From an uncultured Acidobacteriota bacterium (GTDB taxonomy: Bacteria > Acidobacteriota > UBA6911 > RPQK01): 64,000 bases of DNA. Both the position numbers and the translations under genes were made by a program. Shown one piece after another: positions 1 to 64,000 of this stretch (positions are counted from its first letter, which is position 1; each line of letters begins with the position of its first letter). The stretch is from contig CAVUUN010000010.1 of NCBI GenBank assembly GCA_963744645.1, positions 122,150 to 186,149 of the forward strand, written 5' to 3'. Below the pieces are notes generated by a model. The model was given only the letters and a program-made list of their open reading frames with translations. It did no database searches and was not told where the DNA came from.

Positions 1-1070
1 GGTTCAGAGCCTGGATAGCACGTTCTTCCGCGAGGGAAGCGGATCCGGTCACGCATCCACGTGACACGACGAGCGCGGGTCCTCCCTCCGCAAGTGACTG
101 GGCCGTTTCGACGACCGCCCCGGGTGCGATTCCGGTAATCTCGGCGACCCGCTCGGGCGGGAATTCCCGCAGGAGGCTCCGGTATGCGGAATCCGGTGCA
201 AGGTCGGGGCAGACGACCGAGGGATCGTACAGCTTTTTCTCGATCAAGAGATTGGCGAGACCCAGGGCCAGTGCCGCCTCGCTGCCAGGCTTGATCGGCA
301 ACCACACATCGGCTGCCCGGGCGGTAAGCGAACCGTTCGGCTCGGCTTGGATCAGTCTGGTCTTTCGGTCGGAGCCCAGGAACTGGGTAACCAGCCGGCC
401 CGAGGTTCCCCATCCTTCCAGCAGGGGTGCCCCGAAACTCAGGACTGTCTTGCTTCCTTGAATGTCGAGAGCCCATGACTCGGTGGGCTCGACCATGCTT
501 CGCCAGCACCCGGACGCCGTCGCGGTGATCGGGCGGAACGAGGTAGGCGGAGCGTGGGAAGCCGGCCAGAAGCGCCTGCAGGGCAGTCGAGACGCGCTGA
601 TCCCGGCGTGGCGTCCACGCACGCCACGTACCCCGCCGCCTGAGGCTGGGTGACATCCCGAAGCCGCGACGACACTACACGTGTTGCATCGCCAGTGCCG
701 CGGGCCGCAGATCCCCGCTGCTCGTGCGGAGGAGCGGTTGGGTGAACCGGTCTGGGTGGTAGCGCAGGTGATGGGCCAGCAGGCCGAGCGGACACAAGAA
801 TCCCTGGCTTGCCGGGTTGGAGCGGACGCCCGCAAGGGAGACCGGTTGCCCTGCTACACAGCGAACCTGCGCCGCACATCCAGAGCCGCAAAGCACGCAG
901 TTCGTGTATTTGAACGTGATCGCACCTTTTGGCGGCTTGGGGATCCAGGACCAGTTCTGAGTCCAGATTGATGTATCGTCCAGGAGTTTCCACGGCAAAG
1001 GAGACAGGAATGTCCCAATCGACGCACCCCCGGCAAATCTAAGAAGATTGCGACGAGAAATAATGGCCAT
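1..1070 (-). CDS. Tat-exported molybdopterin-oxidoreductase-like subunit (ActB-like partner of the upstream pentaheme cytochrome). Only the 5' part is in the window and the gene runs off the window start. The reading frame breaks between about 480 and 680.
   Basis: ORF 675..1070(-) starts MAIISRRNLLRFAGG (twin-arginine signal) followed by the CVLCGSGC Cys cluster. My own translation of the reverse strand of 1..480 gives MVEPTESWALDIQGSKTVLSFGAPLLEGWGTSGRLVTQFLGSDRKTRLIQAEPNGSLTARAADVWLPIKPGSEAALALGLANLLIEKKLYDP, a MopB-type domain in a different frame. At least one indel therefore lies in between. Confidence 0.55.
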
Positions 1071-1086
1071 AATATAGAAAAATCGA

Positions 1087-1674
1087 TTACTTGTGACACA
1101 GCAGGCAATTATCCTTAGCTTGTCGTTCCACGTGGCAGGCGATACAGTCGTCCATCTTCATGCCCTCCCAGGGTTCCCGCGAAACTCTGGAGATCGACGG
1201 ACCCCAGATGTCCCGGCTGTATCCGCTGATCCGGTTCCGCTCGAAAGTGCGGAGAGTATCGGTCTTACCGTGCGGACCGTGACACCGTTCGCAGGCGATT
1301 TCGGCGCCTTTCACGTGCTGAACGTGGGAAAAATAAACGTTTTCAGGCTGTTCTGAGTAAACCAACCAGGGGATTTCGCGGTTCTTCGAGACGTACTGTT
1401 CGAAGAGCACCTTCTCGGCGACCGTCTTCCCCTGAGGTTCGGAATGACAACTCGTGCAGTTATCAATTTTCGGTATTCCGGCGAAAGTGCCATCGTCCCG
1501 GAAAGAATGACAATCTTCGCAGCTCATTCCGGCCTGCTCGCCGGCGTGCACCTTATGGCTGAAGTCGAGCGGCTGCTCGATTCTTTCGTAAAGTGCCAGG
1601 GGGAAAACCCACCAACCGACCGCGAGGCTCAGAACGAGGCCACCTACAAAACTAACCTTACCGCGCAACTCCAA
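1087..1674 (-). CDS. Membrane-anchored pentaheme cytochrome c (ActA-like, Alternative Complex III / NrfH-NapC-like quinol dehydrogenase partner)
   Basis: 195 aa with an N-terminal TM helix (VSFVGGLVLSLAVGWWVFPLAL) and five CxxCH motifs (CEDCH, CTSCH, CERCH, CIACH, CLLCH). It sits 17 bp upstream of the Tat-molybdopterin subunit on the same strand. Confidence 0.75.
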   Translation of the reverse strand: MELRGKVSFVGGLVLSLAVGWWVFPLALYERIEQPLDFSHKVHAGEQAGMSCEDCHSFRDDGTFAGIPKIDNCTSCHSEPQGKTVAEKVLFEQYVSKNREIPWLVYSEQPENVYFSHVQHVKGAEIACERCHGPHGKTDTLRTFERNRISGYSRDIWGPSISRVSREPWEGMKMDDCIACHVERQAKDNCLLCHK

Positions 1675-1901
1675 GGCGACCTCCGTTAGATGAAGGGGGA
1701 GAAGAACTCATTGAATATGACGAGGGCGTCCTCCCGACTGACATGCTTGAGGAGGCCCCTGGCCCACGTTCCCCCGTCTGTGGCTAATGGCAGTCCATCG
1801 AGCTCCGGGCTGGGTAAGCCGGCGATGGACGAAATCGGTCAGGCGGTCACATTCCCTGCGCATCCAGGCGAACGCTTCTTTCCCCCGCATCAGTCCTTCC
1901 G

Positions 1902-2645
1902 TCACGGAGACTTCAGACCCCGGGACTCCAACCCTTCAAATAACCACCCAAAACTGTAGGGATCGGACGTGAGCTTTTCAGGATGAGCTCGCAGGTAGTG
2001 ATTCGCATAGGTTACCTGAAACGGATTGGGGAAAGTCAATTGAAGTTCCTTCCCGTCCGTTGTAACCACCGCTGATGGCCTGCGGATGCCGCCATTGCCA
2101 AGGAACGTCAGGGCGTCGATGGACTCGAGAAGGGCCGCCAGAAACCCGTCTATTCCCACGTGGCAGTAGCCTTCGCTGCTGAGATCCAGCCACATGTGGT
2201 TCGACGAGTAGAAGAGCCAACCGGGGACCCGGATGCCTTCGATCCAAACCTCGCGCGGCTCGACCTGTTCCAGCCCCGAAGCACTCTCGGTCACCGCGTG
2301 CTCGCTGACCACGTCCGGCTCGACCAACGCCAGGAAGAGCTCGCAGTAGCGATGCGAATCGGTTCCGCAGCGGGACAGGGACGATTCCGCGTAGGGAATG
2401 AACTTCGGGGTCGGGTCGGCCGAGCAGTACTGCACCAGCGAATCATGGAGATACGGGCAGGACGGCGTCGGCGGGCAGACCTCGGAGCACAGAATCGGCT
2501 GGCCCTGGTACCAGGAACACTCGTGATAGCTCGTATTCGAGCAACGCTCCTGTCCCTCGGCAATGAGGGAACTGAGCAGCAGCTTCCTAAACGGTGCGAT
2601 GCTGCAGGAACGAGCGTGTCCGTGCTTCAGAAAGGGACAAGGCAT
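1902..2645 (-). CDS. Hypothetical Cys-rich protein with a C-terminal glycine-cleavage-H-like (lipoyl/biotinyl hybrid-barrel) domain
   Basis: 247 aa. The N-terminal third carries 12 Cys. The segment SSNHMWLDLSSEGYCHVGIDGFLAALLESIDALTFL resembles the GcvH core (HEW..VEG..ATVGITDYAQ). No frameshift. Confidence 0.5.
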   Translation of the reverse strand: MPCPFLKHGHARSCSIAPFRKLLLSSLIAEGQERCSNTSYHECSWYQGQPILCSEVCPPTPSCPYLHDSLVQYCSADPTPKFIPYAESSLSRCGTDSHRYCELFLALVEPDVVSEHAVTESASGLEQVEPREVWIEGIRVPGWLFYSSNHMWLDLSSEGYCHVGIDGFLAALLESIDALTFLGNGGIRRPSAVVTTDGKELQLTFPNPFQVTYANHYLRAHPEKLTSDPYSFGWLFEGLESRGLKSP

Positions 2646-2690
2646 TTAGTGGTTTCCTGTTCTGATAGGGAAAATGACCGGCTCGAACTC

Positions 2691-2924
2691 TTACTTGTCT
2701 TTCGGTTCGTCTACTTTCTCGCCGCCGTCCGCCATCGTCAGGCCGAGGCCCTCAAGGGCAAAGGCATGGTCGTCAGCTTCCAATTGGGCATGCTTGCGAT
2801 GGCTGGCCAAGACGTCTTTCAGAACGGCGCGTCCAATGACCACGCAGCAGACCAGGGTCACGAGTCCAAGAACGATGTTCGTGAAGTTCAGCCAGTAGGT
2901 TTGCGGATCGCTCATATCTAACAC
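2691..2924 (-). CDS. Small single-pass membrane protein, hypothetical
   Basis: 77 aa with one strong TM segment (IVLGLVTLVCCVVIGRAVL). It sits at the head of the minus-strand gene string leading to the cytochrome/Mo-oxidoreductase genes, with a 600-bp divergent structured intergenic region upstream. Confidence 0.35.
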   Translation of the reverse strand: MLDMSDPQTYWLNFTNIVLGLVTLVCCVVIGRAVLKDVLASHRKHAQLEADDHAFALEGLGLTMADGGEKVDEPKDK

Positions 2925-3269
2925 GTGTTCTCCTCTCGGTTATCAGGAGGGCCGGCTCGTGCCGGTCCTGCGGCGGCAGAGAGTTCGTCTGACAGCCGCT
3001 TGCGCAGTACAATGTAAGCAAATCTCGGACCGTTCGGAGGGAGAAGGTGTGCTATAGCCGTTAAGGGTTTGTGTAACTGAGAGATAAAGGGCAGGCGGTG
3101 GCCGGTATGCCGCGCCCGCGCTTTTCGGGTGCGTGTAGGGATTACCGGCACGTTTGTCGGATTCTCCTACACGCGTGAGCTTGGGGCGGAGGGCCTTTTT
3201 GTGAGCGCGCAGGGCGACGTGAACGAGCGCGAAGGCGGGCCTTGTTGGAGCGAGAGGTCGGCCTTCTGG

Positions 3270-3476
3270 AGCGCGGACGTCCCGTCCGCACTGGGTTCGC
3301 GGGCATCTTGCCCGCGCGCCGGGCATCCTGCCCGGCGTTGGTTTTGCCCGGGCGGGCTCCTCGCGTCGGACACCGGAGACGGCGGGCAAGATGCCCGCCC
3401 CGCGGACGGGACGTCCGCGAACCCAGTGCGGACGAGATGTCCGCGCTCCCGAAGGCCGATGTCCGCGCTCCCGAAC
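3270..3476. repeat. Nested GC-rich palindrome plus a 2x tandem 20-bp repeat in a divergent intergenic region
   Basis: 3272-3316 (gcgcggacgtcccgtccgcactgggttcgcgggcatcttgcccgc) pairs with 3381-3433 (gcgggcaagatgcccgc cccgcggacgggacgtccgcg aacccagtgcggacg). gcgggcatcttgcccgc and gcgggcaagatgcccgc are exact reverse complements. The unit gatgtccgcgctcccgaa repeats twice at 3434-3476. Confidence 0.7.
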
Positions 3477-3555
3477 CGATCTCGCGCTCCGAAGGCAGGG
3501 TTCGCCTTCGCGGTCGATGTTCCTACGCGTCGGAAATGGGGTAGAATGACTCCTT

Positions 3556-4266
3556 ATGCAAAGCGGCTTGTGGCTTTTGCTTGGGACCGCGGCGAGCATC
3601 GGCTTTCTTCATACTTTGATCGGGGTGGATCATTCTTTGCCGTTCATCGTTATCGGCAAGGCTCAGAACTGGCCGTATCGGAAGCTGCTTCTCATTACCA
3701 GCCTGTGCGGGCTTGGGCACGTGCTGTCCTCCGTGCTGCTCGGGTTCATGGGGATCGGGCTTGGAGTCGCGGTCGAACGATTGCAATGGATCGAGGGCAG
3801 CCGGGGAGAAGTGTCCGCCTGGTTGCTGATCGGATTTGGGCTCGCATACGCCAGCTGGGCGTTCTACCGTTACCTCCGGAATCGTCCCCACCACCATGTC
3901 CATCTGCACGAGGGGAGTGAAGAGCACGCCCATGAGCATGGCCATACCGACGAGCATCTCCATCCGCACAAGCTGAGCCGCCGGAGCCTTACCGTCTGGA
4001 CGCTTTTTGTCGTCTTCGTGTTCGGGCCATGCGAGCCGCTGATCCCTTTGCTGATGGTGCCCGCCCTGCAATACAACTGGGCGGCCGTAACACTCGTCGC
4101 TACGGTTTTCAGTCTGACTACCATACTGACAATGGTGACGGTCGTGACGATCGGATACTTCGGCCTCCGACCGTCCTTCCTGCGACTCTTCGAGCGCCAC
4201 GTGCACATCGTAGCCGGTCTGATGATCGCGGCCAGCGGACTGGCCATCAAACTGCTGGGTATCTAA
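3556..4266 (+). CDS. His-rich-loop metal transporter (NicO/RcnA-like nickel/cobalt efflux family)
   Basis: 236 aa with six predicted TM helices and a central cytoplasmic loop HHHVHLHEGSEEHAHEHGHTDEHLHPH typical of RcnA-type transporters. Confidence 0.55.
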   Translation: MQSGLWLLLGTAASIGFLHTLIGVDHSLPFIVIGKAQNWPYRKLLLITSLCGLGHVLSSVLLGFMGIGLGVAVERLQWIEGSRGEVSAWLLIGFGLAYASWAFYRYLRNRPHHHVHLHEGSEEHAHEHGHTDEHLHPHKLSRRSLTVWTLFVVFVFGPCEPLIPLLMVPALQYNWAAVTLVATVFSLTTILTMVTVVTIGYFGLRPSFLRLFERHVHIVAGLMIAASGLAIKLLGI

Positions 4267-4276
4267 CCTGAGAAAC

Positions 4277-5747
4277 ATGAGCACCAAGCCTGCCGATCCT
4301 GGGCCTCCACTTGGTGACCTCGATCCTGAGACGTTTCGGGAATGGGGCCACCATATCGTCGACTGGATTGCCGAATATCTGGCCAATCCGGAAAAGTATC
4401 CCGTCCTCTCCAAAGTCGAGCCCGGTTCAATCCGAGGGCAGCTTCCAGCGTCTCCTCCCCGTGCAGCCGGAAGATCTTCGGAACGTTTGGCGCGACATCG
4501 AGAACATGATCGTGCCCGGACTGACTCACTGGAATCACCCGGGATTCATGGCCTATTTCGGGATCAGCGGGTCGGCCCCCGGTATTCTTGGCGAGCTCCT
4601 CTCCGCGGCCTTCAACGTCAACGCGATGCTTTGGAAGACCTCACCGGCCGCGACCGAGCTCGAGGAGGTAACGCTCGACTGGCTTCGCCAGATGCTGGGT
4701 CTGCCGGAGCGGTTTTCAGGGAATCATCTACGACACCGCTTCAACCTCGACTCTTCACGCCATCGTCGCCGCACGCGAGGCAATTCCCGGCCTCGGCGCG
4801 CGTGAGGAAGGTCTCTCGGGTAGGCCAGGGAGCGAGATCCTCCGGCTCTACACATCCGAGCAGGCACATTCGTCGGTGGAAAAAGGGGCCATCACGGCCG
4901 GAATCGGCCACAAGAACGTCCGAAAGATCGCGGTGGACGCCGAATTCCGGATGAATTCGGCCGCGCTGGAAAAGGCAATCGTGGAAGACCTCGCCGCCGG
5001 GCTGCGGCCCTTCTGCGTTGTGGCTACTGTCGGAACGACATCGACGACCAGTATCGACCCGGTTCCCGCCGTCGCTCGCATCTGCGAGCGCTACGGCGCC
5101 TGGCTGCATGTGGATGCCTCCTACGGAGGCGCGGCGGCTTTGCTTCCCGAGATGCGATGGGTACTCGAAGGCTGCGCAAGGCGGACTCCATCGTCGTCAA
5201 TCCCCACAAATGGCTCTTCACGCCGGTTGATTTAAGTGCCTTCTACTGCCGCCGGCCGGCCATCCTGAAGCAGGCCTTCAGCCTGGTGCCGGAGTACCTG
5301 AAGACCGGGCAGGACGACGTCGTCAGAAACTACATGGATTACGGCTTCCAGCTGGGCCGGCGTTTTCGCGCTCTCAAGCTGTGGCTCGTTATCCGGACTT
5401 TTGGCAGCGACGGCATGGCGGCCAGGATTCGGGAACATATCAGGCTCGCCCGCCTCGTTGCCGATTGCATCGACCAGGACCAGGACTTCGAACGGATGGC
5501 GCCCACTCCCTTCAGCACCATCTGTTTTCGGGCGGTTCGGCCCGGCTCTCACTCACAGGATCTCGATGCGCTCAACCAGCGACTGCTCGACGAAGTGAAC
5601 AGAAGCGGTGAAGTCTTCCTTTCCCACACCCGTCTCCACGGCCGGCTCGCGCTCAGGATGGCGATCGGGAACATTCGGACCGACGAGGCGTGGGTGCGAC
5701 GGGCTTGGCAACTGGTCAGGAAATCCCTGGACGCTGTCTCCGGTTAA
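4277..5747 (+). CDS. Group II PLP-dependent decarboxylase (aromatic-L-amino-acid / tyrosine decarboxylase family), interrupted by three 1-bp frame breaks
   Basis: The N-terminus MSTKPADPGPPLGDLDPETFREWGHHIVDWIAEYL, the segment NMIVPGLTHWNHPGFMAYF, and SIVVNPHKWLFTPVDLSAFY (PLP-Lys motif) all match the family, but lie in three different frames. Breaks are at about 4445 (C4 run), about 4715 and about 5165. Removing or adding one base at each site gives a continuous canonical sequence. Confidence 0.8.
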
Positions 5748-5765
5748 CAGCCACCTCGCCTGTAT

Positions 5766-7295
5766 TTACAGAGTGACCGACGGCGTGGCAGCCGCCCGCT
5801 CACCGTTTCGTTCGCCGTTTCGCTCACCGTTTCGCTCACCGTTCTTCTGGCGCGAGCCGTTCTGTGGTTTCTCGCGTTCCTCGCCTGGCTCGATCACCTC
5901 TTCGAACCACTTGCTGGTATGAGAGCGAACCATCTGATGAAGATAAATGCGTGCGATGAATGGTTCGGGGTGGTGGAACGAGTTAAGGTACAGGTTGATC
6001 AGCGCATTGGAGTACTTGTCCAGGTAGATATTGTCGATCTGGGTCGGGTCTCCGAGGACGATCAGCTTGGTGTCGTCCCCCAGCCGTGTGCCGAGAGTTC
6101 GCATCTGGAAGGGGTTGGCGTTCTGCGCCTCGTCAAAAATCACGATCGCGCCAGACAAATCGGCTCCCCGGACGTCGGCAAGATTAATCAGTTCGATGAC
6201 TCCCGATTCGATCAGTTTGTGGTATCCGGCATCCGGCTCCGGCCGATCGTCTTCGGTGAACAATCTGAGCTTCTCGATGAACGGGCGCATTTTGGGGATG
6301 AGCTTGCGCTTGACCGACCCGGGCAGGAAGCCGATGTCCTCACCCAACCGGCTCTTGGTGATCAGCGGTTTCACGAGCTTGATTGATTCGTAGCGCCCCT
6401 CCTTGAGAACCTTCTGGAGGGCAGCGGCCATCGCGATGTACGTCTTGCCGGTCCCCGCCTTGCCTATGATGACCTGGACTTTGATCGAGTCGTCCAGGGC
6501 CTGGTGCATGCAGATCGCCTGTTCATGATTGTACGAGTACAGCGACTGGTCAAGGACCTTCGGAGGGGAGCCGAGCACTTTGATGCCCTTATAGTCCAGG
6601 TACTTGACCTGGTTCTCCTTGCGAACACCCAGTCCGAAGAACTTGCCTTTGGAGTCGAGCAGGACGATCCCCTCGTTTTCCAGCAAGCGCCATTTGCGCT
6701 GGTAAGTCAGTCCCCACGTCTCGGGGCTTTTGTCCTGGAAGATTTCATTGACCTCCTCTTCAGATAACATCTGTTCTCGAAGCGGCGAGAAGAGGCTGTT
6801 CAGAAACTCTTCGCTGATCTTGTCGTGCCGGTAGTCTTCGGTCTTGACTCCGACGATTCGGGACTTGATCCGCAGGTTCCGATCCTTGGTGACGAAGATG
6901 AACTCGCGGGTCGGAAAGCGCCGCTGCATGTTCATCACCTGCCAGAGCATCATGTTGTCTTTGTGACCCTGTTCCAGCTCCCGGGGAAGTGATCCGGCGA
7001 CCTGGGAGGTCAGGAAGAAAAGGGTGCCGTCCTTGCCGTTTGGGATCTGCAGCCCTTCCTCGCTGTATCCCCGCCGCAGGAGGATCTCGAGCTTCTGGCT
7101 TATCTCGCGAGCATTGAACCCGAGGACCGGATCGTGCTTTTTGGCGTCGATTTCTTCAAGCGCGAGCATTGGGATGACGACGATATGCTCGTCAAACCTG
7201 AACATAGAGGCGGGGTCATGAAGCAGAACGTTCGTATCCAGAACATAGACCCGGCGGTTTCCGTTTTGTGAGAAAAGGGAGGGCGGGATTTCCAT
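5766..7295 (-). CDS. PhoH2-type protein (N-terminal PIN domain fused to a PhoH-like ATPase)
   Basis: 509 aa. VYVLDTNVLLHDP marks the PIN domain. GKAGTGKTYIAMAAAL is a Walker A motif in the PhoH domain. The C-terminus has an in-frame 12-bp tandem repeat (NGERNGERNGERNGER) at 5799-5845. Confidence 0.85.
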   Translation of the reverse strand: MEIPPSLFSQNGNRRVYVLDTNVLLHDPASMFRFDEHIVVIPMLALEEIDAKKHDPVLGFNAREISQKLEILLRRGYSEEGLQIPNGKDGTLFFLTSQVAGSLPRELEQGHKDNMMLWQVMNMQRRFPTREFIFVTKDRNLRIKSRIVGVKTEDYRHDKISEEFLNSLFSPLREQMLSEEEVNEIFQDKSPETWGLTYQRKWRLLENEGIVLLDSKGKFFGLGVRKENQVKYLDYKGIKVLGSPPKVLDQSLYSYNHEQAICMHQALDDSIKVQVIIGKAGTGKTYIAMAAALQKVLKEGRYESIKLVKPLITKSRLGEDIGFLPGSVKRKLIPKMRPFIEKLRLFTEDDRPEPDAGYHKLIESGVIELINLADVRGADLSGAIVIFDEAQNANPFQMRTLGTRLGDDTKLIVLGDPTQIDNIYLDKYSNALINLYLNSFHHPEPFIARIYLHQMVRSHTSKWFEEVIEPGEEREKPQNGSRQKNGERNGERNGERNGERAAATPSVTL

Positions 7296-7487
7296 AAACT
7301 GTCTTCCCTTGAGATTCGTTCGGGTGATCGTGTTCGGAGCGCAGTGGGTCGGTCTCGGAGATAAGCAAGAGCGGGGAACGGGGGAATAAGGTCGGCCTGT
7401 GGGCCAAGGCCGGTCGCTGCACGCCGGGTTACTTCAGTGGCAATGCTCATAAAGCAAACCGAGTATAGAAGCCGCGCCTGACTCTTT

Positions 7488-8306
7488 TCAGACGTCTACC
7501 CGCTCGGAACTCACCTCATAGCCGAGGAAAGCGCCCGCCAGGCGATCGAAATTCTCGGTTCGATCGGTGGTAATAAAGCGGCGTGTTCCTGTGCGGGAGA
7601 GCCGTGAAGCATGCTCGGGATGGCGGCGCAGGTAATCGGCCAGGCTGGGGGCAACGAACTGCGATTGGATCAGGATTCTGACCTCCGGGGAAACGATCGC
7701 GCGGATGCTCCGGTACAACAGCGGGTAATGGGTGCAGGCGAGAAGGAGGGTATCGATCCCGTTGCCGCGGCTGGAAAGCTGAGTAGCGTTCCAGTATTTT
7801 CGAATGAAGTACTCGACCGCGGGTCCTTCAAGCTCGCCTGATTCGACCAGCGGAACCAGGAGGGGACACGGCTGCTGAATGAGGCGAAGGTCAGGAGCCA
7901 GCTTCTCGAGCTCCAGGCCGAAGCTGTTCGACACGACGGTGCCCTCTGTCGCCCAGAGTGCAACGCCGCCGGTCTTGGTCATCCGGCTCATTTCCTCAAC
8001 CGAGGGTCGGATGACGCCCAGGACCCTCCGGTCAGGGTAGTGGACGGGCAGGAACTTCTGCTGGATATTGCGCAAAGCCTTCGCCGAAGCGGTGTTGCAG
8101 GCGATGATCACCAGATGGCAGTTCTCTCGGAAGAGAAACTCGAGGCACTCGGTGGTAAAGTGAAGAATCGTCTCGAAGGACCGGCTTCCGTACGGCGTCC
8201 GGGCGTTATCGCCCAGATAGAGATAGTCATATTCGGGGAGAAGTTTCTGGATGGCGTCGTAAATGGTGAGACCACCGAACCCCGAATCGAAAACCCCGAT
8301 TTTCAT
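7488..8306 (-). CDS. murI: Glutamate racemase
   Basis: 272 aa. MKIGVFDSGFGGLT, IIACNTASA and LLLACTHYPLL are the hallmark MurI motifs, including both catalytic Cys regions. Confidence 0.9.
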   Translation of the reverse strand: MKIGVFDSGFGGLTIYDAIQKLLPEYDYLYLGDNARTPYGSRSFETILHFTTECLEFLFRENCHLVIIACNTASAKALRNIQQKFLPVHYPDRRVLGVIRPSVEEMSRMTKTGGVALWATEGTVVSNSFGLELEKLAPDLRLIQQPCPLLVPLVESGELEGPAVEYFIRKYWNATQLSSRGNGIDTLLLACTHYPLLYRSIRAIVSPEVRILIQSQFVAPSLADYLRRHPEHASRLSRTGTRRFITTDRTENFDRLAGAFLGYEVSSERVDV

Positions 8307-8338
8307 TCTTTGATCTTAGCCTAGAATAGGTTAGTCAC

Positions 8339-11149
8339 ATGGACCAAAGAAGAGCGCCAGAGGTGAACTGGACCGTCCGGTATCGCTTCGCCCTGCTCCT
8401 GCTGCTTGCCGCCGCCACGGTGGTGTACAGGGGTCAGGATCTCGAGCGTGTTTTCCTGAGCAAATCGGGACCCCGGGCACCCGGTTTCGGGTCGGTCATT
8501 CAGAACGGCGCAATGACCGTTACGTTCGTTGCCAGCCAAGAGATCTCCGGGGAACCGAGCCCGGTCTTCAAGGCAGGTCTGCAGGTCGGAGACCGTCTGA
8601 TCGCCATCCGCAATGCCAGGGGCGAAGGCCGCACGATCAGGGGGATGTTCGATTTCGGAGCGGCGATCCGGGACCTCGGCCCCAGGGAACCATGGCAGAT
8701 GCTCGTTTTTCGCCCCTTACCCGCGGGAGGCGGCCGTTTCGTCAATCTGCAGGTTCCGGGGCGCGAGGGGGATCTCGACCGCGACCTGCGATTCCGGGTT
8801 CTGGTCCTGATGTTCTCCGTCCTGCTTCCCTTGGCCGCGATCCTCACCTCGTTTTTCATCGGCTTCATGCGATTGGACAATGCCAACGCATTTGTAGCCA
8901 GCCTCCTCTTTCTCGGTTTTTCGACCATATTCCAGACCAATATGTTTGGTTTTCGGCCTGGTCTACGCGAGTTTTCGCTCCTCTATCACACGACTTTGAA
9001 TGTCTTTCTCACTTACCTTTTCTTCCGGTTCTTCCTCTACTTCCCCTCGCCATCCTGGATTGCCCGGAAGCTCCCCTGGCTAAACAACGCGGCGCTTGTC
9101 GCGACGATTCTCTTGTGGGCGACGGCTATTACCACCAGTTTTGCGGGGGCCTACGACTTCGTGTATTTCGAAAGGGTCAGCCGCCTGATCCCGGGTGTGG
9201 ACATCATTTCCAGCCTGCTTCTGATCTCGATGTTTGTGCTCGGTCTGGCCTCCCTGGTCCTGAATACTGCAGGCGCCGAGAGCAAAGATGAACGACGCAG
9301 GATGACCCTGCTTCTGATCGGGACACTGGCGGGGCTGCTTCCGCTCGCCTTTTTCATCGCCTACCTGTCGATTGCCTCGCCGTCGATTCCGCCGTGGTGG
9401 CTCTTTGGGCTGGTCGGCGCCACGCTCGGGCTTTTCCCGATTTCCTTCTTTTACGTCGTGGTCCGTCACCGCGTCCTCGGCATACGACTCATCGTCCGTC
9501 GGGGTCTTCAGTACGCGCTGGTTTCACGGGCAGTCCTGGCCGTCGAGGGAGTGCTCATCTTTGCCCTCTTCTATTACGGCGCCGGTCCGATCCTTGTTCG
9601 GCTGCTCCCCCGCGCCGGGCCGATGACGGTAGCGCTCATCGATGCGGTGACGACGGTTGTCGCCTTGCTCTTGATGCGTGGGCTCAACCGCCGCGTGATG
9701 CCGATTGTCGACCGTCGCTTTTTCCGGGATCCGTATGATGCTCAGAGCATTCTCGCTGAGCTCACACGCACAATCCGTCGCCTCGTCACGCACCCCGAGA
9801 AGCTGTTGGATACTGTCTCCCAGACCACGATGGCGGCTCTTCATCCGCGGAGCACGGCCATCTTCCTTCGCGGAGGAGACGTGCTGGCCGCTCTGCCCAA
9901 GAGTCACTACCCTTCCTCGGTTCACGGCCTGGCCCGTTTCAATCCGCGTGAAAGTCGCAGTTTTCAGCTCTATCAGAGCAGCTCCCAAGGCGAACCGGCC
10001 GGAACCGACCGTGTTGCGGTCATTCCGGCTCCGCAGGACTGCACGCTTCCTGCCGAATCGTTTATCGGTCGGGAACTACGAAAATCGGTCGGGCAGGAGC
10101 CCGAGACCCTGGATGTCTACCTGGACGATCTTAAGGCATGGAGCGCCCCGCTATCCCTGGTCTCACCGAGGGAGGCCGCTCTTTACCAGGAAAGGCAGTT
10201 GCTCGATCACCTGGGGACCCGGCTGCTCGTGCCCATTGCGACTCACGATCAGCTGCTTGGGTTTATCAGTCTCGGGGAAAAACTATCCGAGGAGCCCTAC
10301 TCACGTGAGGACAAGGGGCTGCTCCTGGCGATTGCCGAACAAACTGCGATTGCGCTCGACTATTCACACCTGGTCGGGCAGGTGGCCGAGCAGGAGATTC
10401 TCAGGCGTGACATCGAGATCGCAAAGCAGGTGCAGGCGCAGTTGTTCCCGCAGGCCCGGCCGATTTTCTCGACCCTCGATTACAGTGCCATCTGCAAGCC
10501 CGCGCGTGAAGTCGGCGGGGACTACTATGATTTCCTCCAGCTTTCCGACTCCCAGCTCTGCCTGGCGGTCGGGGATATATCCGGAAAGGGACTGTCGGCA
10601 TCGCTTTTAATGGCAAGTCTGCAGGCGCTGATGCGCAGTCAGGCTCCCCTGCGAGGCCAGAGTCCGGCACTACTTCTGTCCGACATCAACCGGCTTATGT
10701 GCTCCTCGACCGACGGCAGCAAGTACGCCACGTTTTTTTGCGGGATGTACGAGGAACGGACTCACCGGTTTACGTATGTGAACGCCGGGCACAACCTTCC
10801 GATCCTTCTGAGGGACACCGGCGGGGGCAATGGCGCGCAGCGCAAGATCAACAGGCTCTTTACCGGCGGTACCGTCGTTGGGCTCTTCCCGGACGCTTTT
10901 TATGAGCAGGAGACCATCGAGCTTCAAGCTGGCGACGTCCTGGTGATCTACACCGACGGCGCCACCGAAGCGTTCAACATCGAGATGGAGGAGTTCGGGG
11001 AAGAGCGCCTGATCGACGCGGTCAAGAGTGCCGTCTGTCTTTCCTCCGAAGCAATCTGCGGGGCGGTCCTCGACGAGGTGGAAAAATTCGTCGCTCCGGC
11101 GCCCCGTCATGACGATCTCACCCTGCTGGTGGTCAAGGTCGTGGCGTAA
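8339..11149 (+). CDS. Multidomain membrane PP2C-family (SpoIIE/RsbU-like) serine phosphatase: PDZ-like domain, polytopic membrane domain, GAF-like domain and PP2C domain
   Basis: 936 aa. GLQVGDRLIAI is PDZ-like. There are about 8 TM helices between 8800 and 9700. The C-terminus carries VGGDYYDF, VGDISGKGLSASLLM and YTDGATEA PP2C metal-binding motifs. Confidence 0.85.
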   Translation: MDQRRAPEVNWTVRYRFALLLLLAAATVVYRGQDLERVFLSKSGPRAPGFGSVIQNGAMTVTFVASQEISGEPSPVFKAGLQVGDRLIAIRNARGEGRTIRGMFDFGAAIRDLGPREPWQMLVFRPLPAGGGRFVNLQVPGREGDLDRDLRFRVLVLMFSVLLPLAAILTSFFIGFMRLDNANAFVASLLFLGFSTIFQTNMFGFRPGLREFSLLYHTTLNVFLTYLFFRFFLYFPSPSWIARKLPWLNNAALVATILLWATAITTSFAGAYDFVYFERVSRLIPGVDIISSLLLISMFVLGLASLVLNTAGAESKDERRRMTLLLIGTLAGLLPLAFFIAYLSIASPSIPPWWLFGLVGATLGLFPISFFYVVVRHRVLGIRLIVRRGLQYALVSRAVLAVEGVLIFALFYYGAGPILVRLLPRAGPMTVALIDAVTTVVALLLMRGLNRRVMPIVDRRFFRDPYDAQSILAELTRTIRRLVTHPEKLLDTVSQTTMAALHPRSTAIFLRGGDVLAALPKSHYPSSVHGLARFNPRESRSFQLYQSSSQGEPAGTDRVAVIPAPQDCTLPAESFIGRELRKSVGQEPETLDVYLDDLKAWSAPLSLVSPREAALYQERQLLDHLGTRLLVPIATHDQLLGFISLGEKLSEEPYSREDKGLLLAIAEQTAIALDYSHLVGQVAEQEILRRDIEIAKQVQAQLFPQARPIFSTLDYSAICKPAREVGGDYYDFLQLSDSQLCLAVGDISGKGLSASLLMASLQALMRSQAPLRGQSPALLLSDINRLMCSSTDGSKYATFFCGMYEERTHRFTYVNAGHNLPILLRDTGGGNGAQRKINRLFTGGTVVGLFPDAFYEQETIELQAGDVLVIYTDGATEAFNIEMEEFGEERLIDAVKSAVCLSSEAICGAVLDEVEKFVAPAPRHDDLTLLVVKVVA

Positions 11150-11215
11150 CAGGCATTCGGTTCGCCCTGGTCCGCCCCAATTGCCAACGACCCAATTGCC
11201 CCCCGGCGCGTGCGT

Positions 11216-12133
11216 CTATCTGCCGGTCAATACCGGCCCCGCCAGCACACGGAGCTTATAGCGAGAGGTCTGGAGCAGGTTGCCGTCTGCATCGATACAG
11301 CTGACTGCCTCTATTCCAGCCGGGAGAGCGAACGACCGCTTTTCCCCGGTTCGAGTGACGACATGCAGACGGGGCCGGCTAAGCTGCCGAATGTGCACGC
11401 CGGGATTTGCTGAAGGATGAAGAACAGCTTCAGCAGTGGCGATCAGTAGTTCGCCCTTCGAGAATCCGAGTGCGGTTACTGTTTCGTCAAACGACATTGT
11501 CTGCAGCAACTCGCCTTTCGCCCCAAACCAATGGACCTTGTTTTCATCGGGCCGCAACACCGCGGTCTCATTCAGTTGCCCGCCTGCAATTAGCGCCCCT
11601 TGTGATCTGTCGCCCATGACAGCGACCATCGTTTGGAAGACCAGGTTGCCTTGCACGTCATATTTCCTGACATAGGGGAACGGTTGCTGAGGCTTTCTTT
11701 CAGGAACGCTGAAAAACAGCAGGTTCCCTTCATGGTCTACGGTAAACGCCTCCGGGAAACAGTCCCGGCTTTCCGGTTGGGGAACGATCTTTCGTACCAA
11801 CTGGCCGGTTGAACCGTAAACGGCCACCACGGGCCCTTTCGCGCCGGCGTACAAGACGTACCGGGTGTCATCGGGGCCGAAGGCGACCGCAGAAGCGCGC
11901 GATTCTGGTGTTGAATATTGGCTGAAAGCAAAACCCTTCCGGATCTCAACTGCTTCTCCGGTTCCGTGGTCAACGAGCATCGCTGTGCCATCGGCCCTTC
12001 CCACTACCTGAAACATCGGACCGTCAAAAGACATTACAGAGAAATCCTCGATCCTTTCCAACTGGAGGAGAGGCAACTCCGCCTGGGCGGAGGCCGAGAC
12101 GAGACAAGACACGATGATGATGATTTTCAGCAT
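11216..12133 (-). CDS. Secreted hypothetical protein, probable beta-propeller
   Basis: The preferred start is the MLKIIIIVSCLVSASAQA signal peptide, preceded by a GAGGAGG Shine-Dalgarno. The ORF track gives an alternative start at 12175. The protein has repeated hydrophobic/Gly/Asp beta-strand-like blocks. It overlaps the upstream small Cys-rich gene by about 11 nt, which suggests operon coupling. Confidence 0.55.
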   Translation of the reverse strand: MLKIIIIVSCLVSASAQAELPLLQLERIEDFSVMSFDGPMFQVVGRADGTAMLVDHGTGEAVEIRKGFAFSQYSTPESRASAVAFGPDDTRYVLYAGAKGPVVAVYGSTGQLVRKIVPQPESRDCFPEAFTVDHEGNLLFFSVPERKPQQPFPYVRKYDVQGNLVFQTMVAVMGDRSQGALIAGGQLNETAVLRPDENKVHWFGAKGELLQTMSFDETVTALGFSKGELLIATAEAVLHPSANPGVHIRQLSRPRLHVVTRTGEKRSFALPAGIEAVSCIDADGNLLQTSRYKLRVLAGPVLTGR

Positions 12134-12143
12134 AGAGCCTCCT

Positions 12144-12419
12144 CTATAGGCAGCAAACACACTCCCGGTTTTCAAAAATCATATAGTGCATAAACCCGCC
12201 ACAGTGGCAAGGCTCTATGTGGGGGTTACCCGTACAGTACAGGCAACAACTACCCGATGAACATCTTCCCCGCTCTACCCATATGGTGTAGTAGCAACCC
12301 CCGCACTGCCCGGAATAGCTGGCACCGGATGCGCCTGCCCCGCATACCGGTTGGGCCTGTATTGTGGAAGTGAGAAGCAACAGACAGAAAATCAATACGA
12401 AGGCGTGAAGTAATCTCAT
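12144..12419 (-). CDS. Small secreted cysteine-rich peptide (91 aa, 14 Cys in the ~68-aa mature region)
   Basis: Signal peptide MRLLHAFVLIFCLLLLTSTIQA. The mature part is QPVCGAGASGASYSGQCGGCYY...CCLYCTGNPHIEPCHCGG...ECVCCL. A strong SD sits upstream (atgaggaggaccggtcATG on the coding strand), and the upstream 270 bp has lower GC. Confidence 0.55.
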   Translation of the reverse strand: MRLLHAFVLIFCLLLLTSTIQAQPVCGAGASGASYSGQCGGCYYTIWVERGRCSSGSCCLYCTGNPHIEPCHCGGFMHYMIFENRECVCCL

Positions 12420-12692
12420 GACCGGTCCTCCTCATAGCGAAATATATGCTTGAGTGTACGCCCCCCCCCGCGAGAAAGCAACAACAAGACCCGGCTGAGT
12501 CTTTCCTTGGTCGATGCTTGTAAAGCCTGTCTGGTGCCCTATTTCCGACATCGCCCCTAAGCAGTATTATCCTATCTTTTGGTTCAGCATATCCGCTCAC
12601 AGTTATATACGTTGGATTTACTTAACAGATCTAACTGCATCGGAACGGCATTAAGGTCCGACCCAATGCGGTTAAGTTACAAGTACGCTGCG

Positions 12693-13100
12693 GTGCGGGA
12701 TGTACGAGGAACGGACTCACCGGTTTACGTATGTGAACGCCGGGCACAACCTTCCGATCCTTCTGAGGGACACCGGCGGGGGCAATGGCGCGCAGCGCAA
12801 GGTCAACAGACTGTTTACCGGCGGTACCGTCGTTGGACTCTTCCCGGACGCTTTTTATGAGCAGGAGACCATCGAGCTTCAGGCTGGCGACGTCCTGGTG
12901 ATCTACACCGACGGCGCCACCGAAGCGACATTGAGATGGAGGAGTTCGGGGAAGAGCGCCTGATCGACGCGGTCAAGAGTGCCGTCTGTCTTTCCTCCGA
13001 AGCAATCTGCGGGGCGGTCCTCGACGAGGTGGAAAAATTCGTCGGTCCGGCGCCCCGTCATGACGATCTCACCCTGCTGGTGGTCAAGGTCGTGGCGTAA
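12693..13100 (+). pseudogene. Duplicated 3' fragment of the PP2C phosphatase gene (copy of 10742-11151), with an internal small deletion and frameshift
   Basis: The DNA is near-identical to the last ~410 bp of the 8339..11149 gene (MYEERTHRFTYVNAGHNLPILLRDTGGGNGAQRK...). ttcaacatcgagatggag is changed to acattgagatggag. There are a few substitutions, and the terminal ...LTLLVVKVVA-stop is conserved. Confidence 0.8.
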
Positions 13101-13239
13101 CACGTACCCCGGGCTCCCTCGTCCCTTGGCCTTTCAGGCCTTAATACTGAGATTTTCTGATCTTTGCAATTGGCTCTAGACTTAAGCATTTTCGCTGCAA
13201 CAATAATCTCGGTCCGACCAGGTCCGACCCAATTGCCAA

Positions 13240-13460
13240 CGGGCGTTGGGCCTTTTACCCCGAAGGGGTTGCGTAACAAAGCCCAGGGTTGCCCGCGTTT
13301 TGGCGGGCTACCCTGGGTCGGCAAGCCGTAAGTTGTCTACCCTGAAAGGGTTACGTATCACGCTTGGTCCGCAACCCTTTCAGGGTTGGGGCTGCGAACC
13401 TCGGGAACCCACCCCCGCACAAAACGCGGGCAACCCTGGTCTTTGTTACGAGACCCCGTT
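13240..13460. repeat. MITE-like nested inverted repeat (~45-bp terminal arms enclosing an inner hairpin)
   Basis: ccgaaggggttgcgtaacaaagcccagggttgcccgcgttttg (13240-) pairs with caaaacgcgggcaaccctggtctttgttacgagaccccgttggggtc (-13460). An inner palindrome is accctgaaagggtt...aaccctttcagggtt. Confidence 0.6.
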
Positions 13461-13486
13461 GGGGTCTGAAACGCTTTTTCGACACC

Positions 13487-13600
13487 CTCGACAGCGAGCG
13501 CCAGCGAGCGAGTGAGCGGACCAACCAACATGCCCTTTAGGCTGGCTCTTGCTACTCGCGACTGCCCCCTGGGGCTGGGTGGCTGGTCCGCTTACTCGCT
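13487..13600. repeat. Long imperfect hairpin (~31-bp arms)
   Basis: cagcgagcgccagcgagcgagtgagcggacc pairs with ggtccgcttactcgctcgcttgcgctcgctg, with a ~55-nt loop. Confidence 0.55.
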
Positions 13601-13879
13601 CGCTTGCGCTCGCTGCCATGCGCGGCTCCTTACGGTGATTGCTCGCCGCTCGTTCTCGCTGAAACCCATGCGGCTGTGCAAATGCTCCTCCCCGGCACAC
13701 GGTGCTGCCCGGAAGGGGGCAAAAGAATGAAGGCGGCCGTTTTCCGCGAGGTTCTCGTCTGCCCGCTGTTACGCCAAACTCCTCAAAACGTAATAACAAC
13801 CGTGTAGTAGAATGATCGCTCATTTGAGACAGGTGTTTTCTCGTCTCGAATACGGCGAGGTTCATTCAGAGGAGCAATC

Positions 13880-15157
13880 ATGGAAGCATTTCTTGGGCTG
13901 ACCGTGACTCAGCGCGTGGCGCTTTGTCTCACGGCCATTTTGTCGCTTGCTTTTGTCGCGTCCTGCTCGAAGGAGGAGCCAGCCGGCGCCCGCAGACCGG
14001 GAGCCCGCGGAGGCGCGGTCATGGTTCAGATCGCAACTCCCACGCGAGTGCCATTCGAGCGTGAGGTCGATCTGGCGGGAACCCTAGTCTCGATCGACCA
14101 GGCGCGGGTGAGCAGCGAGGTGGCCGGCATGGTCCGTGAAGTGCTCGTCAACCTGGGGCAGGAAGTTACGGCCGGGCAGGTTCTTGTGAGACTCGATCCC
14201 AGGGAGTTGGAAATCGCCGTGGCGCGCGCCGAGAGCCAGTTGCGCCAGACCGAGGCGCAACTCGGTATTGACGGGGTGAAGATCACCCAACCACCCGCCG
14301 ATGAAGAGATCGCAGCTGTCCGAACGGCTGCCGCCAACCGCGATGACGCCCGGGCCCAGCTTTCGCGCGCCAGCCGGCTGCGCGGACGCAACCTGCTGTC
14401 GCAGGCCGATCTGGACACCGCAGAGACGCGGGTCAAGGTGACTGAGGCGGGTTACCAGGCAGCGCTGGAAAATGTCCATTCGATCAAGGCCAGCCTTCAG
14501 GACAGACGGGCCGCCTATGAGCTCGCACAGAAGAAGCTCAGCGACGCCGTGATCCGAGCGCCGGTGTCCGGTTCGGTCAGCGAACGGCTGATCCAGCCGG
14601 GTGAGTTTATCCGTGAGAATACCCCGGTCGTAGGCCTCGTCCAGTTGAACCCTTTGAAAGTGATGACCGGAATCCAGGAGCGGCACGCGGGTTTGATCCG
14701 GCCGGGACTCGCCGTGGAGTTTCAGGTCGAATCCTTCCCGACCGAGACCTTCCTTGGGAAAGTGGCGCACGTCAGTCCTTCCGTGGATCAGGGGACGCGA
14801 ACCTTTGTGGTCGAGATCCTCGTCGACAATCGCGATCGCCGGCTCAAGCCCGGTTTCTTCGCGAAGGGGATAATCTCGGTCGGCCGGGACGACGTGCTCG
14901 CAATCCCCGATCAGGCCGTCTCCGTCCTCGCCGGTGTATCGGCGGTTTTTGTTATTGAAGGGAACAAGGTGCGACAGCAAGTGGTGAGTCTGGGCGCCCG
15001 CCAGGGGAAATTCATGGAAGTCCTGAACGGCTTGAAGGGGGACGAGAAACTCGCGATCACCAATCTGAGCCAGCTGGCCACCGGAGTGGAGGTCAAAGTT
15101 TCGTCTGGTGACAATCAGGCCCGGGCCAGGGGCGGGGCGGGGGAAGGTGGTCGATGA
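13880..15157 (+). CDS. RND efflux periplasmic adaptor (membrane fusion protein, HlyD/AcrA family), lipoprotein
   Basis: 425 aa. Lipobox LAFVASC. Coiled-coil and beta-barrel MFP architecture. The stop overlaps the start of the RND pump (ATGA). Confidence 0.85.
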   Translation: MEAFLGLTVTQRVALCLTAILSLAFVASCSKEEPAGARRPGARGGAVMVQIATPTRVPFEREVDLAGTLVSIDQARVSSEVAGMVREVLVNLGQEVTAGQVLVRLDPRELEIAVARAESQLRQTEAQLGIDGVKITQPPADEEIAAVRTAAANRDDARAQLSRASRLRGRNLLSQADLDTAETRVKVTEAGYQAALENVHSIKASLQDRRAAYELAQKKLSDAVIRAPVSGSVSERLIQPGEFIRENTPVVGLVQLNPLKVMTGIQERHAGLIRPGLAVEFQVESFPTETFLGKVAHVSPSVDQGTRTFVVEILVDNRDRRLKPGFFAKGIISVGRDDVLAIPDQAVSVLAGVSAVFVIEGNKVRQQVVSLGARQGKFMEVLNGLKGDEKLAITNLSQLATGVEVKVSSGDNQARARGGAGEGGR

Positions 15158-18100
15158 AACTAGCGGATGTCAGCATTAACAGACCGGTATTCGCCTTCAT
15201 GATGTCCATCGGGCTCGTGGTCCTCGGCCTCTTTTCCTACCGGGATCTTGGGCTGGACCTCATGCCCAAAACCGATTACCCGGTCGTTTTCGTCAGCACG
15301 ATTCTGCCAGGCGCCAGTGCCGAGGAAATTGAAACCCAGATCAGTAAGCCCATCGAAGAAGTGGTCAATACGATCAGCGGGATCGATGAACTCCGCTCGA
15401 TGTCCGACCAGGGGGCATCACGCGTCATCATTTCCTTCACGCTCGAGAAGGACATTAACGTCGCGGTCCAGGAGATCCGCGACAAGGTCGCCACGATCGT
15501 TGCACGGTTTCCGCGCGACACCCTCCCCTCCACGATCCAGAAAATCGATCCCGACGCGGCCCCGGTCCTCACTGTCGCCGTCTCCGGTGACCGGTCTCCC
15601 AAGGAAATCACGGAGATCGTGGACAAGCAGATCAAGCAATCGCTTGAGACGGTCAAGGACGTTGGAGATGTCAGTTTTATCGGCGATCGGCGCCGGGAGA
15701 TCCAGCTTCTGTTGAACGCGGATCGAATGAACGCCTACGGCCTCACCGTCGACCAGATACGTGCCGCAGTTCAGAAGCAGAACGTCGAGATCCCGGGTGG
15801 GACCTTTGTCGCCGGCCCTTCGGAAATCGCACTTCGAACCATGGGGCGGATTCAGAACGTCGACGACTTCAACCGGATCATCCTCGCCTATCGCTCGGGA
15901 TCGACGGTCACTTTCGGTGACGTCGGCCGCGTGCTCGACACCGTTGAAGAACCGAAAAGCCTTGCCCGGTTGGATGGCCGGTCGGCCGTCTCGCTGCTGA
16001 TCCGCAAACAGTCCGGAACGAACACTGTCAGCGTCGTGGACGCGATTCTCGCCAGGCTTGACAGGATCAAGCGGACCCTGCCTCCTGACATCCGCATTCA
16101 GACCATTCGCGATCAGTCCCGGTTTATTCGGAAGTCGTTCGAGGACATTCAGCATCACTTGATCCTCGGTGGGTTGCTGGCCAGCCTCGTCGTCTTCTTC
16201 TTCATCCGGAACATTCGCAGCACGATTATTGCCGCTGTCGCTATTCCAACGTCGATCATCGGAACCTTCACGATCATGAAAGCGTTCGGGTTCACCCTGA
16301 ACAACATGACGATGCTCGCGCTCTCACTCGCCACAGGCATCGTTATCGACGATGCCATCGTGGTTCTCGAGAACATCTTTCGGTATGTGGAGGAAAAGGG
16401 AGTCGCGCCGAAGAAGGCCGCCGCTCTCGCGACCAACGAAATCGGCCTGGCGGTCATGGCCACCACACTCTCGCTGGTCGTCATCTTCCTTCCCGTCGCC
16501 TTCATGACGGGGCAAGTGGGGCGGTACTTCTACAGTTTCGGAATCGCGTCTGCGGCCGCCATCATGCTTTCGATGTTCGTCTCCTTCACGCTGACGCCCG
16601 CACTCTGCGCCACGTGGTTGAGACCGACAGATGCAGGCGGCGGTCACACCCAGTCGAAATCCAGGGGATTCTACGCCAAGATGGACACGGCTTATGGGCA
16701 CATGCTCCAGTGGAGCCTGCACCATCGCGCCATCATGCTGCTCGTTGCCGGCATCGTCACCCTCTCGGCTGTTCTCCTGTTCCCCAGGATCGGCAAGGAA
16801 CTGGTTCCGGATGACGATCAGAGCGAGTTCAACGTGGGCGCGCGAATGCCCAAGGGGACGAGTTTCGCGCGTACCGACGAGTTCATTCGGGAAATCGAGG
16901 CAGCCATCCGGAACTCCCGGAGGTGCAGACGGTTTTCACGAACATCAACGGCAACCGCGGGGACATCTATGTCGGCCTTACCTCGCACGAGGATCGCTCC
17001 ATCAGCCAACAGGAGATCATGCGCCGCGCCCGCCGGTTACTCAACCGTTACTCGGCTCACGCCCGCATCAGCGTCTCGGGAGGTACCGAGCTGTCCGGCG
17101 CATCGAGCTCCGGAGGCCGGGGTGGAGGCGGATCGACCAACCGACTCTACCTGTTGATCCAGGGACGCGAGATATCCCAGCTGCAGGTGTACATCACGCA
17201 GTTGATGGATAAGATGAAGACGGTCCCTGGGCTGGTTGACGTCGACACGAACTTCGAGGCCACTCAGCCCGAGCTGCGAGTCAATGTCGACCGCGCACGG
17301 GCGGTGGATCTCGGTGTAACCATCGATTCTCTAGCTTCCAGCCTCAGGTTGCTGGTCGGTGGCGAGGAGGTATCGAAGTACAAGGAAGGCGACGATCAGT
17401 ACGTGGTCCGGCTGCGCCTTGACGAGCCTTTCAGGAATAAGGCCGACGGGATGGGTCAGCTCCTGATCCCCTCGTCGACCCAGGGAACGGTCAGGGTCTG
17501 CGATATCGCCCGTCTGCGACTGGAGCCCGGGCCTGCCTCGATCGACCGATATAACCGCCAGCGTCAGGTTTCCCTGTTCGCCAACCTCGATAACCTGCCC
17601 CTCGGAGAGGCGATCAACAAAGCGGGTGCGAAGGTTGCGGAGCTCGACATGAAGCCGGGCTACCAGGCGGTGTTCGGCGCCGGTGCGAGGACCTTCAGCG
17701 AAGCCTCCAATGATTTCATGATCGCGATTATCCTGGCGATCGCCTTTATCTACATGGTGCTTGCTTCGCAGTTCAACAGCTTCATTCACCCGTTGAGCAT
17801 CATGACGGCGTTGCCGCTTAGTCTCCCGGCGGGCCTGTTGACCCTGCTGGTCTTCGATCGGACTCTCAACGTTTACAGCGCCATCGGTCTGATGATGCTT
17901 TTTGGTGTCGTCAAGAAGAACTCGATTCTCCAGGTGGACTACACGAATACGCTGCGCGCCCAGGGGATGGAACGGCACGAAGCCCTTATCCAGGCGAACC
18001 ACGTCCGGCTCAGGCCGATCCTGATGACGACAGTTGCGATCGTGGCGGGTATGGTCCCGATCGCGTTCGGTCGAGGCGCCGGGGCGGGGTCGCGCTCCTC

Positions 18101-18272
18101 GATGGCCTTGACGATTATCGGAGGTCAGATCCTCTGTCTGCTCTTGACCCTGCTGATCACTCCCGTCGTCTACAGCTACTTCGACGACCTCCGGGAATTC
18201 AAGTTCGCTCGGCTCTTCGGGCGGTTCCGTCGACCGCGGCTCACCGAAGGAAACGCCTCAGCCTCCGGTTGA
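15154..18272 (+). CDS. RND efflux permease (AcrB/HAE1 family), one 1-bp frame break near 16915
   Basis: Two ORFs, 15154..17157 and 16923..18272, are the N- and C-halves of a ~1,040-aa RND pump (12 TM helices, large periplasmic loops). The join ...EIEAAIRN(L)PEVQTVFTNINGNRGD is restored by one missing C at aacctcccg. Confidence 0.9.
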
Positions 18273-18289
18273 AGAACCGGTCAGCTAGG

Positions 18290-18408
18290 AAGAACTGCGC
18301 ACTGCGCGCTGCCCACTGCGCAGTGACAACTGACGACTGACGACCGGCCGAGTGGATGAGGTCGGTCGTCAGTAAGCAGTGCGAAGTGCGAAGTGCGCAG
18401 TGCGTAGT
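18290..18408. terminator. Bidirectional terminator-like hairpins inside a CTGCGCACTGC / GACTGACGAC simple-repeat tract between convergent genes
   Basis: gacgaccggccgagtggatgaggtcggtcgtc forms a hairpin with gacgaccg/cggtcgtc stems. It is flanked by actgcgcactgcgcgctgcccactgcgcagt and cagtgcgaagtgcgaagtgcgcagtgcg. It lies between the RND pump stop (18272) and the TolC-like stop (18419). Confidence 0.45.
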
Positions 18409-18418
18409 CTGTTTTGCC

Positions 18419-20287
18419 TTACTTCTCGCCGGTGCGGCCGGTTGCGCGGTCGAGGTTCACACGTGCTTTCGCGTAGTTTGTCCGCGCCCTGACCTCCTCG
18501 AATCGGGCCGCCATCAGATCCCGTTGCCGTCGGATCAGGTCGTAGGGTGTCGAAAGGCCGGCGAGCAGCTTCTCCTCCTCCTCCTGAAAGCTTCTTTCCC
18601 TCAGCTCGACAGCTTTCCTGGCGGAGTCCACCTGCGCCGATGACTGCGTGAGCGCAATCATGGCGTTACGAACCTCCAGGCGGATCCGATTTCGGAGTTG
18701 CTGCAGCGAAGTTTCCGCTTGCTGCTTTTCGATCTTCGCTCGTGCGTGGTCCGCCTGCGCGCTTCGGTTGAGCATGGGGAACTGCAGCGAGAAACCAAAG
18801 GCGTACTCGGGGTGATCAAACCGGCCAAGCTGACCCAGGGCGCTTCCCAGGCCACCGTTCACGAGGATCGGGCCGGCCGGTGAATCGACCAGCCGGTTTC
18901 CATAGAGGCCCGCACTGTTCAACCATTCCGAAAAGCACCAGGCTCGGCTTGAGGAGGTCGGCGGTGTATCGGATCGCCACGTCCTGGTTGAGAAGGTTGG
19001 CTGCCCCCTGACGGAGCTCCGGCCGGTTCTCGAGTGCGAGGGCCAGCATGTCCTGAAGCCGCGGGCACAGATTCCGCGTGCGGGTCGGGCAGCGGGTCCG
19101 TCGGTTCCACGCGGACGGAGGCGACCACCTTGGCGACATCCCGGGTAAGGGTGTTTTTCAGCTCAGTTTCGCGCAAGTCGTAGACCGTGCGGGCGGCAAT
19201 CAGGTCGCGACGACGGGCGGAGACCTCAGAGGCGGCGGTGAACACCTCGATCTTGGACAATGCCCCCGCTTCTTCCCGTTCCCGGTTGTCCTCGTAGAGC
19301 TGTTGGGCGACCTGCAGGGACTTCTCTGCGACGAGCACGTTGTCGCGGGCGGAAACAAGATCCCAGTAGAGTGTTTCCGCCTGAGAAAGGGTAGTCATGA
19401 CCTGTTGCCGCACGGCTTCAGTCGTGATTTTCCTCCCACTCTCGGCGACAGTCAGGAACCGTCGATTCACATCGAAACCCGCCCCGTTCAGAAGCTGCTG
19501 GGTGATAGTCAGGGAGAACGAAGACACAAACGCCGGGTTAAAGCGCAGGAACTGCTGGCTGGATCTCTGCTTCTGATTATTGAAGCTGACGCTGACTGAG
19601 GTTCCGCTGGTAAAAGCCTGGGCGAAGCGGGCCTGAAGTGCCGTCGTGGAGGTTAAAACAGTCGGCACACCGGCGACGACCAGGGTATTGAGCGGCGTCT
19701 GCGTCCGGTCGTAACTGAAATTGAGTGCGATGCTCGGGTCGTAAGGTTCCCCGAGGGCGGGCGACAACCTGCCGGGCATTCCCCGTAATGCCTCCGGCTC
19801 CGCTGGTGCCCCCGGCACCGGCCGCATCCCCGACGCCGGCACCGATAGCTCCTGCAAACAGCCCGCTCGGAACTCGGACTCCGGGCGCGCCTCGGGGAGC
19901 TCCGCCGCCGCGTGCGCGCAAAACATCCGTCTCGGCCATGGCCTTGTTTTGAGCCGTGGAGGCGATGTCCAGGTTGTTGTGAATCACGAAAGAGCGAAGT
20001 TGTTCGAGAGAAAGCTGCAGCTTCCCATCCACGACCAGAGGCTTCAGGTCGACAGGATCGGTCAGCGGGATCGGGGGTAACGATTGCGCCCGGTAGGGCT
20101 TGAAGACATTGGGGAACCAAGCCGGTCCGTCACTGTAGTCAGTGGTGGAAGCGGGTGTCTGTGCGACCGCAGGGATCGGGAGCACAAGGCCAATCACGAT
20201 TCCGAGGGCAGCCCTCCGGCAAACGGAGGCCTGCCGTCGGTGAGTCGAGATCCGGGACGGAGTAAGTCCATTCATCGTGCGCTTCAT
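18419..20287 (-). CDS. Outer membrane efflux protein (TolC/OMF family), copy 1, with at least two frame breaks (about 18920 and about 19760)
   Basis: Three ORFs (19577..20287, 18919..19926, 18419..18922) align in order to the N-terminal, middle and C-terminal parts of the intact paralog at 20292..22205. Examples are PAWFPNVFKPY, PLNTLVVAGVPTV and ANYAKARVNLDRATG. Confidence 0.75.
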
Positions 20288-20291
20288 GGTC

Positions 20292-22205
20292 CTACTCGCC
20301 GTCCTTGCCGGGCAGCCCCAGGGTGAAGGCCGCTACGGGCTTGTTTTTGATGTCGCCGCTGAGGGCATCGGCTACCTGGATGTTCCTTCGGGTCAGCGTC
20401 TGGCCGGTCGCTCGGTCCATTTCCACAAGTGCCTTCGCATAATTGGCGCTGGAGTCGACCTCGGCCTGCTGCGCGGCGACGAAGTCCCGTTCGCGCAGGA
20501 TGACCTGGTAGGAGGTCGATACTCCGGCTTCCAGCCGCTCCTGCTCGCCGGTCCAGATTTCGCGGGCCAGCCGGGCAGCCTCATGGGCAGCCTCCAGCTG
20601 CGCCCGTCCTTGAACCAATCCGATCATCGCCTTCCGGACCTCTACCGCGGCCTGGTTCCGCAAACGCTGCAGGCTCAGGCGCAGTTGACTGTCTTCCAGT
20701 TGCGAGCGCAGATTGTCGGCCTGGGCGACCCGGTTGCGAATCGGGATGCTCAGGCTCACGCCCCCGCCATACTCCGGGAACTCGCCGCTCAGCGATTGCC
20801 AGAGCGAGTCGCCGGTTCCCGCGCGCGTTTCGAGTCCGTTCCCCTCGAGCCCGGCGCCTGCGAACAGTCCGAACACGCCTGCGGATGGTTTCAACCCATT
20901 TGCCGTGAAACGGTTTGCGATGGCCTGATTGCGCAGATTTCCCTCGGCCTGCTTGAGATCCGAACGATTCTTGACGGCGCCATCGAGGGCCGCCTGCAGC
21001 TCGGGCAGGTCTGCGTCCTTCGGCTCAGGCATACGGTCCTTCAATACGATCACGGCTGCCTCGATAGCCGGTGTGGACTCCTTCACCAGCAGGCTCTTGA
21101 GCGTCGTCTCCTGCATCTGGAGATTGGTGCGTGCCAGGGTCAGGTCGCGCGTCCGGGCGGCCACTTCGGCTTCCGCGGACGTCACCTCCAGCGGGGGCAT
21201 CGAGCCGATGTCCACGCGAAGCCGATTGTCACCCAGGAGCCGCTCGGCCACCTGAAGGGACTGTTCGGCCACACGGACGTTTTCCTGCAGAGCCGCGAGT
21301 TCCCAGTATGCATTCTCAACCTGAACCACTGTGTCTATCACCTGCAGCCGGAAGACCTCTTCGGATATCTCGGTATTGTTGAGAGCGACGTTAATGAACC
21401 GCTCGTTTGCCAGGCGACCAAAGCCGTTGAGGAGCGGCTGGTGAAAGGCGAAGGAGAAGCGCGAGACGACCGCCGGGTTGAAGCGCAGGCGCTGCTGCGT
21501 GGATGCCTGCCGCTGGCCCGTTACCGCCATCGAGTAACTGGTCCCGGTGTGGAAGAGTTGGGCGTAGTTGCTGCTGAAAGCGGTAGCGTTCGCTGTGACG
21601 ACCGGAACGCCGGCAACCTGAATCGTATTCAAAGGCGAGGTTACGCGGTCAAAGCTGAAGTTCACGTTGACCGAGGGATCGAAATTGCCTGAAGAACCGA
21701 TCGAAATCGCTCCGCCGCCTCCTGTGATGCCGCCCGCGCTTCCCAGTCCGCCACTGCCTCCGGCGGCGCTGACGCCGACGCCGATCGCGCCTGCTGAAAG
21801 ACCGCTCGGGACCGAGGCGCCCTGGACGCCTCGAGCCGCCTGACCGGAGCTTGTTCGCAGTACGTCGGTGTCGGCAATCGCCGGTATGAACCGTTGGACC
21901 GCGATATCCAGATTGTTCTCGAGGGCGAGGGCCAGCGCATCCGAGACAGTGAGCTCGAGCTTGCCATCCCGGATCAGGCTCTCGATTCGCGGAGAATTCT
22001 CGATGACGAGGGGTCGAGTTGGCCGCGCCTGGTAAGGTGCGAAAATATTCGGGAACCAGGAAGCCGGGGCCGACTGCCCGGGGGGTGAGGCACGATCTTC
22101 GCCGGGCGACTGCGCGAGCGCCGCCTGCGGCGCGATCAGGAGCCCGACCATAATGAGTGTAATCACTATCCGAATCTGACGCGATTTCATCAGAAGTTCC
22201 CTCAC
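20292..22205 (-). CDS. Outer membrane efflux protein (TolC/OMF family), copy 2, intact
   Basis: 637 aa. It has a signal peptide, Gly/Ala-rich low-complexity linkers, the two OEP repeats with coiled-coil heptads, and a C-terminal NYAKALVEMDRATGQ motif. Confidence 0.85.
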   Translation of the reverse strand: MRELLMKSRQIRIVITLIMVGLLIAPQAALAQSPGEDRASPPGQSAPASWFPNIFAPYQARPTRPLVIENSPRIESLIRDGKLELTVSDALALALENNLDIAVQRFIPAIADTDVLRTSSGQAARGVQGASVPSGLSAGAIGVGVSAAGGSGGLGSAGGITGGGGAISIGSSGNFDPSVNVNFSFDRVTSPLNTIQVAGVPVVTANATAFSSNYAQLFHTGTSYSMAVTGQRQASTQQRLRFNPAVVSRFSFAFHQPLLNGFGRLANERFINVALNNTEISEEVFRLQVIDTVVQVENAYWELAALQENVRVAEQSLQVAERLLGDNRLRVDIGSMPPLEVTSAEAEVAARTRDLTLARTNLQMQETTLKSLLVKESTPAIEAAVIVLKDRMPEPKDADLPELQAALDGAVKNRSDLKQAEGNLRNQAIANRFTANGLKPSAGVFGLFAGAGLEGNGLETRAGTGDSLWQSLSGEFPEYGGGVSLSIPIRNRVAQADNLRSQLEDSQLRLSLQRLRNQAAVEVRKAMIGLVQGRAQLEAAHEAARLAREIWTGEQERLEAGVSTSYQVILRERDFVAAQQAEVDSSANYAKALVEMDRATGQTLTRRNIQVADALSGDIKNKPVAAFTLGLPGKDGE

Positions 22206-22396
22206 TGTCCTGTCTGTCGCCTCCCTGATGTCCGGGTGGGCAAAGCTGAGGCGGCGACTAGAATACTACGAGAACCAGGGTCACTTGTTTCTGTCAGTCC
22301 CCGAGGAGCGACCGGCCGGTCCGCCTCGGTTCCCGGCGGACATTGTAGCCGTGTTCGCGGTTTCGGCGCGAGTTTTTGGGAGTATTTGGGTGACCG

Positions 22397-24046
22397 TTAT
22401 TTCCCTTCGTGAACAATCTCGATTGCGTTCAGACACGCATAGTTCACGACTGGCTGGAAAGTGAGGATCAGCTTGCCTTGCGAGTTTGCGCGGAGGTTGC
22501 GGAAAGTCTTCAGAACCGGTCGGTTCGCGCCCCCCGCCTGGGCGAAGATATCGAAGTCCTTCAGGAGCAGAAGGCCGTTGCACTGGATGTCGAAGACGCG
22601 CAGCCCCGCTCCTCCCAAGCCGACGTTTTCGGGACCGAAGTAGGTCTCGGCAAAATGGAAGGTGGCAGTGTACCGACCTGGGGAAACGGGAACCACGTAG
22701 GTGAAGTTTCCGAACCGCTCAGTCTCGTACAATTCGGGATCGATGGTTCCTATGATTCGGGTTCCGTGGGCCACCCGGCGTCCACCCGAGAAGAATTGCT
22801 CCGGGCTCCAAACCTCCTGGTTCTTGGTAAAGAGGGGAATCGTCCGGGTTGTCATACGCAGGGGTCTCATCCGGCCAGGAAGTCCCGGGAAGATCTCGAT
22901 TGCGTTGAGGAGAGCTCTCCCCTTGGTGCCGTGAAGACGAATCGACAAGAACCCGTCAGCGGCCGGGGAGACGTCGCTGAAAACCTTGATATCCGCAGTC
23001 CTGGGCCCTCCGGAATCAGCCACGATGTCGAATTCGTCGAGAGCCAGCCGTTCGTTCAGGAACATATCGAACAGCCGCGTGGTTTCGCCCGCTCCCTCGA
23101 ACCCGTCGGTCGGCTGCTGGGGCTCTGCGAAGTAGAGGTGAGCCTCGTAGATCCCTGGCTTCAACGGAATCCGGTACTCGAATTCGCCTTCGCGTCCGCG
23201 CCGCCAGATGGTCTGGTCTTCGGCCCGCACAATGACCGCATCGGGGGCCGCTCTGAAGGGAGTACCGCCGATGAAGAACCGGTCCCCGGTCCAAATTCGC
23301 CCGATCTGGTCGGCATACTTGGGCGCGTCGTTTCCGCACAGGATCCTGATTTCCGAGAGAGGGCTCATTCCTTCGTAGGTCGTCGCGGCCGGGACCGTTG
23401 ACTTGACCGCTGGAGCCTGCGCGTCGGTCGGAGGTTTCATGAAAATGAGGAAAAGCATACCGATGAGGAGGGCTGCGGGGATGCCGACCCAGGCAATCCG
23501 GAAAACGCCGGGCCTCGGGACGACAAGCTCGACGGGCCGCGGACGCACGTCGACGGCGGAGTGGTCCTCCCGGGTGGGCTGTGGCGGGCGGGCCGGGAGA
23601 ACGGCCGGCAGGGGAACCGGCAAGTGGCTTACATCAGGCGCTTTCAGAGCACGCGTCTGGAACTGGAAGACCGGGACGTATTGGCCGAGCGGCAGAAGAA
23701 TATGGACCGCGTGGTCGCGACCCTCGGTACGGTAGTACTTTTTGAGCCGCTCGCGCAGTCTGTTTGCGTCGACACGGACGATCGGATCCTGCTTCGGTTC
23801 AAACTCGGGCGGACGTCCGAATGCCTCGACCGCGATCGTGTACTCCTTGATCTGGTCAGCTTCTCCGGAGAAGTACTTCTCGCAGACGTAGCGAAGAAAA
23901 GAAACCAGGCTAGGCGCTCGGCAAAAGTAGCGCGAGGCGACGACCGATTCCAGTTCGGCCCGCATTTCCTCCACGTTGGAAATCACTTGCTGATCGCTCA
24001 CCCAATGCTTCTTTCTAAATCCCAGCCCGGGTGCCTGATTTAACAC
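22397..24046 (-). CDS. ToxR/CadC-like membrane-anchored regulator: N-terminal OmpR-type winged-helix domain, one TM helix, two periplasmic malectin-like carbohydrate-binding domains
   Basis: 549 aa. The N-terminal region LVSFLRYVCEKYFSGEADQIKEYTIAVEAFGR...DPIVRVDANRLRERLKKYY resembles trans_reg_C. The TM helix is IAWVGIPAALLIGMLFLIF. Two repeated domains end in LNAIEI(F/V), which is malectin-like. Confidence 0.55.
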   Translation of the reverse strand: MLNQAPGLGFRKKHWVSDQQVISNVEEMRAELESVVASRYFCRAPSLVSFLRYVCEKYFSGEADQIKEYTIAVEAFGRPPEFEPKQDPIVRVDANRLRERLKKYYRTEGRDHAVHILLPLGQYVPVFQFQTRALKAPDVSHLPVPLPAVLPARPPQPTREDHSAVDVRPRPVELVVPRPGVFRIAWVGIPAALLIGMLFLIFMKPPTDAQAPAVKSTVPAATTYEGMSPLSEIRILCGNDAPKYADQIGRIWTGDRFFIGGTPFRAAPDAVIVRAEDQTIWRRGREGEFEYRIPLKPGIYEAHLYFAEPQQPTDGFEGAGETTRLFDMFLNERLALDEFDIVADSGGPRTADIKVFSDVSPAADGFLSIRLHGTKGRALLNAIEIFPGLPGRMRPLRMTTRTIPLFTKNQEVWSPEQFFSGGRRVAHGTRIIGTIDPELYETERFGNFTYVVPVSPGRYTATFHFAETYFGPENVGLGGAGLRVFDIQCNGLLLLKDFDIFAQAGGANRPVLKTFRNLRANSQGKLILTFQPVVNYACLNAIEIVHEGK

Positions 24047-24436
24047 GCTCCCCGGGAACAGTCAACAGGTAAAGCCGTAAGTGCGTGTGAAAGCGCTACT
24101 AAACCGGCAACGGTAACGCATCATGGGTCAAACATTAACCCCGTAGTTCTTGACCCTTGTACTCGCGTGAGGGTCCGGCGGTCAAGAGAAGCAGTTTGGT
24201 GGCGGGCGGATTGGTTCTCGCTGGTGCGTAGGCCGTCTGCAGACTTCGGACGGACAGAATCCGATGCGCCCCAGCGGCGCACGGACGAACCGTCGCAAGT
24301 GATCCGGATTGCCCCCATTTTGCGCTTCTTTTCGCGTGCACTGCAGCGCGGAACGACCTCGTTTCGGCTCGGATCATGACAACCGAGGAGGCTTCAGAGA
24401 GCGGTCAGAAGTGTGAGCGTCGTCACGGAATCCCTC

Positions 24437-24464
24437 TTGACAAGCGGTCGCGCCTGAGTATTAT
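24437..24464 (+). promoter_or_regulatory. Sigma70-like promoter (TTGACA-16nt-TATTAT) upstream of the secreted-protein operon
   Basis: ttgaca at 24437-24442 and tattat at 24459-24464 lie in a locally lower-GC stretch about 240 nt upstream of the 24703 start. This is a pattern match only. Confidence 0.3.
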
Positions 24465-24702
24465 TGCCACGCTGGTAGCAGGTTTGCTTTTTGTTCCTGG
24501 ATGGGGGAAAACGAGAAGCGCCGGTCCTCAGGCGGGAGGCCCGAAGAGGCATCCCCTGCGTAAAGTTCTCGCCACACCATTCAATACAGATAAATCTGGT
24601 GGGAGTCCGCCTGCGCGCTGGGTGACGCCCGCCTTGGCAAGGACGACATCCGGATCTTTCTTTGCTCCGGCGGGTCGAACAAGTGAAGAATTCGGGGGGG
24701 GC

Positions 24703-25248
24703 ATGATGCAAGACTTTCTGTCGTTGGTGCAAGCGAGTGATACCACGATCGGTATGATCTCGGGTCTGTTACTGCTGCTCGGCTGCTGGGTTTCCGCGAG
24801 GACCTTCTTTCCCGGCGATGTGCAAAAGGATGAGAGGGGCAACGAGATACGGGACAAAGAAGGCAAGCCTATCCCGTTTCCGCAAGGAGCGGGTCTTTTC
24901 TACCATCTCTGTGCGACCACTGTGAATGCTTTAGGACTCGCCCTGGGTATTCTCGCAATATTCGGGCTTCATCTCCCGTATTCAGGCGTCTGCTTGGTCT
25001 TCGCAAGCGTGATCGGCTACGTCTACTTCGAGTGGCGAGCTCGCAAGTATGATGACAGGGCGGCTATGAGGGGTTGGAGAGGGGAGGATTCATCCTCGCC
25101 CGGCTTGAACTCCCAAGACGTCAAGCAGCTTGTTACAGCCCTCGAGGGTGTGGTCCTGGAGGGGTATAAGCTCGACGCTACATTGAAACCTGTCCGAAGA
25201 AGTTCAGAGGCAAGGGCCAAGAACGCCGACCTGGTCGAGGTTGAATAG
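24703..25248 (+). CDS. Hypothetical integral membrane protein (first gene of the secreted-protein operon)
   Basis: The preferred start is MMQDFLSLVQ at 24703, inside ORF 24376..25248. There are about 4 TM helices (ISGLLLLLGCWVSA, LGLALGILAIFGL, VCLVFASVIGYVYF). A G8 tract lies directly upstream of the ATG. Confidence 0.45.
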   Translation: MMQDFLSLVQASDTTIGMISGLLLLLGCWVSARTFFPGDVQKDERGNEIRDKEGKPIPFPQGAGLFYHLCATTVNALGLALGILAIFGLHLPYSGVCLVFASVIGYVYFEWRARKYDDRAAMRGWRGEDSSSPGLNSQDVKQLVTALEGVVLEGYKLDATLKPVRRSSEARAKNADLVEVE

Positions 25249-25297
25249 GATCGGAGCGCCTCTGCCCGTCTTTTCAAGCCATGCAAGGGAGGGTTTC

Positions 25298-26671
25298 ATG
25301 TCTGCACCTCGCCGCGGTAATTTGTCGAATGTGTTGTTTCAGGTCCTCAAGTTCCTGCTCGTGACGGTCGCGATTTACCAGATCGGCCTTCGCGAGCAGT
25401 TGGGACTCAATCTCGACGATGACTTCTCGCTCGTGAACGCTACACCGGTTGTGCAGCTGACCGAGACCGGGCGCTTCACGGTTAGTTTCTACGTATTGCA
25501 CTTCTTTCGGGATTACAAGTTCTTCACGGTCGAAGCGTCTGCCCAACCGGATGGCAAAAGCGCCGCTCAGCCGCTCACTCCTTTCGGAGGAGTTCCGGCG
25601 CGCTTTGAGCAACCCGGTCCAGGTACTGGGACGCCTCATTACTTCTCACTGGAGTATGTTCTTCCGCCCGGCATGACGAACAGGTGTCTTGTCCGCTACG
25701 CGGTAACCTTCGACGGCAACCCCAAAACCAAACATGAGGTCGCGCGTATCCAGGTAAAACACATTCCCCCAGTGGACCCCAAAGGTCTTGTGGTGCCAAC
25801 ACCTCTCTCAGTAGTTCGGGGTCAGCGTTGTGAGATGCCTGAGAACCTGCTCGGTATGAATCTCTGGCCCGCTTCTGAAAGTGCCGAAGTCAAAGTGGTA
25901 TCAGAAGCGGAGAGAGTCTGGATCGAAAGCAGGAATCAGTCAAATAAAGTGCTCCCCGTGGGTACTTCCAACGTGGCCTTTCGGACCAGGGCGACAGTCG
26001 CCGGAGTAGATACGAACAAGAAGACAATAACCGTCGAGACAGTTGGGCGCCCCGCGGCGACCGTCGACATGGCCCATACTGCTCTTTATCGCTTCCCTCC
26101 ATCGGGCGCTGCACCCCGCCGGATCTCGCTGGATGATCTAAGCAACCTGAAGAACCCTGGAATTGTCTTTACAGGTGCGGTTAAGAACGGCCTCATTGCC
26201 CCTCTGCAAGAAGTCAGGGTTGGTGATCCTCAGGACCCTCGAATGCACGTGACTTTGACTCTCGTGGTGGGTCCCAATCGTCCGCCGGAGCCGGTTTATA
26301 CGGAGCCGGGCAGCCGGACCTTCAATGCCAGGTGCGCTGATTTCTTCGGAAACCCGACCCTGAACCTTGCTAACCGGTACCTGAACCTCAATAGGATTAT
26401 TGTGGACCCGGATGGGAAGTCGCCGTCCACCGGTGCCGCGAACATCAGGGTGGCGTTCGCCATTACGGCGGATGCCGGGCGAGACGACAGAGGACTGCCT
26501 TTCAAAGTAATCAGGGCCTGGGATGACTCCGGCGACTACTATCTGGAAGCGCCGGGCGATATTTACACGATAATGGCCAAGCATCCGATGGCCGTTCCCC
26601 TGTCGGGTATTCGGGTTTTCGCAAGTGACGAGATGGGCAGTCACGAGATTCCGCTGCAGATTTGGCGTTGA
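25298..26671 (+). CDS. Hypothetical protein with an N-terminal TM anchor and a large extracytoplasmic domain
   Basis: The start at MSAPRRGNLSNVLFQVLKFLLVTVAIYQ is preceded by AGGGAGG. About 457 aa. No recognisable domain. It overlaps the neighbouring genes on both sides by 8-10 nt. Confidence 0.55.
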   Translation: MSAPRRGNLSNVLFQVLKFLLVTVAIYQIGLREQLGLNLDDDFSLVNATPVVQLTETGRFTVSFYVLHFFRDYKFFTVEASAQPDGKSAAQPLTPFGGVPARFEQPGPGTGTPHYFSLEYVLPPGMTNRCLVRYAVTFDGNPKTKHEVARIQVKHIPPVDPKGLVVPTPLSVVRGQRCEMPENLLGMNLWPASESAEVKVVSEAERVWIESRNQSNKVLPVGTSNVAFRTRATVAGVDTNKKTITVETVGRPAATVDMAHTALYRFPPSGAAPRRISLDDLSNLKNPGIVFTGAVKNGLIAPLQEVRVGDPQDPRMHVTLTLVVGPNRPPEPVYTEPGSRTFNARCADFFGNPTLNLANRYLNLNRIIVDPDGKSPSTGAANIRVAFAITADAGRDDRGLPFKVIRAWDDSGDYYLEAPGDIYTIMAKHPMAVPLSGIRVFASDEMGSHEIPLQIWR

Positions 26672-26682
26672 GGAGACAGACG

Positions 26683-27762
26683 ATGAAAGAGACTCTTGTT
26701 CTACGGGCCTACCCGGTAAAAGCGGCATTACTCAGTCTGTTCTGCTGGGTCCTGGCTGTTAACTTAGGGGCGCAGGCCCCGACGGTCAGATCTTCCCTCG
26801 ATTGTCGTCAGAACAACAGGGAGAACAGAGAGCTGGCTCCGCCCGCGGGCATGGTCAATTGCGATGTCTCGCTCCTCGTCGGTTGTGATGGAAAGGCTGT
26901 TCCGACATGGCAGAAGTTCCACGAGTTAATCGTGGAGACCTGCAATGCGGCCGACGGCGGTGGCACGAAGAACACTGTTCCTGCAACGGGCGCCTCTCAG
27001 ACCGCGGGTTCTTGCGATCCGGAGAGCTTGCCGGCTGTCAATTGGATTTTTCGCGTCAAGCAGGGGGTCATTGGGCGGCATCTCATCGCAGATAGCGAGG
27101 TTGCCCTGACCGGGATTTCCTGGATCTGGAATGGCACGAGGTATGTGGCGGTCGGTTGCCGCTGTCCCCGAGACGGCACGAAGACGATCGCCATGGCCCT
27201 CTCCAGCTCGAAACAAGAGCTCAAAGGATTTATCGAGGATCTCCAGGTATTCGAGTTGGTGTACGTCCCCCGGGTTTCGTCGGACCAAACCGGGGAGCAC
27301 TTCGACGTCTACACGGTCGCTCTGGTTCCTGCCTGGGTTTTCAAGGAGAACCTCTTCAACACTGCTACATCCCAGCCGACCGGCTACGCCTTACCGGCCA
27401 AGAAGTCGACCCTCGCCGGCGAGCGCGACCGGCTTGAGGGCCTTTTCATGAAGCGCGGAACCAGCGAGAGCCTGCGAGAGTATTTGGAACGCCAGCCGCG
27501 AGACGAGAACGGGCAGTACTCGAATCTTCAGGTCAGCTTCTTCCGACACCAGGACACGCTGGACCGGAAGCTAGGGACTGCGGGCGCGACGTTCTTCGAC
27601 GACTGCTCCAATTTTTGGAGGACCGTGAAAGAACGGATCGAGTCGCAGCGCACGATTCTGTTGCCGGAAAAGCTCCGGGCCACCACGCGTGAAAATACCC
27701 CGAGTGCGACGGCACCGAGGGGCGGGACGGGCCGTAACACGAGAACGAGGCGCGACAGGTAA
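26683..27762 (+). CDS. Secreted hypothetical protein (signal peptide, several Cys)
   Basis: The start MKETLVLRAYPVKAALLSLFCWVLAVNLGAQA is preceded by GAGGAG. About 360 aa, with a basic C-terminal tail. Confidence 0.55.
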   Translation: MKETLVLRAYPVKAALLSLFCWVLAVNLGAQAPTVRSSLDCRQNNRENRELAPPAGMVNCDVSLLVGCDGKAVPTWQKFHELIVETCNAADGGGTKNTVPATGASQTAGSCDPESLPAVNWIFRVKQGVIGRHLIADSEVALTGISWIWNGTRYVAVGCRCPRDGTKTIAMALSSSKQELKGFIEDLQVFELVYVPRVSSDQTGEHFDVYTVALVPAWVFKENLFNTATSQPTGYALPAKKSTLAGERDRLEGLFMKRGTSESLREYLERQPRDENGQYSNLQVSFFRHQDTLDRKLGTAGATFFDDCSNFWRTVKERIESQRTILLPEKLRATTRENTPSATAPRGGTGRNTRTRRDR

Positions 27763-27779
27763 AGCTGGAATCCACCACC

Positions 27780-29225
27780 ATGAAGACATACACATTCCAG
27801 GGGAGGCCGTTGGCCCTCATCGCCGTCTCAATTCTCCTAACGCCGGTTGTTCTTCCTGCGCAGGCAACCCAGGCGCCGCTGAGCCAGCCGGACCAAATGG
27901 CGATTATTCGCGAAGTGACGGCCGCCCTGCGAGAGCTCAAGTGCACGTGCAACCCGGCCGAGTTGGAGTGCTCGAAAGTCGAAATCACAAAGCGCAACTG
28001 CGTGTGTGAAGCGGGAGACGAGATCGCCCTTCTCGAATCGCTAGCCGACCCGCAAAGGGTCAAGGATCGAGAGGCGGCACAAGAGGTGGCTTTCGCGGCC
28101 TCACGTTGCCTGCGAAAGGCAGGGTGGGATCAGGCCAAGCTCGAGAGATTCCGCCAGCTGGCGGAAAACGCCTCGTGTCTGGACAGCCGTCTCTCCCGTG
28201 CGGGATGGCAGCTCGAGCAGGTGCTCAAACAGGATCTGCCCAATACACTTCCAGCCGGCTACGATGCGACGATCGATTCCGCGGTCGACACCGTCCGCGA
28301 GACCGTCCGGACATTCCGCATGATGAAGGAGCGGCCGACTGAGATCGCGGTCATCGATCGCGCCCAGGCCCTGTGCATTAGTGGAGGCAGTCTCCAGGAG
28401 GGGCGTGAGAAACTGGCGCAATTCCTCCCGAAGTTCACCGATCTCATGGTGTCCATTTCCGCCCGCTTCCCGCAATTGGCCCCTCACCTGGGCAGCGTGC
28501 TGGACGCGATCAGCGTTGATTCCATTGAGATCTTCGGCGGTCACGACTACCAGGCGCAGCTCAAGGAGGATCGCACCCTCCTGATCGGCTGGGATAACTC
28601 GAACCTGGCTGGCACCTCTCACTTCTATCAGCTGAGACAGGAGCTTGCGAAAAAGGAGGAACTCTCCTCACTGATCCCCCGCGCGGATGCGCCGAGCTAC
28701 GAGGCCGTCCGGCCGCAGTTCGAGGAACAGACCCAGTTGGTTCGAAAGCTCTTAGCCGACGGGGCGACGCACCTGGTTTCCAAGGCAAACGCGTGGCGAG
28801 CATATGAAATTTATGCCGAGCAGCTCTTTGGATTTGCCGATTCCCTCATGCTCGCGCCCGAGCGTCGGTGGGCGCGATTCGTGTTGATGGAGGCGGCTGC
28901 CGATGCGATGCGGCAGGGCCTGGAAACCTCCCTCGGCTCGGACCTGACCGAACCCCTGGACAAGAAACGACAGGACCTCGGAACACGGGTCCTGAATTAT
29001 GCGAGGGAACTTGCCGAGTCCGGGTACGACTCCGAGGTCGTCCGGCTCGAGGAGCACTTCGCCGACAGCCCTGCCTTCACCGAAGAAGCACGGTGCACAA
29101 TTCACGCGCACCTGGCTCAGGCGAATTGCAGGCTCGGCCGTCACAGCGAAGCCATGGCGCACCTCCGCCTGTGGCGCATGTGCGGAGGCGTCGGCGCCTT
29201 ATCCTCGGATTGTCAGTTGGAGTAA
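27780..29225 (+). CDS. Secreted, predominantly alpha-helical hypothetical protein
   Basis: 481 aa. Signal peptide ALIAVSILLTPVVLPAQA. Cys pairs (CTCNPAELEC, NCVCEAG). Composition is rich in Ala/Leu/Glu/Arg. Confidence 0.55.
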   Translation: MKTYTFQGRPLALIAVSILLTPVVLPAQATQAPLSQPDQMAIIREVTAALRELKCTCNPAELECSKVEITKRNCVCEAGDEIALLESLADPQRVKDREAAQEVAFAASRCLRKAGWDQAKLERFRQLAENASCLDSRLSRAGWQLEQVLKQDLPNTLPAGYDATIDSAVDTVRETVRTFRMMKERPTEIAVIDRAQALCISGGSLQEGREKLAQFLPKFTDLMVSISARFPQLAPHLGSVLDAISVDSIEIFGGHDYQAQLKEDRTLLIGWDNSNLAGTSHFYQLRQELAKKEELSSLIPRADAPSYEAVRPQFEEQTQLVRKLLADGATHLVSKANAWRAYEIYAEQLFGFADSLMLAPERRWARFVLMEAAADAMRQGLETSLGSDLTEPLDKKRQDLGTRVLNYARELAESGYDSEVVRLEEHFADSPAFTEEARCTIHAHLAQANCRLGRHSEAMAHLRLWRMCGGVGALSSDCQLE

Positions 29226-29237
29226 TCAACCGTTCTT

Positions 29238-32200
29238 TTGGCTTTTTATTGGAACTCACTCTCGATGATGCTCTCCCGAAGCCCAAAGGAGTCTCCAGTG
29301 CGAATTCGGCTGCTCCCTCTATTATTTGCGTGCTCACTCGTTGCCGTCGTGCTCGCGCAAGCACTCGTGGCCGCCCCTATTGCCGACCACCTGGAACGGG
29401 CAAAAGTGCTATTGCAGAGGCTGAAGCTTCCCCCCAGTCCGCAGCCGGGTCTTGAAAGCTACGACTTTGTTCAGGACAACTACGAGCTGGTTCGGGAAAT
29501 GCAAAAGGAATGCAATGCTGCCGAAGATCATTACGCGACAGAAGGAATCCCGGATCGGCAGATGACGGATGCACTCGCCAGGCTGCATTTGATCATGGCG
29601 TGTGCGGGTATCCTCATCAATGATCACGAAGTGTTCGAGCTGAATGTCCAAGCTGGCTGCCGGGTGTTACGCGCCGCCTACGGCTACGACCAGGGCCGCT
29701 GTCTGGAAGCGCTGGCGAACCTCGGCAACGACTACACGATCGGAGCGCAGCCGCTGAGCGTGTTCTACCAGAGGCTGAAGGGCGGGTATGAGGCGGTTCG
29801 TGAGAACAGCAAAGAAGTCGAGATTCGCTTCGAACGGTCGTCTAACCTCGTCCCTCTAAGTGAGCTGGGCGTGAGAGCCCTGCCAGGCGCCTCGCCTTAC
29901 GCGCAAGCATTCGCCCAATCGCTGGACAGCCGGCTGCGGGAGCCGGTCGAAAAGAACTGGTTCATCACCTATTACCTCGACCAGGCGGCTCAACGGCAAA
30001 TGGCGATCCAGCCGACTGACTACTTCGCCGTCAACCCGGGAAACGTCGAAAAGACCCAGTGGGTTGCGCAGGTGGGAACGGAATTCCGGAATCTCAACCC
30101 GGTGACCCTGAAGCTCCGGATTCCCGAGGGGAAGTACTACTTCTATAAACGCGGCGAAGCCGTCACAGATGCGAAGGCCAATCTGGAAGTCGGCGGAGAA
30201 GGCGCCAGGATCCCGAAAACGGCTATCGTGAAGGTGGACGAATCGGGCACCCGGGTGTCGACCGAGTTGCTCTATGCCTCCGACGCGACTCCCCTCACCT
30301 TCCGGCCCGAGTTCTCCCTCCTCGATTTTCGCCTCGGCAAAGACAACGAGGCGGGGGGCTCGAAGGCGCGGTTGGCGGGCGAATGTTCCAGAGATTCGGC
30401 CAACACCTGGCCCTCCAAACGCAGGGCGAGTTCGAATTCCGCAAGCATCGCGATCTCATGGACCTGGATCAGGTCCTGGCCAATATCCCTTCACAGTACC
30501 TGCCGCGCGAGCAGCGTGACCCCTTCGATTTCAGCGCCAGGGAATTCCAGCTGGACATCGGCCCGGTTGTCCGCGTAAAGAACCTTCAGTTCGCCGCCCT
30601 GCAGAGCCTGCGCTACGTGAAGCGCAATACCTGGGACGATGGAGGTTACATCGGTCAGTTCTTCTTCAACGCGGGGTACCTCTTCAAATACGGCCAGGTC
30701 GGCTTGTTTGCCACCACGTCGAACATCGATGAGCCGGTCGTGAATGCCGTGCAGTTCGACGACGTTCTGTTCGAAGAAACCTACCTGAAGGTGGCCGATC
30801 AGTTTGGCGTCAACTTTCAGTTGGGTCCCCCCAACAGCCGGAACATCGGATACTTCGAAGGTTCCGCTGGTTACATCAAAATGGCCACCGTCGAGTCGGC
30901 CTTTGGAGGCAACCTTCGCTACATCCAGCCGCTGCCGTGGGAGAGGTTCCGTGACCGCCTGGCGGTCACCGCCGAGGTCGGCTACAACGAGGGCTTCATC
31001 AAGAGCACCGAGAACAACCTCCGAGTCGGAATTGGGCTCAGGTTCGGGAAATGGACCCGTCCCTCCGACTTCACGCAGGCCAATCAGGGAGCGGTCCCGG
31101 TTATCGTGCCGCGGATTCGCTACGAGACCCTCACCCGCATCGTGCGTCACGGTAACCGACGGCCGATCGCGGATGCCGGCCCGGATCAGATCGGCGTCGA
31201 TTGGCGCAATGGACAGATCGTCCTCGACGGTAGCGGGTCGAACGACCCGGACGGCGATTCCCTGACCTATGCCTGGAGGGCCGTGAAGCCTCTGGTGGCA
31301 CTGCAGGATCCGAATACGGCCCATCCCCGCTTTACCCCAACTAATGGCGAAGACTACACCTTCGAACTGATTGTCAAAGACAGCTTCGGGCTGGAAAGCG
31401 AGCCGGACACCGTCCGCGTCACCACGCTGAGGATTGTTCAGCCCAAGGTTCTCGACTTCCGGGTCGACAACGCGCTTTTCCGGACCCCAGGATGCCAGGG
31501 AGCCGTTCCACCCACCCTTTTCTGGAAGGTCCAGGATGCGGCGCGCATCACGATCAGCAATACCTCCATCGACAAGACAGTCACTGCGGCAGTCGACGAA
31601 GGCCAGGTTCAGGTCAACCCGACCGAGACGATCACTTATACTCTGACCGCGTTCAACCTCGTCAACGAGGCGGTGAGCGCGACGGTCACCGTGACCGTGC
31701 GGCCGTGCCTGCCGGTGATCAACAGTTTTACAGCCACTCCTCCTGAAATTCGGAGCGGCGGCACTTCGGTGCTGACCTGGCAGGTGGAGAGTGCCGAGAC
31801 GCTGAGGTTGACCAATGATGGGACAAGCCGCGATCTGACGGGGACGTCGATTACGGTCAATCCCACGAAGACAACCGTGTACACCCTGACCGCTTACAAC
31901 AGGGCGGGAGAGATCGTATCAGCGGAAGTGACCGTGACGGTTAAGGATGCCCTGCCTGCTATCAGGAGTTTTACAGCGACTCCCGCCGAAATCTCTGCCG
32001 GAGAGAACTCCGTTCTTGCCTGGGAAGTGGAAAACGCCTCCAGAATCACCCTGACCAACGGCGGGGATGTTCAGGATCTGACTGGTTCGCAGAGCCGTAC
32101 CGTCGCTCCTGCTCAAACCACGGTTTACACGCTCAATGTCTTCAACAATGCCGGGGAATCGGCCACAGCGCAGGTGACCGTCACGGTGAAAGACAGACTC

Positions 32201-33511
32201 CCGAGGATCCTCAGCTTCACGGCCTCACCTCCCGAAATTCGGAAAGGTGAAAGCGCGGTGCTTGCCTGGCAGCTGGAGAACGCCTACAGGATGACGCTCA
32301 CAAATGGCGGCAACCAAGTGCAGTCGCCGGTCACCCCTTACCTCGTCACTCCTGACCAGACGACCGTCTACACCCTGACCGTTTTCAACAGGACGGGCGA
32401 AACGACGACCGCGCAGGTCACGGTGACGGTGAAACCGAAAATGCTGGTGATTCGCAGTTTTGCCGCCAATCCGCCGGAGATCCAGCCAACTCAATCCTCG
32501 GTTCTATCCTGGCAGATTGACCAGGCCGATGCAGATTCCCGCATCAGCCTGACGAACGGGCCGTCCAACCTGGGGCCGACCGGCACATACGCGGTGACCC
32601 CGTCCGCCACAACCATTTACACCCTGAATGCCTGCAATACGGCCGGGGAATGCGCGACTGCCTCCGTGACCGTGGTTGTTCGCGAGTTACCCGTCATCAG
32701 CCTCTTTATGGCGATACCGCCGGAGATCGATCTCGGACAGACGTCTACGTTGAGCTGGAAGGTGTCGAGCGCAAGCCAGGTCTCCATCACGAACGTTCCG
32801 GTTCCTATCGACCCCAGGCAATTGGAGGGAACTAAGGTTGTAAGTCCTCTTGAAACCACGATTTATACGATCAATGCCTGCAACGTCAGGGGCGATTGCG
32901 TCAGCTCCTCGTTGACGGTGACAGTCAGGCAGGTTTTGCCCCCGATCGAAATCACGTACTTCAGGGCCAATCCGGAGGAGATCGAGGAGGGCGGACAGTC
33001 AACCTTGAGCTGGGAAGTACACAACGCCTCGCGCGTGACAATCCCGGAGGCTAATTTCGACAACAGTCAGGTTACCAACCCGTACATAAATAGCCTAACC
33101 GTCGCGCCTCGGGTGGCCACGACTTACACCCTGATCGCGTGCAATGCGGCCGACGTCTGTCGCAGCAAATCGGTCACCGTGACAGTCAGCCCCCCGGCTG
33201 TCCCGAGGATTCTGTACTTCACGGCGAACCCGCCGCTGATCGACCAGGCCGAGCATCGTTACTCCGATCTCTCGTGGGAGATTGTAGGCGCGACTCAGTT
33301 GACGATAACGAATCTGTCTGATGACGGTATTCCGTTCCAATTCAAGGATTCGCGCCGGGTCTCGCCCGCGCAGACGACGACCTACACGATCGCTGCCTGC
33401 AATGCCGGAGGGCGGTGTGCGTCGGCGGCCGTCACGTTGGTTGTTCAGGAATCCGCGCCTGTCAGTCGTTCGAGCCCGAGCTTGAGCCAAGAATCGGGCC
33501 GTTGGCCCTAA
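29238..33511 (+). CDS. Giant secreted surface/adhesin-like protein (~1,420 aa): signal peptide, helical and beta-rich N-terminal domains, one PKD domain, and 12 tandem ~85-aa Ig-like repeats. Probably one gene broken at a G6 homopolymer (30352-30357).
   Basis: ORF 29238..30578 is meaningful only to about 30350. ORF 30383..33511 follows in another frame. Adding one G to gaggcggggggctcg gives a continuous ...RLGKDNEAGGLEGAVGGRMFQRFGQ.... The PKD signature is IADAGPDQIGVDWRNGQIVLDGSGSNDPDGDSLTYAW. The repeat unit is roughly P.I.SFTA.P.EI..G..S.L.W.V..A....LTN.G......T.....P..TTVYTLTA.N.AGE..A.VTVTV. Confidence 0.7.
31710..33460. repeat. 12 tandem ~255-bp coding repeats (Ig-like domain array) inside the giant protein gene
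   Basis: A diverged ~85-aa module recurs with conserved TTVYTL(T/N)A.N and VTVTV(K/R) blocks. The DNA-level similarity is moderate. Confidence 0.75.
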
Positions 33512-33612
33512 AAACGCTCTTCCGGCACTGAAGTTAGCGTGTCCGGGGCGAAACAGGGTTCTCTATCCACTGAGTGAGAAAACGGGGAGGCGGGAGGCGG
33601 TAAGCGGGATTG

Positions 33613-33704
33613 GGAATCGGGGACACAATACTTAATTCCCAAAGCGTTCACCTGCTCTCCGCAGGTTCACGGGAATTGAGTTTATGTCCCCGATTTCCAA
33701 TCCC
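33613..33704. repeat. Dispersed palindromic element, copy A (~90 bp). Arms are cggggacacaatacttaattccc / gggaattgagtttatgtccccg around a loop holding a second palindrome cctgctctccgcagg.
   Basis: About 90% identical to copy B at 36199-36290. The arms are shared with copy C (48800-48942) and half-copy D (62983-63020). It lies immediately upstream of the hybrid kinase gene. Confidence 0.7.
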
Positions 33705-33706
33705 CG

Positions 33707-36139
33707 GTGGTCGAGTCTGGATCGATCCCGACCCCTGACAACTCCGGCCTTGTCAGTGGTGCAGCGCTGGGGGATAATCGCGCGGTTAGCCAGTTGGGGG
33801 GGCAAGTGGAAGGGGGGGCGCAGCAACTGTCGGTTTTGTCTTCCGAGAAAGCAACATATGAGTCTCGGGAGCCCTCTGCTCACCCGTTCCGGTGGGTGAT
33901 GGTGCTCGCCATTGCCTCCCTGGCGGTGTGCGCTCTCTGCGTGATGGTCTTCATTCCCTCCTCGTATTCGCTCCCTCTCGTCGAAATCCAGAACGTGGCA
34001 ACGGGACCATGGCAGGGTGTAAGTCCTATCTTCAGCTATTACCCCAACGCCAAGATCGAGATCGTTGAGAATGGGCCTGGCCAAGAGGACCAGCCGCACA
34101 AGTTTTTGCGCTGCCGGGTGGCCAAGGCGGACGGGTGGACAGGGTTTGGGATTCTGACCACCGCAAGCGCGGCCGGGGACGCGACCCTTTATCTCCGATG
34201 GCGATGCAGCGGTACCGCTCCCCACATCCAGATCGATTTGCGCGAGCGCCCGCGGAAGCCCGGCGAGCCGTCAGGGGAAGTCTTCTCGGCCGCCGTACCC
34301 TTCGTCTCGAATAAATGGGCGACGACGCCTCTGCCGCTCCGCGGCCTTTCCAGGAATCAGTTCTACCAGCCGGCCGGGATTCACGGCAATGGAGTGCTTG
34401 ATGCCGACCGGGTCGAGCTCATAGCCTTCACCTTGCCGCCCGGCTCGGAAGTGACGATCGACATCGCGGACCTGAGATTCGAGTGGCATAGCTCCAAGTG
34501 GCAGGTGGTCGGAGGCATTCTCGCGGTCGGCTTCCTGGCGATCCTCGTGATGGAGGCGGCACAGCTCGCAATCAGGAGGCGTAAAGCGGAGCGGACGCTG
34601 AGAACCTCGGAGGCCAACTACCTCACGATTTTCAACGCGGTGCGGGAAGGGATATGGGTGCTCGACGCGGAGACCGGGAAGATACAGGACGTGAATCGAA
34701 CCGCTTGTGAGATGCTGGGCCTGGGGCGGGACTCGATGCTCGGTCGGCCCTTCACCGATCTGGCGTTCGATCTCAGCCTCCAGGATTGCCGGCACGCCTT
34801 CGGCAAAAGTGTCGCGACCACCTATCACGAATTCGAGTGCAGGCTTCAGCGACAGAACGGCGAGACGGTCTGGGGAGATCTGCGCACCACTCGAACCGAA
34901 ATCGGTGAGCAGCAGCTGCTTCTGGTCGTGATGCGCGAGATCAGTGACAAGAAAGAGGCTGAACAGGAGCGGCTCCGGTTGGAGCAGCGATTGATGCAGT
35001 CCCAGAAGATGGAAGCACTGGGCAAGCTCGCCGGCGGCATTGCCCACGACTTCAACAATATTCTGACCGGCATCAGCCTGGCTGCCGACATGGCTTTACT
35101 GAAAGGCGGTCCCGATGCGCCGATGGTCCCCGAGATCCGGCAGGTTCGTGAACTGGCCGACCGGGCGACCGGACTGACAAAGCAGATGCTGACCTTCAGT
35201 CGCCGGCAACCGCTCCATCCGGTGCCGCTCCACCTAAACGCCCTAATCCAGGGCTCCTTGTCGATGCTCGTCCGGCTGATCGGCGAAGATATTCGCCTTA
35301 CGTTTCACGCCGACACGGACCGGGATCTCATCCGGGCCGATCAAAGTCAGATCGAGCGGGTGCTGATGAACCTGGCGATCAATTCCCGGGACGCCATGCC
35401 GAAGGGCGGGAATATCACAATCCGAACCTGCACCCAGATTCTGAAAGGCAGGCGCTCTGACCTGGACCTGTCGCCTGGCGAATATGTCGTGCTGGAAGTC
35501 GCGGATACGGGGCAGGGAATAGACGAGGCAATCCGGGAGCGAATCTTCGAACCTTTCTTCACTACCAAGGAATTGGGGAGGGGCACAGGCCTCGGCCTGT
35601 CGACGGTCTACGGAATCGTGACCAAACACAAGGCGGCGATCACGGTCGAGAGCTCACCGGGTTCCGGCTCCAGGTTTCGCCTCTTCTTCCCCTACCTTGT
35701 GGTCGGCGAGGCAAAGGTCCGGGTGCGCGAGGAGGCGAAGCCGTCGGTTCAGGGCGGCAACGAGTTGGTCCTCATTCTGGAGGACGATCCGGACGTTCGC
35801 CAGCTTGTCGAAGCCACCCTGACCAGTTTCGGCTACCAAACGGTATCGGCCGCGTCCGCGATTGAGGCTGAATTGCTTTACCGCGACCGGAGGGATGAGG
35901 TGGCGCTCCTGCTCGCGGATGTTGTCATGCCAGGCGAGAGTGGACCTCAGTTTTACCACCGCATGGTCCGGGAGAACCCGGACCTGAAGGTCCTGTTCAT
36001 GTCCGGGTATGCGGATACGAAGTCCATTTGTACTGATGTCCGTCGCCAGGGATTGCCTCTGATCCAGAAGCCGTTTCAGCTGGCCGATCTGGGCCGGTTG
36101 GTCCGCGAGATTCTCGAAGCGTCGACAGTGCGGGCCTAG
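33707..36139 (+). CDS. Hybrid sensor histidine kinase / response regulator (periplasmic sensor domain, TM, PAS, HisKA, HATPase_c, REC)
   Basis: 810 aa. The PAS domain is [15 protein letters not shown]. The H-box is [17 protein letters not shown]. The N/G boxes are [16 protein letters not shown] and GTGLGLS. The C-terminal receiver is LILEDDPDV...LLADVVMPG...KPF. The true start may be an internal GTG/ATG near 33900. Confidence 0.85.
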
Positions 36140-36198
36140 CCGAGGGGGGAAGCCGGAAAATCGGTGAGGCGGGGGCGACGGCAAGGGAAATCCGGGGC

Positions 36199-36290
36199 GG
36201 GAAATCGGGGACACAATACCTAATTCCCAAAGCGTTTACCTGCTGTCGCAGGTTCACGGGGATTAGGTTTATGTCGCCGATTTCTTCCCC
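36199..36290. repeat. Dispersed palindromic element, copy B
   Basis: gggaaatcggggacacaatacctaattcccaaagcgtttacctgctgtcgcaggttcacggggattaggtttatgtcgccgatttcttcccc lies between the kinase stop and the protease gene start. Confidence 0.7.
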
Positions 36291-36322
36291 GGGGAGTCCG
36301 TCGGGGGCGTTGAGGTCCAACC

Positions 36323-39300
36323 GTGAAGAGAACAACAACAGCCTTCCTGCTCCTACTCGCGTTTTTCCCTGTCAGCGCCCTCGCCGGCACGCCGCCGCAG
36401 GCGGGGTCCAATCGACCTGCAAACCTCCCCTGGGCGACCAGTCCCTGGCGACAGGGCGCGCCTGCGGCCCGACTCGGACCCCAACCCTGGCTGATTGTTC
36501 TGTGTCGTTTTGCAGACGACCCGAGCACGCCCCGTTCTCGCGAGTACTATGAAAGCCTGCTCGGTTCCGAAGCGCCGGGGCTTGACCACTATTGGCGGGA
36601 GGTATCCTACGGCCTGGTCAGCCTGGCCGGAAGTCGAGCGGTTGGATGGTACACGCTGCCTCGTGCGCGTTCCTACTACGTCGGGGCGAACGGGCTTGAC
36701 GGTTACCATGCCTTTCAGGACGCCACCGCGCTTGCCGATCCGGATGTGTACTTCCCCGCTTTTGTCGGCATGAGCCTGGTCTTCAACGGCCTCTTGGGGG
36801 ATCGCGAGCAAGATCGGGCCACGGCTTACGGCGGATCGATCTACACCCGGCTCGACGGTGTGTCGCGGAACTGGGGAGTGACGTACATTCCCGCGGGCAT
36901 CGGCACCTGGGTGTTCCAGCGCGAGGTTTTCAACGTTCATAACGTCTTCGCCCACGAGATGGGGCACGCACTCGGCCTGCCTCATTCATCCGGCCCATAC
37001 GGTTTCAATTACGACAACTTCTGGGACGTGATGAGTTATTGGGGTGCGAACGTCACCGACCCCGATTACGGCATCTTGGGAATCCACACGATCGCTTACC
37101 ACAAGGACATGTTGGGGTGGTTGCCGGAGGAGTCAAGGCACACCGTCGGCGCGGGCAGCCAGTCGAGGATTCGAATCGAAAGGTTGGCTCAACCGGAAGC
37201 CCCTGGGTTCCTTATGGCTAAAGTCCCGATCGGGGACTCGTCCACCCGGTACTACACTTTCGAGTACCGGTACCGAATCGGTTACGACAGCGGACTTCCG
37301 GACGACGGCGTGATTATCCATGACATCGACAGCGAGCGTCACGAAGTGAACATTAACTGGGGTGCCACCGAATGGCACCCCGCCCACATTGTCGATCAGG
37401 ATGGCAACGGGAATACGGGCGATGACGGCGCTGTGTGGAAAACGGATGAGGTTTTCGTGGACCGGGCCAACGGAATCAGCGCGAGGATCGAGGAGATGAG
37501 CTCGGCAGGTGCGTGGCTGACGTTGAACAACAATGCGCTTTTCTTCTCAGACTTCGTTTGCGGTCCGGAGATCGAATCCACCGTCATTCTCCTGAATCCT
37601 TCCGGAGAGTCCGAAACACCGGGCAGTCTGAACGCGAGGCGTGCGGACGGGCAGGCATGGCCGATCAACATGGACGGTCAGCCGGGGGAGCAAGACGGGG
37701 AGGGACGCTTCCGGTTCTCGCTTGCGCCTCGGGGCTGCGCTTTTTACCATCCGGGTTCGGAGAGCGACGCGAGCAGCGGATGGCTGCAAGTGAGCTCCGA
37801 CAGACCTCTGGCCGGCTCGGTACTTTTTGCGAGCGTCCACGGAATGGCTGCGGTCCCGGCGTCGACACTGTCCGTCCGATCACTGCTCCTTCCGGTCATC
37901 CAGGATGCGGGCCTGGGAATCCGGACCGGCCTCGCCCTCTCCAACCCCAATCCGGAAGCTGTTGAAATTGCCCTGCAGCTGCGCACTCAATCCGGGGACC
38001 CGATCGCAAGCCGCTCGTCGACGCTGCATTTGGAGGCAGCCGGCCAGACAGTGCAATATATCGATGAGCTTTTGCCCGGCTTCTCGACGGACACGGGCTT
38101 TACCGGCACGCTCAGCGTGACCTCCCCCCTTCCCTTCGACGGTCTGGCGATCATGAGCTCTCCCGGAGCCTATGCCACCCTCCCCGTCGCATCGCAGACG
38201 GCTGGTCGGCGTCCCGGGCCGCTTGCCGACGTCAGCACAATCGCCGGTCGACCTCTCGAACCAGGCGGCCTGGATGGCGACCGTAACGAAGCTCTCCTGT
38301 CTTCTCCTCGGGATGCAGCGGTCGACGAGGCAGGCAACATTTATGTGGCTGACAGCGGAAACCACACTATTCGCAGGATCGACGCGGTCACCGGGAGGGT
38401 CACAACTTTTGCCGGTCAGACGGGCGTCAGCGGGTCCTCCGACGGGGCAGCCGCTTCAGCGAGATTCAAGACGCCGCGGGCGGTTTGTCTGGACTCGAGT
38501 GGAAACCTGCTCGTGGCCGATTCCCAGAACCACACCATCCGGCGGATCGGTGCGGACGGCGTCGTCTCGACTCTGGCGGGAAAGGCGGGCGAATACGGAT
38601 GGGCCGACGGGAAGGGAGTGGATGCGCGGTTTGATGATCCGTCCGGGATAGCTGTTAGTGGATCTGGCGTCATCTATGTTTCGGACCGGGATAACCACTC
38701 TATCCGCAAGGTCACGCCTGACGGTGTTGTGAGCACATTGGCCGGAACCCCGCGGCGGGCGGGGTACGCGGATGGGCCGGGTCAAAACGCCCGCTTCAGC
38801 CAGCCGTGGAAGATCGCCGTCGATTCCCGGGAGAACGTCTTTGTCGCCGACTATCGCAATGCGCTTGTCCGTAAAGTAGCGTCTGACGGGCAGGTGACGA
38901 CCATCGGCGGAACCTGCAATGTGCCCGGGTACAAGGACGGCGCCCCTTCCAGTGCTCTGTTCAGCTTTCCGTCCGGAATTGCCGTGGACGCTTCCGGGAC
39001 CGTCTTCGTGGCGGATGGATACGTTATCCGACGGGTGGAGCCGGACGGATATGTGACCACGCTGGCCGGTTATCCTGAAGCTCCGACCTCGCCGATTTCC
39101 CCTTGTGGAACGAGCGACGGCGTGGGTAAAGAGGCTCGCTTCGGATACACGTCGTCGATTCAATTCGGACCAGGCGGCACCCTCGTGGTTGCCGACACCT
39201 CCAACCACACGGTCCGCCGTCTGGTCGTCAAAGATAAAGTCGAACGGCTCCATTTCCCCCAGTTCGCCAGTGGAGCCGGGCTCGTTTCAACGCTCGTGCT

Positions 39301-39907
39301 CGCGAACCCTTCTCAGACTCAATCGGCCAACGGACGGATCGAGCTGTTCGACAGCCAGGGGCAGCCGCTGGCGACAACGATCAATGATCAGCCGGCCAAC
39401 CGGGAACTGACCTTTGATGTTCCTCCCCTTGGGATACGTTTGTTTAGAAGCACGAGCGCCGGAGAACGGTCCGTCGGGTCGGCGATCGTAGAGAGCAACT
39501 CGTCGCTGACCGGCACGGTTTTGTTCTCGGGTGTTGCGGGTTTGGCCGGTGTTCCCGCCTCTCGAGCAACCCGACGACTGGCGACTGCGGTCGATTCCGA
39601 CGTGGCGAGGACCGTTGCCACCGGGTTGGCGCTTATGAACCCGAACCCGATTCCAGTAGATGTGACGTTACGGCTTCGAGACATGGCTGGGACGGCTGTC
39701 GCTTCCGCCGTAATTCAGATCCCTGCGAACGGACAACTGGCGCGGTTTCCCCAGGAGCTCTTCGGGGACTTGCCCGCTTTAAAGAAGTTCCAGGGATCAT
39801 TGGAAGCAGAAGCAGCCTCGCCTGTCTGCGGCGTTGGCTTGCGAGTTGTGCCGGGAGAGCTGGCCACCCTCCCGGTGGCTGTTCTCGATTTCTTAGCGGG
39901 CCAGTAA
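36323..39907 (+). CDS. Secreted zinc metalloprotease (M6/immune-inhibitor-A-like HEXXHXXGXXH) fused to an NHL-repeat beta-propeller and C-terminal beta-sandwich domains
   Basis: 1,194 aa. Signal peptide AFLLLLAFFPVSALA. Zinc site VFAHEMGHALGLPH. At least 6 NHL-like repeats (DEAGNIYVADSGNHTIRRID, DSSGNLLVADSQNHTIRRIG, SGSGVIYVSDRDNHSIRKV and others). Confidence 0.8.
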   Translation: MKRTTTAFLLLLAFFPVSALAGTPPQAGSNRPANLPWATSPWRQGAPAARLGPQPWLIVLCRFADDPSTPRSREYYESLLGSEAPGLDHYWREVSYGLVSLAGSRAVGWYTLPRARSYYVGANGLDGYHAFQDATALADPDVYFPAFVGMSLVFNGLLGDREQDRATAYGGSIYTRLDGVSRNWGVTYIPAGIGTWVFQREVFNVHNVFAHEMGHALGLPHSSGPYGFNYDNFWDVMSYWGANVTDPDYGILGIHTIAYHKDMLGWLPEESRHTVGAGSQSRIRIERLAQPEAPGFLMAKVPIGDSSTRYYTFEYRYRIGYDSGLPDDGVIIHDIDSERHEVNINWGATEWHPAHIVDQDGNGNTGDDGAVWKTDEVFVDRANGISARIEEMSSAGAWLTLNNNALFFSDFVCGPEIESTVILLNPSGESETPGSLNARRADGQAWPINMDGQPGEQDGEGRFRFSLAPRGCAFYHPGSESDASSGWLQVSSDRPLAGSVLFASVHGMAAVPASTLSVRSLLLPVIQDAGLGIRTGLALSNPNPEAVEIALQLRTQSGDPIASRSSTLHLEAAGQTVQYIDELLPGFSTDTGFTGTLSVTSPLPFDGLAIMSSPGAYATLPVASQTAGRRPGPLADVSTIAGRPLEPGGLDGDRNEALLSSPRDAAVDEAGNIYVADSGNHTIRRIDAVTGRVTTFAGQTGVSGSSDGAAASARFKTPRAVCLDSSGNLLVADSQNHTIRRIGADGVVSTLAGKAGEYGWADGKGVDARFDDPSGIAVSGSGVIYVSDRDNHSIRKVTPDGVVSTLAGTPRRAGYADGPGQNARFSQPWKIAVDSRENVFVADYRNALVRKVASDGQVTTIGGTCNVPGYKDGAPSSALFSFPSGIAVDASGTVFVADGYVIRRVEPDGYVTTLAGYPEAPTSPISPCGTSDGVGKEARFGYTSSIQFGPGGTLVVADTSNHTVRRLVVKDKVERLHFPQFASGAGLVSTLVLANPSQTQSANGRIELFDSQGQPLATTINDQPANRELTFDVPPLGIRLFRSTSAGERSVGSAIVESNSSLTGTVLFSGVAGLAGVPASRATRRLATAVDSDVARTVATGLALMNPNPIPVDVTLRLRDMAGTAVASAVIQIPANGQLARFPQELFGDLPALKKFQGSLEAEAASPVCGVGLRVVPGELATLPVAVLDFLAGQ

Positions 39908-40729
39908 CGAATCCGCCAGGGCGGACAATTCCGGCGGGGCAACAGGGGCGGGGCTCTGGAGAATCACAACACGGCGGCCGCGGTTCTGGGCTTTGACGCC
40001 CTTGTGCGGGGTGGCCGATAGCCCTGTCACGCTCGCGGCGGCAAATTCGGGGGTCTGGTATTCGGCGAGCAGCGCTTCGACCAGACCTGAAGCGGTACGG
40101 TACGAAGCAAGCCAACCCCGCTCGAAACCCTTCCGTTGGAGTGGTGCGACCCAGGGACGGACGCCAAGACCGATTGGACCGCAAATCGAGACCTCGGTGC
40201 CGGGGACTGGATGGGCCGCGCGAATGGGGCTGAAGACGGACTCCAACCCGCATTCCCCGACGAGCCGGCCGGCGATTCGCCTCGTCAAGTCGCGAACCGC
40301 ATTGGACTGGTTGGCCATAGGATCGTCGTTTCTGCACGCCAGGTAGTACTTCCCCCTCGCCAGAAGGATTTCGCCAGCCGTCATGCTGGCCCGACAGCCG
40401 GGCATGAGATCCGCTTCCGAACCGGGTCGGCGCATGTAACTGTAGAGGGCGGCGGCCGCCGCGCGATCCCTCATCTCGAACAGTTCGACGGTCATCTGGC
40501 TGGCGCCTTGGGAGTACCGGCGAACGGAGAGGGCGAGGGAGCCGTACTCGAGAAAGATGTCCGCACCCCCGTCCATATACGTGTACAGCCCCGAGGAGGT
40601 GTAAGACTCGGGATCGCCGATATCCGCAAAGGGACCCAGCTCGCCCCCGGCCGGCAGCGGGCTTGACGAACCGCAGCCCGTGAGCACCAGGAGGCAGACG
40701 ACCGAAGAGGCGGCGAACCGGCAAATCAT
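39893..40729 (-). CDS. Hypothetical lipoprotein
   Basis: Start at MICRFAASSVVCLLVLTGCGSS (lipobox LTGC), internal to ORF 39893..40891. Protein-like composition. The 3' end overlaps the protease 3' end by 15 nt. A competing alternate-frame 363-aa ORF is Arg/Pro-rich junk. Confidence 0.5.
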   Translation of the reverse strand: MICRFAASSVVCLLVLTGCGSSSPLPAGGELGPFADIGDPESYTSSGLYTYMDGGADIFLEYGSLALSVRRYSQGASQMTVELFEMRDRAAAAALYSYMRRPGSEADLMPGCRASMTAGEILLARGKYYLACRNDDPMANQSNAVRDLTRRIAGRLVGECGLESVFSPIRAAHPVPGTEVSICGPIGLGVRPWVAPLQRKGFERGWLASYRTASGLVEALLAEYQTPEFAAASVTGLSATPHKGVKAQNRGRRVVILQSPAPVAPPELSALADSLLAR

Positions 40730-41760
40730 ACGCGGATCTCCACGATCCGGACCGCCTCCAGATCGGCCGTTCCGAGCTTGAGCTCGACCGCGTGTTTCAG
40801 TTGTCCGGCAATCATGTCCACAGCAAAGGTTGGGTCCCGCTCCGCCATCAATCGTGCACAGTATGCATCGGTTGCCACCATATCCCCGCACAGCACTATT
40901 CGGTTTACGCCGCGGATAACCTCCCCTCCCGCTGTAAGCGTGGGGCCGCGCCTGGCAAGGATCGCCCGGGCGTCGACGATTGTGAGCTGCGGCCTGGTGG
41001 CGTCAGCGAAATGGACGAGGCGCTGATCGAGATACTGGCTACCCTCGTTCTTGTGGGTAACGATTCGATCAGCCATGCTCACCGAGCCGAAGTGCATTTT
41101 CAGGGCGCAGGTAAACTGGGCGGCGCCGTGACGTTTCACGACCGGTAAGCTGATCACAACCCCGGCTTCGTGGATCATCCTGTGGACGGCGACCGGAGAA
41201 GCGATCGACCAGGCAGGATTCCGAACCAGCTGGAACTCACCGCTATCCAGGAAATCGCGTGTTTGGACCTCGATTCCGCGGCTGGTGAGCTTCTCGATGA
41301 CTCCCAGCTTTCGCATGATCGAGTCGGGCGAGACGGCCGCGAGGAGCCTGGTGCCGTGGCTGTCGAACAGGACCGTGCGCCGAAAACCGGAATCGCGCAC
41401 CAGGGTCCCGACCGTGGAGATGAAGTCGGGGTGTGTGCTGACCGGGTAAGGCTGCGGGGCGACAAAGTTGCCACGGAAAATCGCGTCCCGGCCGAGGGTC
41501 GTGAGTTTATCCAAACCACCCAACGCTTCGATTCCGGCACGCAGCATGGCCGGGAGATCTTCTCCCTCGACCGCCACCAGCAGTGGCCGTCCTCGATGCA
41601 GGAAGGGGTTGGGAGGCACGCTTTTGCAGTCCCGGACGCGAAGGTTGCAGCCAGTGGAGGCCGAGGCGGCCAAAAGTCCGAAGGCGCCCGCGCTCATTCT
41701 GAACAGATCGCGTCTCGTGAGCGGAGTCTGGTTGTTTTCGGAGGGCAATCGCTCGCTCAT
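40726..41760 (-). CDS. Tat-signal DUF362-family protein
   Basis: 344 aa. Twin-arginine motif TRRDLFRMSAGAFGLLAASAS. The overall match to the DUF362 fold family is recalled from memory, not searched. Confidence 0.5.
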   Translation of the reverse strand: MSERLPSENNQTPLTRRDLFRMSAGAFGLLAASASTGCNLRVRDCKSVPPNPFLHRGRPLLVAVEGEDLPAMLRAGIEALGGLDKLTTLGRDAIFRGNFVAPQPYPVSTHPDFISTVGTLVRDSGFRRTVLFDSHGTRLLAAVSPDSIMRKLGVIEKLTSRGIEVQTRDFLDSGEFQLVRNPAWSIASPVAVHRMIHEAGVVISLPVVKRHGAAQFTCALKMHFGSVSMADRIVTHKNEGSQYLDQRLVHFADATRPQLTIVDARAILARRGPTLTAGGEVIRGVNRIVLCGDMVATDAYCARLMAERDPTFAVDMIAGQLKHAVELKLGTADLEAVRIVEIRV

Positions 41761-42299
41761 AGGCTCCCTCCTGCTGCCTGAGTCGCGGCCTTAGGGGCAC
41801 GATCCAGCCAGCCGCCGATCACCCGTATACCGCCGAGTGTGAAAAGCCCGAAGCCGGCCGCTCCAGCGGGCATGAACTGGGCCGCCAGGCGGCTCTCATT
41901 GAAACCAGCACCGAGAGCGAAAGCGAGGCCCGCCCCGCATACGAATCCGGCAATGCCGAACAGGGGCGAAGTCAACGCCGTGCCGATTCTTGCCCTCCGT
42001 CGAGACAGGAGAGAGGCGGCCGCGATCCCGAGGGCGAGTGCCGACGCGGGCCAGGCTGCCAGCGCGGTCACAACCCGGCCTCCGACAAGGAATGCTACGG
42101 CTGCAGCGGCTCCGGCTGCCAGCCCCGCGAAGACACCCGTTCGGACGCTTCTTGTGAGAAGCCCCATCGAGGTGCCGATCGCCGCACACGCAGCCACCGT
42201 TTGCGGAAGAAAAGAGCCGAACAAATCACCGACGGCCCACCCTACCACTCCACTCAAGAGGCCGGCGAAAGACCAAACGAGAAACGATGAACGACGCAT
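41757..42299 (-). CDS. Hypothetical polytopic membrane protein
   Basis: Start at MRRSSFLVWSFAGLLSG. The listed N-terminal extension (MRSAQRAVRSLQCAVRSLQ...) is a translation of the CTGCGCACTGC simple repeat and is not protein. About 5 Ala/Gly-rich TM helices. Confidence 0.45.
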   Translation of the reverse strand: MRRSSFLVWSFAGLLSGVVGWAVGDLFGSFLPQTVAACAAIGTSMGLLTRSVRTGVFAGLAAGAAAAVAFLVGGRVVTALAAWPASALALGIAAASLLSRRRARIGTALTSPLFGIAGFVCGAGLAFALGAGFNESRLAAQFMPAGAAGFGLFTLGGIRVIGGWLDRAPKAATQAAGGSL

Positions 42300-42315
42300 G
42301 GAAGCTCCCGGGACG

Positions 42316-42490
42316 ACTGCGCACTGCGCGCTGCGCACTGCAGACTGCGCACTGACGACTGACGACTGACCACTGACGACTAAGAACTGCAGACTGCGCA
42401 CTGCACACTGCAGACTACGCACTGCACGCTGCGCACTACGCACTGCGCACTGCCTGCTGCCACTGCCCCTGCCCGCTGCCCGCTGACCCT
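42316..42490. repeat. Simple-repeat tract (CTGCGCACTGC, GACTGACGACT, CTGCCCG units), same family as 18290-18408
   Basis: gactgcgcactgcgcgctgcgcactgcagactgcgcactgacgactgacgactgaccactgacgactaagaactgcagactgcgcactgc...ctgcccctgcccgctgcccgctgacc. It shares the strings gaactgcgcactgcgcgctgc and actgacgactgacgac with the 18.3-kb tract. Confidence 0.7.
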
Positions 42491-43783
42491 CTAGGCGTAA
42501 CCCACCGGAAGCGGAGGCGGGATCACCGGATTCTGAACGTCGACTCGCGGCAGCCGTCGAATCAAGGAAATCATCGTCATGTCGTCATGAGGCCGGTTGT
42601 CGCCGCAGTGCGCCACGACCTCCGCGATCAAGCGATCGAGCAGCTCGGATTGCAGGCCAACCGGCTCCCTGCGCAGGAAGCTCAGAAGCCGTTCTTCTCC
42701 GTATTCCTGTCCCGTAAGATCTGCCGCTTCCGGTATTCCGTCGGTATAGAGGAGCAAATGGTCGCTGGCGGCCAGAACAACGCGACCACTCTCTATGTTT
42801 ATTCCGTCCATAACCCCAAGGACCATCGAGGTGGGTGCGAGTCGTTCAACCGAAGTTGGCCTGAGGATGAAGGGCGGGTTGTGCCCGGCATTTACGTAGG
42901 TGAGCTCACCTGTCGCGGTGTTCAGCTCGCCGTAGAACAGTGTCACGAAGCTGTTTCTCGGCATGCTTGCGCACAAGTAGATGTTGAGTTTGGCGATGAG
43001 GTCGGCGCCGCGGTGGCCGGCGGTGACCAGAGTGCGAAGGCTGCCCTGAATCAGCGCCATGAGGAGCGCTGCCGGCATTCCCTTGCCGGCGACGTCTCCA
43101 ATGACGACAGCCATGCAGTCGGGCGACCCGAGCTCGATGAGATCACAGTAGTCGCCGCCGACCGTGTTGGCCGGCCGCATCTTGCAGAAGATCTCAAAGT
43201 CATGGTGGCAGTGGAGCCCGGATGCGACCAGGCCGCTCTGGATCTCCCGCGCGATCTCCAAATCCGCCTTCAGGCTCAGCTTGTCGCGGAGCTCGATAAG
43301 GAGAAGCAGGGCGAAGATCAGGATCGCGACGAGCCACCAGAAATTTCCGGCCGACGTTGTGATCGTCAGAGAGCCGCCCTCGGTGCGCGTCTGGTAGGCG
43401 ACCCGGGGAATGAATCCGAGCAGGAACGCAAAACAGGCGATGGCGAAGGCAATCCGGCGCGGCGGGCTCAACTGGTAAGCCAGGGCAATGAACACCCGGG
43501 CGGCGATGATTGGATAGCGTCGGTACCAGGGAAGCGGCCGCATCGTGGCGAAGTCGATACCCCTGAGGAAGAAATGGAAGGTCGCCTTTGGATCCCGCTT
43601 GAAAAGATCACGCAACCCTTCCCGGGTCACGTCCTTAGTGAAGAGGTCGTAGAGATTCTCGATGACCGAGGAAAGCGTTCCCTGAGCAGGGCTCGTCTTC
43701 GGGCCGTGATCGGCTGCACCTATTCGATCAGCCAATTCGTCGAGCCGGCGACGCCGGTCCTTGTTTGCAGTCGTTTCGCTCAT
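42491..43783 (-). CDS. Membrane-anchored PP2C-family (SpoIIE-like) serine phosphatase
   Basis: 430 aa. TM helices in the N-terminal half. The C-terminal half has TVGGDYCDLIEL, VIGDVAGKGMPAALLMAL and LLLYTDGIPEA motifs. Confidence 0.8.
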   Translation of the reverse strand: MSETTANKDRRRRLDELADRIGAADHGPKTSPAQGTLSSVIENLYDLFTKDVTREGLRDLFKRDPKATFHFFLRGIDFATMRPLPWYRRYPIIAARVFIALAYQLSPPRRIAFAIACFAFLLGFIPRVAYQTRTEGGSLTITTSAGNFWWLVAILIFALLLLIELRDKLSLKADLEIAREIQSGLVASGLHCHHDFEIFCKMRPANTVGGDYCDLIELGSPDCMAVVIGDVAGKGMPAALLMALIQGSLRTLVTAGHRGADLIAKLNIYLCASMPRNSFVTLFYGELNTATGELTYVNAGHNPPFILRPTSVERLAPTSMVLGVMDGINIESGRVVLAASDHLLLYTDGIPEAADLTGQEYGEERLLSFLRREPVGLQSELLDRLIAEVVAHCGDNRPHDDMTMISLIRRLPRVDVQNPVIPPPLPVGYA

Positions 43784-43907
43784 AGCAAATCATCTCTCCG
43801 AGGCAGAGACGACCGGAGTCTACAGCAAGAGCGGGAGATGTTAAAGCAAATGCAAGGGGAAGGCCGCCGGTCTGCGCCGCCGCCTGGCAAAGGGTCCGGC
43901 GGCAGAT

Positions 43908-44444
43908 TCACATCAGGCGGAAACCGTACCAGCGCAGCAGAAGGATGAGGGCGAGCAGGCCGCCCAAAACCAACCCAGCCAGGATGGCGAGAAGGATTGC
44001 TGCCCATGCCCAGTCGGTCCAGGAAGGAGCTCGTTGGCCTGAAGCGTACTTCTTAATGAGATTCAGGTTCTTCTGGTTGGCCTTAAAGCCGAAATCGAAA
44101 AGATCCCCAATGACGGGCACGCTGCCCAGGACGTAATCCAGCCCAACGTTGAAGACCATCCGCGCAACCACGATCTTCGGCAACCCGTAACGAATTGAAC
44201 GCCAGATCATGTACCCGGAAAGCACGTTCGAGATGGCATCTCCGGCCCCCGGGAACAGAAAACCAATGACCGGGTCCAGCCCAAAGCGGATCTGGGTGCC
44301 TGGAATCCGGAAGAACTGATCCAGGTAGTATGTGAGCCCGTCCAGGACCGGGTCGAAAGGTCTCGTCCCCGTCCCCGTCCCGGTTTGGTCCGTCGATGGC
44401 ATCACCTCGACGTTTCTCGGCTGTCGTGGGAAACGTTGGCGCAT
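43908..44444 (-). CDS. DUF4112-family membrane protein
   Basis: 178 aa. LDPVIGFLFPGAGDAISNVLSGYMIW and VPVIGDLFDFGFKANQKNLNL match the DUF4112 signature as I recall it. Confidence 0.55.
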   Translation of the reverse strand: MRQRFPRQPRNVEVMPSTDQTGTGTGTRPFDPVLDGLTYYLDQFFRIPGTQIRFGLDPVIGFLFPGAGDAISNVLSGYMIWRSIRYGLPKIVVARMVFNVGLDYVLGSVPVIGDLFDFGFKANQKNLNLIKKYASGQRAPSWTDWAWAAILLAILAGLVLGGLLALILLLRWYGFRLM

Positions 44445-44479
44445 GATTCCATTATTTCAGAATCTTGCGCGATCTTGGT

Positions 44480-46408
44480 CTAGCGTTTAACGATGAGCAG
44501 CCAGTCCTCGTTCGCTTCGACCGGCGGTTCCGGCAGTTGGATCTTTGCGCCGCCCCGGACCGAGCGTACCGAACCCTCGATGGGAGGACCGCCGGTGCGG
44601 GGATTGAACCATCGGACGCCGAAAGACCCGGCCACGCCCGTCAGGTCGAGCTCGCTCGGTCCTCCTGCGGGGAGATACACGAGGTACAGCTGTCCGGGCT
44701 TCGCAAGACAAAAGCGCGAGTTGTCGTTTCCCGGGTTGCCGACCAGGGCATCTGCGCTGGACATCTCGGCGACCGGAATCCGGTTCTCAGAAAAAAACTG
44801 AAGCGCAATCCGGCAGTAGTCCCAGGATTTGTCCCGGCTTCTCCAGTCCTCGCACACCAGGTCATTCTGCGGCAACTGGTAGCCAAAATAGTATTCGACA
44901 CCCGCGCCTCCCGCCATCAGATTGCCCCAGAGGCAGAGCTTCCGCACGTCGTTCAATGTGTACTTCTTCCCGTTCTCCTCCCCTTCGCCGCTATGGCTTT
45001 GGTATCCAGGATCGGGAGGAACCCCCATGCTGGCCGGATTCTGCTCGTCGTTGGCCACGACCCACGGCTTGCCGGCTTTTTCGGATTCGAGCAACCAGCG
45101 CAGGGTTCGCTGATGGGCATTGCTCCACGAGTTCTGGAGCGAGGCTCCGGTCAGCAGGGATTGGTCGCCGAGCAAGGGCGGATACACCTTGTCCTGCCTG
45201 TCCGGGAAGGTGTGAATGACGATGTGGTGCTTGTAAGGATCAGTAGCATTCAGATAGCGGGCCATGTCCCGGATTTCTTCGGGGGACTGGGTGTTCTCTT
45301 CGCCGATGTTCCAGTTCAAGGCCAGGTTGTGGGCAAAACGGGCGATCAGCTCGCGGCAGTACAGTCTCCGCTCGGGGCCCAGCTTCCCGCCATCCAGCGA
45401 CTCGGGAATCGTTGCTGTTTCCTCGGTGTGTCCGCGCCGGTTATCGTCGATCTCGTTCTCCTGCATTTTGAAGTGAAGATAGAGTCCACGGGCGGTTGCG
45501 TGGTCGAAAACGATGCCCCACTGATCGAGTTTGGAACAGTCGTAGTGGAGCTTGTCGCTGCGCGACGCGAAGGGCCAGACGTTATCGCCGTCTCCGCCCA
45601 CGTTGTAGGTTAGGAAGGAAAAGGAGTCCAACCCTTTGCCGGCCAAATAGTTCAAGGCACCGACAAGGCCTTTGCCTTTCCCGTTCTTCCAGGTGGGATC
45701 ACCGGGCGCCCAGTCCCGGATGTGTGGCTGGTACTGGTGGAGAATCTGCACGGGGCTCGCCTCACCCTGGCGGGCTTCCCGGCCGCGCCCGGGCTCGGTT
45801 CCATCGAAGTCCGCATAAGCGAGCAGAGTTTCCGGGGCGTCCGGCCCCGCTTTCAGGAAGTACTCGCCGGTACCGGCGAACTGGAGGTAGTGCTTGCCCA
45901 CGTAACGCAGTCGTCCCTTGGACCGAAAGTCACGCCCTTTCTTGTCCGTCGGGGCGATCCTGAATCTGCCCGATTGCCCGTCGAAGGGGGCCACCTTCTC
46001 TCCCCGGACCGCCGGATCAGTCGCCGCTTGCTTGCCCTTCACGAACGAGACTCTGTACGTCCATGTGCCCGGCTTGTCGGGCGAAAGGTGGGCTCGCCAC
46101 TTAGTGCCCGATTGGGCCGATGTCTGGGCCGCATTTCCGTCGGCGGCAAAGTACCCGGGCACCGAGTAGACGGGTGAGCCGGATTCGTGAGCGAAGCTGA
46201 CGGTGAGGCAGTAATCGGTGAACGGGTTCGGCTCGTCGTCGCGCTCGTCGGCGAAAGGTCCGTCAAGCGTCAGGGTGACCTTGTGCCACTGCCTGAGCTC
46301 GCCCGAAATCTCCACCTTCCCGGTTCCATCCGGGTGGCGGGTCTGGGAGAAAGAGCGATGTCGAGGCAGGCAGAATAGGATCACGAGAGAGAGGAGAGTC
46401 GTTTTCAT
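44480..46408 (-). CDS. Secreted DUF5060/DUF4038-type putative glycoside hydrolase
   Basis: Start at MKTTLLSLVILFCLP (signal peptide), internal to ORF 44480..46516. The N-terminal beta-sandwich (GTWTYRVSFVKGKQ) is followed by a TIM-barrel-like region with NEQNP (DEQNP here). Confidence 0.6.
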   Translation of the reverse strand: MKTTLLSLVILFCLPRHRSFSQTRHPDGTGKVEISGELRQWHKVTLTLDGPFADERDDEPNPFTDYCLTVSFAHESGSPVYSVPGYFAADGNAAQTSAQSGTKWRAHLSPDKPGTWTYRVSFVKGKQAATDPAVRGEKVAPFDGQSGRFRIAPTDKKGRDFRSKGRLRYVGKHYLQFAGTGEYFLKAGPDAPETLLAYADFDGTEPGRGREARQGEASPVQILHQYQPHIRDWAPGDPTWKNGKGKGLVGALNYLAGKGLDSFSFLTYNVGGDGDNVWPFASRSDKLHYDCSKLDQWGIVFDHATARGLYLHFKMQENEIDDNRRGHTEETATIPESLDGGKLGPERRLYCRELIARFAHNLALNWNIGEENTQSPEEIRDMARYLNATDPYKHHIVIHTFPDRQDKVYPPLLGDQSLLTGASLQNSWSNAHQRTLRWLLESEKAGKPWVVANDEQNPASMGVPPDPGYQSHSGEGEENGKKYTLNDVRKLCLWGNLMAGGAGVEYYFGYQLPQNDLVCEDWRSRDKSWDYCRIALQFFSENRIPVAEMSSADALVGNPGNDNSRFCLAKPGQLYLVYLPAGGPSELDLTGVAGSFGVRWFNPRTGGPPIEGSVRSVRGGAKIQLPEPPVEANEDWLLIVKR

Positions 46409-46487
46409 CCCGCCCAATGTAATCGCGTGGCGAGATCGAGGCAAGAAGAGAACAGCGGGAGAGGCGGCTGGAGACGCGGCCAATTGC

Positions 46488-46640
46488 TTACGGTGAGAAT
46501 CCGCGCACTCTCGCAAAAAACGCTCCGTTTGCGGTTCTGTTCACCTCGACGACCCTTTGCAGACAAGCGCGGGCGTCGAACAGGAAGAACCGCAAACGGA
46601 GCGCTTTTTCAGCGAAGTGCGCGGATTCTCACCGTAAGCA
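46488..46640. repeat. ~150-bp near-perfect palindrome (two nested ~22- and ~32-bp stem pairs)
   Basis: ttacggtgagaatccgcgcac (46489-) is the exact reverse complement of gtgcgcggattctcaccgtaa (-46638). The inner pair is cgcaaaaaacgctccgtttgcggttctgttc / gaacaggaagaaccgcaaacggagcgctttttc. Confidence 0.75.
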
Positions 46641-46673
46641 ATCACGTTGGAGTCAGATGATTGTGACTGTCTG

Positions 46674-47228
46674 CTAGAACGTCAGCAGTATTCCCCCGCT
46701 GACCTCCATCAGATTGAAGTTCTGGCGGTTCAAGTCGGGCGGCAAAGCAAATACTTCGATTCCGTCCGGAATCGCGTAGTAACGGACATCGAAGCGGACA
46801 CCCACAGGACCCGCGATGTTCCTGATCTTCAAGCCGCCTCCGGCATTCCAGGTCCAGGCGCTGCGAATCTTGAAGCTGGTGTCAGTTTGACCGATGATGC
46901 TGCCGAAGCCGACGGTTCCAAACGGAACAAACCCGCCCACGGGGAGCTGGACCAGGAAGTTGCCGTTCAGAAGATGGATGTTCTCGTCGAAGGTTCCCAA
47001 CCGGTCCTGCAGTCCGGCCGCGGCCGTATAGCTGAATTCGGTCCCCAGGACCGCCAGAAACGAATGGCCGACCCTGAAACCCATCGCTACGCCCCGATCG
47101 AAGTCCGCCTGGTTCAGTTCCGTGCCAGGGTCATAGACGCCGAGGAAGCCCTCTATCTCGGTTTGAGCGAGGGCGTTTGAGCAAATCGCGACACAGGTTA
47201 GCAGTAACACGAGGCCAAAACGGTTCAT
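46674..47228 (-). CDS. Outer-membrane beta-barrel protein (OmpW/OmpA-like small barrel)
   Basis: 184 aa. Signal peptide LVLLLTCVAICSNALA. Alternating hydrophobic beta-strand pattern. C-terminal aromatic residue (…GGILLTF). Confidence 0.65.
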   Translation of the reverse strand: MNRFGLVLLLTCVAICSNALAQTEIEGFLGVYDPGTELNQADFDRGVAMGFRVGHSFLAVLGTEFSYTAAAGLQDRLGTFDENIHLLNGNFLVQLPVGGFVPFGTVGFGSIIGQTDTSFKIRSAWTWNAGGGLKIRNIAGPVGVRFDVRYYAIPDGIEVFALPPDLNRQNFNLMEVSGGILLTF

Positions 47229-47364
47229 GAGTCATTCCTCCACAATGTGCGGCGCTTTCTTCAATGATATCAAAGACTTCGGCCCGGTTCGGAGTGGGAA
47301 TCTTCGGAATCCGGCCAATCTTTGCGCTTTTTCCGAGGAGGCGGGCCAGCATACTATTCCTTCA

Positions 47365-48718
47365 ATGAAGCTCAACCGCCAGGTCCTTGGGAACACGATC
47401 ATTGCGGCTCTCGGCGGCCTCCTGTTCGGATTCGACACGGCCGTCATCTCGGGCACGACGGAGGCTCTTCAGCAGGTCTACCGACTGAGCAGCTTCGGGC
47501 TCGGTTTCACCGTCGCCAGTGCGCTGATCGGAACGATCGTCGGAGCAATCGCCGCGGGCCGTCCGGCCGATCGCTTCGGCCGCCGCAAGACCTTGTTTGC
47601 CATTGCGATCCTTTACTTCGTCTCGGCGGTCGGAACCGCGCTCGCATGGGATTGGTCCTCTTTCCTCTTCTTTCGCTTCATCGGGGGGATCGGTGTGGGG
47701 GGCGCTTCGGTCGTTTCCCCGATGTACATCGCCGAGATTTCTCCTGCTTACTACCGTGGCCGAATGGTCGCGATAACGCAGTTCAACATCGTTCTCGGAA
47801 TACTCCTGGCCTTCTTTCTCCAACTACCTGATCGTCCAGCTGGACGTCGGCCCGACGGCGTGGCGATGGATGTTCGGCGTGGAGGCTTTCCCGGCGGCCG
47901 CGTTCTTCTTTCTCTTGTTCCTCACTCCGGGCAGCCCCAGGTGGCTTGTCTCCCAGGGGCGAGTGGAGGCAGCACGGGCAGTGCTGTCCCGCCTCGGTAC
48001 CGACACGGGGAGCGTTGAGACGGAGATACGCGAAATCCAGGCTTCGATGGATCTGGAGCACCACACTCTGACCGAGCCCTTCTACCAACGGAAATACCTG
48101 ACCCCGATTCTGCTCGCCGTCGCGATCGCAATGTTCAACCAGCTCTCGGGCATCAACGCATTGATGTACTACGCCCCGTACATCTTTAAAATGGCCGGCG
48201 CCGGTCAGCATTCGGCACTGCTGCAGACGGTTGCCATCGGCGGCACGAACCTTCTTTTCACCATGGCCGCGCTGCTGGTCATCGATCATTTCGGGCGACG
48301 GAAACTCATGCTCGTCGGCTCGATCGGCTACATCCTGAGCCTCGGCACCACGGCCTGGGCCTTCTACACTTTCGGGACGAATTTCGACGCGACCGGCGGG
48401 ACAATCGTCCTGATCAGTCTGCTGGTGTTCATCGCCTCGCACGCCTTTGGCCAGGGAGCGGTGATCTGGGTTTTTATCAGCGAGATCTTCCCCAATCGGG
48501 TGCGCGCGCGCGGGCAGGCGCTCGGGAGCTTCACGCACTGGGTCATGGCCGCCGCGATCTCCTGGACATTCCCCATGATCGCCGGATGGTCGGGTGGGCA
48601 CACGTTCGCATTCTATGCCGCGATGATGGTGCTCCAGCTTCTTTGGGTGCTGTTTGTCATGCCGGAGACGAAGGGCGTCCCCTTGGAACAGATCCAGAAG
48701 AAACTGGGGATCGAATGA
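47365..48718 (+). CDS. MFS sugar porter (xylose/arabinose-H+ symporter-like), one 1-bp frame break near 47818
   Basis: The start is MKLNRQVLG. GFDTAVISG, GRRKTLF and PESPRWL-like (PGSPRWLV) motifs are present. ORFs 47227..48018 and 47870..48718 join as ...LAFF(S)NYLIVQLDVGPTAWRWMFGVEAFPAA.... Confidence 0.85.
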
Positions 48719-48745
48719 GGACGGTTTTGGCGCGAGTTTCGCGGG

Positions 48746-48942
48746 AGGTTCGGGGGGAGCGTTCGGGGAGTTTGGGGGAGTTTCGGGGAGTTCGGGGAGT
48801 TTCGGGGACACAAAACTTAATTCCTTTGCTTACGGGGAGCCCGCGGTAAGCGGGATGGGAATTAAGTATTATGTCCCCGAAACTGCCACGGGGAGGCCGC
48901 GGTAACGGGATGGGAATTAAGTATTATGTCCCCGAAACTGCC
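48746..48942. repeat. Dispersed palindromic element, copy C (a full copy plus a partial second copy), preceded by about 6 degenerate tandem copies of its first 10 nt (gagtttcgggga)
   Basis: gtttcggggacacaaaacttaattcc tttgcttacggggagcccgcggtaagcgggat gggaattaagtattatgtccccgaaactgcc is then followed by ...ccgcggtaacgggatgggaattaagtattatgtccccgaaactgcc. It lies directly upstream of the ggt start. Confidence 0.7.
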
Positions 48943-48957
48943 GGAGCTCGAAACATC

Positions 48958-50650
48958 ATGAAATGCAGAATGGCGATTGGACTTTGTGCGGCCCTGTTCC
49001 TGGCCGTTTCCCCGCTTTTGGCGGCGACCCAACCGGTGCGGGCGCGGCGCGGAATGGTGGTTTCGCAGAACGAGATCGCTTCACGGGTCGGCGCGAAGGT
49101 CCTCCAAGAGGGTGGGAATGCCGTGGATGCGGCGGTTGCGACCGCCTTTGCATTGGCGGTCACCCATCCGACGGCTGGAAATATAGGCGGCGGGGGTTTT
49201 CTGCTGTTCAGGCCCGCGCAGGGTGAACCGGCTGCTTTCGATTTCCGGGAGACGGCGCCGAAAGCGGCCACCGCTCGCATGTTTCTGCGCAACGGGCAAT
49301 ACGACGCCGCTTTGCACCACGACAGCTATTTGTCGATTGGGGTTCCGGGGACCGTCGCCGGTTTGCACCTCGCGTGGAGCCGGAAGGGACGATTGCCGTG
49401 GAAGCGTCTTCTGGCTCCCGCAATCGATCTCGCCAACAACGGGTTCACAGTCTCGCCCGGGCTCAGCCGGTCCCTCAGGTCGGTACTCCCCGAGATGAGG
49501 AAATATCCGGCTTCCTTCCGGCAGTTTTCCCGGGACGGCGTGCCGTACGAACCTGGGGACACTCTTCGTCAGCCGGACCTCGCCCGGACGCTGCAAAGGA
49601 TTGCCGAGAAAGGTCCGGCGGGATTCTACGAGGGCGAGACGGCCAGCTTGATCGTCAAGGAAATGGCGGCTGGGGGCGGGTTGATTACGGCCGATGATCT
49701 GAAGGCGTACAGGGCGGTAGAAAGGACTGCGTTGCGAGGCAGTTACCGGGGGACGGAAGTCATTGCGATGCCGCCCCCGACTTCGGGCGGAACCGTCTTG
49801 ATCGAGATGCTGAATGTGCTCGAGGGGTACGATCTCGGCGAGCTCGGGTTTGGGTCGGCGGCTAGCCTGCATCTGATGGCGGAAAGCATGCGCAGGGCTT
49901 ACGCCGATCGGGCTCAATACCTCGGAGACCCGGACTTCAACCGAGAGATGCCCCTCCCGAAGCTCGTTTCAAAGGAGTACGCGGCCGCGCTGCGCAGGAC
50001 GATAAACAGGAACGCAGCCTCGCGCTCCACCCCCGCTTGCTCGGGAATGGCCTTCGGACGAGAGCGAGGAAACAACCCATCTGTCCGTCGTCGATCGTGA
50101 CCGCTCGGCGGTGGCTCTGACCTTCACGCTGGAGGGCGGATACGGGTCGCGAATTGTGGTTCCGGGTGCCGGTTTCCTGCTGAATAACGAGATGGGGGAC
50201 TTCAACGCGGGCCCGGGTCTCACCGATGAGACGGGTCTCGTCGGGACTCCGCCCAATCTCGCCGCGCCAGGCAAGCGAATGCTCTCGAGCATGACGCCGA
50301 CGATCCTCGCCCGGGACGGCAAGGTCCTCATGGTAACCGGGAGTCCGGGAGGCCGCACGATCATCAACACCGTGCTGCAGACGATCGTGAACGTCGTCGA
50401 CTTCGGCATGAACGTGCAGGAGGCGGTCGATGCTCCCCGCATTCACCATCAGTGGCTCCCGGATCGGATTTCCTTCGAACGCAACGGGGTCTCACCGGAT
50501 ACCCTTTCGATTCTCAAATCCCTCGGACACAGTCTGATCCCGGTTCGTTCTCAAGGGGTGGTTCAGGCAATCGTCTACGACGCCGAGGCAGACCTCCTGG
50601 AGGCCGGCTGCGACCGGCGTGACCCGGATGGTGGAGCGGCAGGCTGGTAG
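48958..50650 (+). CDS. ggt: Gamma-glutamyltranspeptidase, one 1-bp frame break at a C5 run near 50038
   Basis: Start at MKCRMAIGLCAALFLAVSPLLAA (signal peptide). GGT signature blocks include PTAGNIGGGGF and the autoprocessing region TTHLSVVDRDRSAVALTFTLEGGYGSRIVVPGAGFLLNNEMGDF. Removing one C gives ...NRNAASRSTPLAREWPSDESEETTHLSVVD..., colinear with E. coli GGT as I recall it. Confidence 0.85.
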
Positions 50651-50806
50651 CGCTTCCGAGGCGTGCGGCCGGGTTTTTGCAGTCCTCGAAGATAAGGAAT
50701 ACGCTAGTAGCCGGGTGGGGACTAGCAGGGTCTTCATGAATGATCAGGGGACGGTGTCAACCGACCACAGGACTGCATCTACCTGGAACAAGTCAGACGC
50801 CTTTAC

Positions 50807-52059
50807 TTGATGCTCCCCGTCGGATTGCTGGCGGGAGTCGCCAATTCGGTGATACTCGTTTCAGTTCTCTGGTTCGTCGTGCCCCGGCTGCGTCTAATCG
50901 TTTGGCTATCCGCGGTCTTCGTCCTGGCATTCATCCGGTACGTTCTGTACCGCCGCTACCAGAAATCGTCCGACTGGAATCGAAATGCGCCCGGATTGGG
51001 GCCGCTTGCTGTTAATCGGCAATCTCCTCTCGGGTATCGTCTGGGGTTCCCTGGCAATTTTTGCGTTTCCCACCGACTCCGCTGTTCACCAGATCTTTCA
51101 GGCATTCGTAATCGGAGGAATGGTGGCCGGGGCGGTCGGGACATACTCCATCTCGAGACTCGCCTTCTCGTTGTACGCATTTCCCGCTGTCACCCCGATG
51201 ATCGTTCGCTTCCTTTCGTTCCCCGACCCTATTCACCTCGCTATGGGATTGATGTCCGGCGATTTTTCTCGCACTGATGACGAGCTCGGTTTTCAGAATG
51301 GCAATGAGTCAGAAGGAGGGGCTTCGGCTGGAATTCGAAAATCGGCGCCTGGTCGGCAACATTCTTGACGAGGCACGGCGAGCCGAAGAGATTGCGGCGG
51401 AGCTTCGCCGCCTGACCGCGCACATGGACTCGGTCCGGGAGGAAGAAAGCAAACGCATAGCGACCGAGATTCATGATCATCTCGGGCAGGCGCTCGCCGT
51501 CGCGAAATTCGAACTGTCCAACCTGGAGCTCGCTTGTCGCCAATCCCCGCAGGAGTTGCAGGCTCGTATCGGATCCGTCTCTGGTGTGCTGGACGGTGTG
51601 ATTGAGGAAATCCGACGAATCGCCAGGAATCTGAGGCCGCTTGTGCTGGATGATTTGGGCCTGGATGCAGCCGTCGACTGGCTGGTCAAAGACTTTCGGC
51701 AGAGAACACAGATTCAATGCGCGCTGACGATCCTCCCGGGTCCCGATCCTCTAAGTCCAGCCTATTCCATCACTCTGTTCCGCATCCTTCAGGAGGCGCT
51801 GGCCAACGTTGCCCGCCACTCCGAAGCTCATAACGTGGACATCGCTCTCGATTATGAAGGGGAGACGATCAGCCTGACGGTGAGAGACGACGGAAAAGGA
51901 TTACCCGAGGATTTTGCGGGGCGGGACACTTTTGGCGTTCTGAGCATGAGAGAGCGAGCTGTTCGTCTGGGCGGGGAACTGAACGTTTCAAGTCGCCAAA
52001 GCGCCGGAACCGAAGTGCTGGTCCGGATCCCGAAGGATAACCCCGCGCAGAAAGACTAG
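50807..52059 (+). CDS. NarL/DegS-type sensor histidine kinase (membrane sensor domain + HisKA_3 + HATPase_c), two 1-bp frame breaks (about 50985 and a T5 run about 51265)
   Basis: Three ORFs are colinear. The TM helices come first (VILVSVLWFVVPRL..., LLLIGNLLSGIVWGSLAIFAF, FVIGGMVAGAVG...). The kinase core follows, with the H-box EIHDHLGQALAV and the ATP-binding region NVARHSEAHNVDIAL...RDDGKGLP. Confidence 0.7.
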
Positions 52060-52094
52060 ATGACGGCATGGCAAAGCTGCGCTAAGCTGCCGCC

Positions 52095-52997
52095 ATGAGG
52101 AATGCTCTGCTGCCTGCTCTGTGCCGCGTCACCCTCCTCCTGACGTTGACGGCCGCCTGTACTCTCGACGCTTCACCCGCGGAACCCGCCTGTTCGCCGG
52201 TTCCGATCATGACCTTCAACATCCGCTATGGGACCGCTGCGGACGGCTTGGATCAATGGACGAATAGACGCGATCAGGTATTTGAGCTGCTCCGAAGTCA
52301 CCAGCCGACCGTCGTCGGGTTGCAGGAAGCGCTGCGTTTCCAGATCGACGAGATCCTGAAGGCGGTGCCGGCCTATGCCAGCGTCGGAGTCGGCCGAGAC
52401 GACGGCAAAAGCGCCGGCGAGCATTCGGCTCTGCTGTACCGGACGGATCGGGTGACAGTCGAACAACAGGGCAACTTCTGGTTCTCGGACACGCCCGAGA
52501 TTGCCGGCTCGAAGCACTGGGGGAACCAGATAACGCGGATGTGCACGTGGGCGCGGTTCTCAGAACTCGACTCGAGCAAGAAATTCTACGTCTACAATCT
52601 CCATCTTGATCACATATCGCAGGTGTCCCGGGAACGAAGCGCCGACCTGCTTTTGGAGCGAATCCAGACCCGTGAACACCAGGATCCCGTGATCGTGACC
52701 GGCGACTTCAACGCCGGGGAATCGAACCCGGCGGTAAGGGCGCTGCTATCGGATCCTCCGTCGGAGGCGGCGTCCGAGCGCGCGATCCGGTTGCGCGACA
52801 GTTTTCGGGTACTGCACCCGGATGCAACCGAGGTGGGGACGTTCAACGGTTTCAAGGGCAATCGTACGGGCGAGAAAATTGACTATATCCTGATAACCGC
52901 CTCGATCCAGGTGAAAGAAGCGGCCATCGTCCGGGATGAACGAGGGGGCCGAACGCCTTCCGATCATTTTCCGGTAACCGCTCTTCTTTGTTTCTGA
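52095..52997 (+). CDS. Secreted endonuclease/exonuclease/phosphatase (EEP) family protein
   Basis: 300 aa. Signal peptide. The EEP motifs are PIMTFNIRYG, TVVGLQE, VTGDFNA and SDHFPVTALL. Confidence 0.8.
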   Translation: MRNALLPALCRVTLLLTLTAACTLDASPAEPACSPVPIMTFNIRYGTAADGLDQWTNRRDQVFELLRSHQPTVVGLQEALRFQIDEILKAVPAYASVGVGRDDGKSAGEHSALLYRTDRVTVEQQGNFWFSDTPEIAGSKHWGNQITRMCTWARFSELDSSKKFYVYNLHLDHISQVSRERSADLLLERIQTREHQDPVIVTGDFNAGESNPAVRALLSDPPSEAASERAIRLRDSFRVLHPDATEVGTFNGFKGNRTGEKIDYILITASIQVKEAAIVRDERGGRTPSDHFPVTALLCF

Positions 52998-53016
52998 TCC
53001 AACCAGGGAGGTTCCT

Positions 53017-54576
53017 GTGAGCATGAATGCTATCCCAAGACGGCCGTTCTTGAAGGCCCTCGGAGCCGGCGCCGCCGGCGCCTTCATTCCCTCTCGGCTG
53101 GCCGCGCAGTCGCCGCCCGGCCGGCCTCGGAACATTGTCATTATCTACGCCGACGATCTTGGCTATGGGGATGTGAGCTGCTACGGAGCTACCCGGGTTA
53201 AGACGCCCAATATCGACCGGCTCGCCACTGAAGGCCGACGCTTCACGAACGCGCATTCGCCCTCTGCCACGTGCACTCCCTCGCGATATGCGATGCTGAC
53301 CGGTGAATATGCCTGGCGGAGGCGGGGGACCGGAGTCCTTCCCGGCAACGCACCCCTGATTATTGAGCCGGGTCGAACCACCCTTCCGTCGATGCTTCGT
53401 AAAGCCGGTTACGCGACGGCGGCGGTCGGGAAATGGCATCTTGGCTTGGGAGACGCGGGCCTCGACTGGAATGGCGATATCAAGCCGGGTCCCCTGGATA
53501 TCGGTTTTGATTACTGTTTCCTGATCCCCGCAACCGGCGACCGGGTTCCGTGCGTCTTCGTAGAGAATCGACGGGTGGTCGGACTCGATCCGAACGATCC
53601 GATCCAGGTCAGTTATCAGGAAAAAGTTGGAAACGAGCCGACAGGTAAGGAAAACCCGGAGTTGCTTAAAGTTCACCCGAGTCACGGGCATGACCAGACG
53701 ATCGTCAACGGCATCAGCCGGATCGGGTACATGAGCGGTGGCAAGGCTGCCCGGTGGGTCGATGAGGAGATCGCTGATGTAATCACCGGCAAGGCGACCG
53801 CCTTCATCGAGAAGAGCAAGGACATCCCGTTTTTCCTCTACTTTTCTACTCACGATATTCACGTGCCGCGTGTTCCCAATTCCCGATTCGTTGGGAAAAG
53901 CGGATTGGGTCCCAGGGGGGACGCGATCCTTGAGTTGGATTGGTCGGTCGGGCAGATCCTGAACACCCTCGACCGGCTCGGGCTCACCAGGGATACTCTG
54001 GTTTTCTTTACCAGTGACAACGGACCGGTCGTGGATGACGGGTACAAGGACCAAGCGGTCGAGAAGCTGAACGGGCACCGCCCGGCCGGGCCCCTGCGCG
54101 GTGGCAAGTACAGCGCTTTTGACGCGGGCACCCGGGTGCCCTTCGTCGGCCGATGGCCGGGGGGTCTGAAGCCGGGACAGTCGGACGCGCTTGTCTGCCA
54201 GATCGACTTCCTTTCTTCCTTCGCATCCTTCGCCGGTCAGCGGCTTGCAGAGGCCGATGGTCCAGATAGTCTCGATGTGCTCCCTGCCTTGCTGGGCAGA
54301 ACAAAGACCGGTCGCGAACACCTGGTCGAGCACGGCGGAATCCTGTCGCTGATCCGGGGGAAGTGGAAGTACATTGAGCCAAGTCAAGGGGCCAAGGTCA
54401 ACCTCGAGACCAATACCGAGCTGGGAAGGGATACGATTCCCCAGTTGTATGATCTGGAAGCCGACATCGGCGAAAAGGAGAACGTGGCCAGTCGCCATCC
54501 GGACATCGTCCAGGAGATGGCGGCCATGCTCGAGAAGATCCGGAAGGCAGGACGGACGCGGCCCGGAGGCAGTTAA
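53017..54576 (+). CDS. Tat-exported sulfatase (arylsulfatase / N-acetylgalactosamine-6-sulfatase family)
   Basis: 519 aa. Tat signal RRPFLKALGAGAAGAF. The formylglycine motif is CTPSRYAMLTG. The metal-binding region is NIVIIYADDLGYGDV. Confidence 0.85.
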   Translation: MSMNAIPRRPFLKALGAGAAGAFIPSRLAAQSPPGRPRNIVIIYADDLGYGDVSCYGATRVKTPNIDRLATEGRRFTNAHSPSATCTPSRYAMLTGEYAWRRRGTGVLPGNAPLIIEPGRTTLPSMLRKAGYATAAVGKWHLGLGDAGLDWNGDIKPGPLDIGFDYCFLIPATGDRVPCVFVENRRVVGLDPNDPIQVSYQEKVGNEPTGKENPELLKVHPSHGHDQTIVNGISRIGYMSGGKAARWVDEEIADVITGKATAFIEKSKDIPFFLYFSTHDIHVPRVPNSRFVGKSGLGPRGDAILELDWSVGQILNTLDRLGLTRDTLVFFTSDNGPVVDDGYKDQAVEKLNGHRPAGPLRGGKYSAFDAGTRVPFVGRWPGGLKPGQSDALVCQIDFLSSFASFAGQRLAEADGPDSLDVLPALLGRTKTGREHLVEHGGILSLIRGKWKYIEPSQGAKVNLETNTELGRDTIPQLYDLEADIGEKENVASRHPDIVQEMAAMLEKIRKAGRTRPGGS

Positions 54577-54740
54577 AGGGGGGAGTGGCCGGCCTTCTGG
54601 AGCGCCGCGGCACGCCGAGTCCGGTCGGAGCCGCGGACGCGCGCTTCCCAGCGGGGTAAGCGGACGTTCGAACAGCCCGACTACACCACTGCCCGACTAA
54701 TCTCCGATCATCGACCAAAGCGCCCGAGGTTCAGAAGTAC

Positions 54741-54783
54741 GCCGGGCAAGTCTTGCCCGACGCTCGGGCAAGATTGCCCGCGG
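54741..54783. repeat. Pair of short perfect palindromes, CGGGCAAGtCTTGCCCG and CGGGCAAgaTTGCCCG, related to the GCGGGCAAGATGCCCGC arms at 3302/3381
   Basis: ccgggcaagtcttgcccgacgctcgggcaagattgcccgcgg. The same core GGGCAAGAT(T)GCCC occurs in the 3.3-kb palindrome. Confidence 0.6.
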
Positions 54784-54953
54784 AGCCCAGTGCGGCTCAC
54801 GTTTGAACCCGCTTGCTCCGTGGAAAGGCCGCGTGCGCCGCTCTCCAGAGGCGCGCATCGGGCGGCTGGCTCCCGGTCGCCGACATCCCTGCCCCCTTAG
54901 CTTTCGCTCGCTGTGCTAAATTCGAAGCAAGTGAACGGGAGCCCGCGACAGCT

Positions 54954-56948
54954 ATGAGCAGGAAATCCGATCCTACCGACCGGGGCATATCACGGCGTGG
55001 TTTTCTTCAGACCGGGGCAGCAGTAGCGGCATGGGAGACTGTGAGGCCCGTGCCTGCGCCGCAAATCTCAACGCAGGCCGCCTCCCCTTTTGCCCCTGGC
55101 GGGTCGCCCGCCCGCCTGTCCGAGCACCTGTGGGTCTACGGGGATACCTGCAACGTGTACGCGGTCACCGACGGCAATCGGGCCCTCTTGATCGACTTCG
55201 GTTCCGGCCGGATGCTCGAAATGTCACGCGGCATGGGCATCACCGGGATTGATTGGGTCCTGCACACTCACCATCACAGGGACCAGGCCCAGGGAGATCA
55301 CAAAGCGGTCACGGCTCGCATTCCCATCGGTGTTCCCGCCCACGAGCGTCACTTATTCGAGGACGCTGAAAATTTCTGGAGGAATCGGCGAATCAACCAC
55401 CTCTACAACGTCCGCAACGACTTCTTCACGCTCACCAGAAACGTTCCCGTCGCCCGATCCCTGGCTGACTATGACACCTTCCACTGGGGCCCGTACCAGT
55501 TCTTCATCCTGCCGACTCCGGGGCACACGATTGGCTCGATCACAATGGTCGCCCGGATCGACGGGAGAACAACCGCGTTCACCGGTGATCTCATCTACGG
55601 CCCCGGAAAGGTTCAGACGCTGCACGATCTGCAATACACCTATGCCGGAATGGAAGGTGTTGATTTTTCGGTTTACTCGTTGACCCGGCTTCTCGAGCAG
55701 AAACCGGAACTGGTGTGTCCTTCTCACGGCGGGCCGCTGGCCAATCCCGCGGCCGGAATAGAGGAGCTGATCCGGAAATTGTCGGACTGGTACGATTACT
55801 GGCGAGGACCCACGATGATCACGCGGAACCGGCCGATAACGGTTTCGCCTCACCTGGTGGCCCATCATCTGCCCACCGCTTCGTTTTACGCCGTGATCAG
55901 CGACAGTGGAAAAGCGCTGTTGCTCGACTACGGGTCTGCCAGCAATACATCATTCCTCGTGTTCAAGGACTGGCCGGACATCCACGGCCGGATGCGTTTC
56001 CTGGAACACAGCATAGACACGCTGCGATCCACTTACGGAGTCAAGTCCATCGATGTCGCCCTGCCCAGCCACGTCCACGATGACCACATCAATGGCTTTC
56101 CCCACCTGGTTAAGCACCATGGGGCGAAGATCTGGTGTTTCGAAAACATGCGGGATATTCTCGAAAAACCGAACGGGAGAAACATCGGCTGTCTGCTTCC
56201 CGAGCCTATCCGCGTTGATCGCACCCTCCGCCACCGGGAGAGTTTCAAGTGGGAGGAATTCGATTTTACCGTGGTCCACTCTCCGGGGCACACCGAGTTC
56301 CAGATGGCGATGTTTGCCACGATTGACGGCGCCCGGGTTGCTTTCACCGGCGACGCTTTCTTCAATACTCCCGCGAAGCCCGAAGACGGCCTGCGCCATA
56401 ACCTCATCTACCGAAACGATGTGTACGGCGACAGCCACATGCAATCGCTTCGCAACATCATGGAGTTCGAGCCGAACATCATTGCGCCAGGACACGGGAC
56501 CCCGTTTCTGCTGAACCGGACGGATGTCGAGCGCTTTCAGCAGCGGCTCACGCAGCAGAAGGATCATTTTGAAGCCCTGGTGGCCGATCCGGACGTTGAT
56601 TTCGGGCTGGACCCCTCATGGGTTCATATCTACCCGTACCAGATGGTTATTGCCCCGGGGCAGAGCCGGCCTGCCGAGGTGCGGGTCAGGAATCACCGGC
56701 GCAAACCGATGAATCTCGAGATCAGCCTGGTTCTGCCGGAAGGTTGGCGCGCTGAACCCGACGTCAGGCGGATATCGGTTGAGGCTACATCCGTCGGTTC
56801 CGCCGATTTTCAGCTCGTCGTGCCGGCGAACTGGACGGTCAAACTGAAGCGGGTGGCCCTGGCAGCGGACGTAGTGGCCGACGGGAAATACCTGGGCCAG
56901 ATCGCGGAGGCGGTGGTCGATCTTGACACGCCCGGTGTCGGGTTATGA
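54954..56948 (+). CDS. Tat-exported protein with two tandem metallo-beta-lactamase-fold hydrolase domains
   Basis: Start at MSRKSDPTDRGISRRGFLQTGAAVAAW, internal to ORF 54813... The first domain has WVLHTHHHRDQ. The second has LPSHVHDDHINGF (HxHxDH). About 664 aa. Confidence 0.75.
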   Translation: MSRKSDPTDRGISRRGFLQTGAAVAAWETVRPVPAPQISTQAASPFAPGGSPARLSEHLWVYGDTCNVYAVTDGNRALLIDFGSGRMLEMSRGMGITGIDWVLHTHHHRDQAQGDHKAVTARIPIGVPAHERHLFEDAENFWRNRRINHLYNVRNDFFTLTRNVPVARSLADYDTFHWGPYQFFILPTPGHTIGSITMVARIDGRTTAFTGDLIYGPGKVQTLHDLQYTYAGMEGVDFSVYSLTRLLEQKPELVCPSHGGPLANPAAGIEELIRKLSDWYDYWRGPTMITRNRPITVSPHLVAHHLPTASFYAVISDSGKALLLDYGSASNTSFLVFKDWPDIHGRMRFLEHSIDTLRSTYGVKSIDVALPSHVHDDHINGFPHLVKHHGAKIWCFENMRDILEKPNGRNIGCLLPEPIRVDRTLRHRESFKWEEFDFTVVHSPGHTEFQMAMFATIDGARVAFTGDAFFNTPAKPEDGLRHNLIYRNDVYGDSHMQSLRNIMEFEPNIIAPGHGTPFLLNRTDVERFQQRLTQQKDHFEALVADPDVDFGLDPSWVHIYPYQMVIAPGQSRPAEVRVRNHRRKPMNLEISLVLPEGWRAEPDVRRISVEATSVGSADFQLVVPANWTVKLKRVALAADVVADGKYLGQIAEAVVDLDTPGVGL

Positions 56949-58159
56949 GCCGCCGGTCAGTGATCGCAGCGCTCCTCGCGCTCCTCCTCCTTTTTGCATC
57001 TCGCGGGGCACCCCGGCAGCCGCGCGGTTCCGTATCTGTAATTGAGGCGAGCGACTACGTCTTCGGCGGCTACACGGGCGATTTCCCATCGCCTCCCCAT
57101 GCGGACCTGAATCCCCGCAGGGCGGTCATCATTCAGTGGGAAGGCTTGCCCCACCGGTTCGTCTTCTCGCACGAAGCCAGTTACTGTCCGTGGTTCGAGA
57201 TGGCTTCAGGCGCGGCCGTCTCCTTCCAGATGTTCGAAGGGAACGACGGCTGGGCGGAGCTGTTCAACGAGCAGGGTCGCAAGGAAAGGAACAGTTTCGT
57301 CGATATCATCGAGAAGGGACCGCATCGGGTCTGGGTCCGCTGGACATACTTCGGCGTCAACCTCGCGTCGGGCCAGGCGGCCTATCGAGCGGTCGAGGAC
57401 TTCTGGGCTTTTCCCAGCGGCTTGATTCTGCGCCGGCAGGTGATGCACTCGCTGCTTCCCGGTCGCCGTCAAGGCTACGCCCGGGAACCAATCGAAATAA
57501 TCCCCATCTGCCCGGTTGGGAAACTTTGGTTTGACATTCTGGACGTTGGCAATCAGACCGGCGAGAGTCGGGCGCTGGTCGGGCTTGATGCGTTTTCCGG
57601 CGCTCGCGTGGATATTCTCTGGAAACACCGTCCGGACCTGATCGAGGAGAGCCGCAAGCCGGGTTCTACCAGGAGACGTCCTTTCTACTATGGAACCTCC
57701 CGTCGTGTGGGTGCCGAGTGGAAGCGCCTGGATGATGCCCCAGGCGTCGCCGCGGCCGTGCCTCTCCGTGACGGGGCTCCTTTTGTGGCTTTCGGCGACG
57801 CTTCCGGATTCCCCCCATCGCAGACCCGCCTCAAGGAGCATTCGGATCGAACGGGAACCGGGGGTTGGGGGTGGGGAACCCTCTCGTGGGATCATTGGCC
57901 GATCGGGTGGCTCAACTCGCAGGCTCACGACGTGGACGAAGAGTCTTTCAAGCGCTATCCGAACCACTTTGCTCCGTTTGGCATTGACCTCTGGCAGATG
58001 AAAGACGAGGAGGTCGACGGGCGGGAGTTCTTCTCTCTGCTCGGTGTCGGCGACCGCGACATGGAAGCGATACGAAGGGTGGCCCGGCAATGGCTCGAAA
58101 ACGGGAAGGGCGCTGGTGATCCCGCTTCAGCGGCCCGCTTGGGGCCTCCCATCCCCTGA
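56945..58159 (+). CDS. Secreted hypothetical protein
   Basis: 404 aa. Signal peptide VIAALLALLLLFASRGA. The start overlaps the stop of the MBL gene (ATGA), which suggests co-transcription. No recognised domain. Confidence 0.5.
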   Translation: MSRRSVIAALLALLLLFASRGAPRQPRGSVSVIEASDYVFGGYTGDFPSPPHADLNPRRAVIIQWEGLPHRFVFSHEASYCPWFEMASGAAVSFQMFEGNDGWAELFNEQGRKERNSFVDIIEKGPHRVWVRWTYFGVNLASGQAAYRAVEDFWAFPSGLILRRQVMHSLLPGRRQGYAREPIEIIPICPVGKLWFDILDVGNQTGESRALVGLDAFSGARVDILWKHRPDLIEESRKPGSTRRRPFYYGTSRRVGAEWKRLDDAPGVAAAVPLRDGAPFVAFGDASGFPPSQTRLKEHSDRTGTGGWGWGTLSWDHWPIGWLNSQAHDVDEESFKRYPNHFAPFGIDLWQMKDEEVDGREFFSLLGVGDRDMEAIRRVARQWLENGKGAGDPASAARLGPPIP

Positions 58160-58234
58160 CGTTGCTCCCCGGTTTGAACACGAAGCCCGGAGTGCGGACA
58201 ATAGAAAGAATCACACCTGAAGGATGGAGGATCT

Positions 58235-58810
58235 ATGAAGATTTTGAGTATCGTGGGAGTCGCGCTCGTTCTCTCCTCTGTGCTGCTTGCGGCCGATGAG
58301 CCGGTCAAATTGAGCGTTGGCGAAAAAGCGCCCTCATTTACGGCCAAGGACGCCGACGGGAATACCTGGAACTCGATGGACGCCGTCGGAAAACGGACCC
58401 TGGTCGTCTATTTCTACCCAGCGGCCTTCACTGGCGGCTGCACCAAGCAGGCCTGCAATTACCGGGACCACATTTCCGAGTTCAAGGGGATGGATGCACA
58501 GGTCGTCGCGATCAGCGGAGATGAACCTGAAACCCTGAAGATGTTCCGCAAGACGCACGGCCTGGAGTTCACGTTGCTCTCGGACACGGACGGCTCCGTC
58601 GCACGCAAGTTCGGTGTCCCGGTGAAGGAGGGCGGGTCGATCAAGCAAACGGTTGACGGCAAGGAAGTAACCCTGAACCGAGGGGTGACCGCCTCTCGGT
58701 GGACGTTCGTGATCGACAAGGAGGGGAAAATCGCCTACGTCAACTCGCAGGTCGATGCGGCGAATGACGGTCAGGCCGTCCTCGCCACGCTCAAGGAATT
58801 GAAGAAGTAG
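58235..58810 (+). CDS. Exported peroxiredoxin (AhpC/TSA - Bcp/PrxQ-like thiol peroxidase)
   Basis: 191 aa. Signal peptide. The active site is VVYFYPAAFTGGCTKQAC (peroxidatic Cys in the T/S-x-x-C motif). Confidence 0.85.
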   Translation: MKILSIVGVALVLSSVLLAADEPVKLSVGEKAPSFTAKDADGNTWNSMDAVGKRTLVVYFYPAAFTGGCTKQACNYRDHISEFKGMDAQVVAISGDEPETLKMFRKTHGLEFTLLSDTDGSVARKFGVPVKEGGSIKQTVDGKEVTLNRGVTASRWTFVIDKEGKIAYVNSQVDAANDGQAVLATLKELKK

Positions 58811-58814
58811 GACG

Positions 58815-58960
58815 CGAGGGGGGCAAGAGACGCAAAGGATTCACGCAAGAGACGCAAGAGGCGCAAAAGAAACGCTAAAGAAGCATTTCTTTAGCGTTTC
58901 TTTTGCGCCCCTTGCGTCTCTTGCGTGAGTCCCTTGCGTCTCTCGCTCCCTCTTGCGCCC
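58815..58960. terminator. Very long near-perfect palindrome / bidirectional terminator between convergent genes, built from GCAAGAGACGCAA-type repeats
   Basis: gcaagagacgcaagaggcgcaaaagaaacgctaaagaagcatttctttagcgtttcttttgcgccccttgcgtctcttgcg is centred near 58885. An A/T-rich centre, U-tract-like runs on both strands. Confidence 0.6.
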
Positions 58961-58963
58961 CGA

Positions 58964-59719
58964 CTACCGGAAGCGGTCGAACTCTTCGGGCAGAATCAGG
59001 AAGAGGGTGTCGGGATCGACGGACTGCAGATCCCAGGTAACCTGGAATTGCGAAAGGACTTCGATCAGCCGGGCGATGTTTCCGGGCTCATCCCGATTGC
59101 CGGCTCCTGGCTTCACACTTCCCGTTCGAGGATCGAAGTAGAGGCGGCCGACCATTTCGAGCACGGCGGGATTCGTCGCCAGTTCCTGGCTGGCCGTCAT
59201 CTCCCGATAAAGAGCGCCTGGTTCGGAGACTTCGTCGGTCAGCAGCGGGAGGACCAGCTCAGTCCGATTCCGGTGCGCGCGGTAAAGGGTGAACGGACCC
59301 GCCAGGAGGTGACGGAAGTAACTTCGGCCGGTATTGGCAAGAACCCATCGCGAACGCTCGCCCGGCTGTCGGCGCCCCTGCTTGTCGGCGGGGCAGAGCT
59401 GGTTGAAATAAAAAAGCGAGAGCCAGGTCCAGAGGCCGACGTCCCGTCCAATACCTTGAAACTCAGGCCGATCCAGCCGCTCGTTCAGGTGCCGGGCCAG
59501 CTCGAATCTGTTTGGAAAATTGCGCTGTTCGAGCTCGACTGCCGGTTTCACTGGTGAGGTGGCGGTTGGATCCTCCAGCAGAAAGAAAGGAAAAGGACTG
59601 GGAACGCCCGTGCCGAGCGAGTCGAGGAATCGCGACCACTGCTCGATTCCGGTGCTGTTGAAACGGCGCAGCATGATCGGGGCGTAATCCGATACGTTCG
59701 TGGTCTGTGCCTCATTCAT
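58964..59719 (-). CDS. Hypothetical protein (third gene of the GHKL-ATPase operon)
   Basis: Start at MNEAQTTNVSDYAPIMLRRF, internal to ORF 58964..59824. 251 aa. No recognised domain. It overlaps the upstream gene by 8 nt. Confidence 0.5.
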   Translation of the reverse strand: MNEAQTTNVSDYAPIMLRRFNSTGIEQWSRFLDSLGTGVPSPFPFFLLEDPTATSPVKPAVELEQRNFPNRFELARHLNERLDRPEFQGIGRDVGLWTWLSLFYFNQLCPADKQGRRQPGERSRWVLANTGRSYFRHLLAGPFTLYRAHRNRTELVLPLLTDEVSEPGALYREMTASQELATNPAVLEMVGRLYFDPRTGSVKPGAGNRDEPGNIARLIEVLSQFQVTWDLQSVDPDTLFLILPEEFDRFR

Positions 59720-60476
59720 GGCTGAACCATGTCTTCTCGAACAGGTCGAGGAGCCCGGCCTTGCGGCTGAAGGACGCTGCCGCCTCGTCAATCCAGCGAT
59801 CCAGCTCGGATTGCTCACCTCCATCCGGCGGTTTTCCCAGACCGGGGAGCCCGCTTGCGAAGCGCAGCCAGCGGGAGCGCCAGTCTTCCAGATTGTCGGT
59901 GTCTAAGTGTTTATCAACGCAGAGAATGCGCGTCAGGATGGCCCGAAGAGCGGCCGGGTAGACAAGGACCGCAAACAACGGATCCCGGGCCAGTTCCTGC
60001 CAATCCGCGAGCCGGGCATTGACCAGCAGCAGTACCTGATCGGTGTCGAATTCCAGGCGAAAGACTTCTCCGGCGAGGTCCGGCGACGGTGCGACCGGGA
60101 GGAGCGGGATGCGGTCATCCTCCGAGTCACCCTCCGGGGCCGGCCGCAACTGGTCGATGTCGGCGAGAAGAAGACCTTTGGGGTCGGACGCGCTAACGAT
60201 TTTCACCCGGAAGAGCAGTCCTTCCGGAAAGCCGAAGTCGACCAGGCTGCGATCGGACGGAGGATGGATCGCGCTCACGTGACCGAAAGAAAACCGCATC
60301 GATTTCGACTGTCGGTACGCTTCAACGTAGACGTCGGCATCTGCGGGCAGCGAGTAATCGCCCAGTCGAATCCAGGCGTCGAAGGTCGGAACGGCCCCTT
60401 CGGTTCGCAACGAAATTGCGACGTCCTTGCGGTCGAGGCGCTGGCGGCCCGTGAAGTTAACCGTTCGAAGAGACAT
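59712..60476 (-). CDS. Hypothetical protein (second gene of the GHKL-ATPase operon)
   Basis: 254 aa. Acidic (D/E-rich middle section). No recognised domain. It overlaps the upstream ATPase gene by 20 nt. Confidence 0.5.
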   Translation of the reverse strand: MSLRTVNFTGRQRLDRKDVAISLRTEGAVPTFDAWIRLGDYSLPADADVYVEAYRQSKSMRFSFGHVSAIHPPSDRSLVDFGFPEGLLFRVKIVSASDPKGLLLADIDQLRPAPEGDSEDDRIPLLPVAPSPDLAGEVFRLEFDTDQVLLLVNARLADWQELARDPLFAVLVYPAALRAILTRILCVDKHLDTDNLEDWRSRWLRFASGLPGLGKPPDGGEQSELDRWIDEAAASFSRKAGLLDLFEKTWFSHE

Positions 60477-62385
60477 TGCGCGCCTCCTCTGACCCGGCGG
60501 TATCCGAGTCCAATTGGGTCACCAGGAGCCTCAAGTCCCGTCGCCTGTCAAACCCCTCCACCTGAAGCCGGAACCGGTCGCTTGTGACGCGAACATGCAG
60601 CTTGTTTCCGCTCGAGGTGAGGATCTGTGCTCCCTTCGCCTGCAGCTCTATCGGTGGGGCGCCGAGTTCAAAGTCAGTCGGTCGCCATCTTGTGAACGGG
60701 TTGCCTGCGCGGACGTCGTAGGCGACTGACAGCGCGATCACGGTGGGCAAATCCAACTCCTCTTTGCTCTTGCGCAGCACGAAACCCCGCTGAGTCCTTT
60801 CAATCTGGAATCCCTGCGGATATGAAGAGAGCAGGCGGATCTGATCGGGTGGCTGCCCGGTGGCGTGCCGGTCCTCCGCCCCAAACCAGCCATGGCTCTC
60901 GTCACGGGCAGGGAGTGAAAACAGGTCAGTCAGAAGCGTGTGATCGAGTTGCTGATCCGAGCAACAGAGCATCCGGTTGATTTGATGGACTGCCTGGATC
61001 ACGAAGTCGAGGTCGACCGCCCCCGATTCATACTTTCCACGGAACTTGGAGCTTTGCTTCTGCCACTGGGTGTGCGCAGGGTTCTCGGAGTCGCCCAGGA
61101 AGCCCGCGATCGGAGGGTGTTCGGCCACCACCAGGGAGCGGACGCCATGAGTCCGCGGAGCACGAACATCCGGAATGGTGAGTCCTTCCCGGATGAAGAG
61201 CGGGCGGCCGGTTTTTTCGCTCGGGTCGCGTTGCATGAAGACGTCAAAAAAGGAGGCGCGCGGGCGGGCGGCCTTTTCCCGGACCGTCACGGGCACACGC
61301 AAAGCAATTTGCTCCCCTGCTTCATATCGTCCGCGAAGAGCGTTTCTCACCGGTTGTGGGAGACGGTCTGCCGACCAGCGCCATGGCTGTTCAGGAGCCG
61401 TCATCTGGAGCACGGTGAGTCGGTCAGCGTCGACGGTCGTTGCCCAACGGGCCAGCTGCAAAATGGGTGCGAGGTCTGGATCCACGGCATCGGGGAGCGC
61501 CGGCGCGTTCAGCATTTCGGCGTCCAAAACCGTGCTGCGTTCGGGACTCTGCAGGCAAACCTGCAACTGGCCCTGTAGAATGGGCCAGAAGTAGTGGCGC
61601 AGGATGGATCGAACGAGCACGTCCGGAGCCAGGTCGTCACAGTACCACGGGATAACGAGCGAAAGTCCCGGCTCCCGGTGCCGCTTCAGATCGAACAGTT
61701 CCTCGAAGCGCTTCATCCAGAGCGGGTCCTCGACAGCTCGAACCAGGCCGTCATGCGTGGTTTGCGGAGGCAGCCCGAACCAGCCGTCCGGAGAGTGGTA
61801 GACGCCGTCGAAGAAATGCGAGCGGAGGGCGGCCTGCCCAAGCAGGATCCGGCGCTTATCATCGGCGCGCACGGTCATGGCAAAAAAGGTGCGGATTCGG
61901 CTGGATCGTGTGAAGACCTGTTTTCCGACACCCCACCGTCCTCGCTCATGCTTGGCCCGGTCCGACCTGCCGTCGGCACGGTAGAAGTTGAAGAAGTTGT
62001 TGCTGACGCCGGGGAGCGGCTGCCATTGACTGGTATCGCCGGTCAGGCCGGTCGTGCCGAAGTCCTCAAAGACCAGAAAGGGGCAGGAATCCCGGGGCGA
62101 GGGTACGTCGCGAAGGCCGTTGCTTTCGGCTTGGATGTGTGGCCACAACCCCTCCATGAAGGGGTTCATATCCCTCGGTGCGGCGGCCTGCGACTCACCA
62201 GACAGGAAGATTCGAACGGTGACCGGGCAGCCGGGCTGTCCTGCGTCCAGGGAGTTCTGAATGCCCTCCCGGATGAGCGCCTCCCCGGGATTAGCGATCG
62301 CCTCCGCGGCAAAAAATTCGCCGTGAATCGGCTCGCGGATCTTGTCTCCGGCTTTCACTCGGTTGAAATGCCAGCGGAAGCCCAT
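60457..62385 (-). CDS. MutL/MORC-like GHKL (Bergerat-fold) ATPase domain protein, 642 aa, with a long uncharacterised C-terminal region
   Basis: The N-terminal N-box is FFAAEAIANPGEALIREGIQNSLDAGQPGCPVTVRIF (compare MutL ...ELVENSLDAGAT.I.I...). The G1-like region is LVFEDFGTTGLTGD. The G2-like region is ERGRWGVGKQV. There is no HisKA domain, so this is not a histidine kinase. Confidence 0.55.
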   Translation of the reverse strand: MGFRWHFNRVKAGDKIREPIHGEFFAAEAIANPGEALIREGIQNSLDAGQPGCPVTVRIFLSGESQAAAPRDMNPFMEGLWPHIQAESNGLRDVPSPRDSCPFLVFEDFGTTGLTGDTSQWQPLPGVSNNFFNFYRADGRSDRAKHERGRWGVGKQVFTRSSRIRTFFAMTVRADDKRRILLGQAALRSHFFDGVYHSPDGWFGLPPQTTHDGLVRAVEDPLWMKRFEELFDLKRHREPGLSLVIPWYCDDLAPDVLVRSILRHYFWPILQGQLQVCLQSPERSTVLDAEMLNAPALPDAVDPDLAPILQLARWATTVDADRLTVLQMTAPEQPWRWSADRLPQPVRNALRGRYEAGEQIALRVPVTVREKAARPRASFFDVFMQRDPSEKTGRPLFIREGLTIPDVRAPRTHGVRSLVVAEHPPIAGFLGDSENPAHTQWQKQSSKFRGKYESGAVDLDFVIQAVHQINRMLCCSDQQLDHTLLTDLFSLPARDESHGWFGAEDRHATGQPPDQIRLLSSYPQGFQIERTQRGFVLRKSKEELDLPTVIALSVAYDVRAGNPFTRWRPTDFELGAPPIELQAKGAQILTSSGNKLHVRVTSDRFRLQVEGFDRRRDLRLLVTQLDSDTAGSEEARNVSSNG

Positions 62386-62982
62386 GCTGAATCACCCGTT
62401 CTATTGTCGCGGAGAGTGTAACCCGAAACCGGTGATGCAAAACACGAAACAACAAAGGAAGGGGCAGAGGGGCAGGGAGGGAGTCGCCAGACATCCGTCC
62501 AAGCGACCAGGCTCCGGTTAGCAGTGCGGCGGCAAAAGGAATCTCCCAAAGCCATCGGACCCCTTCTGGCGCCGCACTGCTCCCTGAAAATAGTTGTCCC
62601 TTGAACAATGAGGAGCCGGCAGCGAGATTGTCAGGCCAGTGCTGCGAGGGTGTTGGATAAGCGGCCTCGGACAGATGGCGCTCATGACAATACACAAGAA
62701 AGTAAAGCGCGTGCGCACGAGGACGTCGATGAGTTGCATGTGAACCGGCAAGACTCGGTTCCGGTCGACTCTTGCCAGGGCGGGCGTGGGGAAAACGGGT
62801 CAGTAAAAGGCTGTTTACAGGCAAGTCAATATTTTCAACACCCTCGCTGCGTGCGCGGCTCTGACAAGGCAGCCCTGCGTGTGACAAGGCTACTCGACTG
62901 TCTCTCCGCTTTTCCATCGATCGCGGGTGCCCGAAAAGGACGAAAGACTCCAAACAGGAGCAGTTGCCCCGGAGGAGATGGA

Positions 62983-63020
62983 GGGAATTAAGTCTTACGT
63001 CCCCGAAATTCCCCCCGAAA
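62983..63020. repeat. Dispersed palindromic element, half-copy D (right arm only)
   Basis: gggaattaagtcttacgtccccgaaattccccccgaaattgcc matches the right arm of the copy C sequence gggaattaagtattatgtccccgaaactgcc. Confidence 0.55.
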
Positions 63021-63468
63021 TTGCCAGCAGGAGAATCTCGTACGCGATTAGCGCGAGATATATGCCAACCAGGAGGCGACCGAGCGCCAGGAGCGTGAAG
63101 CGCCCGAACAGCGCGAAGTTCCAGTGCACCATGAGCACCAAGGTCGCTAGTATGCTGAGGGCCAGTTTGGTCAGGAGGAAGAGCGCAATGCCATGCCTGA
63201 GCGTCAGGTCGAGCAGCGGGTTAAGCTCGTGGCTGGTTCCCAGCGCAAACAGCCGAAGTGAAAGGAGCGCGTCCAGGAGGGACAGGGCGAGCAGCAGGAT
63301 AGCCATGGTGATCGCCTGCTCGGCCGGCCTGTCCACGTAGTAATTGATCTGCACGTCTGACCCGCGTCGGGGACCCTTCCGGCGTCCCCGCAGAAAATAG
63401 CGCGACAGGGGAGGCGTGGGGCGACTGCGGCGTTCTCCGACTGTGTCTCGTCTTTGTTGCTCAATCAT
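62995..63468 (-). CDS. Small membrane protein, DUF5658-like
   Basis: Start at MIEQQRRD, internal to ORF 62995..63732. The C-terminal 100 aa form 3-4 TM helices with HELNPLL, resembling DUF5658 as I recall it. The N-terminal extension in the track is Arg-rich junk. Confidence 0.4.
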   Translation of the reverse strand: MIEQQRRDTVGERRSRPTPPLSRYFLRGRRKGPRRGSDVQINYYVDRPAEQAITMAILLLALSLLDALLSLRLFALGTSHELNPLLDLTLRHGIALFLLTKLALSILATLVLMVHWNFALFGRFTLLALGRLLVGIYLALIAYEILLLAISGGISGT

Positions 63469-63577
63469 GTAAGGCAAACAAGAAAGTGGCGTTAAAACCC
63501 AGGAGGGGATTTCGAGAGAGGTTCTTATTACAAGATGCCGCAGGATCGCTTTGGATTCAAGCTGATCAGGCGCTGGG

Positions 63578-63982
63578 CTATTCCCGTCTTCGGAGGAGGC
63601 CGAGGTTCCGGCGCAGCGCTCCCACGCCGCTGGTTCTTGGAGGTGCGAGCCGCCGCAGCACGCGCGCGTGGACCTGCTCCTTCTGCCTTGCCCGCGCCAA
63701 CTGGGTCTCGTACTCAGCGTCAGGCGGGGCAACAGGGGCGGGCACCCAGGCGGCGTGAAGCTCGACTTCGGAGCCGATCATCCCCGCTCGCAGACCGTAC
63801 CGGCCGAAAACAACCACCTGCTGGAGCAGCAGCGTCAGCAGAAACGGAGCCGTGGCCGCGATCGAGTTGGACCAGCGCCACAGAACATAGACCGCGAACA
63901 GGATCAGCAGAAGGGCTAGGAACACGAGCGCCAGGAGGAAGGTCCTCAAGAACCGGCGGCTCACGAGGAGGAATGCCACCAC
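63578..63982 (-). CDS. Hypothetical membrane protein
   Basis: 134 aa. Two strong TM helices (FLLALVFLALLLILFAVYVLW, APFLLTLLLQQVVVF). Near the window end. Confidence 0.35.
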   Translation of the reverse strand: MVAFLLVSRRFLRTFLLALVFLALLLILFAVYVLWRWSNSIAATAPFLLTLLLQQVVVFGRYGLRAGMIGSEVELHAAWVPAPVAPPDAEYETQLARARQKEQVHARVLRRLAPPRTSGVGALRRNLGLLRRRE

Positions 63983-64000
63983 CAGGCTTCGAAGAAGGGG

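What the first reader, a model, noticed from the sequence alone, without database searches (positions are those of the whole stretch)
10742..13241. A ~410-bp duplicate of the PP2C gene 3' end brackets a lower-GC 1.5-kb cassette; GGTCCGMCCCAAT motif at all three junctions
Segment 12693-13100 is a near-identical copy of 10742-11151, the last 136 codons plus stop of the phosphatase gene, but with a small internal deletion that breaks the frame. Between the two copies lie two secreted-protein genes and an AT-richer promoter region.

The motif ggtccgCcccaattgccaacg occurs about 20 bp after copy 1 (11169-11200). aggtccgAcccaatgcgg occurs about 20 bp before copy 2 (12654-12673). ggtccgaccaggtccgAcccaattgccaacg occurs about 110 bp after copy 2 (13211-13241).

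This looks like the scar of a site-specific or homology-mediated insertion that regenerated the gene's 3' end, as genomic islands that target gene 3' ends do. No integrase is present. Alternatively, a cassette was captured between direct repeats.
Basis: seen in the sequence. Interest (0 to 1): 0.6.

Follow-up and report, generated by a model that had tools for sequence, protein, structure and literature searches.

The report
Gene-end duplication flanking an inserted two-gene cassette
In an uncultured Acidobacterium, a 1.5-kb pair of secreted-protein genes was inserted just after a phosphatase gene, leaving a decaying duplicate of that gene's last 430 bases; the scar is real but ordinary, with no sign of a dedicated mobile-element machinery.

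Summary
The last ~430 bp of a 936-aa membrane/GAF/SpoIIE (PP2C-type) phosphatase gene occur twice, ~98.5% alike. The second copy is 5'-truncated and carries a 4-bp deletion. GGTCCGMCCCAAT occurs three times (0.29 expected).

It is not an assembly artefact. An independent assembly from another sample (L162) has both copies on one contig, with the same derived changes in copy 2.

An empty site exists. In a sister species (L082, 84% aa identity) the phosphatase stop codon lies 13 nt from the efflux-operon leader, so window 11150-13762 is lineage-specific.

The cassette holds a secreted NHL-like beta-propeller gene, a 12-Cys secreted peptide gene and an AT-rich leader. It has a second copy in the same species, next to a MacB-type permease gene, without the motif and without any flanking duplication. 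The two copies exchange sequence by gene conversion.

No integrase or transposase was found. The motif belongs to a short local repeat (R), and a fourth copy occurs in L162.

The best reading is a one-off, homology-assisted (Campbell-type or illegitimate) insertion-duplication. The exact mechanism is unresolved. The island-like, site-specific model is not supported. This is ordinary structural evolution, of modest interest.

The parts
8339..11149 (+). Intact phosphatase gene, 936 aa: N-terminal membrane region, GAF domain, C-terminal SpoIIE/PP2C domain
   Evidence: ORF. Pfam SpoIIE at residues 737-934 (E=1.8e-48) plus GAF. Orthologues of 78-84% identity have the same length.
10721..11156 (+). 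Copy 1 (A1): last 142 codons, the stop and 7 nt downstream (CAGGCAT). This is the functional end of the gene.
   Evidence: It keeps the outgroup (L082/L001) state at most sites where the two copies differ.
11157..11202 (+). M1: partial copy of repeat R (core plus right half): TCGGTTCGCCCTGGTCCGCCCCAATTGCCAACGACCCAATTGCC...
   Evidence: (families D3, D5). About 85-88% identical to R copies M3 and M4.
11203..12620 (-). Cassette C, the unit shared with the second (MacB) locus. It holds the 305-aa gene (11216-12133), the 91-aa gene (12144-12419) and an AT-rich upstream region (12420-12620).
   Evidence: Homology with L163 spans window 12617-11216 (93% / 85.6%) and with L167 spans 12431-11232 (93.1%). 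The 305-aa protein models as a six-bladed NHL-like beta-propeller: pLDDT 84, Foldseek E=3e-11 to Brat NHL. dN/dS is about 0.12 for the 305-aa gene and 0.07 for the 91-aa gene.
12621..12667 (+). M2: diverged partial copy of R (left half plus core): ACTTAA..CTGCA..AGGTCCGACCCAAT
   Evidence: The core matches M3 at 14 of 14 positions; similarity of the left half is weak.
12668..12679 (+). 12-nt filler of unknown origin (GCGGTTAAGTTA) between M2 and copy 2
   Evidence: Identical in L162.
12680..13106 (+). Copy 2 (A2): orphaned, 5'-truncated 3' end of the phosphatase gene. It is a pseudogene with a scrambled left edge and a 4-bp deletion.
   Evidence: L162's copy 2 shares the derived changes and has decayed further: 15 substitutions between the two strains' copy 2, against 5 between their copy 1.
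13107..13241 (+). Spacer plus full R copy (M3, about 13176-13241): CTAGACTTAAGCATTTTCGCTGCAACAATAATCTCGGTCCGACCAGGTCCGACCCAATTGCCAACG
   Evidence: L162 carries an extra 546 bp with a fourth R copy (M4) between copy 2 and this segment.
13257..13615 (.). Two long palindromic hairpin elements (13257-13465 and 13492-13615). They are part of the lineage-specific intergenic material but not of the duplication itself.
   Evidence: Inverted repeats I1, I2, I4. RNA fold -261.6 kcal/mol, z = -13. Absent from L082.
13763..15157 (+). Point where homology with the empty-site relative resumes: the leader, then the membrane-fusion-protein gene (13880-15157) of an RND efflux operon
   Evidence: In L082 the phosphatase stop is followed after 13 nt by sequence aligning to window 13763 onward. 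Pfam HlyD_D23.

Best explanation
What is shown:
- In the ancestor of this Acidobacteriota species, a ~1.5-kb segment was placed 7 nt after the stop codon of the SpoIIE phosphatase gene.
- The segment consists of an R fragment, a two-gene secreted-protein cassette with its own AT-rich leader, a second R fragment and 12 nt of filler.
- The same event duplicated the last 436 bp of the gene region.
- The left copy keeps the gene intact. The right copy lost its 5' part and is decaying as a pseudogene.
- The cassette is one of two paralogous copies in the species. The other sits downstream of a MacB-type permease gene. The two copies still exchange sequence by gene conversion.

What is inferred:
- The duplication arose by homology-assisted recombination, not by a dedicated recombinase.
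- The simplest route is RecA-type single-crossover (Campbell-type) integration of a ~1.96-kb circularised DNA. That DNA carried the gene's 3' end plus the cassette.
- The scrambled left edge of copy 2 would be the illegitimate joint that closed the circle.
- Such DNA could have come from a diverged conspecific lineage, which would explain why the differences between the copies are mostly synonymous.
- The GGTCCGMCCCAAT motif is the core of a short local repeat (R) native to this intergenic region. It is not a demonstrated recombination site.
For: - The duplication is real and fixed. Both copies lie on one contig in an independent assembly, with shared derived changes.
- There is an empty site. 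L082 (84% aa identity) has the phosphatase stop 13 nt from the efflux-operon leader, so window 11150-13762 is extra.
- Copy 2 is a pseudogene. It is truncated and frameshifted, and it accumulates changes about 3 times faster than copy 1 between strains.
- No recombinase was found. There are no Pfam or NCBIfam hits in the cassette ORFs, and neighbouring genes are a racemase, PhoH/PIN, HlyD, AcrB, OEP and malectin proteins. Inverted repeats are absent from the cassette ends.
- The second cassette locus in the same species (L163, L167) has the same cassette limits but no motif and no flanking duplication. That the loci belong to one species is inferred from cluster metadata: 305-aa protein P0001 and MacB protein P0092 each list a longest contig of 1,465,891 bp. 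That contig's DNA was not read.
- A 436-bp repeat fits homologous recombination better than att cores or transposase target duplications.
- Differences between the copies are synonymous-biased, 7 synonymous to 2 nonsynonymous against a neutral expectation of 1:3. This suggests one copy diverged as part of a working allele.
- Recombination at the locus is ongoing. The cassette differs 6.1% between the window and L162 (dS 0.20) while the flanks differ 0.8-1.2%. L162's cassette is 99.45% identical to the MacB-locus copy. The divergent tract coincides with the cassette.
Against: - No circular or donor form was seen.
- No strain was found with the cassette but without copy 2, and no conspecific strain with an empty site. 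The only empty site is in a sister species.
- A simple single crossover between diverged alleles predicts differences across the whole repeat. Instead, 6 of 7 lie in a 138-nt patch (clustering P about 0.08), so later gene conversion between the copies must be invoked.
- The R fragments flanking the cassette, in permuted order (core+right ... left+core), are not explained by plain homologous integration. They hint at some R-based step.
- The synonymous-bias statistic rests on 9 sites.
Confidence: 0.5

Rival explanations
1. Replication-based origin. A broken or stalled fork near the 3' end of the phosphatase gene was repaired by serial template switching (MMBIR/FoSTeS-like), or a tandem duplication acquired an insertion at its joint. 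The repair copied short R pieces, then the cassette from its other locus, then re-entered the gene upstream. This produced the 436-bp duplication with patchwork junctions.
For: The junctions are patchworks of short segments: a 46-nt R piece, a 47-nt R piece, a 12-nt filler and a locally templated TGCGG duplication at the left edge of copy 2. A cassette template exists elsewhere in the same species. No recombinase is present.
Against: M1 and M2 are only about 85% like the nearby R copies, and the window's cassette allele differs 6-7% from the MacB-locus copies, whereas the two gene-end copies are 98.5% alike. They were therefore not all copied from resident templates at one time, unless later gene conversion homogenised the gene-end copies. 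The synonymous bias between the copies is unexpected for an in-situ duplication.
Confidence: 0.25
2. Remnant of a site-specific integrative element (CIME-like), or a small element mobilised in trans. The element targets the 3' end of the phosphatase gene, or the R core, and carries a replacement gene end, as islands in tRNA or protein-gene 3' ends do. Its integrase was lost or is encoded elsewhere.
For: Direct repeats flank the insert, and one of them restores the target gene. This is the hallmark described for IMEs and CIMEs (PMC5704250). The R core lies about 12 nt inside each end of the inserted segment, all in one orientation. Three hits against 0.29 expected.
Against: No integrase, excisionase or transposase is encoded in the cassette or the surrounding genes. 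The repeats are 436 bp rather than tens of bp. The cassette's second locus has no R motif and no repeats. The 546-bp difference between the window and L162 is not bounded by R cores. R copies also occur away from any cassette junction (M3, M4), and the doubled GGTCCGACC 9-mer alone recurs at L163:16327. No match to plasmids or phages.
Confidence: 0.12
3. A larger tandem duplication (phosphatase gene plus cassette) followed by deletions. The deletions removed the 5' part of the second gene copy and the second cassette.
For: Tandem duplications are common. Copy 2 lies downstream of the cassette's AT-rich region, as a divergently transcribed full gene would.
Against: It needs at least three further precise deletions. 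It does not explain the R fragments or the 12-nt filler, and no intermediate was seen in three strains.
Confidence: 0.08
4. Assembly artefact: two strain haplotypes chained together, or a collapsed or expanded repeat.
For: The window shows split genes elsewhere (RND pump, OEP) that suggest long-read indel errors. Related contigs tend to end at cassette edges: L081 at window 12423, L167 at 11232.
Against: L162, from a different sample and 2.5% diverged, reproduces copy 1, the cassette and copy 2 on one contig, with the same copy-2-specific changes plus further private decay.
Confidence: 0.02

Closest known systems
Integrative elements inserted in the 3' end of genes (IMEs, ICEs, genomic islands) and their integrase-less remnants, CIMEs
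   Same: The insert lies next to the 3' end of a housekeeping-type gene. It is flanked by direct repeats, one of which contains the gene end, so the gene stays intact (description in PMC5704250). Like a CIME, the insert carries no integration genes.
   Different: The repeats are 436 bp rather than short att cores. No recombinase is encoded nearby. The cargo is only 1.4 kb. The same cargo at another locus lacks any att-like repeat. Nothing shows it can excise.
Campbell-type (single-crossover) insertion-duplication, as produced by integration of a circular DNA carrying an internal or 3' gene fragment (own knowledge: the principle of insertion-duplication mutagenesis and plasmid or prophage Campbell integration)
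   Same: Heterologous DNA is bracketed by a direct duplication of several hundred bp of chromosomal sequence. One copy is contiguous with the gene and the other is 5'-truncated. The repeats stay prone to gene conversion and loop-out.
   Different: The circular donor is hypothetical, and no vector or replicon backbone is present. The distribution of differences between the copies needs later conversion to fit.
Homology-facilitated illegitimate recombination and microhomology-mediated template switching (own knowledge: de Vries and Wackernagel 2002 for HFIR; MMBIR/FoSTeS models)
   Same: One side is anchored by homology. The other junction is illegitimate, with a short scrambled or templated patch. 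Foreign or ectopic DNA is acquired without a dedicated recombinase.
   Different: HFIR usually replaces or deletes recipient DNA rather than duplicating 436 bp. The template-switch models were established mainly in eukaryotes and E. coli amplifications and are untested in Acidobacteriota.

Membership tests
Integrase-bearing genomic island / IME in a gene 3' end | Element encodes a tyrosine or serine site-specific recombinase | tested here: not met
   The cassette ORFs have no Pfam or NCBIfam hit. Neighbouring ORFs across about 5.7-26.7 kb of the window are a racemase, PhoH/PIN, HlyD, AcrB, OEP and malectin proteins. The L081 and L162 gene tables show none either.
Integrase-bearing genomic island / IME / CIME in a gene 3' end | [quoted passage not shown] | tested here: met
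   10721-11156 and 12680-13106 are about 98.5% identical, and the left copy completes the SpoIIE domain.
CIME / site-specific element | The same att core is used wherever the element is found, and repeats are short cores | tested here: not met
   The second cassette locus (L163, L167) has no R motif and no flanking repeat. The repeat here is 436 bp long.
CIME / site-specific element | Excision to a circular form, mobilised in cis or trans by a cognate integrase | not testable with these tools
   No read data are available and there is no complete genome to search for a recombinase.
Campbell-type insertion-duplication | Heterologous DNA bracketed by a direct duplication of a chromosomal segment long enough for homologous recombination; one copy continuous with the gene, the other 5'-truncated | tested here: met
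Campbell-type insertion-duplication | Relatives with an uninterrupted (empty) site | tested here: met
   L082: the phosphatase stop is followed after 13 nt by the efflux-operon leader. It is a sister species (84% aa identity), not a conspecific strain.
Campbell-type insertion-duplication | A circular donor carrying the homologous fragment | not testable with these tools
   No such molecule was found. No match in plasmid or phage collections.
IS / transposon / MITE insertion | Transposase and/or terminal inverted repeats with a short (2-14 bp) target duplication | tested here: not met
   No inverted repeat pairs the cassette ends. No transposase domains. The duplication is 436 bp.
Integron gene cassette | An attC palindromic site at the cassette end and an IntI integrase with attI nearby | tested here: not met
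   R is made of direct repeats, not an attC-like imperfect palindrome. No integrase was found in the ORFs scanned. Only part of the 64-kb window was scanned for proteins.

The most novel reading that the evidence does not exclude
The R core, two GGTCCGACC repeats followed by CAATTG, is the recombination site of an unrecognised cassette-shuttling system in these Acidobacteriota. The system would carry no integrase in the cassette. A circle consisting of the cassette plus one R would open in the core and insert, which would explain why the insert begins with core+right half and ends with left half+core. An enzyme encoded elsewhere would mobilise the secreted propeller / Cys-rich peptide gene pair between loci.
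Probability: 0.06. Interest if true: 0.6.

Novelty: new member of a known kind. Interest (0 to 1): 0.3.

Why it matters
The locus is a clean natural example of how a small accessory gene pair can be added next to a conserved regulator gene without breaking it. It also shows that no mobile-element enzyme need be encoded in or near the insert. The example comes from a phylum with almost no genetics.

Several practical points follow:
- Long gene-end duplications should not automatically be read as att sites of islands.
- The duplicated gene end and the second cassette copy keep recombining, which is a source of strain-level variation and of breaks in metagenome assemblies.
- The work flags an uncharacterised, purifying-selected pair: a secreted NHL-like propeller and a 12-Cys peptide.

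It does not reveal a new kind of system.

Tried and rejected
- Rfam scan of the whole window at gathering threshold: no hits. tRNA/tmRNA scan: none. So there is no RNA-gene integration target.
- Rfam E-value scan of 11100-13900: only sub-threshold hits on the hairpins. These were plant miRNA models matching generic long hairpins, and Acido-Lenti-1 at 23 bits against a gathering score of 37. I treat them as leads only.
- Sigma-70 promoter scan of 11000-14000: 0 sites. The AT-rich stretch remains a presumed promoter or leader.
- Exact-protein look-ups of the window's phosphatase, of P0004 and of the copy-2 ORF: not on record. The window's own source contig could not be fetched.
- Look-up of the membrane-fusion protein: only short Logan contigs without DNA, beginning about 236 bp upstream of the gene.
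- The 78% relatives (L001, L083, L166) all end in palindromic repeats within 170-310 bp of the gene, so they say nothing about an empty site.
- Motif scan of viral contigs: two exact 17-mer hits with no extended similarity, judged to be chance.
- Cassette DNA against plasmid and phage collections: no match.
- The idea that the cassette was unusually conserved between the window and L081 (0 differences in 1274 nt) was dropped. Local background divergence there is only about 0.26%.
- My first dN/dS run on a gapped alignment was out of frame (305-aa lines). It was redone on ungapped sequences.
- A distant homologue of the 305-aa protein (P0066, locus L169) is not preceded by a Cys-rich peptide gene. 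The gene pairing is therefore not conserved at that distance.
- dif/Xer-type and integron attC-type sites were considered. R is built of direct repeats, not of the required palindromic arms. A single GTTRRRY match in the 12-nt filler is within chance.

Full report
**1. The observation**

The window carries a 936-aa ORF at 8339-11149 with a long hydrophobic N-terminal part, a GAF domain and a C-terminal SpoIIE (PP2C-type) phosphatase domain at residues 737-934 (E=1.8e-48).

Its last ~430 bp recur 1.95 kb downstream. The matches are 10739-10972 = 12694-12927 (98%) and 10977-11173 = 12928-13124 (94%). The pairwise alignment shows a 4-bp deletion (TTCA) and 6-7 substitutions in the second copy.

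- On the left, homology starts at CAAGTACGC (10721 / 12680). In copy 2 a scrambled patch follows, in which CACGTTTTTT is replaced by a duplicated TGCGG.
- On the right, it ends 7 nt after the stop (TAACAGGCAT). This is seen in copy 1 and in the copy 2 of a second strain.

GGTCCGMCCCAAT occurs at 11169, 12655 and 13221, all on the + strand. That is 3 hits against 0.29 expected, and none of 100 shuffles reached 3.

Between the copies lie two minus-strand ORFs and a GC-poor stretch (GC 0.48 against about 0.60).

**2. The structure is real and lineage-specific**

The organism is an uncultured Acidobacteriota lineage. The closest species representative in GTDB is only 78% identical in the phosphatase.

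Exact-protein look-ups recovered conspecific contigs from other Nanopore-style assemblies:
- L081 (ERZ25039545, 98.7% identical) has the phosphatase gene followed by the cassette. The contig ends at window 12423.
- L162 (ERZ25039596, 97.5% identical) carries copy 1, the cassette and copy 2 on one contig.

L162's copy 2 shares every copy-2-specific change: the scrambled edge, four substitutions, and an indel at the TTCA site. It also has private decay, with 15 substitutions between the two strains' copy 2 against 5 between their copy 1. The duplication therefore predates the strain split, copy 2 is an unconstrained pseudogene, and an assembly artefact is excluded.

A JGI contig from a sister species (L082, 84% aa identity) supplies an empty site. 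There the stop codon is followed after 13 nt by sequence aligning to window 13763 onward. That sequence is the leader and start of the HlyD-type membrane-fusion gene at 13880.

So window 11150-13762 (2.6 kb) is specific to this lineage. It comprises the cassette, copy 2, the R repeats and two long hairpins.

**3. The cassette**

The 305-aa ORF (11216-12133, minus strand) starts with a signal-like MLKIIIIVSCLVSASAQA. It has no Pfam or NCBIfam hit.
- In the 5.8-billion-protein index it has only one cluster.
- An exhaustive HMMER search found 27 relatives, including about nine full-length proteins of ~30% identity.
- An AlphaFold model built on that alignment (pLDDT 84, pTM 0.83) is all-beta. It matches six-bladed NHL propellers such as Brat NHL (E=3e-11, TM about 0.6).

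The 91-aa ORF (12144-12419) is a signal peptide followed by a 69-residue region with 12 cysteines.

Both genes are under purifying selection between alleles. The 305-aa gene shows 40 synonymous and 16 nonsynonymous changes (dS 0.20, dN 0.024). The 91-aa gene shows dS 0.13 and dN 0.009.

The cassette contains no recombinase or transposase. None was found among neighbouring genes either, which encode a racemase, PhoH/PIN, HlyD, AcrB, OEP and malectin proteins. No inverted repeats pair its ends. Its DNA matches nothing in the plasmid or phage collections.

**4. A second copy of the cassette in the same species**

A 90%-cluster member of the 305-aa protein lies on L163 (661-kb contig). The cassette there, corresponding to window 12617-11216, sits between a MacB-type permease gene and a PNPOx gene. 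Identity is 93%, falling to 85.6% in the AT-rich part.

L167 is another strain at that locus. It has the two genes starting 32 nt after the MacB stop and lacks the AT-rich part.

Both loci appear to belong to one species, on indirect evidence. The MacB protein P0092 and the phosphatase-linked 305-aa protein P0001 each list a longest contig of 1,465,891 bp. That contig's DNA was not read.

The sister species lacks the cassette at both loci (L082, L168).

At the MacB locus there is no R motif at either edge and no flanking duplication. This is the main evidence against the motif, or the gene end, being the cassette's attachment site.

**5. Ongoing recombination**

Between the window and L162 the flanks differ by 0.8-1.2%, but the 305-aa gene differs by 6.1%. 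The divergent tract begins at 11231 and fades around 12400, which is the part of the cassette shared with the L167-type MacB locus.

L162's phosphatase-locus copy is 99.45% identical to L163's MacB-locus copy. The paralogues therefore undergo interlocus gene conversion.

Contigs of this species also tend to break at cassette edges (L081 at 12423, L167 at 11232). That is expected for a two-copy repeat.

**6. The motif**

The 13-mer is the core of a repeat of about 60 nt, which I call R: CTAGACTTA..CGCTGCAACAATA..TCGGTCCGACC(A)GGTCCGACCCAATTGCC...

| Copy | Location | Content |
|---|---|---|
| M3 | window 13176-13241 | full R |
| M4 | L162, inside a 546-bp segment that the window lacks between copy 2 and 13107 | full R |
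| M1 | window 11157-11202 | core plus right half |
| M2 | window 12621-12667 | weakly similar left half plus an exact core |

These copies are documented.

Further points on R:
- The doubled GGTCCGACC also occurs in an unrelated intergenic region of the same species, at L163:16327.
- GTCCGAC-armed palindromes follow the phosphatase gene in the 78% relative.
- The 546-bp difference between the strains is not bounded by R cores.
- M1 and M2 are only about 85% like M3 and M4, whereas the gene-end copies are 98.5% alike.

R is thus a native, somewhat dispersed intergenic repeat. Two of its copies lie at the cassette edges in a permuted order, which I cannot fully explain.

**7. Mechanism**

The following is shown: a single inserted block (11157-12679, 1,523 nt) is bracketed by a 436-bp direct duplication. 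The left copy is functional and the right copy is orphaned.

My inference is homology-assisted recombination. The simplest version is a single crossover between the chromosomal gene end and a ~1.96-kb circularised DNA carrying gene end, M1, cassette, M2 and filler. The scrambled edge of copy 2 would be the joint that closed the circle.

Four observations support this:
- the length of the repeat;
- the absence of any recombinase;
- the absence of comparable features at the other cassette locus;
- the excess of synonymous differences between the copies (7 to 2 against a neutral 1:3, P about 0.001-0.01). This suggests one copy diverged inside a working allele of a related lineage. The size of that divergence is comparable to dS between the cassette alleles.

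Three observations count against it:
- the differences cluster in 10844-10981 (P about 0.08), so later conversion must be invoked;
- no donor or circle was seen;
- the R fragments remain unexplained.

A replicative template-switch origin is the main rival, since the junctions are patchworks. A decayed or trans-mobilised site-specific element (CIME-like; PMC5704250) is less likely for the reasons in sections 4 and 6. A large tandem duplication trimmed by deletions needs too many steps.

**8. Comparison and verdict**

The locus works like a Campbell-type insertion-duplication. It superficially resembles islands or CIMEs in gene 3' ends. It fails the tests that define site-specific elements: a recombinase, short reusable att cores, and the same att at other insertions. 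It also fails the tests for IS/MITE and integron cassettes.

It is a new example of a known kind of rearrangement, in a poorly studied phylum. Interest is modest at 0.3. The most novel reading not excluded is that R cores act as sites of an unrecognised cassette-shuttling system. I put its probability at about 0.06.

Noticed in passing
window 11231-12402, compared with L162:1400-2604, L163:9202-10238 and L167:8578-9774: Interlocus gene conversion of the cassette. The window/L081 allele differs 6.1% (dS 0.20) from L162's allele at the same locus while the flanks differ about 1%. L162's allele is 99.45% identical to the copy at the MacB locus.
   Followed up: yes
L162:172-717 (minus strand), between window 13102 and 13106: A conspecific strain has an extra 546 bp directly after copy 2. 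It contains a fourth R copy and GGAGCCCCGGAGGGGCGAAAG-type palindromes. The window has either lost this segment or L162 gained it, and the breakpoints are not in R cores.
   Followed up: partly
window 13257-13465 and 13492-13615: Two very stable long palindromic hairpins (RNA fold z = -13) lie in the lineage-specific intergenic DNA. There is a weak sub-threshold Rfam hit to Acido-Lenti-1 at 13256-13317 on the minus strand (23 bits against a gathering score of 37). Short-read contigs of this region start just after them. Their nature (MITE/REP-like element or RNA) is unknown.
   Followed up: partly
window 12423-12431; L163:9201/9202; L167:8578: Three independent discontinuities fall within 9 nt at the ribosome-binding site of the 91-aa gene. 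L081's contig ends at 12423, a deletion in L163 has its edge at 12427/12428, and L167's homology with the window stops at 12431. L163 keeps the AT-rich leader but lacks the first 57 codons of the 91-aa gene. L167 has the intact gene fused 32 nt behind MacB without the leader.
   Followed up: partly
window 15154-18272 and 18419-19926: The AcrB-type RND pump gene is split into two overlapping ORFs (667 and 449 aa, Pfam ACR_tran positions 2-605 and 609-1020). An outer-membrane efflux protein gene is split into 335-aa and 167-aa ORFs. These are frameshifts, from long-read indel errors or real pseudogenes.
   Followed up: no
L163:16327-16345: An exact doubled 9-mer, GGTCCGACCCGGTCCGACC, lies in an unrelated intergenic region of the same species, without the CAATTGCC tail. 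It could be a protein-binding direct repeat or part of the dispersed R family.
   Followed up: partly
L162:2780-2790 (equivalent to window ~11034): In L162 a 1-nt insertion in copy 1 truncates the phosphatase gene call to 903 aa. This is either a sequencing error or a real loss of the last 33 residues in that strain.
   Followed up: no
window 12144-12419 (minus strand): The 91-aa secreted peptide has 12 cysteines in its 69-residue mature part. It is strongly conserved between alleles (dN 0.009, dS 0.13) and matches no known family. It is always adjacent to the NHL-like propeller gene in this species but not next to a distant homologue of that gene (L169).
   Followed up: partly
window 3000-4500, compared with L081: Differences between the window and L081 are concentrated here, with 85 of 148 differences in 1.5 kb. 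This suggests a recombined tract or a fast-evolving gene upstream of the locus.
   Followed up: no

Follow-up and report, generated by a model that had tools for sequence, protein, structure and literature searches.

In the LapD-LapG-LapA system of Pseudomonas fluorescens, an inner-membrane c-di-GMP receptor controls, through the periplasm, a giant repeat adhesin that is held at the outer membrane. In the Pseudomonas fapA-F functional-amyloid operon, the last gene encodes FapF, a barrel with a periplasmic coiled coil ahead of it, and the other products are exported. Inverse autotransporters such as intimin, invasin, and YeeJ are built in the order periplasmic domain, barrel, and Ig-like passenger (PMC4943183; PMC5595812). 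Acidobacteriota are not mentioned in the text of a 2016 survey of inverse autotransporters (PMC4943183), and the literature searched yielded no paper linking these proteins with Acidobacteria.

Here, we describe a five-gene operon from an uncultured Acidobacteriota bacterium, contained in a stretch of 64,000 nucleotides (the window). It is proposed, with a probability of about 0.5, that the operon encodes a trans-envelope adhesin module resembling the inverse autotransporters, coupled to c-di-GMP in most lineages and off or decaying in this genome. Such a module would be a five-component, envelope-spanning surface adhesin restricted to Acidobacteriota. The gene 5 protein would cross the inner membrane by its signal peptide and insert a barrel of about 12 strands into the outer membrane; a conserved linker would return through the barrel or cap it, and a PKD domain and eight Ig-like domains would be shown outside as a stalk, as in type Ve secretion. 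Its N-terminal domain could dock onto the gene 3 and gene 4 products in the periplasm, and likewise onto the gene 2 stalk of three Ig domains; gene 2 would be anchored in the inner membrane beside gene 1, a small membrane protein. Where gene 1 carries a PilZ domain on its cytoplasmic side, the chain may provide 'inside-out' control, with c-di-GMP in the cytoplasm coupled to how the adhesin is displayed, retained, or put under tension. In this genome, with gene 1 lacking PilZ and gene 5 interrupted, the adhesin would be off. The features of the locus are as follows.

24437–24464, + strand: sigma-70-like promoter match TTGACA-16-TATTAT (11/12 positions), about 240 nt 5' of gene 1
24694–24701, + strand: G8 homopolymer, one base 5' of the gene 1 ATG
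24703–25248, + strand: gene 1, 181 aa, inner-membrane protein, version without PilZ, three TM segments predicted from hydropathy
25298–26671, + strand: gene 2, 457 aa, bitopic inner-membrane protein with a TM helix at residues 8–35 and three tandem Ig/FN3-like beta-sandwich domains
26683–27762, + strand: gene 3, 359 aa, signal peptide, the least conserved operon member
27780–29225, + strand: gene 4, 481 aa, signal peptide and Cys-containing mature part, conserved motifs NLAGTSHFY and C.IHAHLAQA
29298–30358, + strand: 5' part of gene 5 in frame 0, with signal peptide, N-terminal domain, and first barrel strand
30353–30358, + strand: G6 tract, the frame switch point of gene 5; one extra G gives a 1,404-aa protein
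30359–31156, + strand: gene 5 in frame 2, remainder of the barrel and conserved linker PVPVIVPRIRYETLTRIVRHGN
31157–31450, + strand: PKD domain, K319L-like (Pfam PF22352, E 1.2e-13, 51 bits, cutoff 27)
31451–33511, + strand: eight tandem Ig-like repeats (units of 82–87 aa), short C-terminal tail, and stop

The five ORFs are co-directional and tightly packed, the last one starting at 29238 or 29298, and the gaps from gene 1 to gene 5 are 49, 11, 17, and 12–72 bp. A preliminary description of this DNA had counted six genes, a number that is reached only through the split of gene 5, and had put every overlap or gap at 20 bp or less. The tight packing on one strand stands, but the first gap is that short only if a TTG start of gene 2 at 25241 is used. 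The G8 tract at the first start codon was found as described. The sigma70-like promoter is also present as a match, but such matches are no more numerous than in shuffled sequence (2 observed in 12.6 kb against a chance expectation of 2.8), and the site is a promoter candidate whose presence alone carries no significance. Signal peptides are predicted on genes 3, 4, and 5, as had been reported together with a membrane location for gene 1 and a TM anchor for gene 2. The products of genes 1–4, said earlier to have no recognisable domain, indeed have no match in Pfam, NCBIfam, or PADLOC, and the same holds for the N-terminal stretch of gene 5. Assignment to a cell-envelope or surface module, as made earlier, is backed by the predicted topologies, the modelled barrel, and the Ig-like domains. 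The gene 5 beta-barrel, the PilZ domain of gene 1 orthologues, and the strain-level allele replacement of genes 1–2 were absent from that description.

The same five-gene order, with similar sizes, occurs in six loci, namely the window and five others of acidobacterial or metagenomic origin (L003, L005/L011, L010, L012, and L013), so the gene order is conserved beyond this genome. Among 1.84 billion (1.84e9) representative proteins, genes 2–4 combined have 36 relatives (about 10 for gene 2, 4 for gene 3, and 22 for gene 4). The operon is rare, and its gene order is conserved in Acidobacteria. In hmmsearch, genes 1–4 co-occur only with the type of barrel protein that has the gene 5 N-terminal domain; the barrel family also exists without the operon partners. 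Across the operon set, the hhalign probability is 98% for gene 2 and 99% for gene 4. Genes 1 and 3 are tied to the set mostly by position (32% and 26%, the latter from a weak C-terminal 'FW..V..RI' motif), and this counts against a coupled module.

Downstream of the operon lie a PAS-HisKA-HATPase-REC hybrid kinase and a metalloprotease, which the preliminary description had taken for the operon's own sensor and protease. The kinase and the NHL repeats of the protease (a strong match) are as described, but the M6 match, at 68.7 bits, stays below its cutoff of 110.8. If all these genes formed one module, the kinase would control the operon and the protease would process the gene 5 giant; their adjacency on one strand fits this view, and the sister strain L014 shares it with the window, kinase and protease included. 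It is nevertheless very unlikely, since tblastn of the five related loci revealed no homologue of either within 10 kb of the operon, and the downstream neighbours there are unrelated (a GT2 glycosyltransferase, a methyltransferase, or a coiled-coil protein with YkuD on the opposite strand). Moreover, copies of a dispersed palindromic element at 33618 and 36206 separate the kinase and the protease from the operon and from each other. Each of the two genes had been described as bracketed by this element; the two copies are there, but there is none 3' of the protease. Neither the kinase nor the protease is a conserved partner of the operon.

Gene 5 follows the inverse autotransporters in its order of signal peptide, periplasmic domain, barrel, short linker, and Ig-like passenger. 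Its AF2 model has a pLDDT of 80 overall and mostly above 90 in the barrel, where DSSP gives 13 long strand segments at residues 338–583, and hence 12 or 14 strands. The N-terminal domain, which is new and predicted to be periplasmic, comprises about 335 aa modelled as a helical bundle with mixed beta structure, and is confined to the operon-linked subfamily of barrel proteins. Behind the barrel, the model places a short helix and a conserved strand before the PKD domain. In the PDB, Foldseek matches the barrel best to the beta-domain of invasin (4e1t, E 3e-5, TM 0.54); OmpG ranks second, and other matches include intimin (4e1s/5g26, TM 0.52–0.53), FapF, NalP, and EspP. FapF, NalP, EspP, intimin, and invasin are barrels that export polypeptides, and OmpG is a monomeric porin. 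Because both the domain order and the nearest structural neighbours match intimin and invasin, it appears that the gene 5 barrel could export its own passenger, although OmpG, no exporter, also reaches a TM of about 0.5, which counts against such a role.

The passenger, which would be exposed at the surface, differs from that of known inverse autotransporters. Its PKD domain matches other PKD domains in Foldseek (TM 0.7–0.8), and a repeat HMM places eight units at residues 719–1386 of the fused protein. Together with the motif listing, the HMM gives eight Ig-like repeats and one PKD domain in place of the 12 Ig repeats claimed before. At the DNA level, the copies lie 243–261 nt apart and are just 60–80% identical, and Tandem Repeats Finder reported nothing on this repeat DNA, so the tandem DNA repeat array of the preliminary description is not borne out. 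All Ig matches of the repeats in Pfam are sub-threshold. PKD and a new Ig-like repeat stand in gene 5 where inverse autotransporters have Big_1/Big_2 and a lectin domain, and this is counted against the assignment. The barrel sequence also counts against it, matching neither Pfam, including PF11924 (IAT_beta), nor any PDB chain; its family, of about 80 proteins, contains none with more than a generic name. A further point against the assignment is that gene 5 has four partners in a conserved operon, whereas classical inverse autotransporters need none.

Some free-standing relatives of the gene 5 barrel have a peptidoglycan-binding domain ahead of it, comparable to the LysM of intimin and YeeJ (PMC5595812). 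In four of them (P0004, L006, L007, and L009), OmpA_C (PF00691) and a coiled coil precede the same barrel. The periplasmic domain in the gene 5 family is OmpA-like or the new 335-aa domain, in contrast to the LysM of inverse autotransporters. NCBI lists one member of this sister subfamily as 'OmpA family protein', but the order is reversed with respect to OmpA, with OmpA_C N-terminal and the barrel after it. Besides being larger than the eight strands of OmpA, the gene 5-family barrel has PKD and Ig-like repeats behind it, and the window gene 5 has no OmpA_C domain at all.

These relatives bear on the possibility that gene 5, anchored in the outer membrane by its barrel, forms with genes 1–4 a structural, non-adhesive envelope staple or spacer with a role like that of OmpA, Lpp, or Tol-Pal, in which both the N-terminal domain and the PKD/Ig chain would be periplasmic. 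In an even-stranded barrel, the N- and C-terminus both face the periplasm unless part of the chain passes through the pore, the OmpA-like domain and coiled coil of the relatives point the same way, and gene 2 itself is a periplasmic chain of Ig domains. However, the closest structural neighbours are mostly polypeptide-exporting barrels, and conservation in the barrel family peaks in the segment behind the barrel, as expected of an element that lies in the lumen or caps it. Orthologues differ in having between 4 and 8 Ig-like repeats, which is hard to fit to a fixed periplasmic width, and nine beta-sandwich domains make, by our estimate, a chain that is long for the periplasm. A purely structural role is considered improbable.

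Among the partners of gene 5, gene 2 is the best defined. Its AF2 model (pLDDT 77) is a chain of Ig/FN3-like domains behind the TM helix, and its Foldseek matches in the PDB are arrays of FN3, Ig, or MG domains (ScpA, SbsB, alpha-2-macroglobulin, contactin, and antibodies). For gene 2, the one modelled of the four products, the fold is thus not that of an enzyme. Conserved in gene 2 are an 'IVDPDG' motif and the N-terminal TM helix, the polar residues of which are invariant. Judged from its sequence, the mature part of gene 4 is probably helical, and the exact gene 4 protein is also found on the Logan contigs L001 and L002.

The operon could also be read on the model of Fap, whose amyloid subunits leave through FapF, or of ZirS and its exporter ZirT, with the barrel as a secretion pore for the products of genes 3 and 4, perhaps also of gene 2, and these accessories as surface cargo. 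FapF chains rank high in the structural comparison (TM 0.45–0.51), some barrel relatives share with FapF the coiled coil ahead of the barrel, and the barrel gene is the last in an operon of signal-peptide or anchored products, like fapF. Genes 1–3 diverge fast and include alleles exchanged between strains, which is typical of exposed proteins. On the other hand, the gene 5 barrel is followed at once by a large C-terminal passenger in the same protein, and FapF has none; the gene 2 TM helix, conserved in the family and identical in the two strains while the rest of gene 2 diverges, fits a permanent inner-membrane anchor; and the barrel family is also known without such partners. The operon has neither the amyloid-repeat subunits nor the C39-like protease of fap. 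Export of the accessories through the barrel therefore seems unlikely, and an adhesin that exports itself is preferred.

The coupling of this adhesin to c-di-GMP would depend on gene 1. In the four operons of L005, L010, L012, and L013, out of six, gene 1 has an N-terminal PilZ domain that replaces TM1; gene 1 of the window and of L003 has none, and no PilZ remnant was detected upstream of gene 1 in the window. The PilZ match of L013 passes the Pfam threshold (E 4e-6, 27.5 bits against a gathering score of 22.5), and the other three fall below it (E 2e-4 in L012, 0.034 in L005, and 0.052 in L010). Three of the matches span the PilZ profile nearly fully, and that of L012 covers positions 3–67 of 102. 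These proteins all keep the RxxxR arginines and the motif glycine, but a profile built from the four sequences found no PilZ chain in the PDB. In L010, a GGDEF gene lies two genes upstream of the operon on the same strand. In the TM hairpin of gene 1, an N-x-x-G-x-x-x-G motif is conserved, and the C-terminal tail of the window protein is positively charged. The concept, a c-di-GMP receptor linked via the periplasm to an adhesin of many Ig repeats, would be shared with Lap. The receptor, however, would be a PilZ domain on a two-TM protein instead of the degenerate GGDEF-EAL of LapD, and the adhesin would be barrel-anchored and self-exported, whereas that of Lap uses a type I system. Genes 2–4 belong to no recognised family, proteases included, the gene 2 model has no protease fold, and no component is homologous between the two systems. 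Given the PilZ-less form of gene 1 in the window and L003, c-di-GMP coupling is not universal.

Gene 5 had been described as an intact gene of 1,420 aa, but 29238–33511 is 4,274 nt, no multiple of 3, and cannot be a single ORF; a one-base frameshift breaks the gene in this genome. Frame 0 ends at a stop at 30578 (the public gene call for the 5' part, P0121, has 426 aa), and the remainder is in frame 2, with an ORF listed from an ATG at 30383 that is open upstream past 30200. The switch lies at the G6 tract. There, the window reads DNEAGG followed by LEGAVGGRMFQRFG, against NNETRD LEGSFGGRMFQRFG in the orthologues, an exact match across the junction. Gene 5 reads through in all five orthologues, none of which has poly-G at this position, and in L014, which has G7. 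Programmed frameshifting is unlikely because no RNA structure was found 3' of the tract (z = 0.09) and the orthologues have no slippery tract. On sequence grounds, the best reading is that gene 5 is interrupted through the loss of one G from a G7 tract, either as a phase-OFF state or as a young pseudogene, which would leave the adhesin off.

The broken frame, a downstream piece without a signal peptide of its own, the improbability of programmed frameshifting, and the absence of PilZ from gene 1 would also suit a locus in decay, with gene 5 a pseudogene, PilZ lost, and no current function. Conversely, the G6 could be an assembly error in an intact gene. Apart from the one base, though, 1,404 codons are open, the sister strain keeps the frame, the two strains share 99% identity in genes 4 and 5 with low dN, and L003 lacks PilZ as well, yet its gene 5 is intact. 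An assembly error is countered by the Logan contig L001, which carries the same G6 with 2 mismatches over 6.8 kb, although this assembly is possibly not independent. Loss of function altogether, or an artefact, is possible but rather doubtful, and an adhesin module that is switched off or beginning to decay is favoured.

The two strains are about 99% identical, yet they differ by an allele exchange that covers genes 1–2 and reaches into the start of gene 3; the alleles are highly divergent, with dS of about 1.4 against 0.004–0.02 in the downstream genes compared. The TTGACA-16-TATTAT match sits inside this strain-variable tract. At the start of gene 1, L014 has G7 opposite the G8 of the window, in surrounding DNA that is just 74% identical.

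The ORF coordinates bear out that the operon consists of five co-directional, closely spaced genes (g1–g5), with the following ORF listing:

24703..25248, plus strand: g1
25298..26671, plus strand: g2
26683..27762, plus strand: g3
27780..29225, plus strand: g4
29238 or 29298 (start) to 33511, across a frame break, plus strand: g5

The sigma70-like promoter claimed in the preliminary description can be read as TTGACA-16-TATTAT at 24437-24464 (11/12), but the frequency of the motif is not above that in shuffled sequence. The G8 run at the first start codon is confirmed, and it stops one base short of the g1 ATG. Neither g1–g4 nor the N-terminal part of g5 has a match in Pfam, NCBIfam or PADLOC, and none of the six ORFs matches a PADLOC-DB model of anti-phage defence (E<=0.1). 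Rfam has no match anywhere in the window, and a c-di-GMP riboswitch was not found in the g1 leader either, even with permissive settings. Divergently upstream of the operon, the minus strand (20292-24046) carries genes for an outer-membrane efflux protein (OEP) and for a protein that contains two malectin domains; both genes are also conserved in the sister strain (L014, about 99% identical).

The last gene had been described as a single giant ORF with 12 Ig repeats, and both statements need revision. The interval 29238..33511 holds 4,274 nt, which is not divisible by three; frame 0 stops at 30578, and frame 2 is open from before 30200 through to 33511. If a single G is added to the run of six at 30353-30358 (G6), the result is an uninterrupted protein of 1,404 aa (fused g5, to which residue numbers refer), whose junction ...LDFRLGKDNEAGG|LEGAVGGRMFQRFGQHLALQTQG... 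lines up residue by residue with homologues that are single ORFs. Public gene calls of the source contig (446 kb) also split g5, into 426 and 964 aa. Behind the single PKD domain, a repeat HMM counts eight Ig-like units, each 82-87 aa long. As to the repeat array claimed at the DNA level, copies that are 60-80% identical are present, and Tandem Repeats Finder reports none.

The proposed synteny holds: the five-gene unit recurs at five related loci. These were found around relatives of the N-terminal part of fused g5, which are very few and all derive from metagenome-assembled genomes (MAGs) or metagenomes.

Related loci that carry the five-gene unit (locus; source; sizes of g1/g2/g3/g4/g5 in aa)
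L003; JGI metagenome; 172/442/342/459/1074
L005 (= L011); 'Acidobacteria bacterium' MAG; 226/415/329/408/1452
L010; metagenome scan; 211/485/442/501/1161
L012; metagenome scan; 210/439/462/542/1303
L013; metagenome scan; 264/436/420/467/1141

At all five loci g5 is an unbroken, single ORF. It is also the best conserved gene, with 39-53% identity across long BLAST alignments. The g2 and g4 proteins are only about 20-30% identical between loci and clearly belong to the same families (hhalign 98% and 99%), and g1 and g3 are linked between loci mainly through position. Searched exhaustively with HMMER, a set of 1.84 billion representative proteins yielded only 36 relatives of g2, g3 and g4 together (g4 about 22, g2 about 10, g3 about 4). 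The hybrid kinase and the M6/NHL protease beside the operon had been taken for the module's own sensor and protease. The sister strain keeps both genes, but no homologue of either lies within 10 kb of the operon at any of the five loci, where the neighbours are unrelated; this absence rules the two out as conserved operon partners and makes a kinase-protease module very unlikely.

An AlphaFold2 model of fused g5 residues 1-722 (27 aligned sequences, mean pLDDT 80) starts with a signal peptide and a helical bundle, after which a mixed region modelled with less confidence extends to about residue 330. Between 338 and 583 it has long beta-strands, mostly with pLDDT >90, which form a barrel whose span is given as residues 333-585; after it come a short helix, a conserved strand (RYETLTRIVR) and the PKD domain. 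DSSP assigns 13 strand segments to the barrel model, which would fit an actual number of 12 or 14 strands. In a Foldseek search of the PDB, the first match of the barrel is the transmembrane beta-domain of Yersinia invasin (4e1t; E 3e-5, TM 0.54), and the next are OmpG, FapF, NalP, EspP and intimin (4e1s, 5g26). The scores against invasin and intimin are TM 0.52-0.54 at an rmsd of about 7 Å, and OmpG, with 14 strands, scores similarly. At the sequence level, the barrel goes unmatched by any Pfam model, PF11924 (IAT_beta / invasin_beta) included, at E<=10, both in six members of the family and in the window ORFs, and the barrel profile finds no PDB chain at E<=10.

A profile search recovers about 80 proteins that share the barrel. 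They are unnamed or called 'hypothetical', 'PKD domain-containing' or 'OmpA family', and every source that names an organism places them in Acidobacteria. Most members consist of OmpA_C, a coiled coil, the barrel, PKD and four Ig-like repeats; in some of this OmpA_C-type subfamily a second, C-terminal PKD-like domain is seen. Full-length members of the subfamily come from Bryobacterales, Terriglobia and Acidobacteriaceae MAGs (genes at L006 9251-12322, L007 9287-12247, L009 5-2920 and L004 629-3679). These genes have no g1–g4-like neighbours, from which it is reasoned that the presence of g1–g4 is specific to g5 proteins with the new N-terminal domain. The number of Ig-like repeats varies among the g5 orthologues (window 8, L005 8, L012 7, L010 5, L013 4, L003 4).

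In intimin, invasin and YeeJ, which are inverse autotransporters (type Ve), a periplasmic wall-binding domain is followed by a barrel and an Ig-like passenger (PMC4943183; PMC5595812). The barrel family has the same domain order. In g5 the barrel, the linker, PKD and the eight Ig-like repeats follow one another, the barrel thus being N-terminal to the Ig-like passenger, and g5 would work like an inverse autotransporter; we infer surface exposure and self-export of the passenger. The linker after the barrel is the most conserved segment of the family, a pattern of conservation consistent with passage through the lumen and a surface-exposed passenger, without proving either. The differences from type Ve are several. 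The g5 barrel fails the PF11924 sequence criterion, and its passenger is made of PKD and a new repeat instead of Big_1/Big_2. Some type Ve members have a periplasmic LysM and the sister subfamily has OmpA_C, whereas g5 of the window lacks LysM and has a new N-terminal domain. Finally, g5 comes with four dedicated partner genes. For these reasons, and with a strand count and a linker path that are putative, g5 is not filed in the type Ve family. The operon around it is otherwise undescribed, and in a full-text literature search no paper connected inverse autotransporters to Acidobacteria.

The model of g2 (pLDDT 77) has a TM helix at residues 8-35 and then three beta-sandwich domains, the nearest PDB structures being FN3/Ig/MG-domain arrays; the predicted fold is not that of an enzyme. 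Three TM segments are predicted for g1 of the window, both g3 and g4 have a signal peptide, and g4 looks helical judging from its sequence. Profiles of g2, g3 and g4 found no meaningful match among PDB sequences, and paralogy among these three and the g5 N-domain was rejected (hhalign probabilities <=0.2%). It is rather unlikely that the barrel is a FapF/ZirT-like pore that exports g3 and g4. FapF is among the structural matches, but g1–g4 match none of the FapF operon components (FapB/FapC amyloid subunits, FapD peptidase) in Pfam/NCBIfam, and the operon differs from the FapF type in that g2 is a chain of Ig-like domains.

The g1 orthologues of L005, L010, L012 and L013 have an N-terminal PilZ domain followed by two TM segments. 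The match to PF07238 exceeds the gathering score of 22.5 bits in L013 (E 4e-6, 27.5 bits) and falls below it in L012 (E 2e-4, 21.9 bits), L005 (E 0.034, 14.9 bits) and L010 (E 0.052, 14.3 bits). Three of the four span the profile nearly fully, and that of L012 covers positions 3-67 of 102. The two RxxxR arginines and the (D/N)xSxxG glycine do not vary among the four. A PDB search with a profile built from the four PilZ-like N-termini found nothing. The g1 proteins of the window and of L003 have no PilZ match, nor is there a PilZ remnant upstream of either. At L010 (1048-4648), a GGDEF diguanylate cyclase gene and a 647-aa gene precede the PilZ-bearing g1 on the same strand, the GGDEF gene lying two genes upstream; a counterpart of the 647-aa gene is found at L012 (2690-4717; 675 aa, 28% identity). 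Both genes may be extra operon members in the L010/L012 branch.

The best-supported reading, to which we give a probability of about one half, is that the operon is an envelope-spanning adhesin module. The g5 barrel would insert in the outer membrane, and PKD and the eight Ig-like domains would be displayed in the manner of an inverse autotransporter. The new periplasmic domain of g5 would take the place of the wall-binding OmpA domain of the free-standing relatives and would dock, via g3/g4 and the g2 Ig stalk, onto an inner-membrane g1–g2 pair. Where g1 has PilZ, cytoplasmic c-di-GMP could act on the adhesin. The parts of this account that the analysis shows are the synteny, the modelled folds, PilZ in the orthologues, the position of the frameshift and the allele exchange. 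That the operon is instead a purely periplasmic structural staple seems rather unlikely. In the window genome g1 lacks PilZ and the g5 frame is broken, so on the adhesin reading the system would be off or decaying there.

The frame break itself can arise in several ways. L001, a near-identical Logan contig (run ERR10755943), has the same G6 and is gapless at 99.97% identity over 6.8 kb, although it may not be independent of the source assembly. In the sister strain (represented by a 708-kb ENA contig) the tract is G7, which restores the frame. Its assembly is error-prone, since other genes are broken by several insertions of a single base, none of them in a homopolymer (at window positions 26994, 30403, 32334 and 40083); even so, it is unlikely that a random error landed exactly in a 6-nt G tract. 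Programmed -1 frameshifting at G_GGG_GGC was rejected, because the RNA downstream of G6 folds no better than shuffled sequence (z = 0.09), all five distant orthologues lack poly-G at the junction site, and the sister strain is in frame. Three explanations are left: slipped-strand ON/OFF variation, a null allele of recent origin, or an assembly error. Simple decay or an assembly error in the window genome, either of which is compatible with the adhesin reading, is possible but not favoured.

The two strains also differ at the start of the operon (window 24230-27000 compared with L014 4990-7730). In the flanks and beyond about 27.0 kb their identity is 98-99.4%, whereas 24315-25519 is only 74% identical, 25519-26219 is unaligned and 26296-26800 aligns patchily.

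Divergence between the window and the sister strain (gene or part; aa identity; dS; dN/dS)
g1; 71%; 1.27; 0.16
g2; 46-62%; 1.49 (N-terminal part); 0.33 (N-terminal part)
g3, first ~100 residues; 71-73%; 0.42; 0.47
g3, remainder; 99%; 0.022; 0.24
g4; 99%; 0.006; 0.64
g5 N-domain; 99.7%; 0.004; 0.32

The g1 TM hairpin and the g2 TM helix are nearly identical between the two alleles, and it is the soluble parts that differ. An allele replacement through recombination covers the operon leader, g1 and g2 and reaches about 100 codons into g3; local fast evolution of the tract was rejected in its favour. Together with the G6/G7 difference, the swap suggests population-level variation of a surface structure.

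Acidobacteria are among the most abundant soil bacteria. To our knowledge, almost nothing is known of how they attach to surfaces and build their envelope. We tentatively combine the observations as follows, a joint account that carries less weight than the adhesin reading alone. The operon would be an undescribed Acidobacteriota trans-envelope adhesin system with a new barrel sequence family, either convergent with type Ve or extremely diverged from it. The N-domain would be wired via two periplasmic proteins and an Ig stalk to an inner-membrane PilZ protein, so that c-di-GMP controls a self-exported adhesin post-translationally; the cassette of g1, g2 and the start of g3 would be swapped as divergent alleles between near-identical strains, and the adhesin gene switched by poly-G. 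If this is true, current sequence models miss the barrel family through which the inverse-autotransporter design reaches a new phylum, and surveys based on PF11924 undercount type Ve-like systems. It would also mean that a self-exported adhesin can receive PilZ input and have dedicated partners in the inner membrane and the periplasm, which would give c-di-GMP a new route of action on the cell surface.

Several minor features of the locus were recorded. The gene that directly follows the adhesin gene downstream at L003 (13402-14448) and L012 (13812-14861) encodes a family-2 glycosyltransferase. The locus is rich in poly-G: in addition to G8 before g1 and G6 in g5, two G7 runs (33796-33802 and 33812-33818, 9 nt apart) lie within the 5' end of the hybrid histidine kinase ORF. 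The longest G/C run of the window is a C9 homopolymer at 12461-12469. A dispersed palindromic element with the core CGGGGACACAAWACTTAATTCC has six matches, compared with 0.01 expected by chance, and no Rfam match; it is intergenic (33618-33700, 36206-36227, 48803-48934 and 62984-63005), including the gaps on either side of the hybrid kinase. A large inverted repeat at 58819-58950 has 64-nt arms that are 92% complementary and separated by a 4-nt spacer.

Follow-up and report, generated by a model that had tools for sequence, protein, structure and literature searches.

Identity and Structure of the Palindromic Elements

What are the short palindromic elements that recur at four loci (elements A–D) of the 64-kb stretch of DNA analyzed here (the window): switches of the adjacent genes or copies of a mobile repeat? 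A sequence-only reading had proposed either a MITE/REP-like mobile repeat that homes to promoter regions or a structured cis-regulatory RNA or operator. We put at about 85% the probability that the elements are nonautonomous derivatives of TIRtrons, that is, ends of a Y1/HUH transposase cassette of the TIRYT/RAYT kind. TIRtrons are ~0.8-kb cassettes in which ~27-bp terminal inverted repeats (TIRs) enclose a Y1/HUH transposase gene. As small noncoding copies of transposase-cassette ends, the elements are therefore selfish repeats of a REP/REPIN-like kind rather than a gene switch.

A 24-mer arm pattern allowing up to three mismatches matched the window 6 times, compared with 0 matches in 100 shuffles, and an arm HMM located eight arms at the four loci and nothing else in the 64 kb (Table 1). 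All four instances in the sequence-only reading lie where it had placed them. Its ~90% identity between A and B, loop included, agrees with the 88–89% that we measured, and the palindromes that it saw within the loops are present, although the palindrome of A is slightly longer than it had given. The array of "about six" reiterations preceding C is real and continues into the left arm of C, but was undercounted. The "partial copy" beside C is indeed an extra copy, in the form of a tandem duplication of spacer and right arm (48832–48942), and the "half-copy" D holds up as a solo arm.

Table 1. Positions and composition of the elements in the window
Feature	Coordinates	Strand	Parts and basis
Element A, TIR doublet (hairpin)	33606..33704	.	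Pattern match, arm HMM, folding
Element A arms	33617-33641 (left); 33671-33693 (right)
Element B with reiterated left tails	36155..36299	.	Whole block 136-145 nt
Element B hairpin core	36193-36291		Arms 36205-36229 and 36258-36279
Tandem "stutter" of arm terminus (GAGTTTCGGG)	48734..48808	.	Period 10, 7.2 copies
Element C, full doublet	48795..48887	.	Pattern match, arm HMM, folding
Element C arms	48799-48826; 48856-48883		ACACAAAAC type; ACATAATAC type
55-nt tandem duplicate of element C right half	48888..48942	+	Partial spacer and right arm 48911-48938
Element D	62982..63020	+	Solo arm 62982-63009, then one reiteration of tail (CCCCGAAATTCCCCCCGAAATT)

The arms share the consensus AATTAAGTATnGTGTCCCCGGAAYT (~25–27 nt), the outer end of which is GGGGACAC. 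All eight window arms begin with GGGGACAC or GGGGACAT, the exception being one G-to-C substitution in the right arm of B (GGCGACAT). The AT-rich TTAATT core that had been singled out as unusual is present, and it is accounted for as belonging to a transposase-end sequence that is conserved whatever the G+C content of the host. The tails of the elements read GAAAC/GAAAT or GATTTC. The arms of A and B may be decaying, because they combine the deviant GATTTC tail with an indel in the right arm. Element A has a 31-nt spacer with a CCTGC/GCAGG stem of its own, and its tails are GGGATTGGGAAT/ATTTCCAATCCC. Both arm types of element C, as well as its spacer length, equal those of 32 aligned doublets in the Acidobacteriota MAG CAYQYP01.

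Single-stranded A, B, and C form long hairpins, with folding energies of −33.7, −31.5, and −31.7 kcal/mol (z = −8.8, −7.6, and −8.7, respectively), and the spacers tend to lengthen the hairpin (mean z = −0.82, p = 0.001). Individual repeats show no self-complementarity, with z = 0.7 for the solo arm D and z = 0.0 for the tandem right arms relative to shuffles. A small REP-like hairpin within a single arm, in which the inner GGAATT would pair with the tail AATTCC, was rejected for lack of covariation: among 179 arms, 3.65 of 6 positions pair between inner end and tail, compared with 3.64 in shuffled pairings. We also rejected an intrinsic terminator, which would combine a G+C-rich hairpin with a downstream T-run, as a terminator scan placed no site at any element. 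Of the 25 pairs in the stem of the doublets, 12 are invariant, and changes on both sides of a pair occur almost only in the four outermost tail pairs. Given this invariant core, covariation is uninformative and lends no support to the structured RNA that the sequence-only reading had envisaged.

All four elements occupy spacers between co-directional genes and so lie equally 3′ of the preceding genes; their described placement immediately 5′ of genes is correct as a location but not specific. Element A is flanked by a PKD-domain gene ending at 33511 and by a hybrid histidine kinase gene starting near 33899, as called in a 99%-identical relative. It is upstream of the kinase as claimed, but not immediately so, with a gap of ~195 nt that contains a promoter-like site (33750–33778). 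Element D shares sequence with the 3′ end of a DUF5658 ORF on the minus strand (62995–63732), and Pfam searches of both strands did not confirm the "GHKL operon" that had been assigned to this position. The genes flanking different elements are unrelated to each other. The window contains no tRNA or tmRNA genes, an exact-sequence look-up of two window proteins returned no match, and a tblastn search of the 64 kb found no TIRYT or Y1_Tnp gene.

The Arms Are the Ends of Transposase Cassettes in Many Phyla

In a search for the arm in other genomes, the 22-mer GGAATTARGTNTTRYGTCCCCG was found in >77 stretches of the genome collection, compared with ~2 expected by chance. These stretches span at least 10 phyla (Acidobacteriota, Pseudomonadota, Desulfobacterota, Omnitrophota, Elusimicrobiota, Saccharibacteria, Clostridia, Planctomycetota, Riflebacteria, and Desantisbacteria), and the orientation of the 22-mer is always GGGG-outward. 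At loci from four different taxa (L011, L045, L017, and L048), inverted arms bracket or abut a Y1_Tnp gene, which is the only gene consistently linked to the arms. Its product, a Y1/HUH transposase of ~220–235 aa, matches Pfam PF01797 (Y1_Tnp). The closest NCBIfam model is REP-associated tyrosine transposase (REP_Tyr_transpos), for which the protein scores below the cut-off, and the only PDB relative is E. coli TnpA_REP (4ER8), with which the HUH and Y motifs align. The motifs NHVH, WE, and Y[IV]E[LM]NP are followed by a C-terminal extension with a WSS motif; the motif regions read DNHVH, LWEGRF, and RYIEMNP in the L011 protein and PNHVH, VWQGRF, and RYVELNP in the L045 protein.

Metagenomic homologues of the transposase extend this linkage: with up to five mismatches to the arm allowed, arms were present in 51 of 80 and on both sides in 23 of 80, compared with ~0.05 expected by chance. 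The left arm typically ends 33–35 nt upstream of the transposase ATG, and in true TIRtrons it adjoins a sigma-70-like −35 box that belongs to the transposase gene. The TIRYT enzyme diverges to ~45% identity; the ~27-nt end is almost frozen across at least 10 phyla. Plasmid-borne TIRYT homologues are few (23 records, all <45% identity), and the two that were checked have other, GGGGTCAG-type TIRs, so they are uninformative about the present TIR variant. A search of the full-text literature with arm substrings matched only an unrelated PCR-probe paper. The arms are the ends of TIRtron cassettes in many phyla, and the 22-mer offers a convenient way to find TIRtrons and their derivatives across phyla.

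Distribution of Copies among Related Genomes

The MAG CAYQYP01 contains at least 31 element loci, compared with four in the window, and its loci include 43 doublets with 30–35-nt spacers (the 32 aligned ones among them), compared with three in the window. Across 35 doublets, the arms are ~100% conserved and the spacers ~50%, with spacer length near-constant; the arms are nearly invariant while the spacers drift. No TIRYT or Y1_Tnp gene was found in the ~250 kb of this MAG that make up the element-bearing loci. Copies are intergenic and occur in every gene orientation. Among 23 MAG loci that could be classified, 10 lie between co-directional, 8 between convergent, and 5 between divergent genes, a distribution that speaks against homing to promoter regions.

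Element copies are present or absent between related genomes. The whole 136–145-nt block of B is missing from the orthologous kinase–NHL spacer of L161 (81% nucleotide identity), and C is missing from L162 and L163, in which the orthologous spacer measures 35–43 nt compared with 239 nt in the window. A genome with 98% identity carries elements A, B, and C without change. The "empty sites" of C are replaced spacers and not clean excisions, so the absence of C could reflect deletion in the relatives.

We observed no consistent target-site duplication (TSD) in 33 copies. Direct repeats of at least 6 nt occur near the ends of 4 of the 33; at least two of these four copies adjoin further element copies (the tandem array L051 and the cluster L077), and one of the four repeats sits in the reiterated tail of C. 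The mobile, REP-like part of the sequence-only proposal is upheld by the transposase ends and by the absence of B and C from relatives; the elements are not classical MITEs, as they lack a TSD. Reiterated terminal 9–12-mers ("stutter") are found at 25% of arms family-wide.

Proposed Mechanism and Alternative Explanations

In this Acidobacteriota lineage, two cassette ends are combined with a 30–35-nt spacer into ~85-nt hairpin doublets, an architecture analogous to that of REPINs. In the explanation that we favor, a TIRYT encoded elsewhere in the genome would recognize the arms and copy or move the doublets; the analogy of the TnpA of IS200/IS605 and of E. coli TnpA_REP suggests that it would act on single-stranded DNA with paired arms. 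The arms may be constant because only copies still recognized by the enzyme propagate, and any effect on adjacent genes, for example through an mRNA hairpin, would be incidental. With no TIRYT gene recovered from the window or from ~250 kb of MAG sequence, such action in trans is an inference for the present genome. To our knowledge, transposition or cleavage activity has been demonstrated for no TIRYT.

The same lack of a TIRYT gene would also suit a fossil population of TIRYT-end doublets, in which the cognate transposase has been lost or inactivated and inert relics persist only through drift or because the host makes use of them, for example as mRNA hairpins, but the portions of the two genomes covered are small. 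The identity of A, B, and C between genomes that are 98% identical overall indicates no recent movement, and the indel and substitutions in the arms of A and B are likewise consistent with relics. However, the arms of the 32 MAG doublets and of C are virtually identical whereas their spacers have diverged to ~50%, which is hard to reconcile with neutral decay, and the MAG lacks all three of the checkable window insertions, suggesting activity since the two lineages diverged. We consider a fossil population unlikely.

A structured cis-regulatory RNA (a leader, attenuator, or stabilizer) selected for its effect on a downstream or upstream gene would be in keeping with the high stability of the hairpins, with the tendency of the spacers to extend them, and with the position of the four window copies, which could be cotranscribed with their co-directional neighbors. 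We nevertheless regard such a role as very improbable, as no Rfam family reaches the gathering threshold anywhere in the window (a permissive scan of the element C region gave only weak plant-miRNA hairpin noise), the neighboring genes are unrelated, the element is missing before the orthologous ggt and NHL genes of relatives, and 8 of 23 MAG loci lie between convergent genes. In addition, the better-pairing strand (G·T rather than C·A) has no significant bias relative to transcription (11:6), identical arms flank a transposase gene in other phyla, there is no U-tract terminator, and the stem core is invariant without covariation support. The palindrome and its conserved half-sites could also suggest a regulon-wide operator for a host transcription factor, and the arm is probably a protein-binding site in TIRtrons because the left arm there abuts the −35 box. 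Half-site spacing, however, varies from 1 to 68 nt between taxa (30–35 nt here) and is therefore incompatible with a dimeric factor on one helix face; the dispersed copies contain no consensus promoter, and the gene consistently associated with the arms is that of the transposase, which leaves an operator scarcely credible. A classical MITE, meaning an internally deleted DDE-type insertion sequence that moves by cut-and-paste with a TSD, would have terminal inverted repeats around a short noncoding interior and intergenic copies that differ between genomes, as observed, and a G-rich 9-mer (GGGGAAGCC/GGGGAGTCC) does occur on either side of the inserted block at B. This 9-mer resembles the element's own reiterated tail and is therefore not an independent target, the full-length partner carries a Y1/HUH gene and not a DDE gene, and the lack of a consistent TSD means that the elements are almost certainly not classical MITEs. 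For annotation, the hairpins should be masked as transposase-end repeats and not entered as riboswitches or operators.

Relationship to Known Systems

TIRYTs or "TIRtrons" are Y1 transposase genes with GGGGWSAS terminal inverted repeats, exemplified by Stenotrophomonas maltophilia K279a ORFs 1152/4509 and Koribacter versatilis ORF1552 in the part of the published account drawn on here (Di Nocera, De Gregorio and Rocco 2013, PMC3733652). As in our data, that part describes long, individually nonpalindromic inverted repeats on either side of a transposase gene, an outer GGGGWSAS motif that the window arms (GGGGACAC/GGGGACAT) fit, dispersal of TIRs as singles, dimers, and clusters, and Acidobacteria among the hosts. 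The common feature that it gives is the 8-nt motif, whereas here a 25–27-nt core is common to at least 10 phyla; a fixed doublet of two arm types with a 30–35-nt spacer and reiterated termini do not appear in that part of the account.

TIRYT corresponds to RAYT Group 1 (Bertels et al. 2017, PMC5581495) and to TnpA_Y1 subclass 2.1 (Quentin et al. 2018, PMC6006769). The subclass 2.1 protein signature comprises NHVH, W[EQ], a YIELNP-like motif, and a length of ~238 aa with a C-terminal tail (PMC6006769); the GGGGWSAS motif is given in the same paper. The arm-adjacent proteins resemble it in their NHVH, WE, and Y[IV]E[LM]NP motifs, WSS extension, and length, an assignment made by motif only and not by the published HMMs, and the wide, patchy taxonomic distribution of Group 1/subclass 2.1 is likewise seen here. 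No REP-like repeats were reported for subclass 2.1 (Quentin et al. 2018, PMC6006769), and RAYT Group 1 was reported with flanking 16-mers at low copy number only (Bertels et al. 2017, PMC5581495); the high-copy doublet family described here is therefore atypical of the group.

The Acidobacteriota lineage shows that RAYT Group 1/subclass 2.1 ends can amplify as REPIN-like doublets. We tentatively propose that a Group 1 RAYT/TIRYT might sustain REPIN-like high-copy hairpins in Vicinamibacteria-like Acidobacteriota with a near-frozen recognition sequence, and that the stutter may represent cleavage–rejoining scars, in which case it would provide a direct handle on the TIRYT reaction. The near-invariance of the ends across phyla, the stuttered termini, and the overlap of the promoter with the left end offer starting points for TIRYT biochemistry. 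The general view of how TIRYT/REP systems work is unchanged.

The REPIN–RAYT systems of Pseudomonas fluorescens SBW25 and Enterobacteria (Bertels and Rainey 2011) likewise consist of inverted doublets whose arms and spacer fold as long hairpins, are intergenic and without TSD, have arms more conserved than the spacer, and are attributed to a presumed Y1/HUH enzyme that is related to IS200 TnpA and is encoded by a gene with the repeats on its flanks. In both cases, two inverted repeats and a spacer constitute one repeated hairpin unit, but the transposase here belongs to another RAYT group. Canonical REPs (RAYT Groups 2 and 3) have a 5′ GT[AG]G tetranucleotide at the foot of the hairpin (PMC6006769), whereas the arm consensus has neither GTAG nor GTGG at either foot. 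Individual REPs are hairpins, unlike single arms here, and REPs are reported to be specific to their own tnpA_REP gene, whereas this arm sequence is common to several phyla. The IS200/IS605 elements (IS608 and ISDra2) share the HUH/Y1 core (Pfam Y1_Tnp), the absence of a TSD, and, by analogy, probably a single-strand mechanism; their ends, however, are short subterminal hairpins that differ between left and right in place of 27-bp inverted repeats, and the TIRYT protein exceeds theirs in length and has a Y...NP motif as well as a C-terminal domain. Besides doublets, the family includes solo arms, half-element tandem duplications, and stuttered termini. The clusters and half-element tandems resemble the BIMEs of E. 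coli (REP, TnpA_REP, PDB 4ER8).

Palindromic Elements of the Window

The palindromic elements A-D are a REPIN-like family of TIR (terminal inverted repeat) doublets from a TIRYT (RAYT Group 1/TnpA_Y1 subclass 2.1) transposase system, a TIRYT being a Y1/HUH transposase gene with TIRs. The sequence-only reading had described such elements at four loci, and the contents at all four are as it described them. A 24-nt arm pattern, allowing up to 3 mismatches, gave 6 matches in the window versus 0 in 100 dinucleotide-preserving shuffles, and an arm HMM run over the 64 kb found 8 arms and nothing else (two each in A and B, three in C, and one in D). These arms start with GGGGACAC or GGGGACAT. When single-strand folding was compared with shuffles, long hairpins were obtained for A, B, and C (z = -8.8, -7.6, and -8.7, respectively), and none for solo arm D or the tandem right arms of C. 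Copies A and B, proposed to be about 90% identical, measure 88-89%. The array of reiterated arm starts before C is present, with 7.2 copies in place of the suggested six or so, and the extra "partial" copy at C exists as a duplication of its right half.

Placement "immediately 5' of genes" needs correction: each of the four elements occupies a spacer whose two bordering genes point the same way, and is thus equally 3' of one and 5' of the other. Gene calling in a 99%-identical relative puts the start of the kinase downstream of A near 33899, and between A and this start there is a promoter-like site. An attempt to confirm the "GHKL" label beside D failed.

At least five further large palindromes lie between genes in the window and have no relation to the TIRYT arms, and several dispersed hairpin repeat families are abundant in the lineage. 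A direct duplication of ~430 nt (94-98% identity) occupies 10739-11173 and 12694-13124, 1.95 kb apart, and arrays of a 7-nt unit (ACTGCGC/ACTGACG) occur at the distant sites 18294-18408 and 42316-42469, partly inverted to one another.

Repeat features of the window and of related loci
Feature	Location	Details
Element A	window 33606-33704
Element B, core	window 36193-36291
Element C	window 48795-48887	plus partial copy
Element D	window 62982-63020
Reiterated arm start (stutter), 5' of C	window 48734-48808	period 10, 7.2 copies; Tandem Repeats Finder
Right half of C duplicated	window 48832-48942	55 nt; Tandem Repeats Finder
Stutter, B tail	window 36155-36204
Stutter, D tail	window 63007-63020
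Stutter, other loci	arms in L007, L018, L024, L039, L054, L083, L100, L109, L155, L156
Other palindrome	window 3258-3459	family copy in L161
Other palindrome	window 13257-13465	family copies in MAG loci L034, L077, L031
Other palindrome	window 13492-13615
Other palindrome	window 46483-46642	family copy in MAG locus L159
Other palindrome	window 58819-58950
AACAGGATT repeats	L162 2961-3000	3 copies
AACAGGATT repeats	L163 2966-3000	2 copies

Distribution of the Arms

The arms occur well beyond the source genome and are not private to it. An exact scan for GGAATTARGTNTTRYGTCCCCG over one genome per species (596 Gb) returned at least 77 stretches, versus ~2 chance matches expected from the information content of the pattern. 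At least 31 of these lie in one Acidobacteriota MAG, CAYQYP01, whose arm-spacer-arm doublets of ~85 nt are exactly of the copy C type. Other stretches listed come from Alpha- and Gammaproteobacteria, Desulfobacterota, Omnitrophota, Elusimicrobia, Saccharibacteria, Clostridia, Planctomycetales, Riflebacteria, Desantisbacteria, and others. In every close pair of neighboring arms the GGGG ends face outward, with a spacer of 30-35 nt in the MAG and 1-68 nt elsewhere. Conservation in 179 distinct non-MAG arms extends over positions 3-27, AATTAAGTATtGTGTCCCCGgAAtT; its last five positions lay outside the search criterion, indicating a repeat length of ~27 bp.

Association with a Y1/HUH Transposase Gene

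At locus L011, a 220-aa ORF is bracketed by a pair of left arms and a single right arm. Homologous ORFs have one arm per side (L045), an arm on the 3' side (L017), or a doublet on the 5' side (L048). Matches to Pfam Y1_Tnp (E = 2e-10 and 5e-12) identify the arm-flanked protein as a Y1/HUH transposase. Its closest NCBIfam model is the REP-associated tyrosine transposase, with a score under the model's cutoff, and among solved structures only E. coli TnpA_REP (4ER8) is related to it, the HUH and tyrosine motifs of the two being aligned.

The association was tested independently at 80 metagenomic loci encoding homologues 44-64% identical to that of L011. Arms (up to 5 mismatches to the 22-mer of the genome scan) were found at 51 of the 80, on both sides in 23, where by our estimate chance would supply ~0.05 matches in all of the scanned flanks. 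The downstream arm starts 2-69 nt past the matched coding region, and between the upstream arm and the start codon there are typically 33-35 nt. The arms are identical with the ends of TIRtrons, the whole transposase cassettes. The 33-35-nt gap between left arm and ATG carries what reads by consensus only as a conserved sigma-70-like promoter (L094, L119, L131, L132, L142, L147, and others), whose TTGAC -35 box shares bases with the left arm's inner end and whose -10 box lies ~6 nt before the ATG. This layout suggests that the TIRYT mRNA is nearly leaderless and autoregulated through end binding. Such a promoter is absent from the dispersed window copies.

Sequence Constraint and Alternative Assignments

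In an alignment of 35 doublets the arms hardly vary at all. The spacers are constant in length, have drifted to about half identity, and tend only modestly to lengthen the hairpin (mean z = -0.82); hairpin potential is confined to doublets. Of the 25 stem pairs, 12 never vary. Two-sided changes fall almost entirely in the four outermost tail pairs, where A...T and G...C subfamilies stand side by side, the exception being one inner pair in one sequence. Arm invariance and tail-limited changes fit constraint on protein recognition of each arm, and the pair count gives no specific support to the structured RNA that had been proposed. Among 23 classifiable MAG loci (rough gene calls), 10 intergenic regions are co-directional, 8 convergent, and 5 divergent, and the better-pairing strand has no bias relative to transcription (11:6). 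We judge the regulatory readings, as cis-acting RNA or operator, unsupported. The other proposal, a MITE/REP-like mobile repeat, survives as a REPIN-like family and not as a classical MITE, since target-site duplications are absent. Canonical REPs were also rejected, as the arms lack GT[AG]G and do not form hairpins individually. Tests of the elements as Rfam families and as intrinsic terminators were negative.

No cognate TIRYT gene was found within the 64-kb window. A TIRYT encoded elsewhere in the genome would act on the doublets in trans, by analogy with REPIN-RAYT systems and with IS200/IS605 TnpA and TnpA_REP, whose chemistry works on single strands. Under this scheme the arms would stay constant because copies that are no longer recognized drop out of propagation. 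A fossil population of such elements is a less likely, though serious, variant of this picture.

Di Nocera et al. (PMC3733652) name RAYT-like genes with long flanking inverted repeats TIRYTs/TIRtrons, give GGGGWSAS as common to many of the flanking repeats, describe families of moderate abundance in some species, with repeats occurring singly, as dimers, or clustered, and set the TIRYTs of Acidobacteria apart as a group of their own. In the classification of Quentin et al. (PMC6006769), most TIRYTs belong to TnpA_Y1 subclass 2.1, the same group as RAYT Group 1 of Bertels et al.; its signature consists of NHVH, W[EQ], and YIELNP motifs, a median of 238 aa, and a helix-turn-helix-like tail at the C terminus. 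The arm-adjacent proteins fit this signature. For subclass 2.1, REP-like sequences were reported as none (PMC6006769), and Group 1 flanking 16-mers had low copy numbers only, with more horizontal transfer suggested than for Groups 2 and 3 (PMC5581495). The copy number and fixed doublet architecture seen here are mildly new for a group reported without such repeats, as are the ~27-nt end constant across phyla and the stuttered termini. Two plasmid-borne homologues, from Rhodospirillum rubrum and Iodobacter, carry TIRs that differ from these in sequence and are likewise of the GGGGTCAG kind, so that the present arm sequence is one clade-specific variant of that superfamily.

Gain and Loss among Relatives

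Kinase and ggt orthologues place the window in Acidobacteriota (closest named ggt homologues, Vicinamibacterales or Acidobacteria) and provided three comparison genomes. Related genomes are polymorphic for element presence. A 98%-identical genome (ERZ25039545 contig_55342) has all three of A, B, and C in nearly unchanged form. In L161, whose kinase is 85% identical, both B flanks align and a 136-145-nt block (36155-36299), comprising the B hairpin and its reiterated left tails, is missing; the empty site, GGGAAGTCATCGGGG, itself resembles an element tail plus arm start. The transporter-ggt spacer measures 239 nt in the window versus 35-43 nt, element-free, in two relatives with ggt 78-79% identical, one being the element-rich MAG. 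No elements accompany the MAG kinase orthologue. Copies are thus gained or lost at genus-level divergence and stable within species.

In the spacers lacking C, the 9-nt unit AACAGGATT is repeated up to the ggt start codon. Two window blocks, 24088-33945 (~9.8 kb) and 36141-40053 (~3.9 kb, containing the NHL protein gene), are absent from the syntenic MAG contig CAYQYP010000401; A and B lie at their borders, so the hairpins mark synteny breakpoints. In the window, a frameshift breaks the sugar transporter gene (47227-48718) in two, and another does so for ggt (48958-50650); both genes are intact in ERZ25039545 contig_55342 (450 and 563 aa); the split genes are either pseudogenes or assembly errors.

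Stuttered Termini and Clusters

A terminal 9-mer (CCCGGAAYT-like) is reiterated directly outside 42 of 165 non-MAG arms, versus 3 of 165 in a control interval farther away. The tandem copies repeat the final 9-15 nt of the TIR, and doublets often have them at both ends, symmetrically. This habit is family-wide, with a unit sequence that varies by lineage, and may stem from a preference for certain targets, from cleavage and rejoining in repeated rounds, or from slippage. At L051 4195-4539 (MAG CAYQYP010000001), two complete doublets plus linker stand in tandem with a 106-nt period, followed by a third doublet, in a BIME-like cluster.
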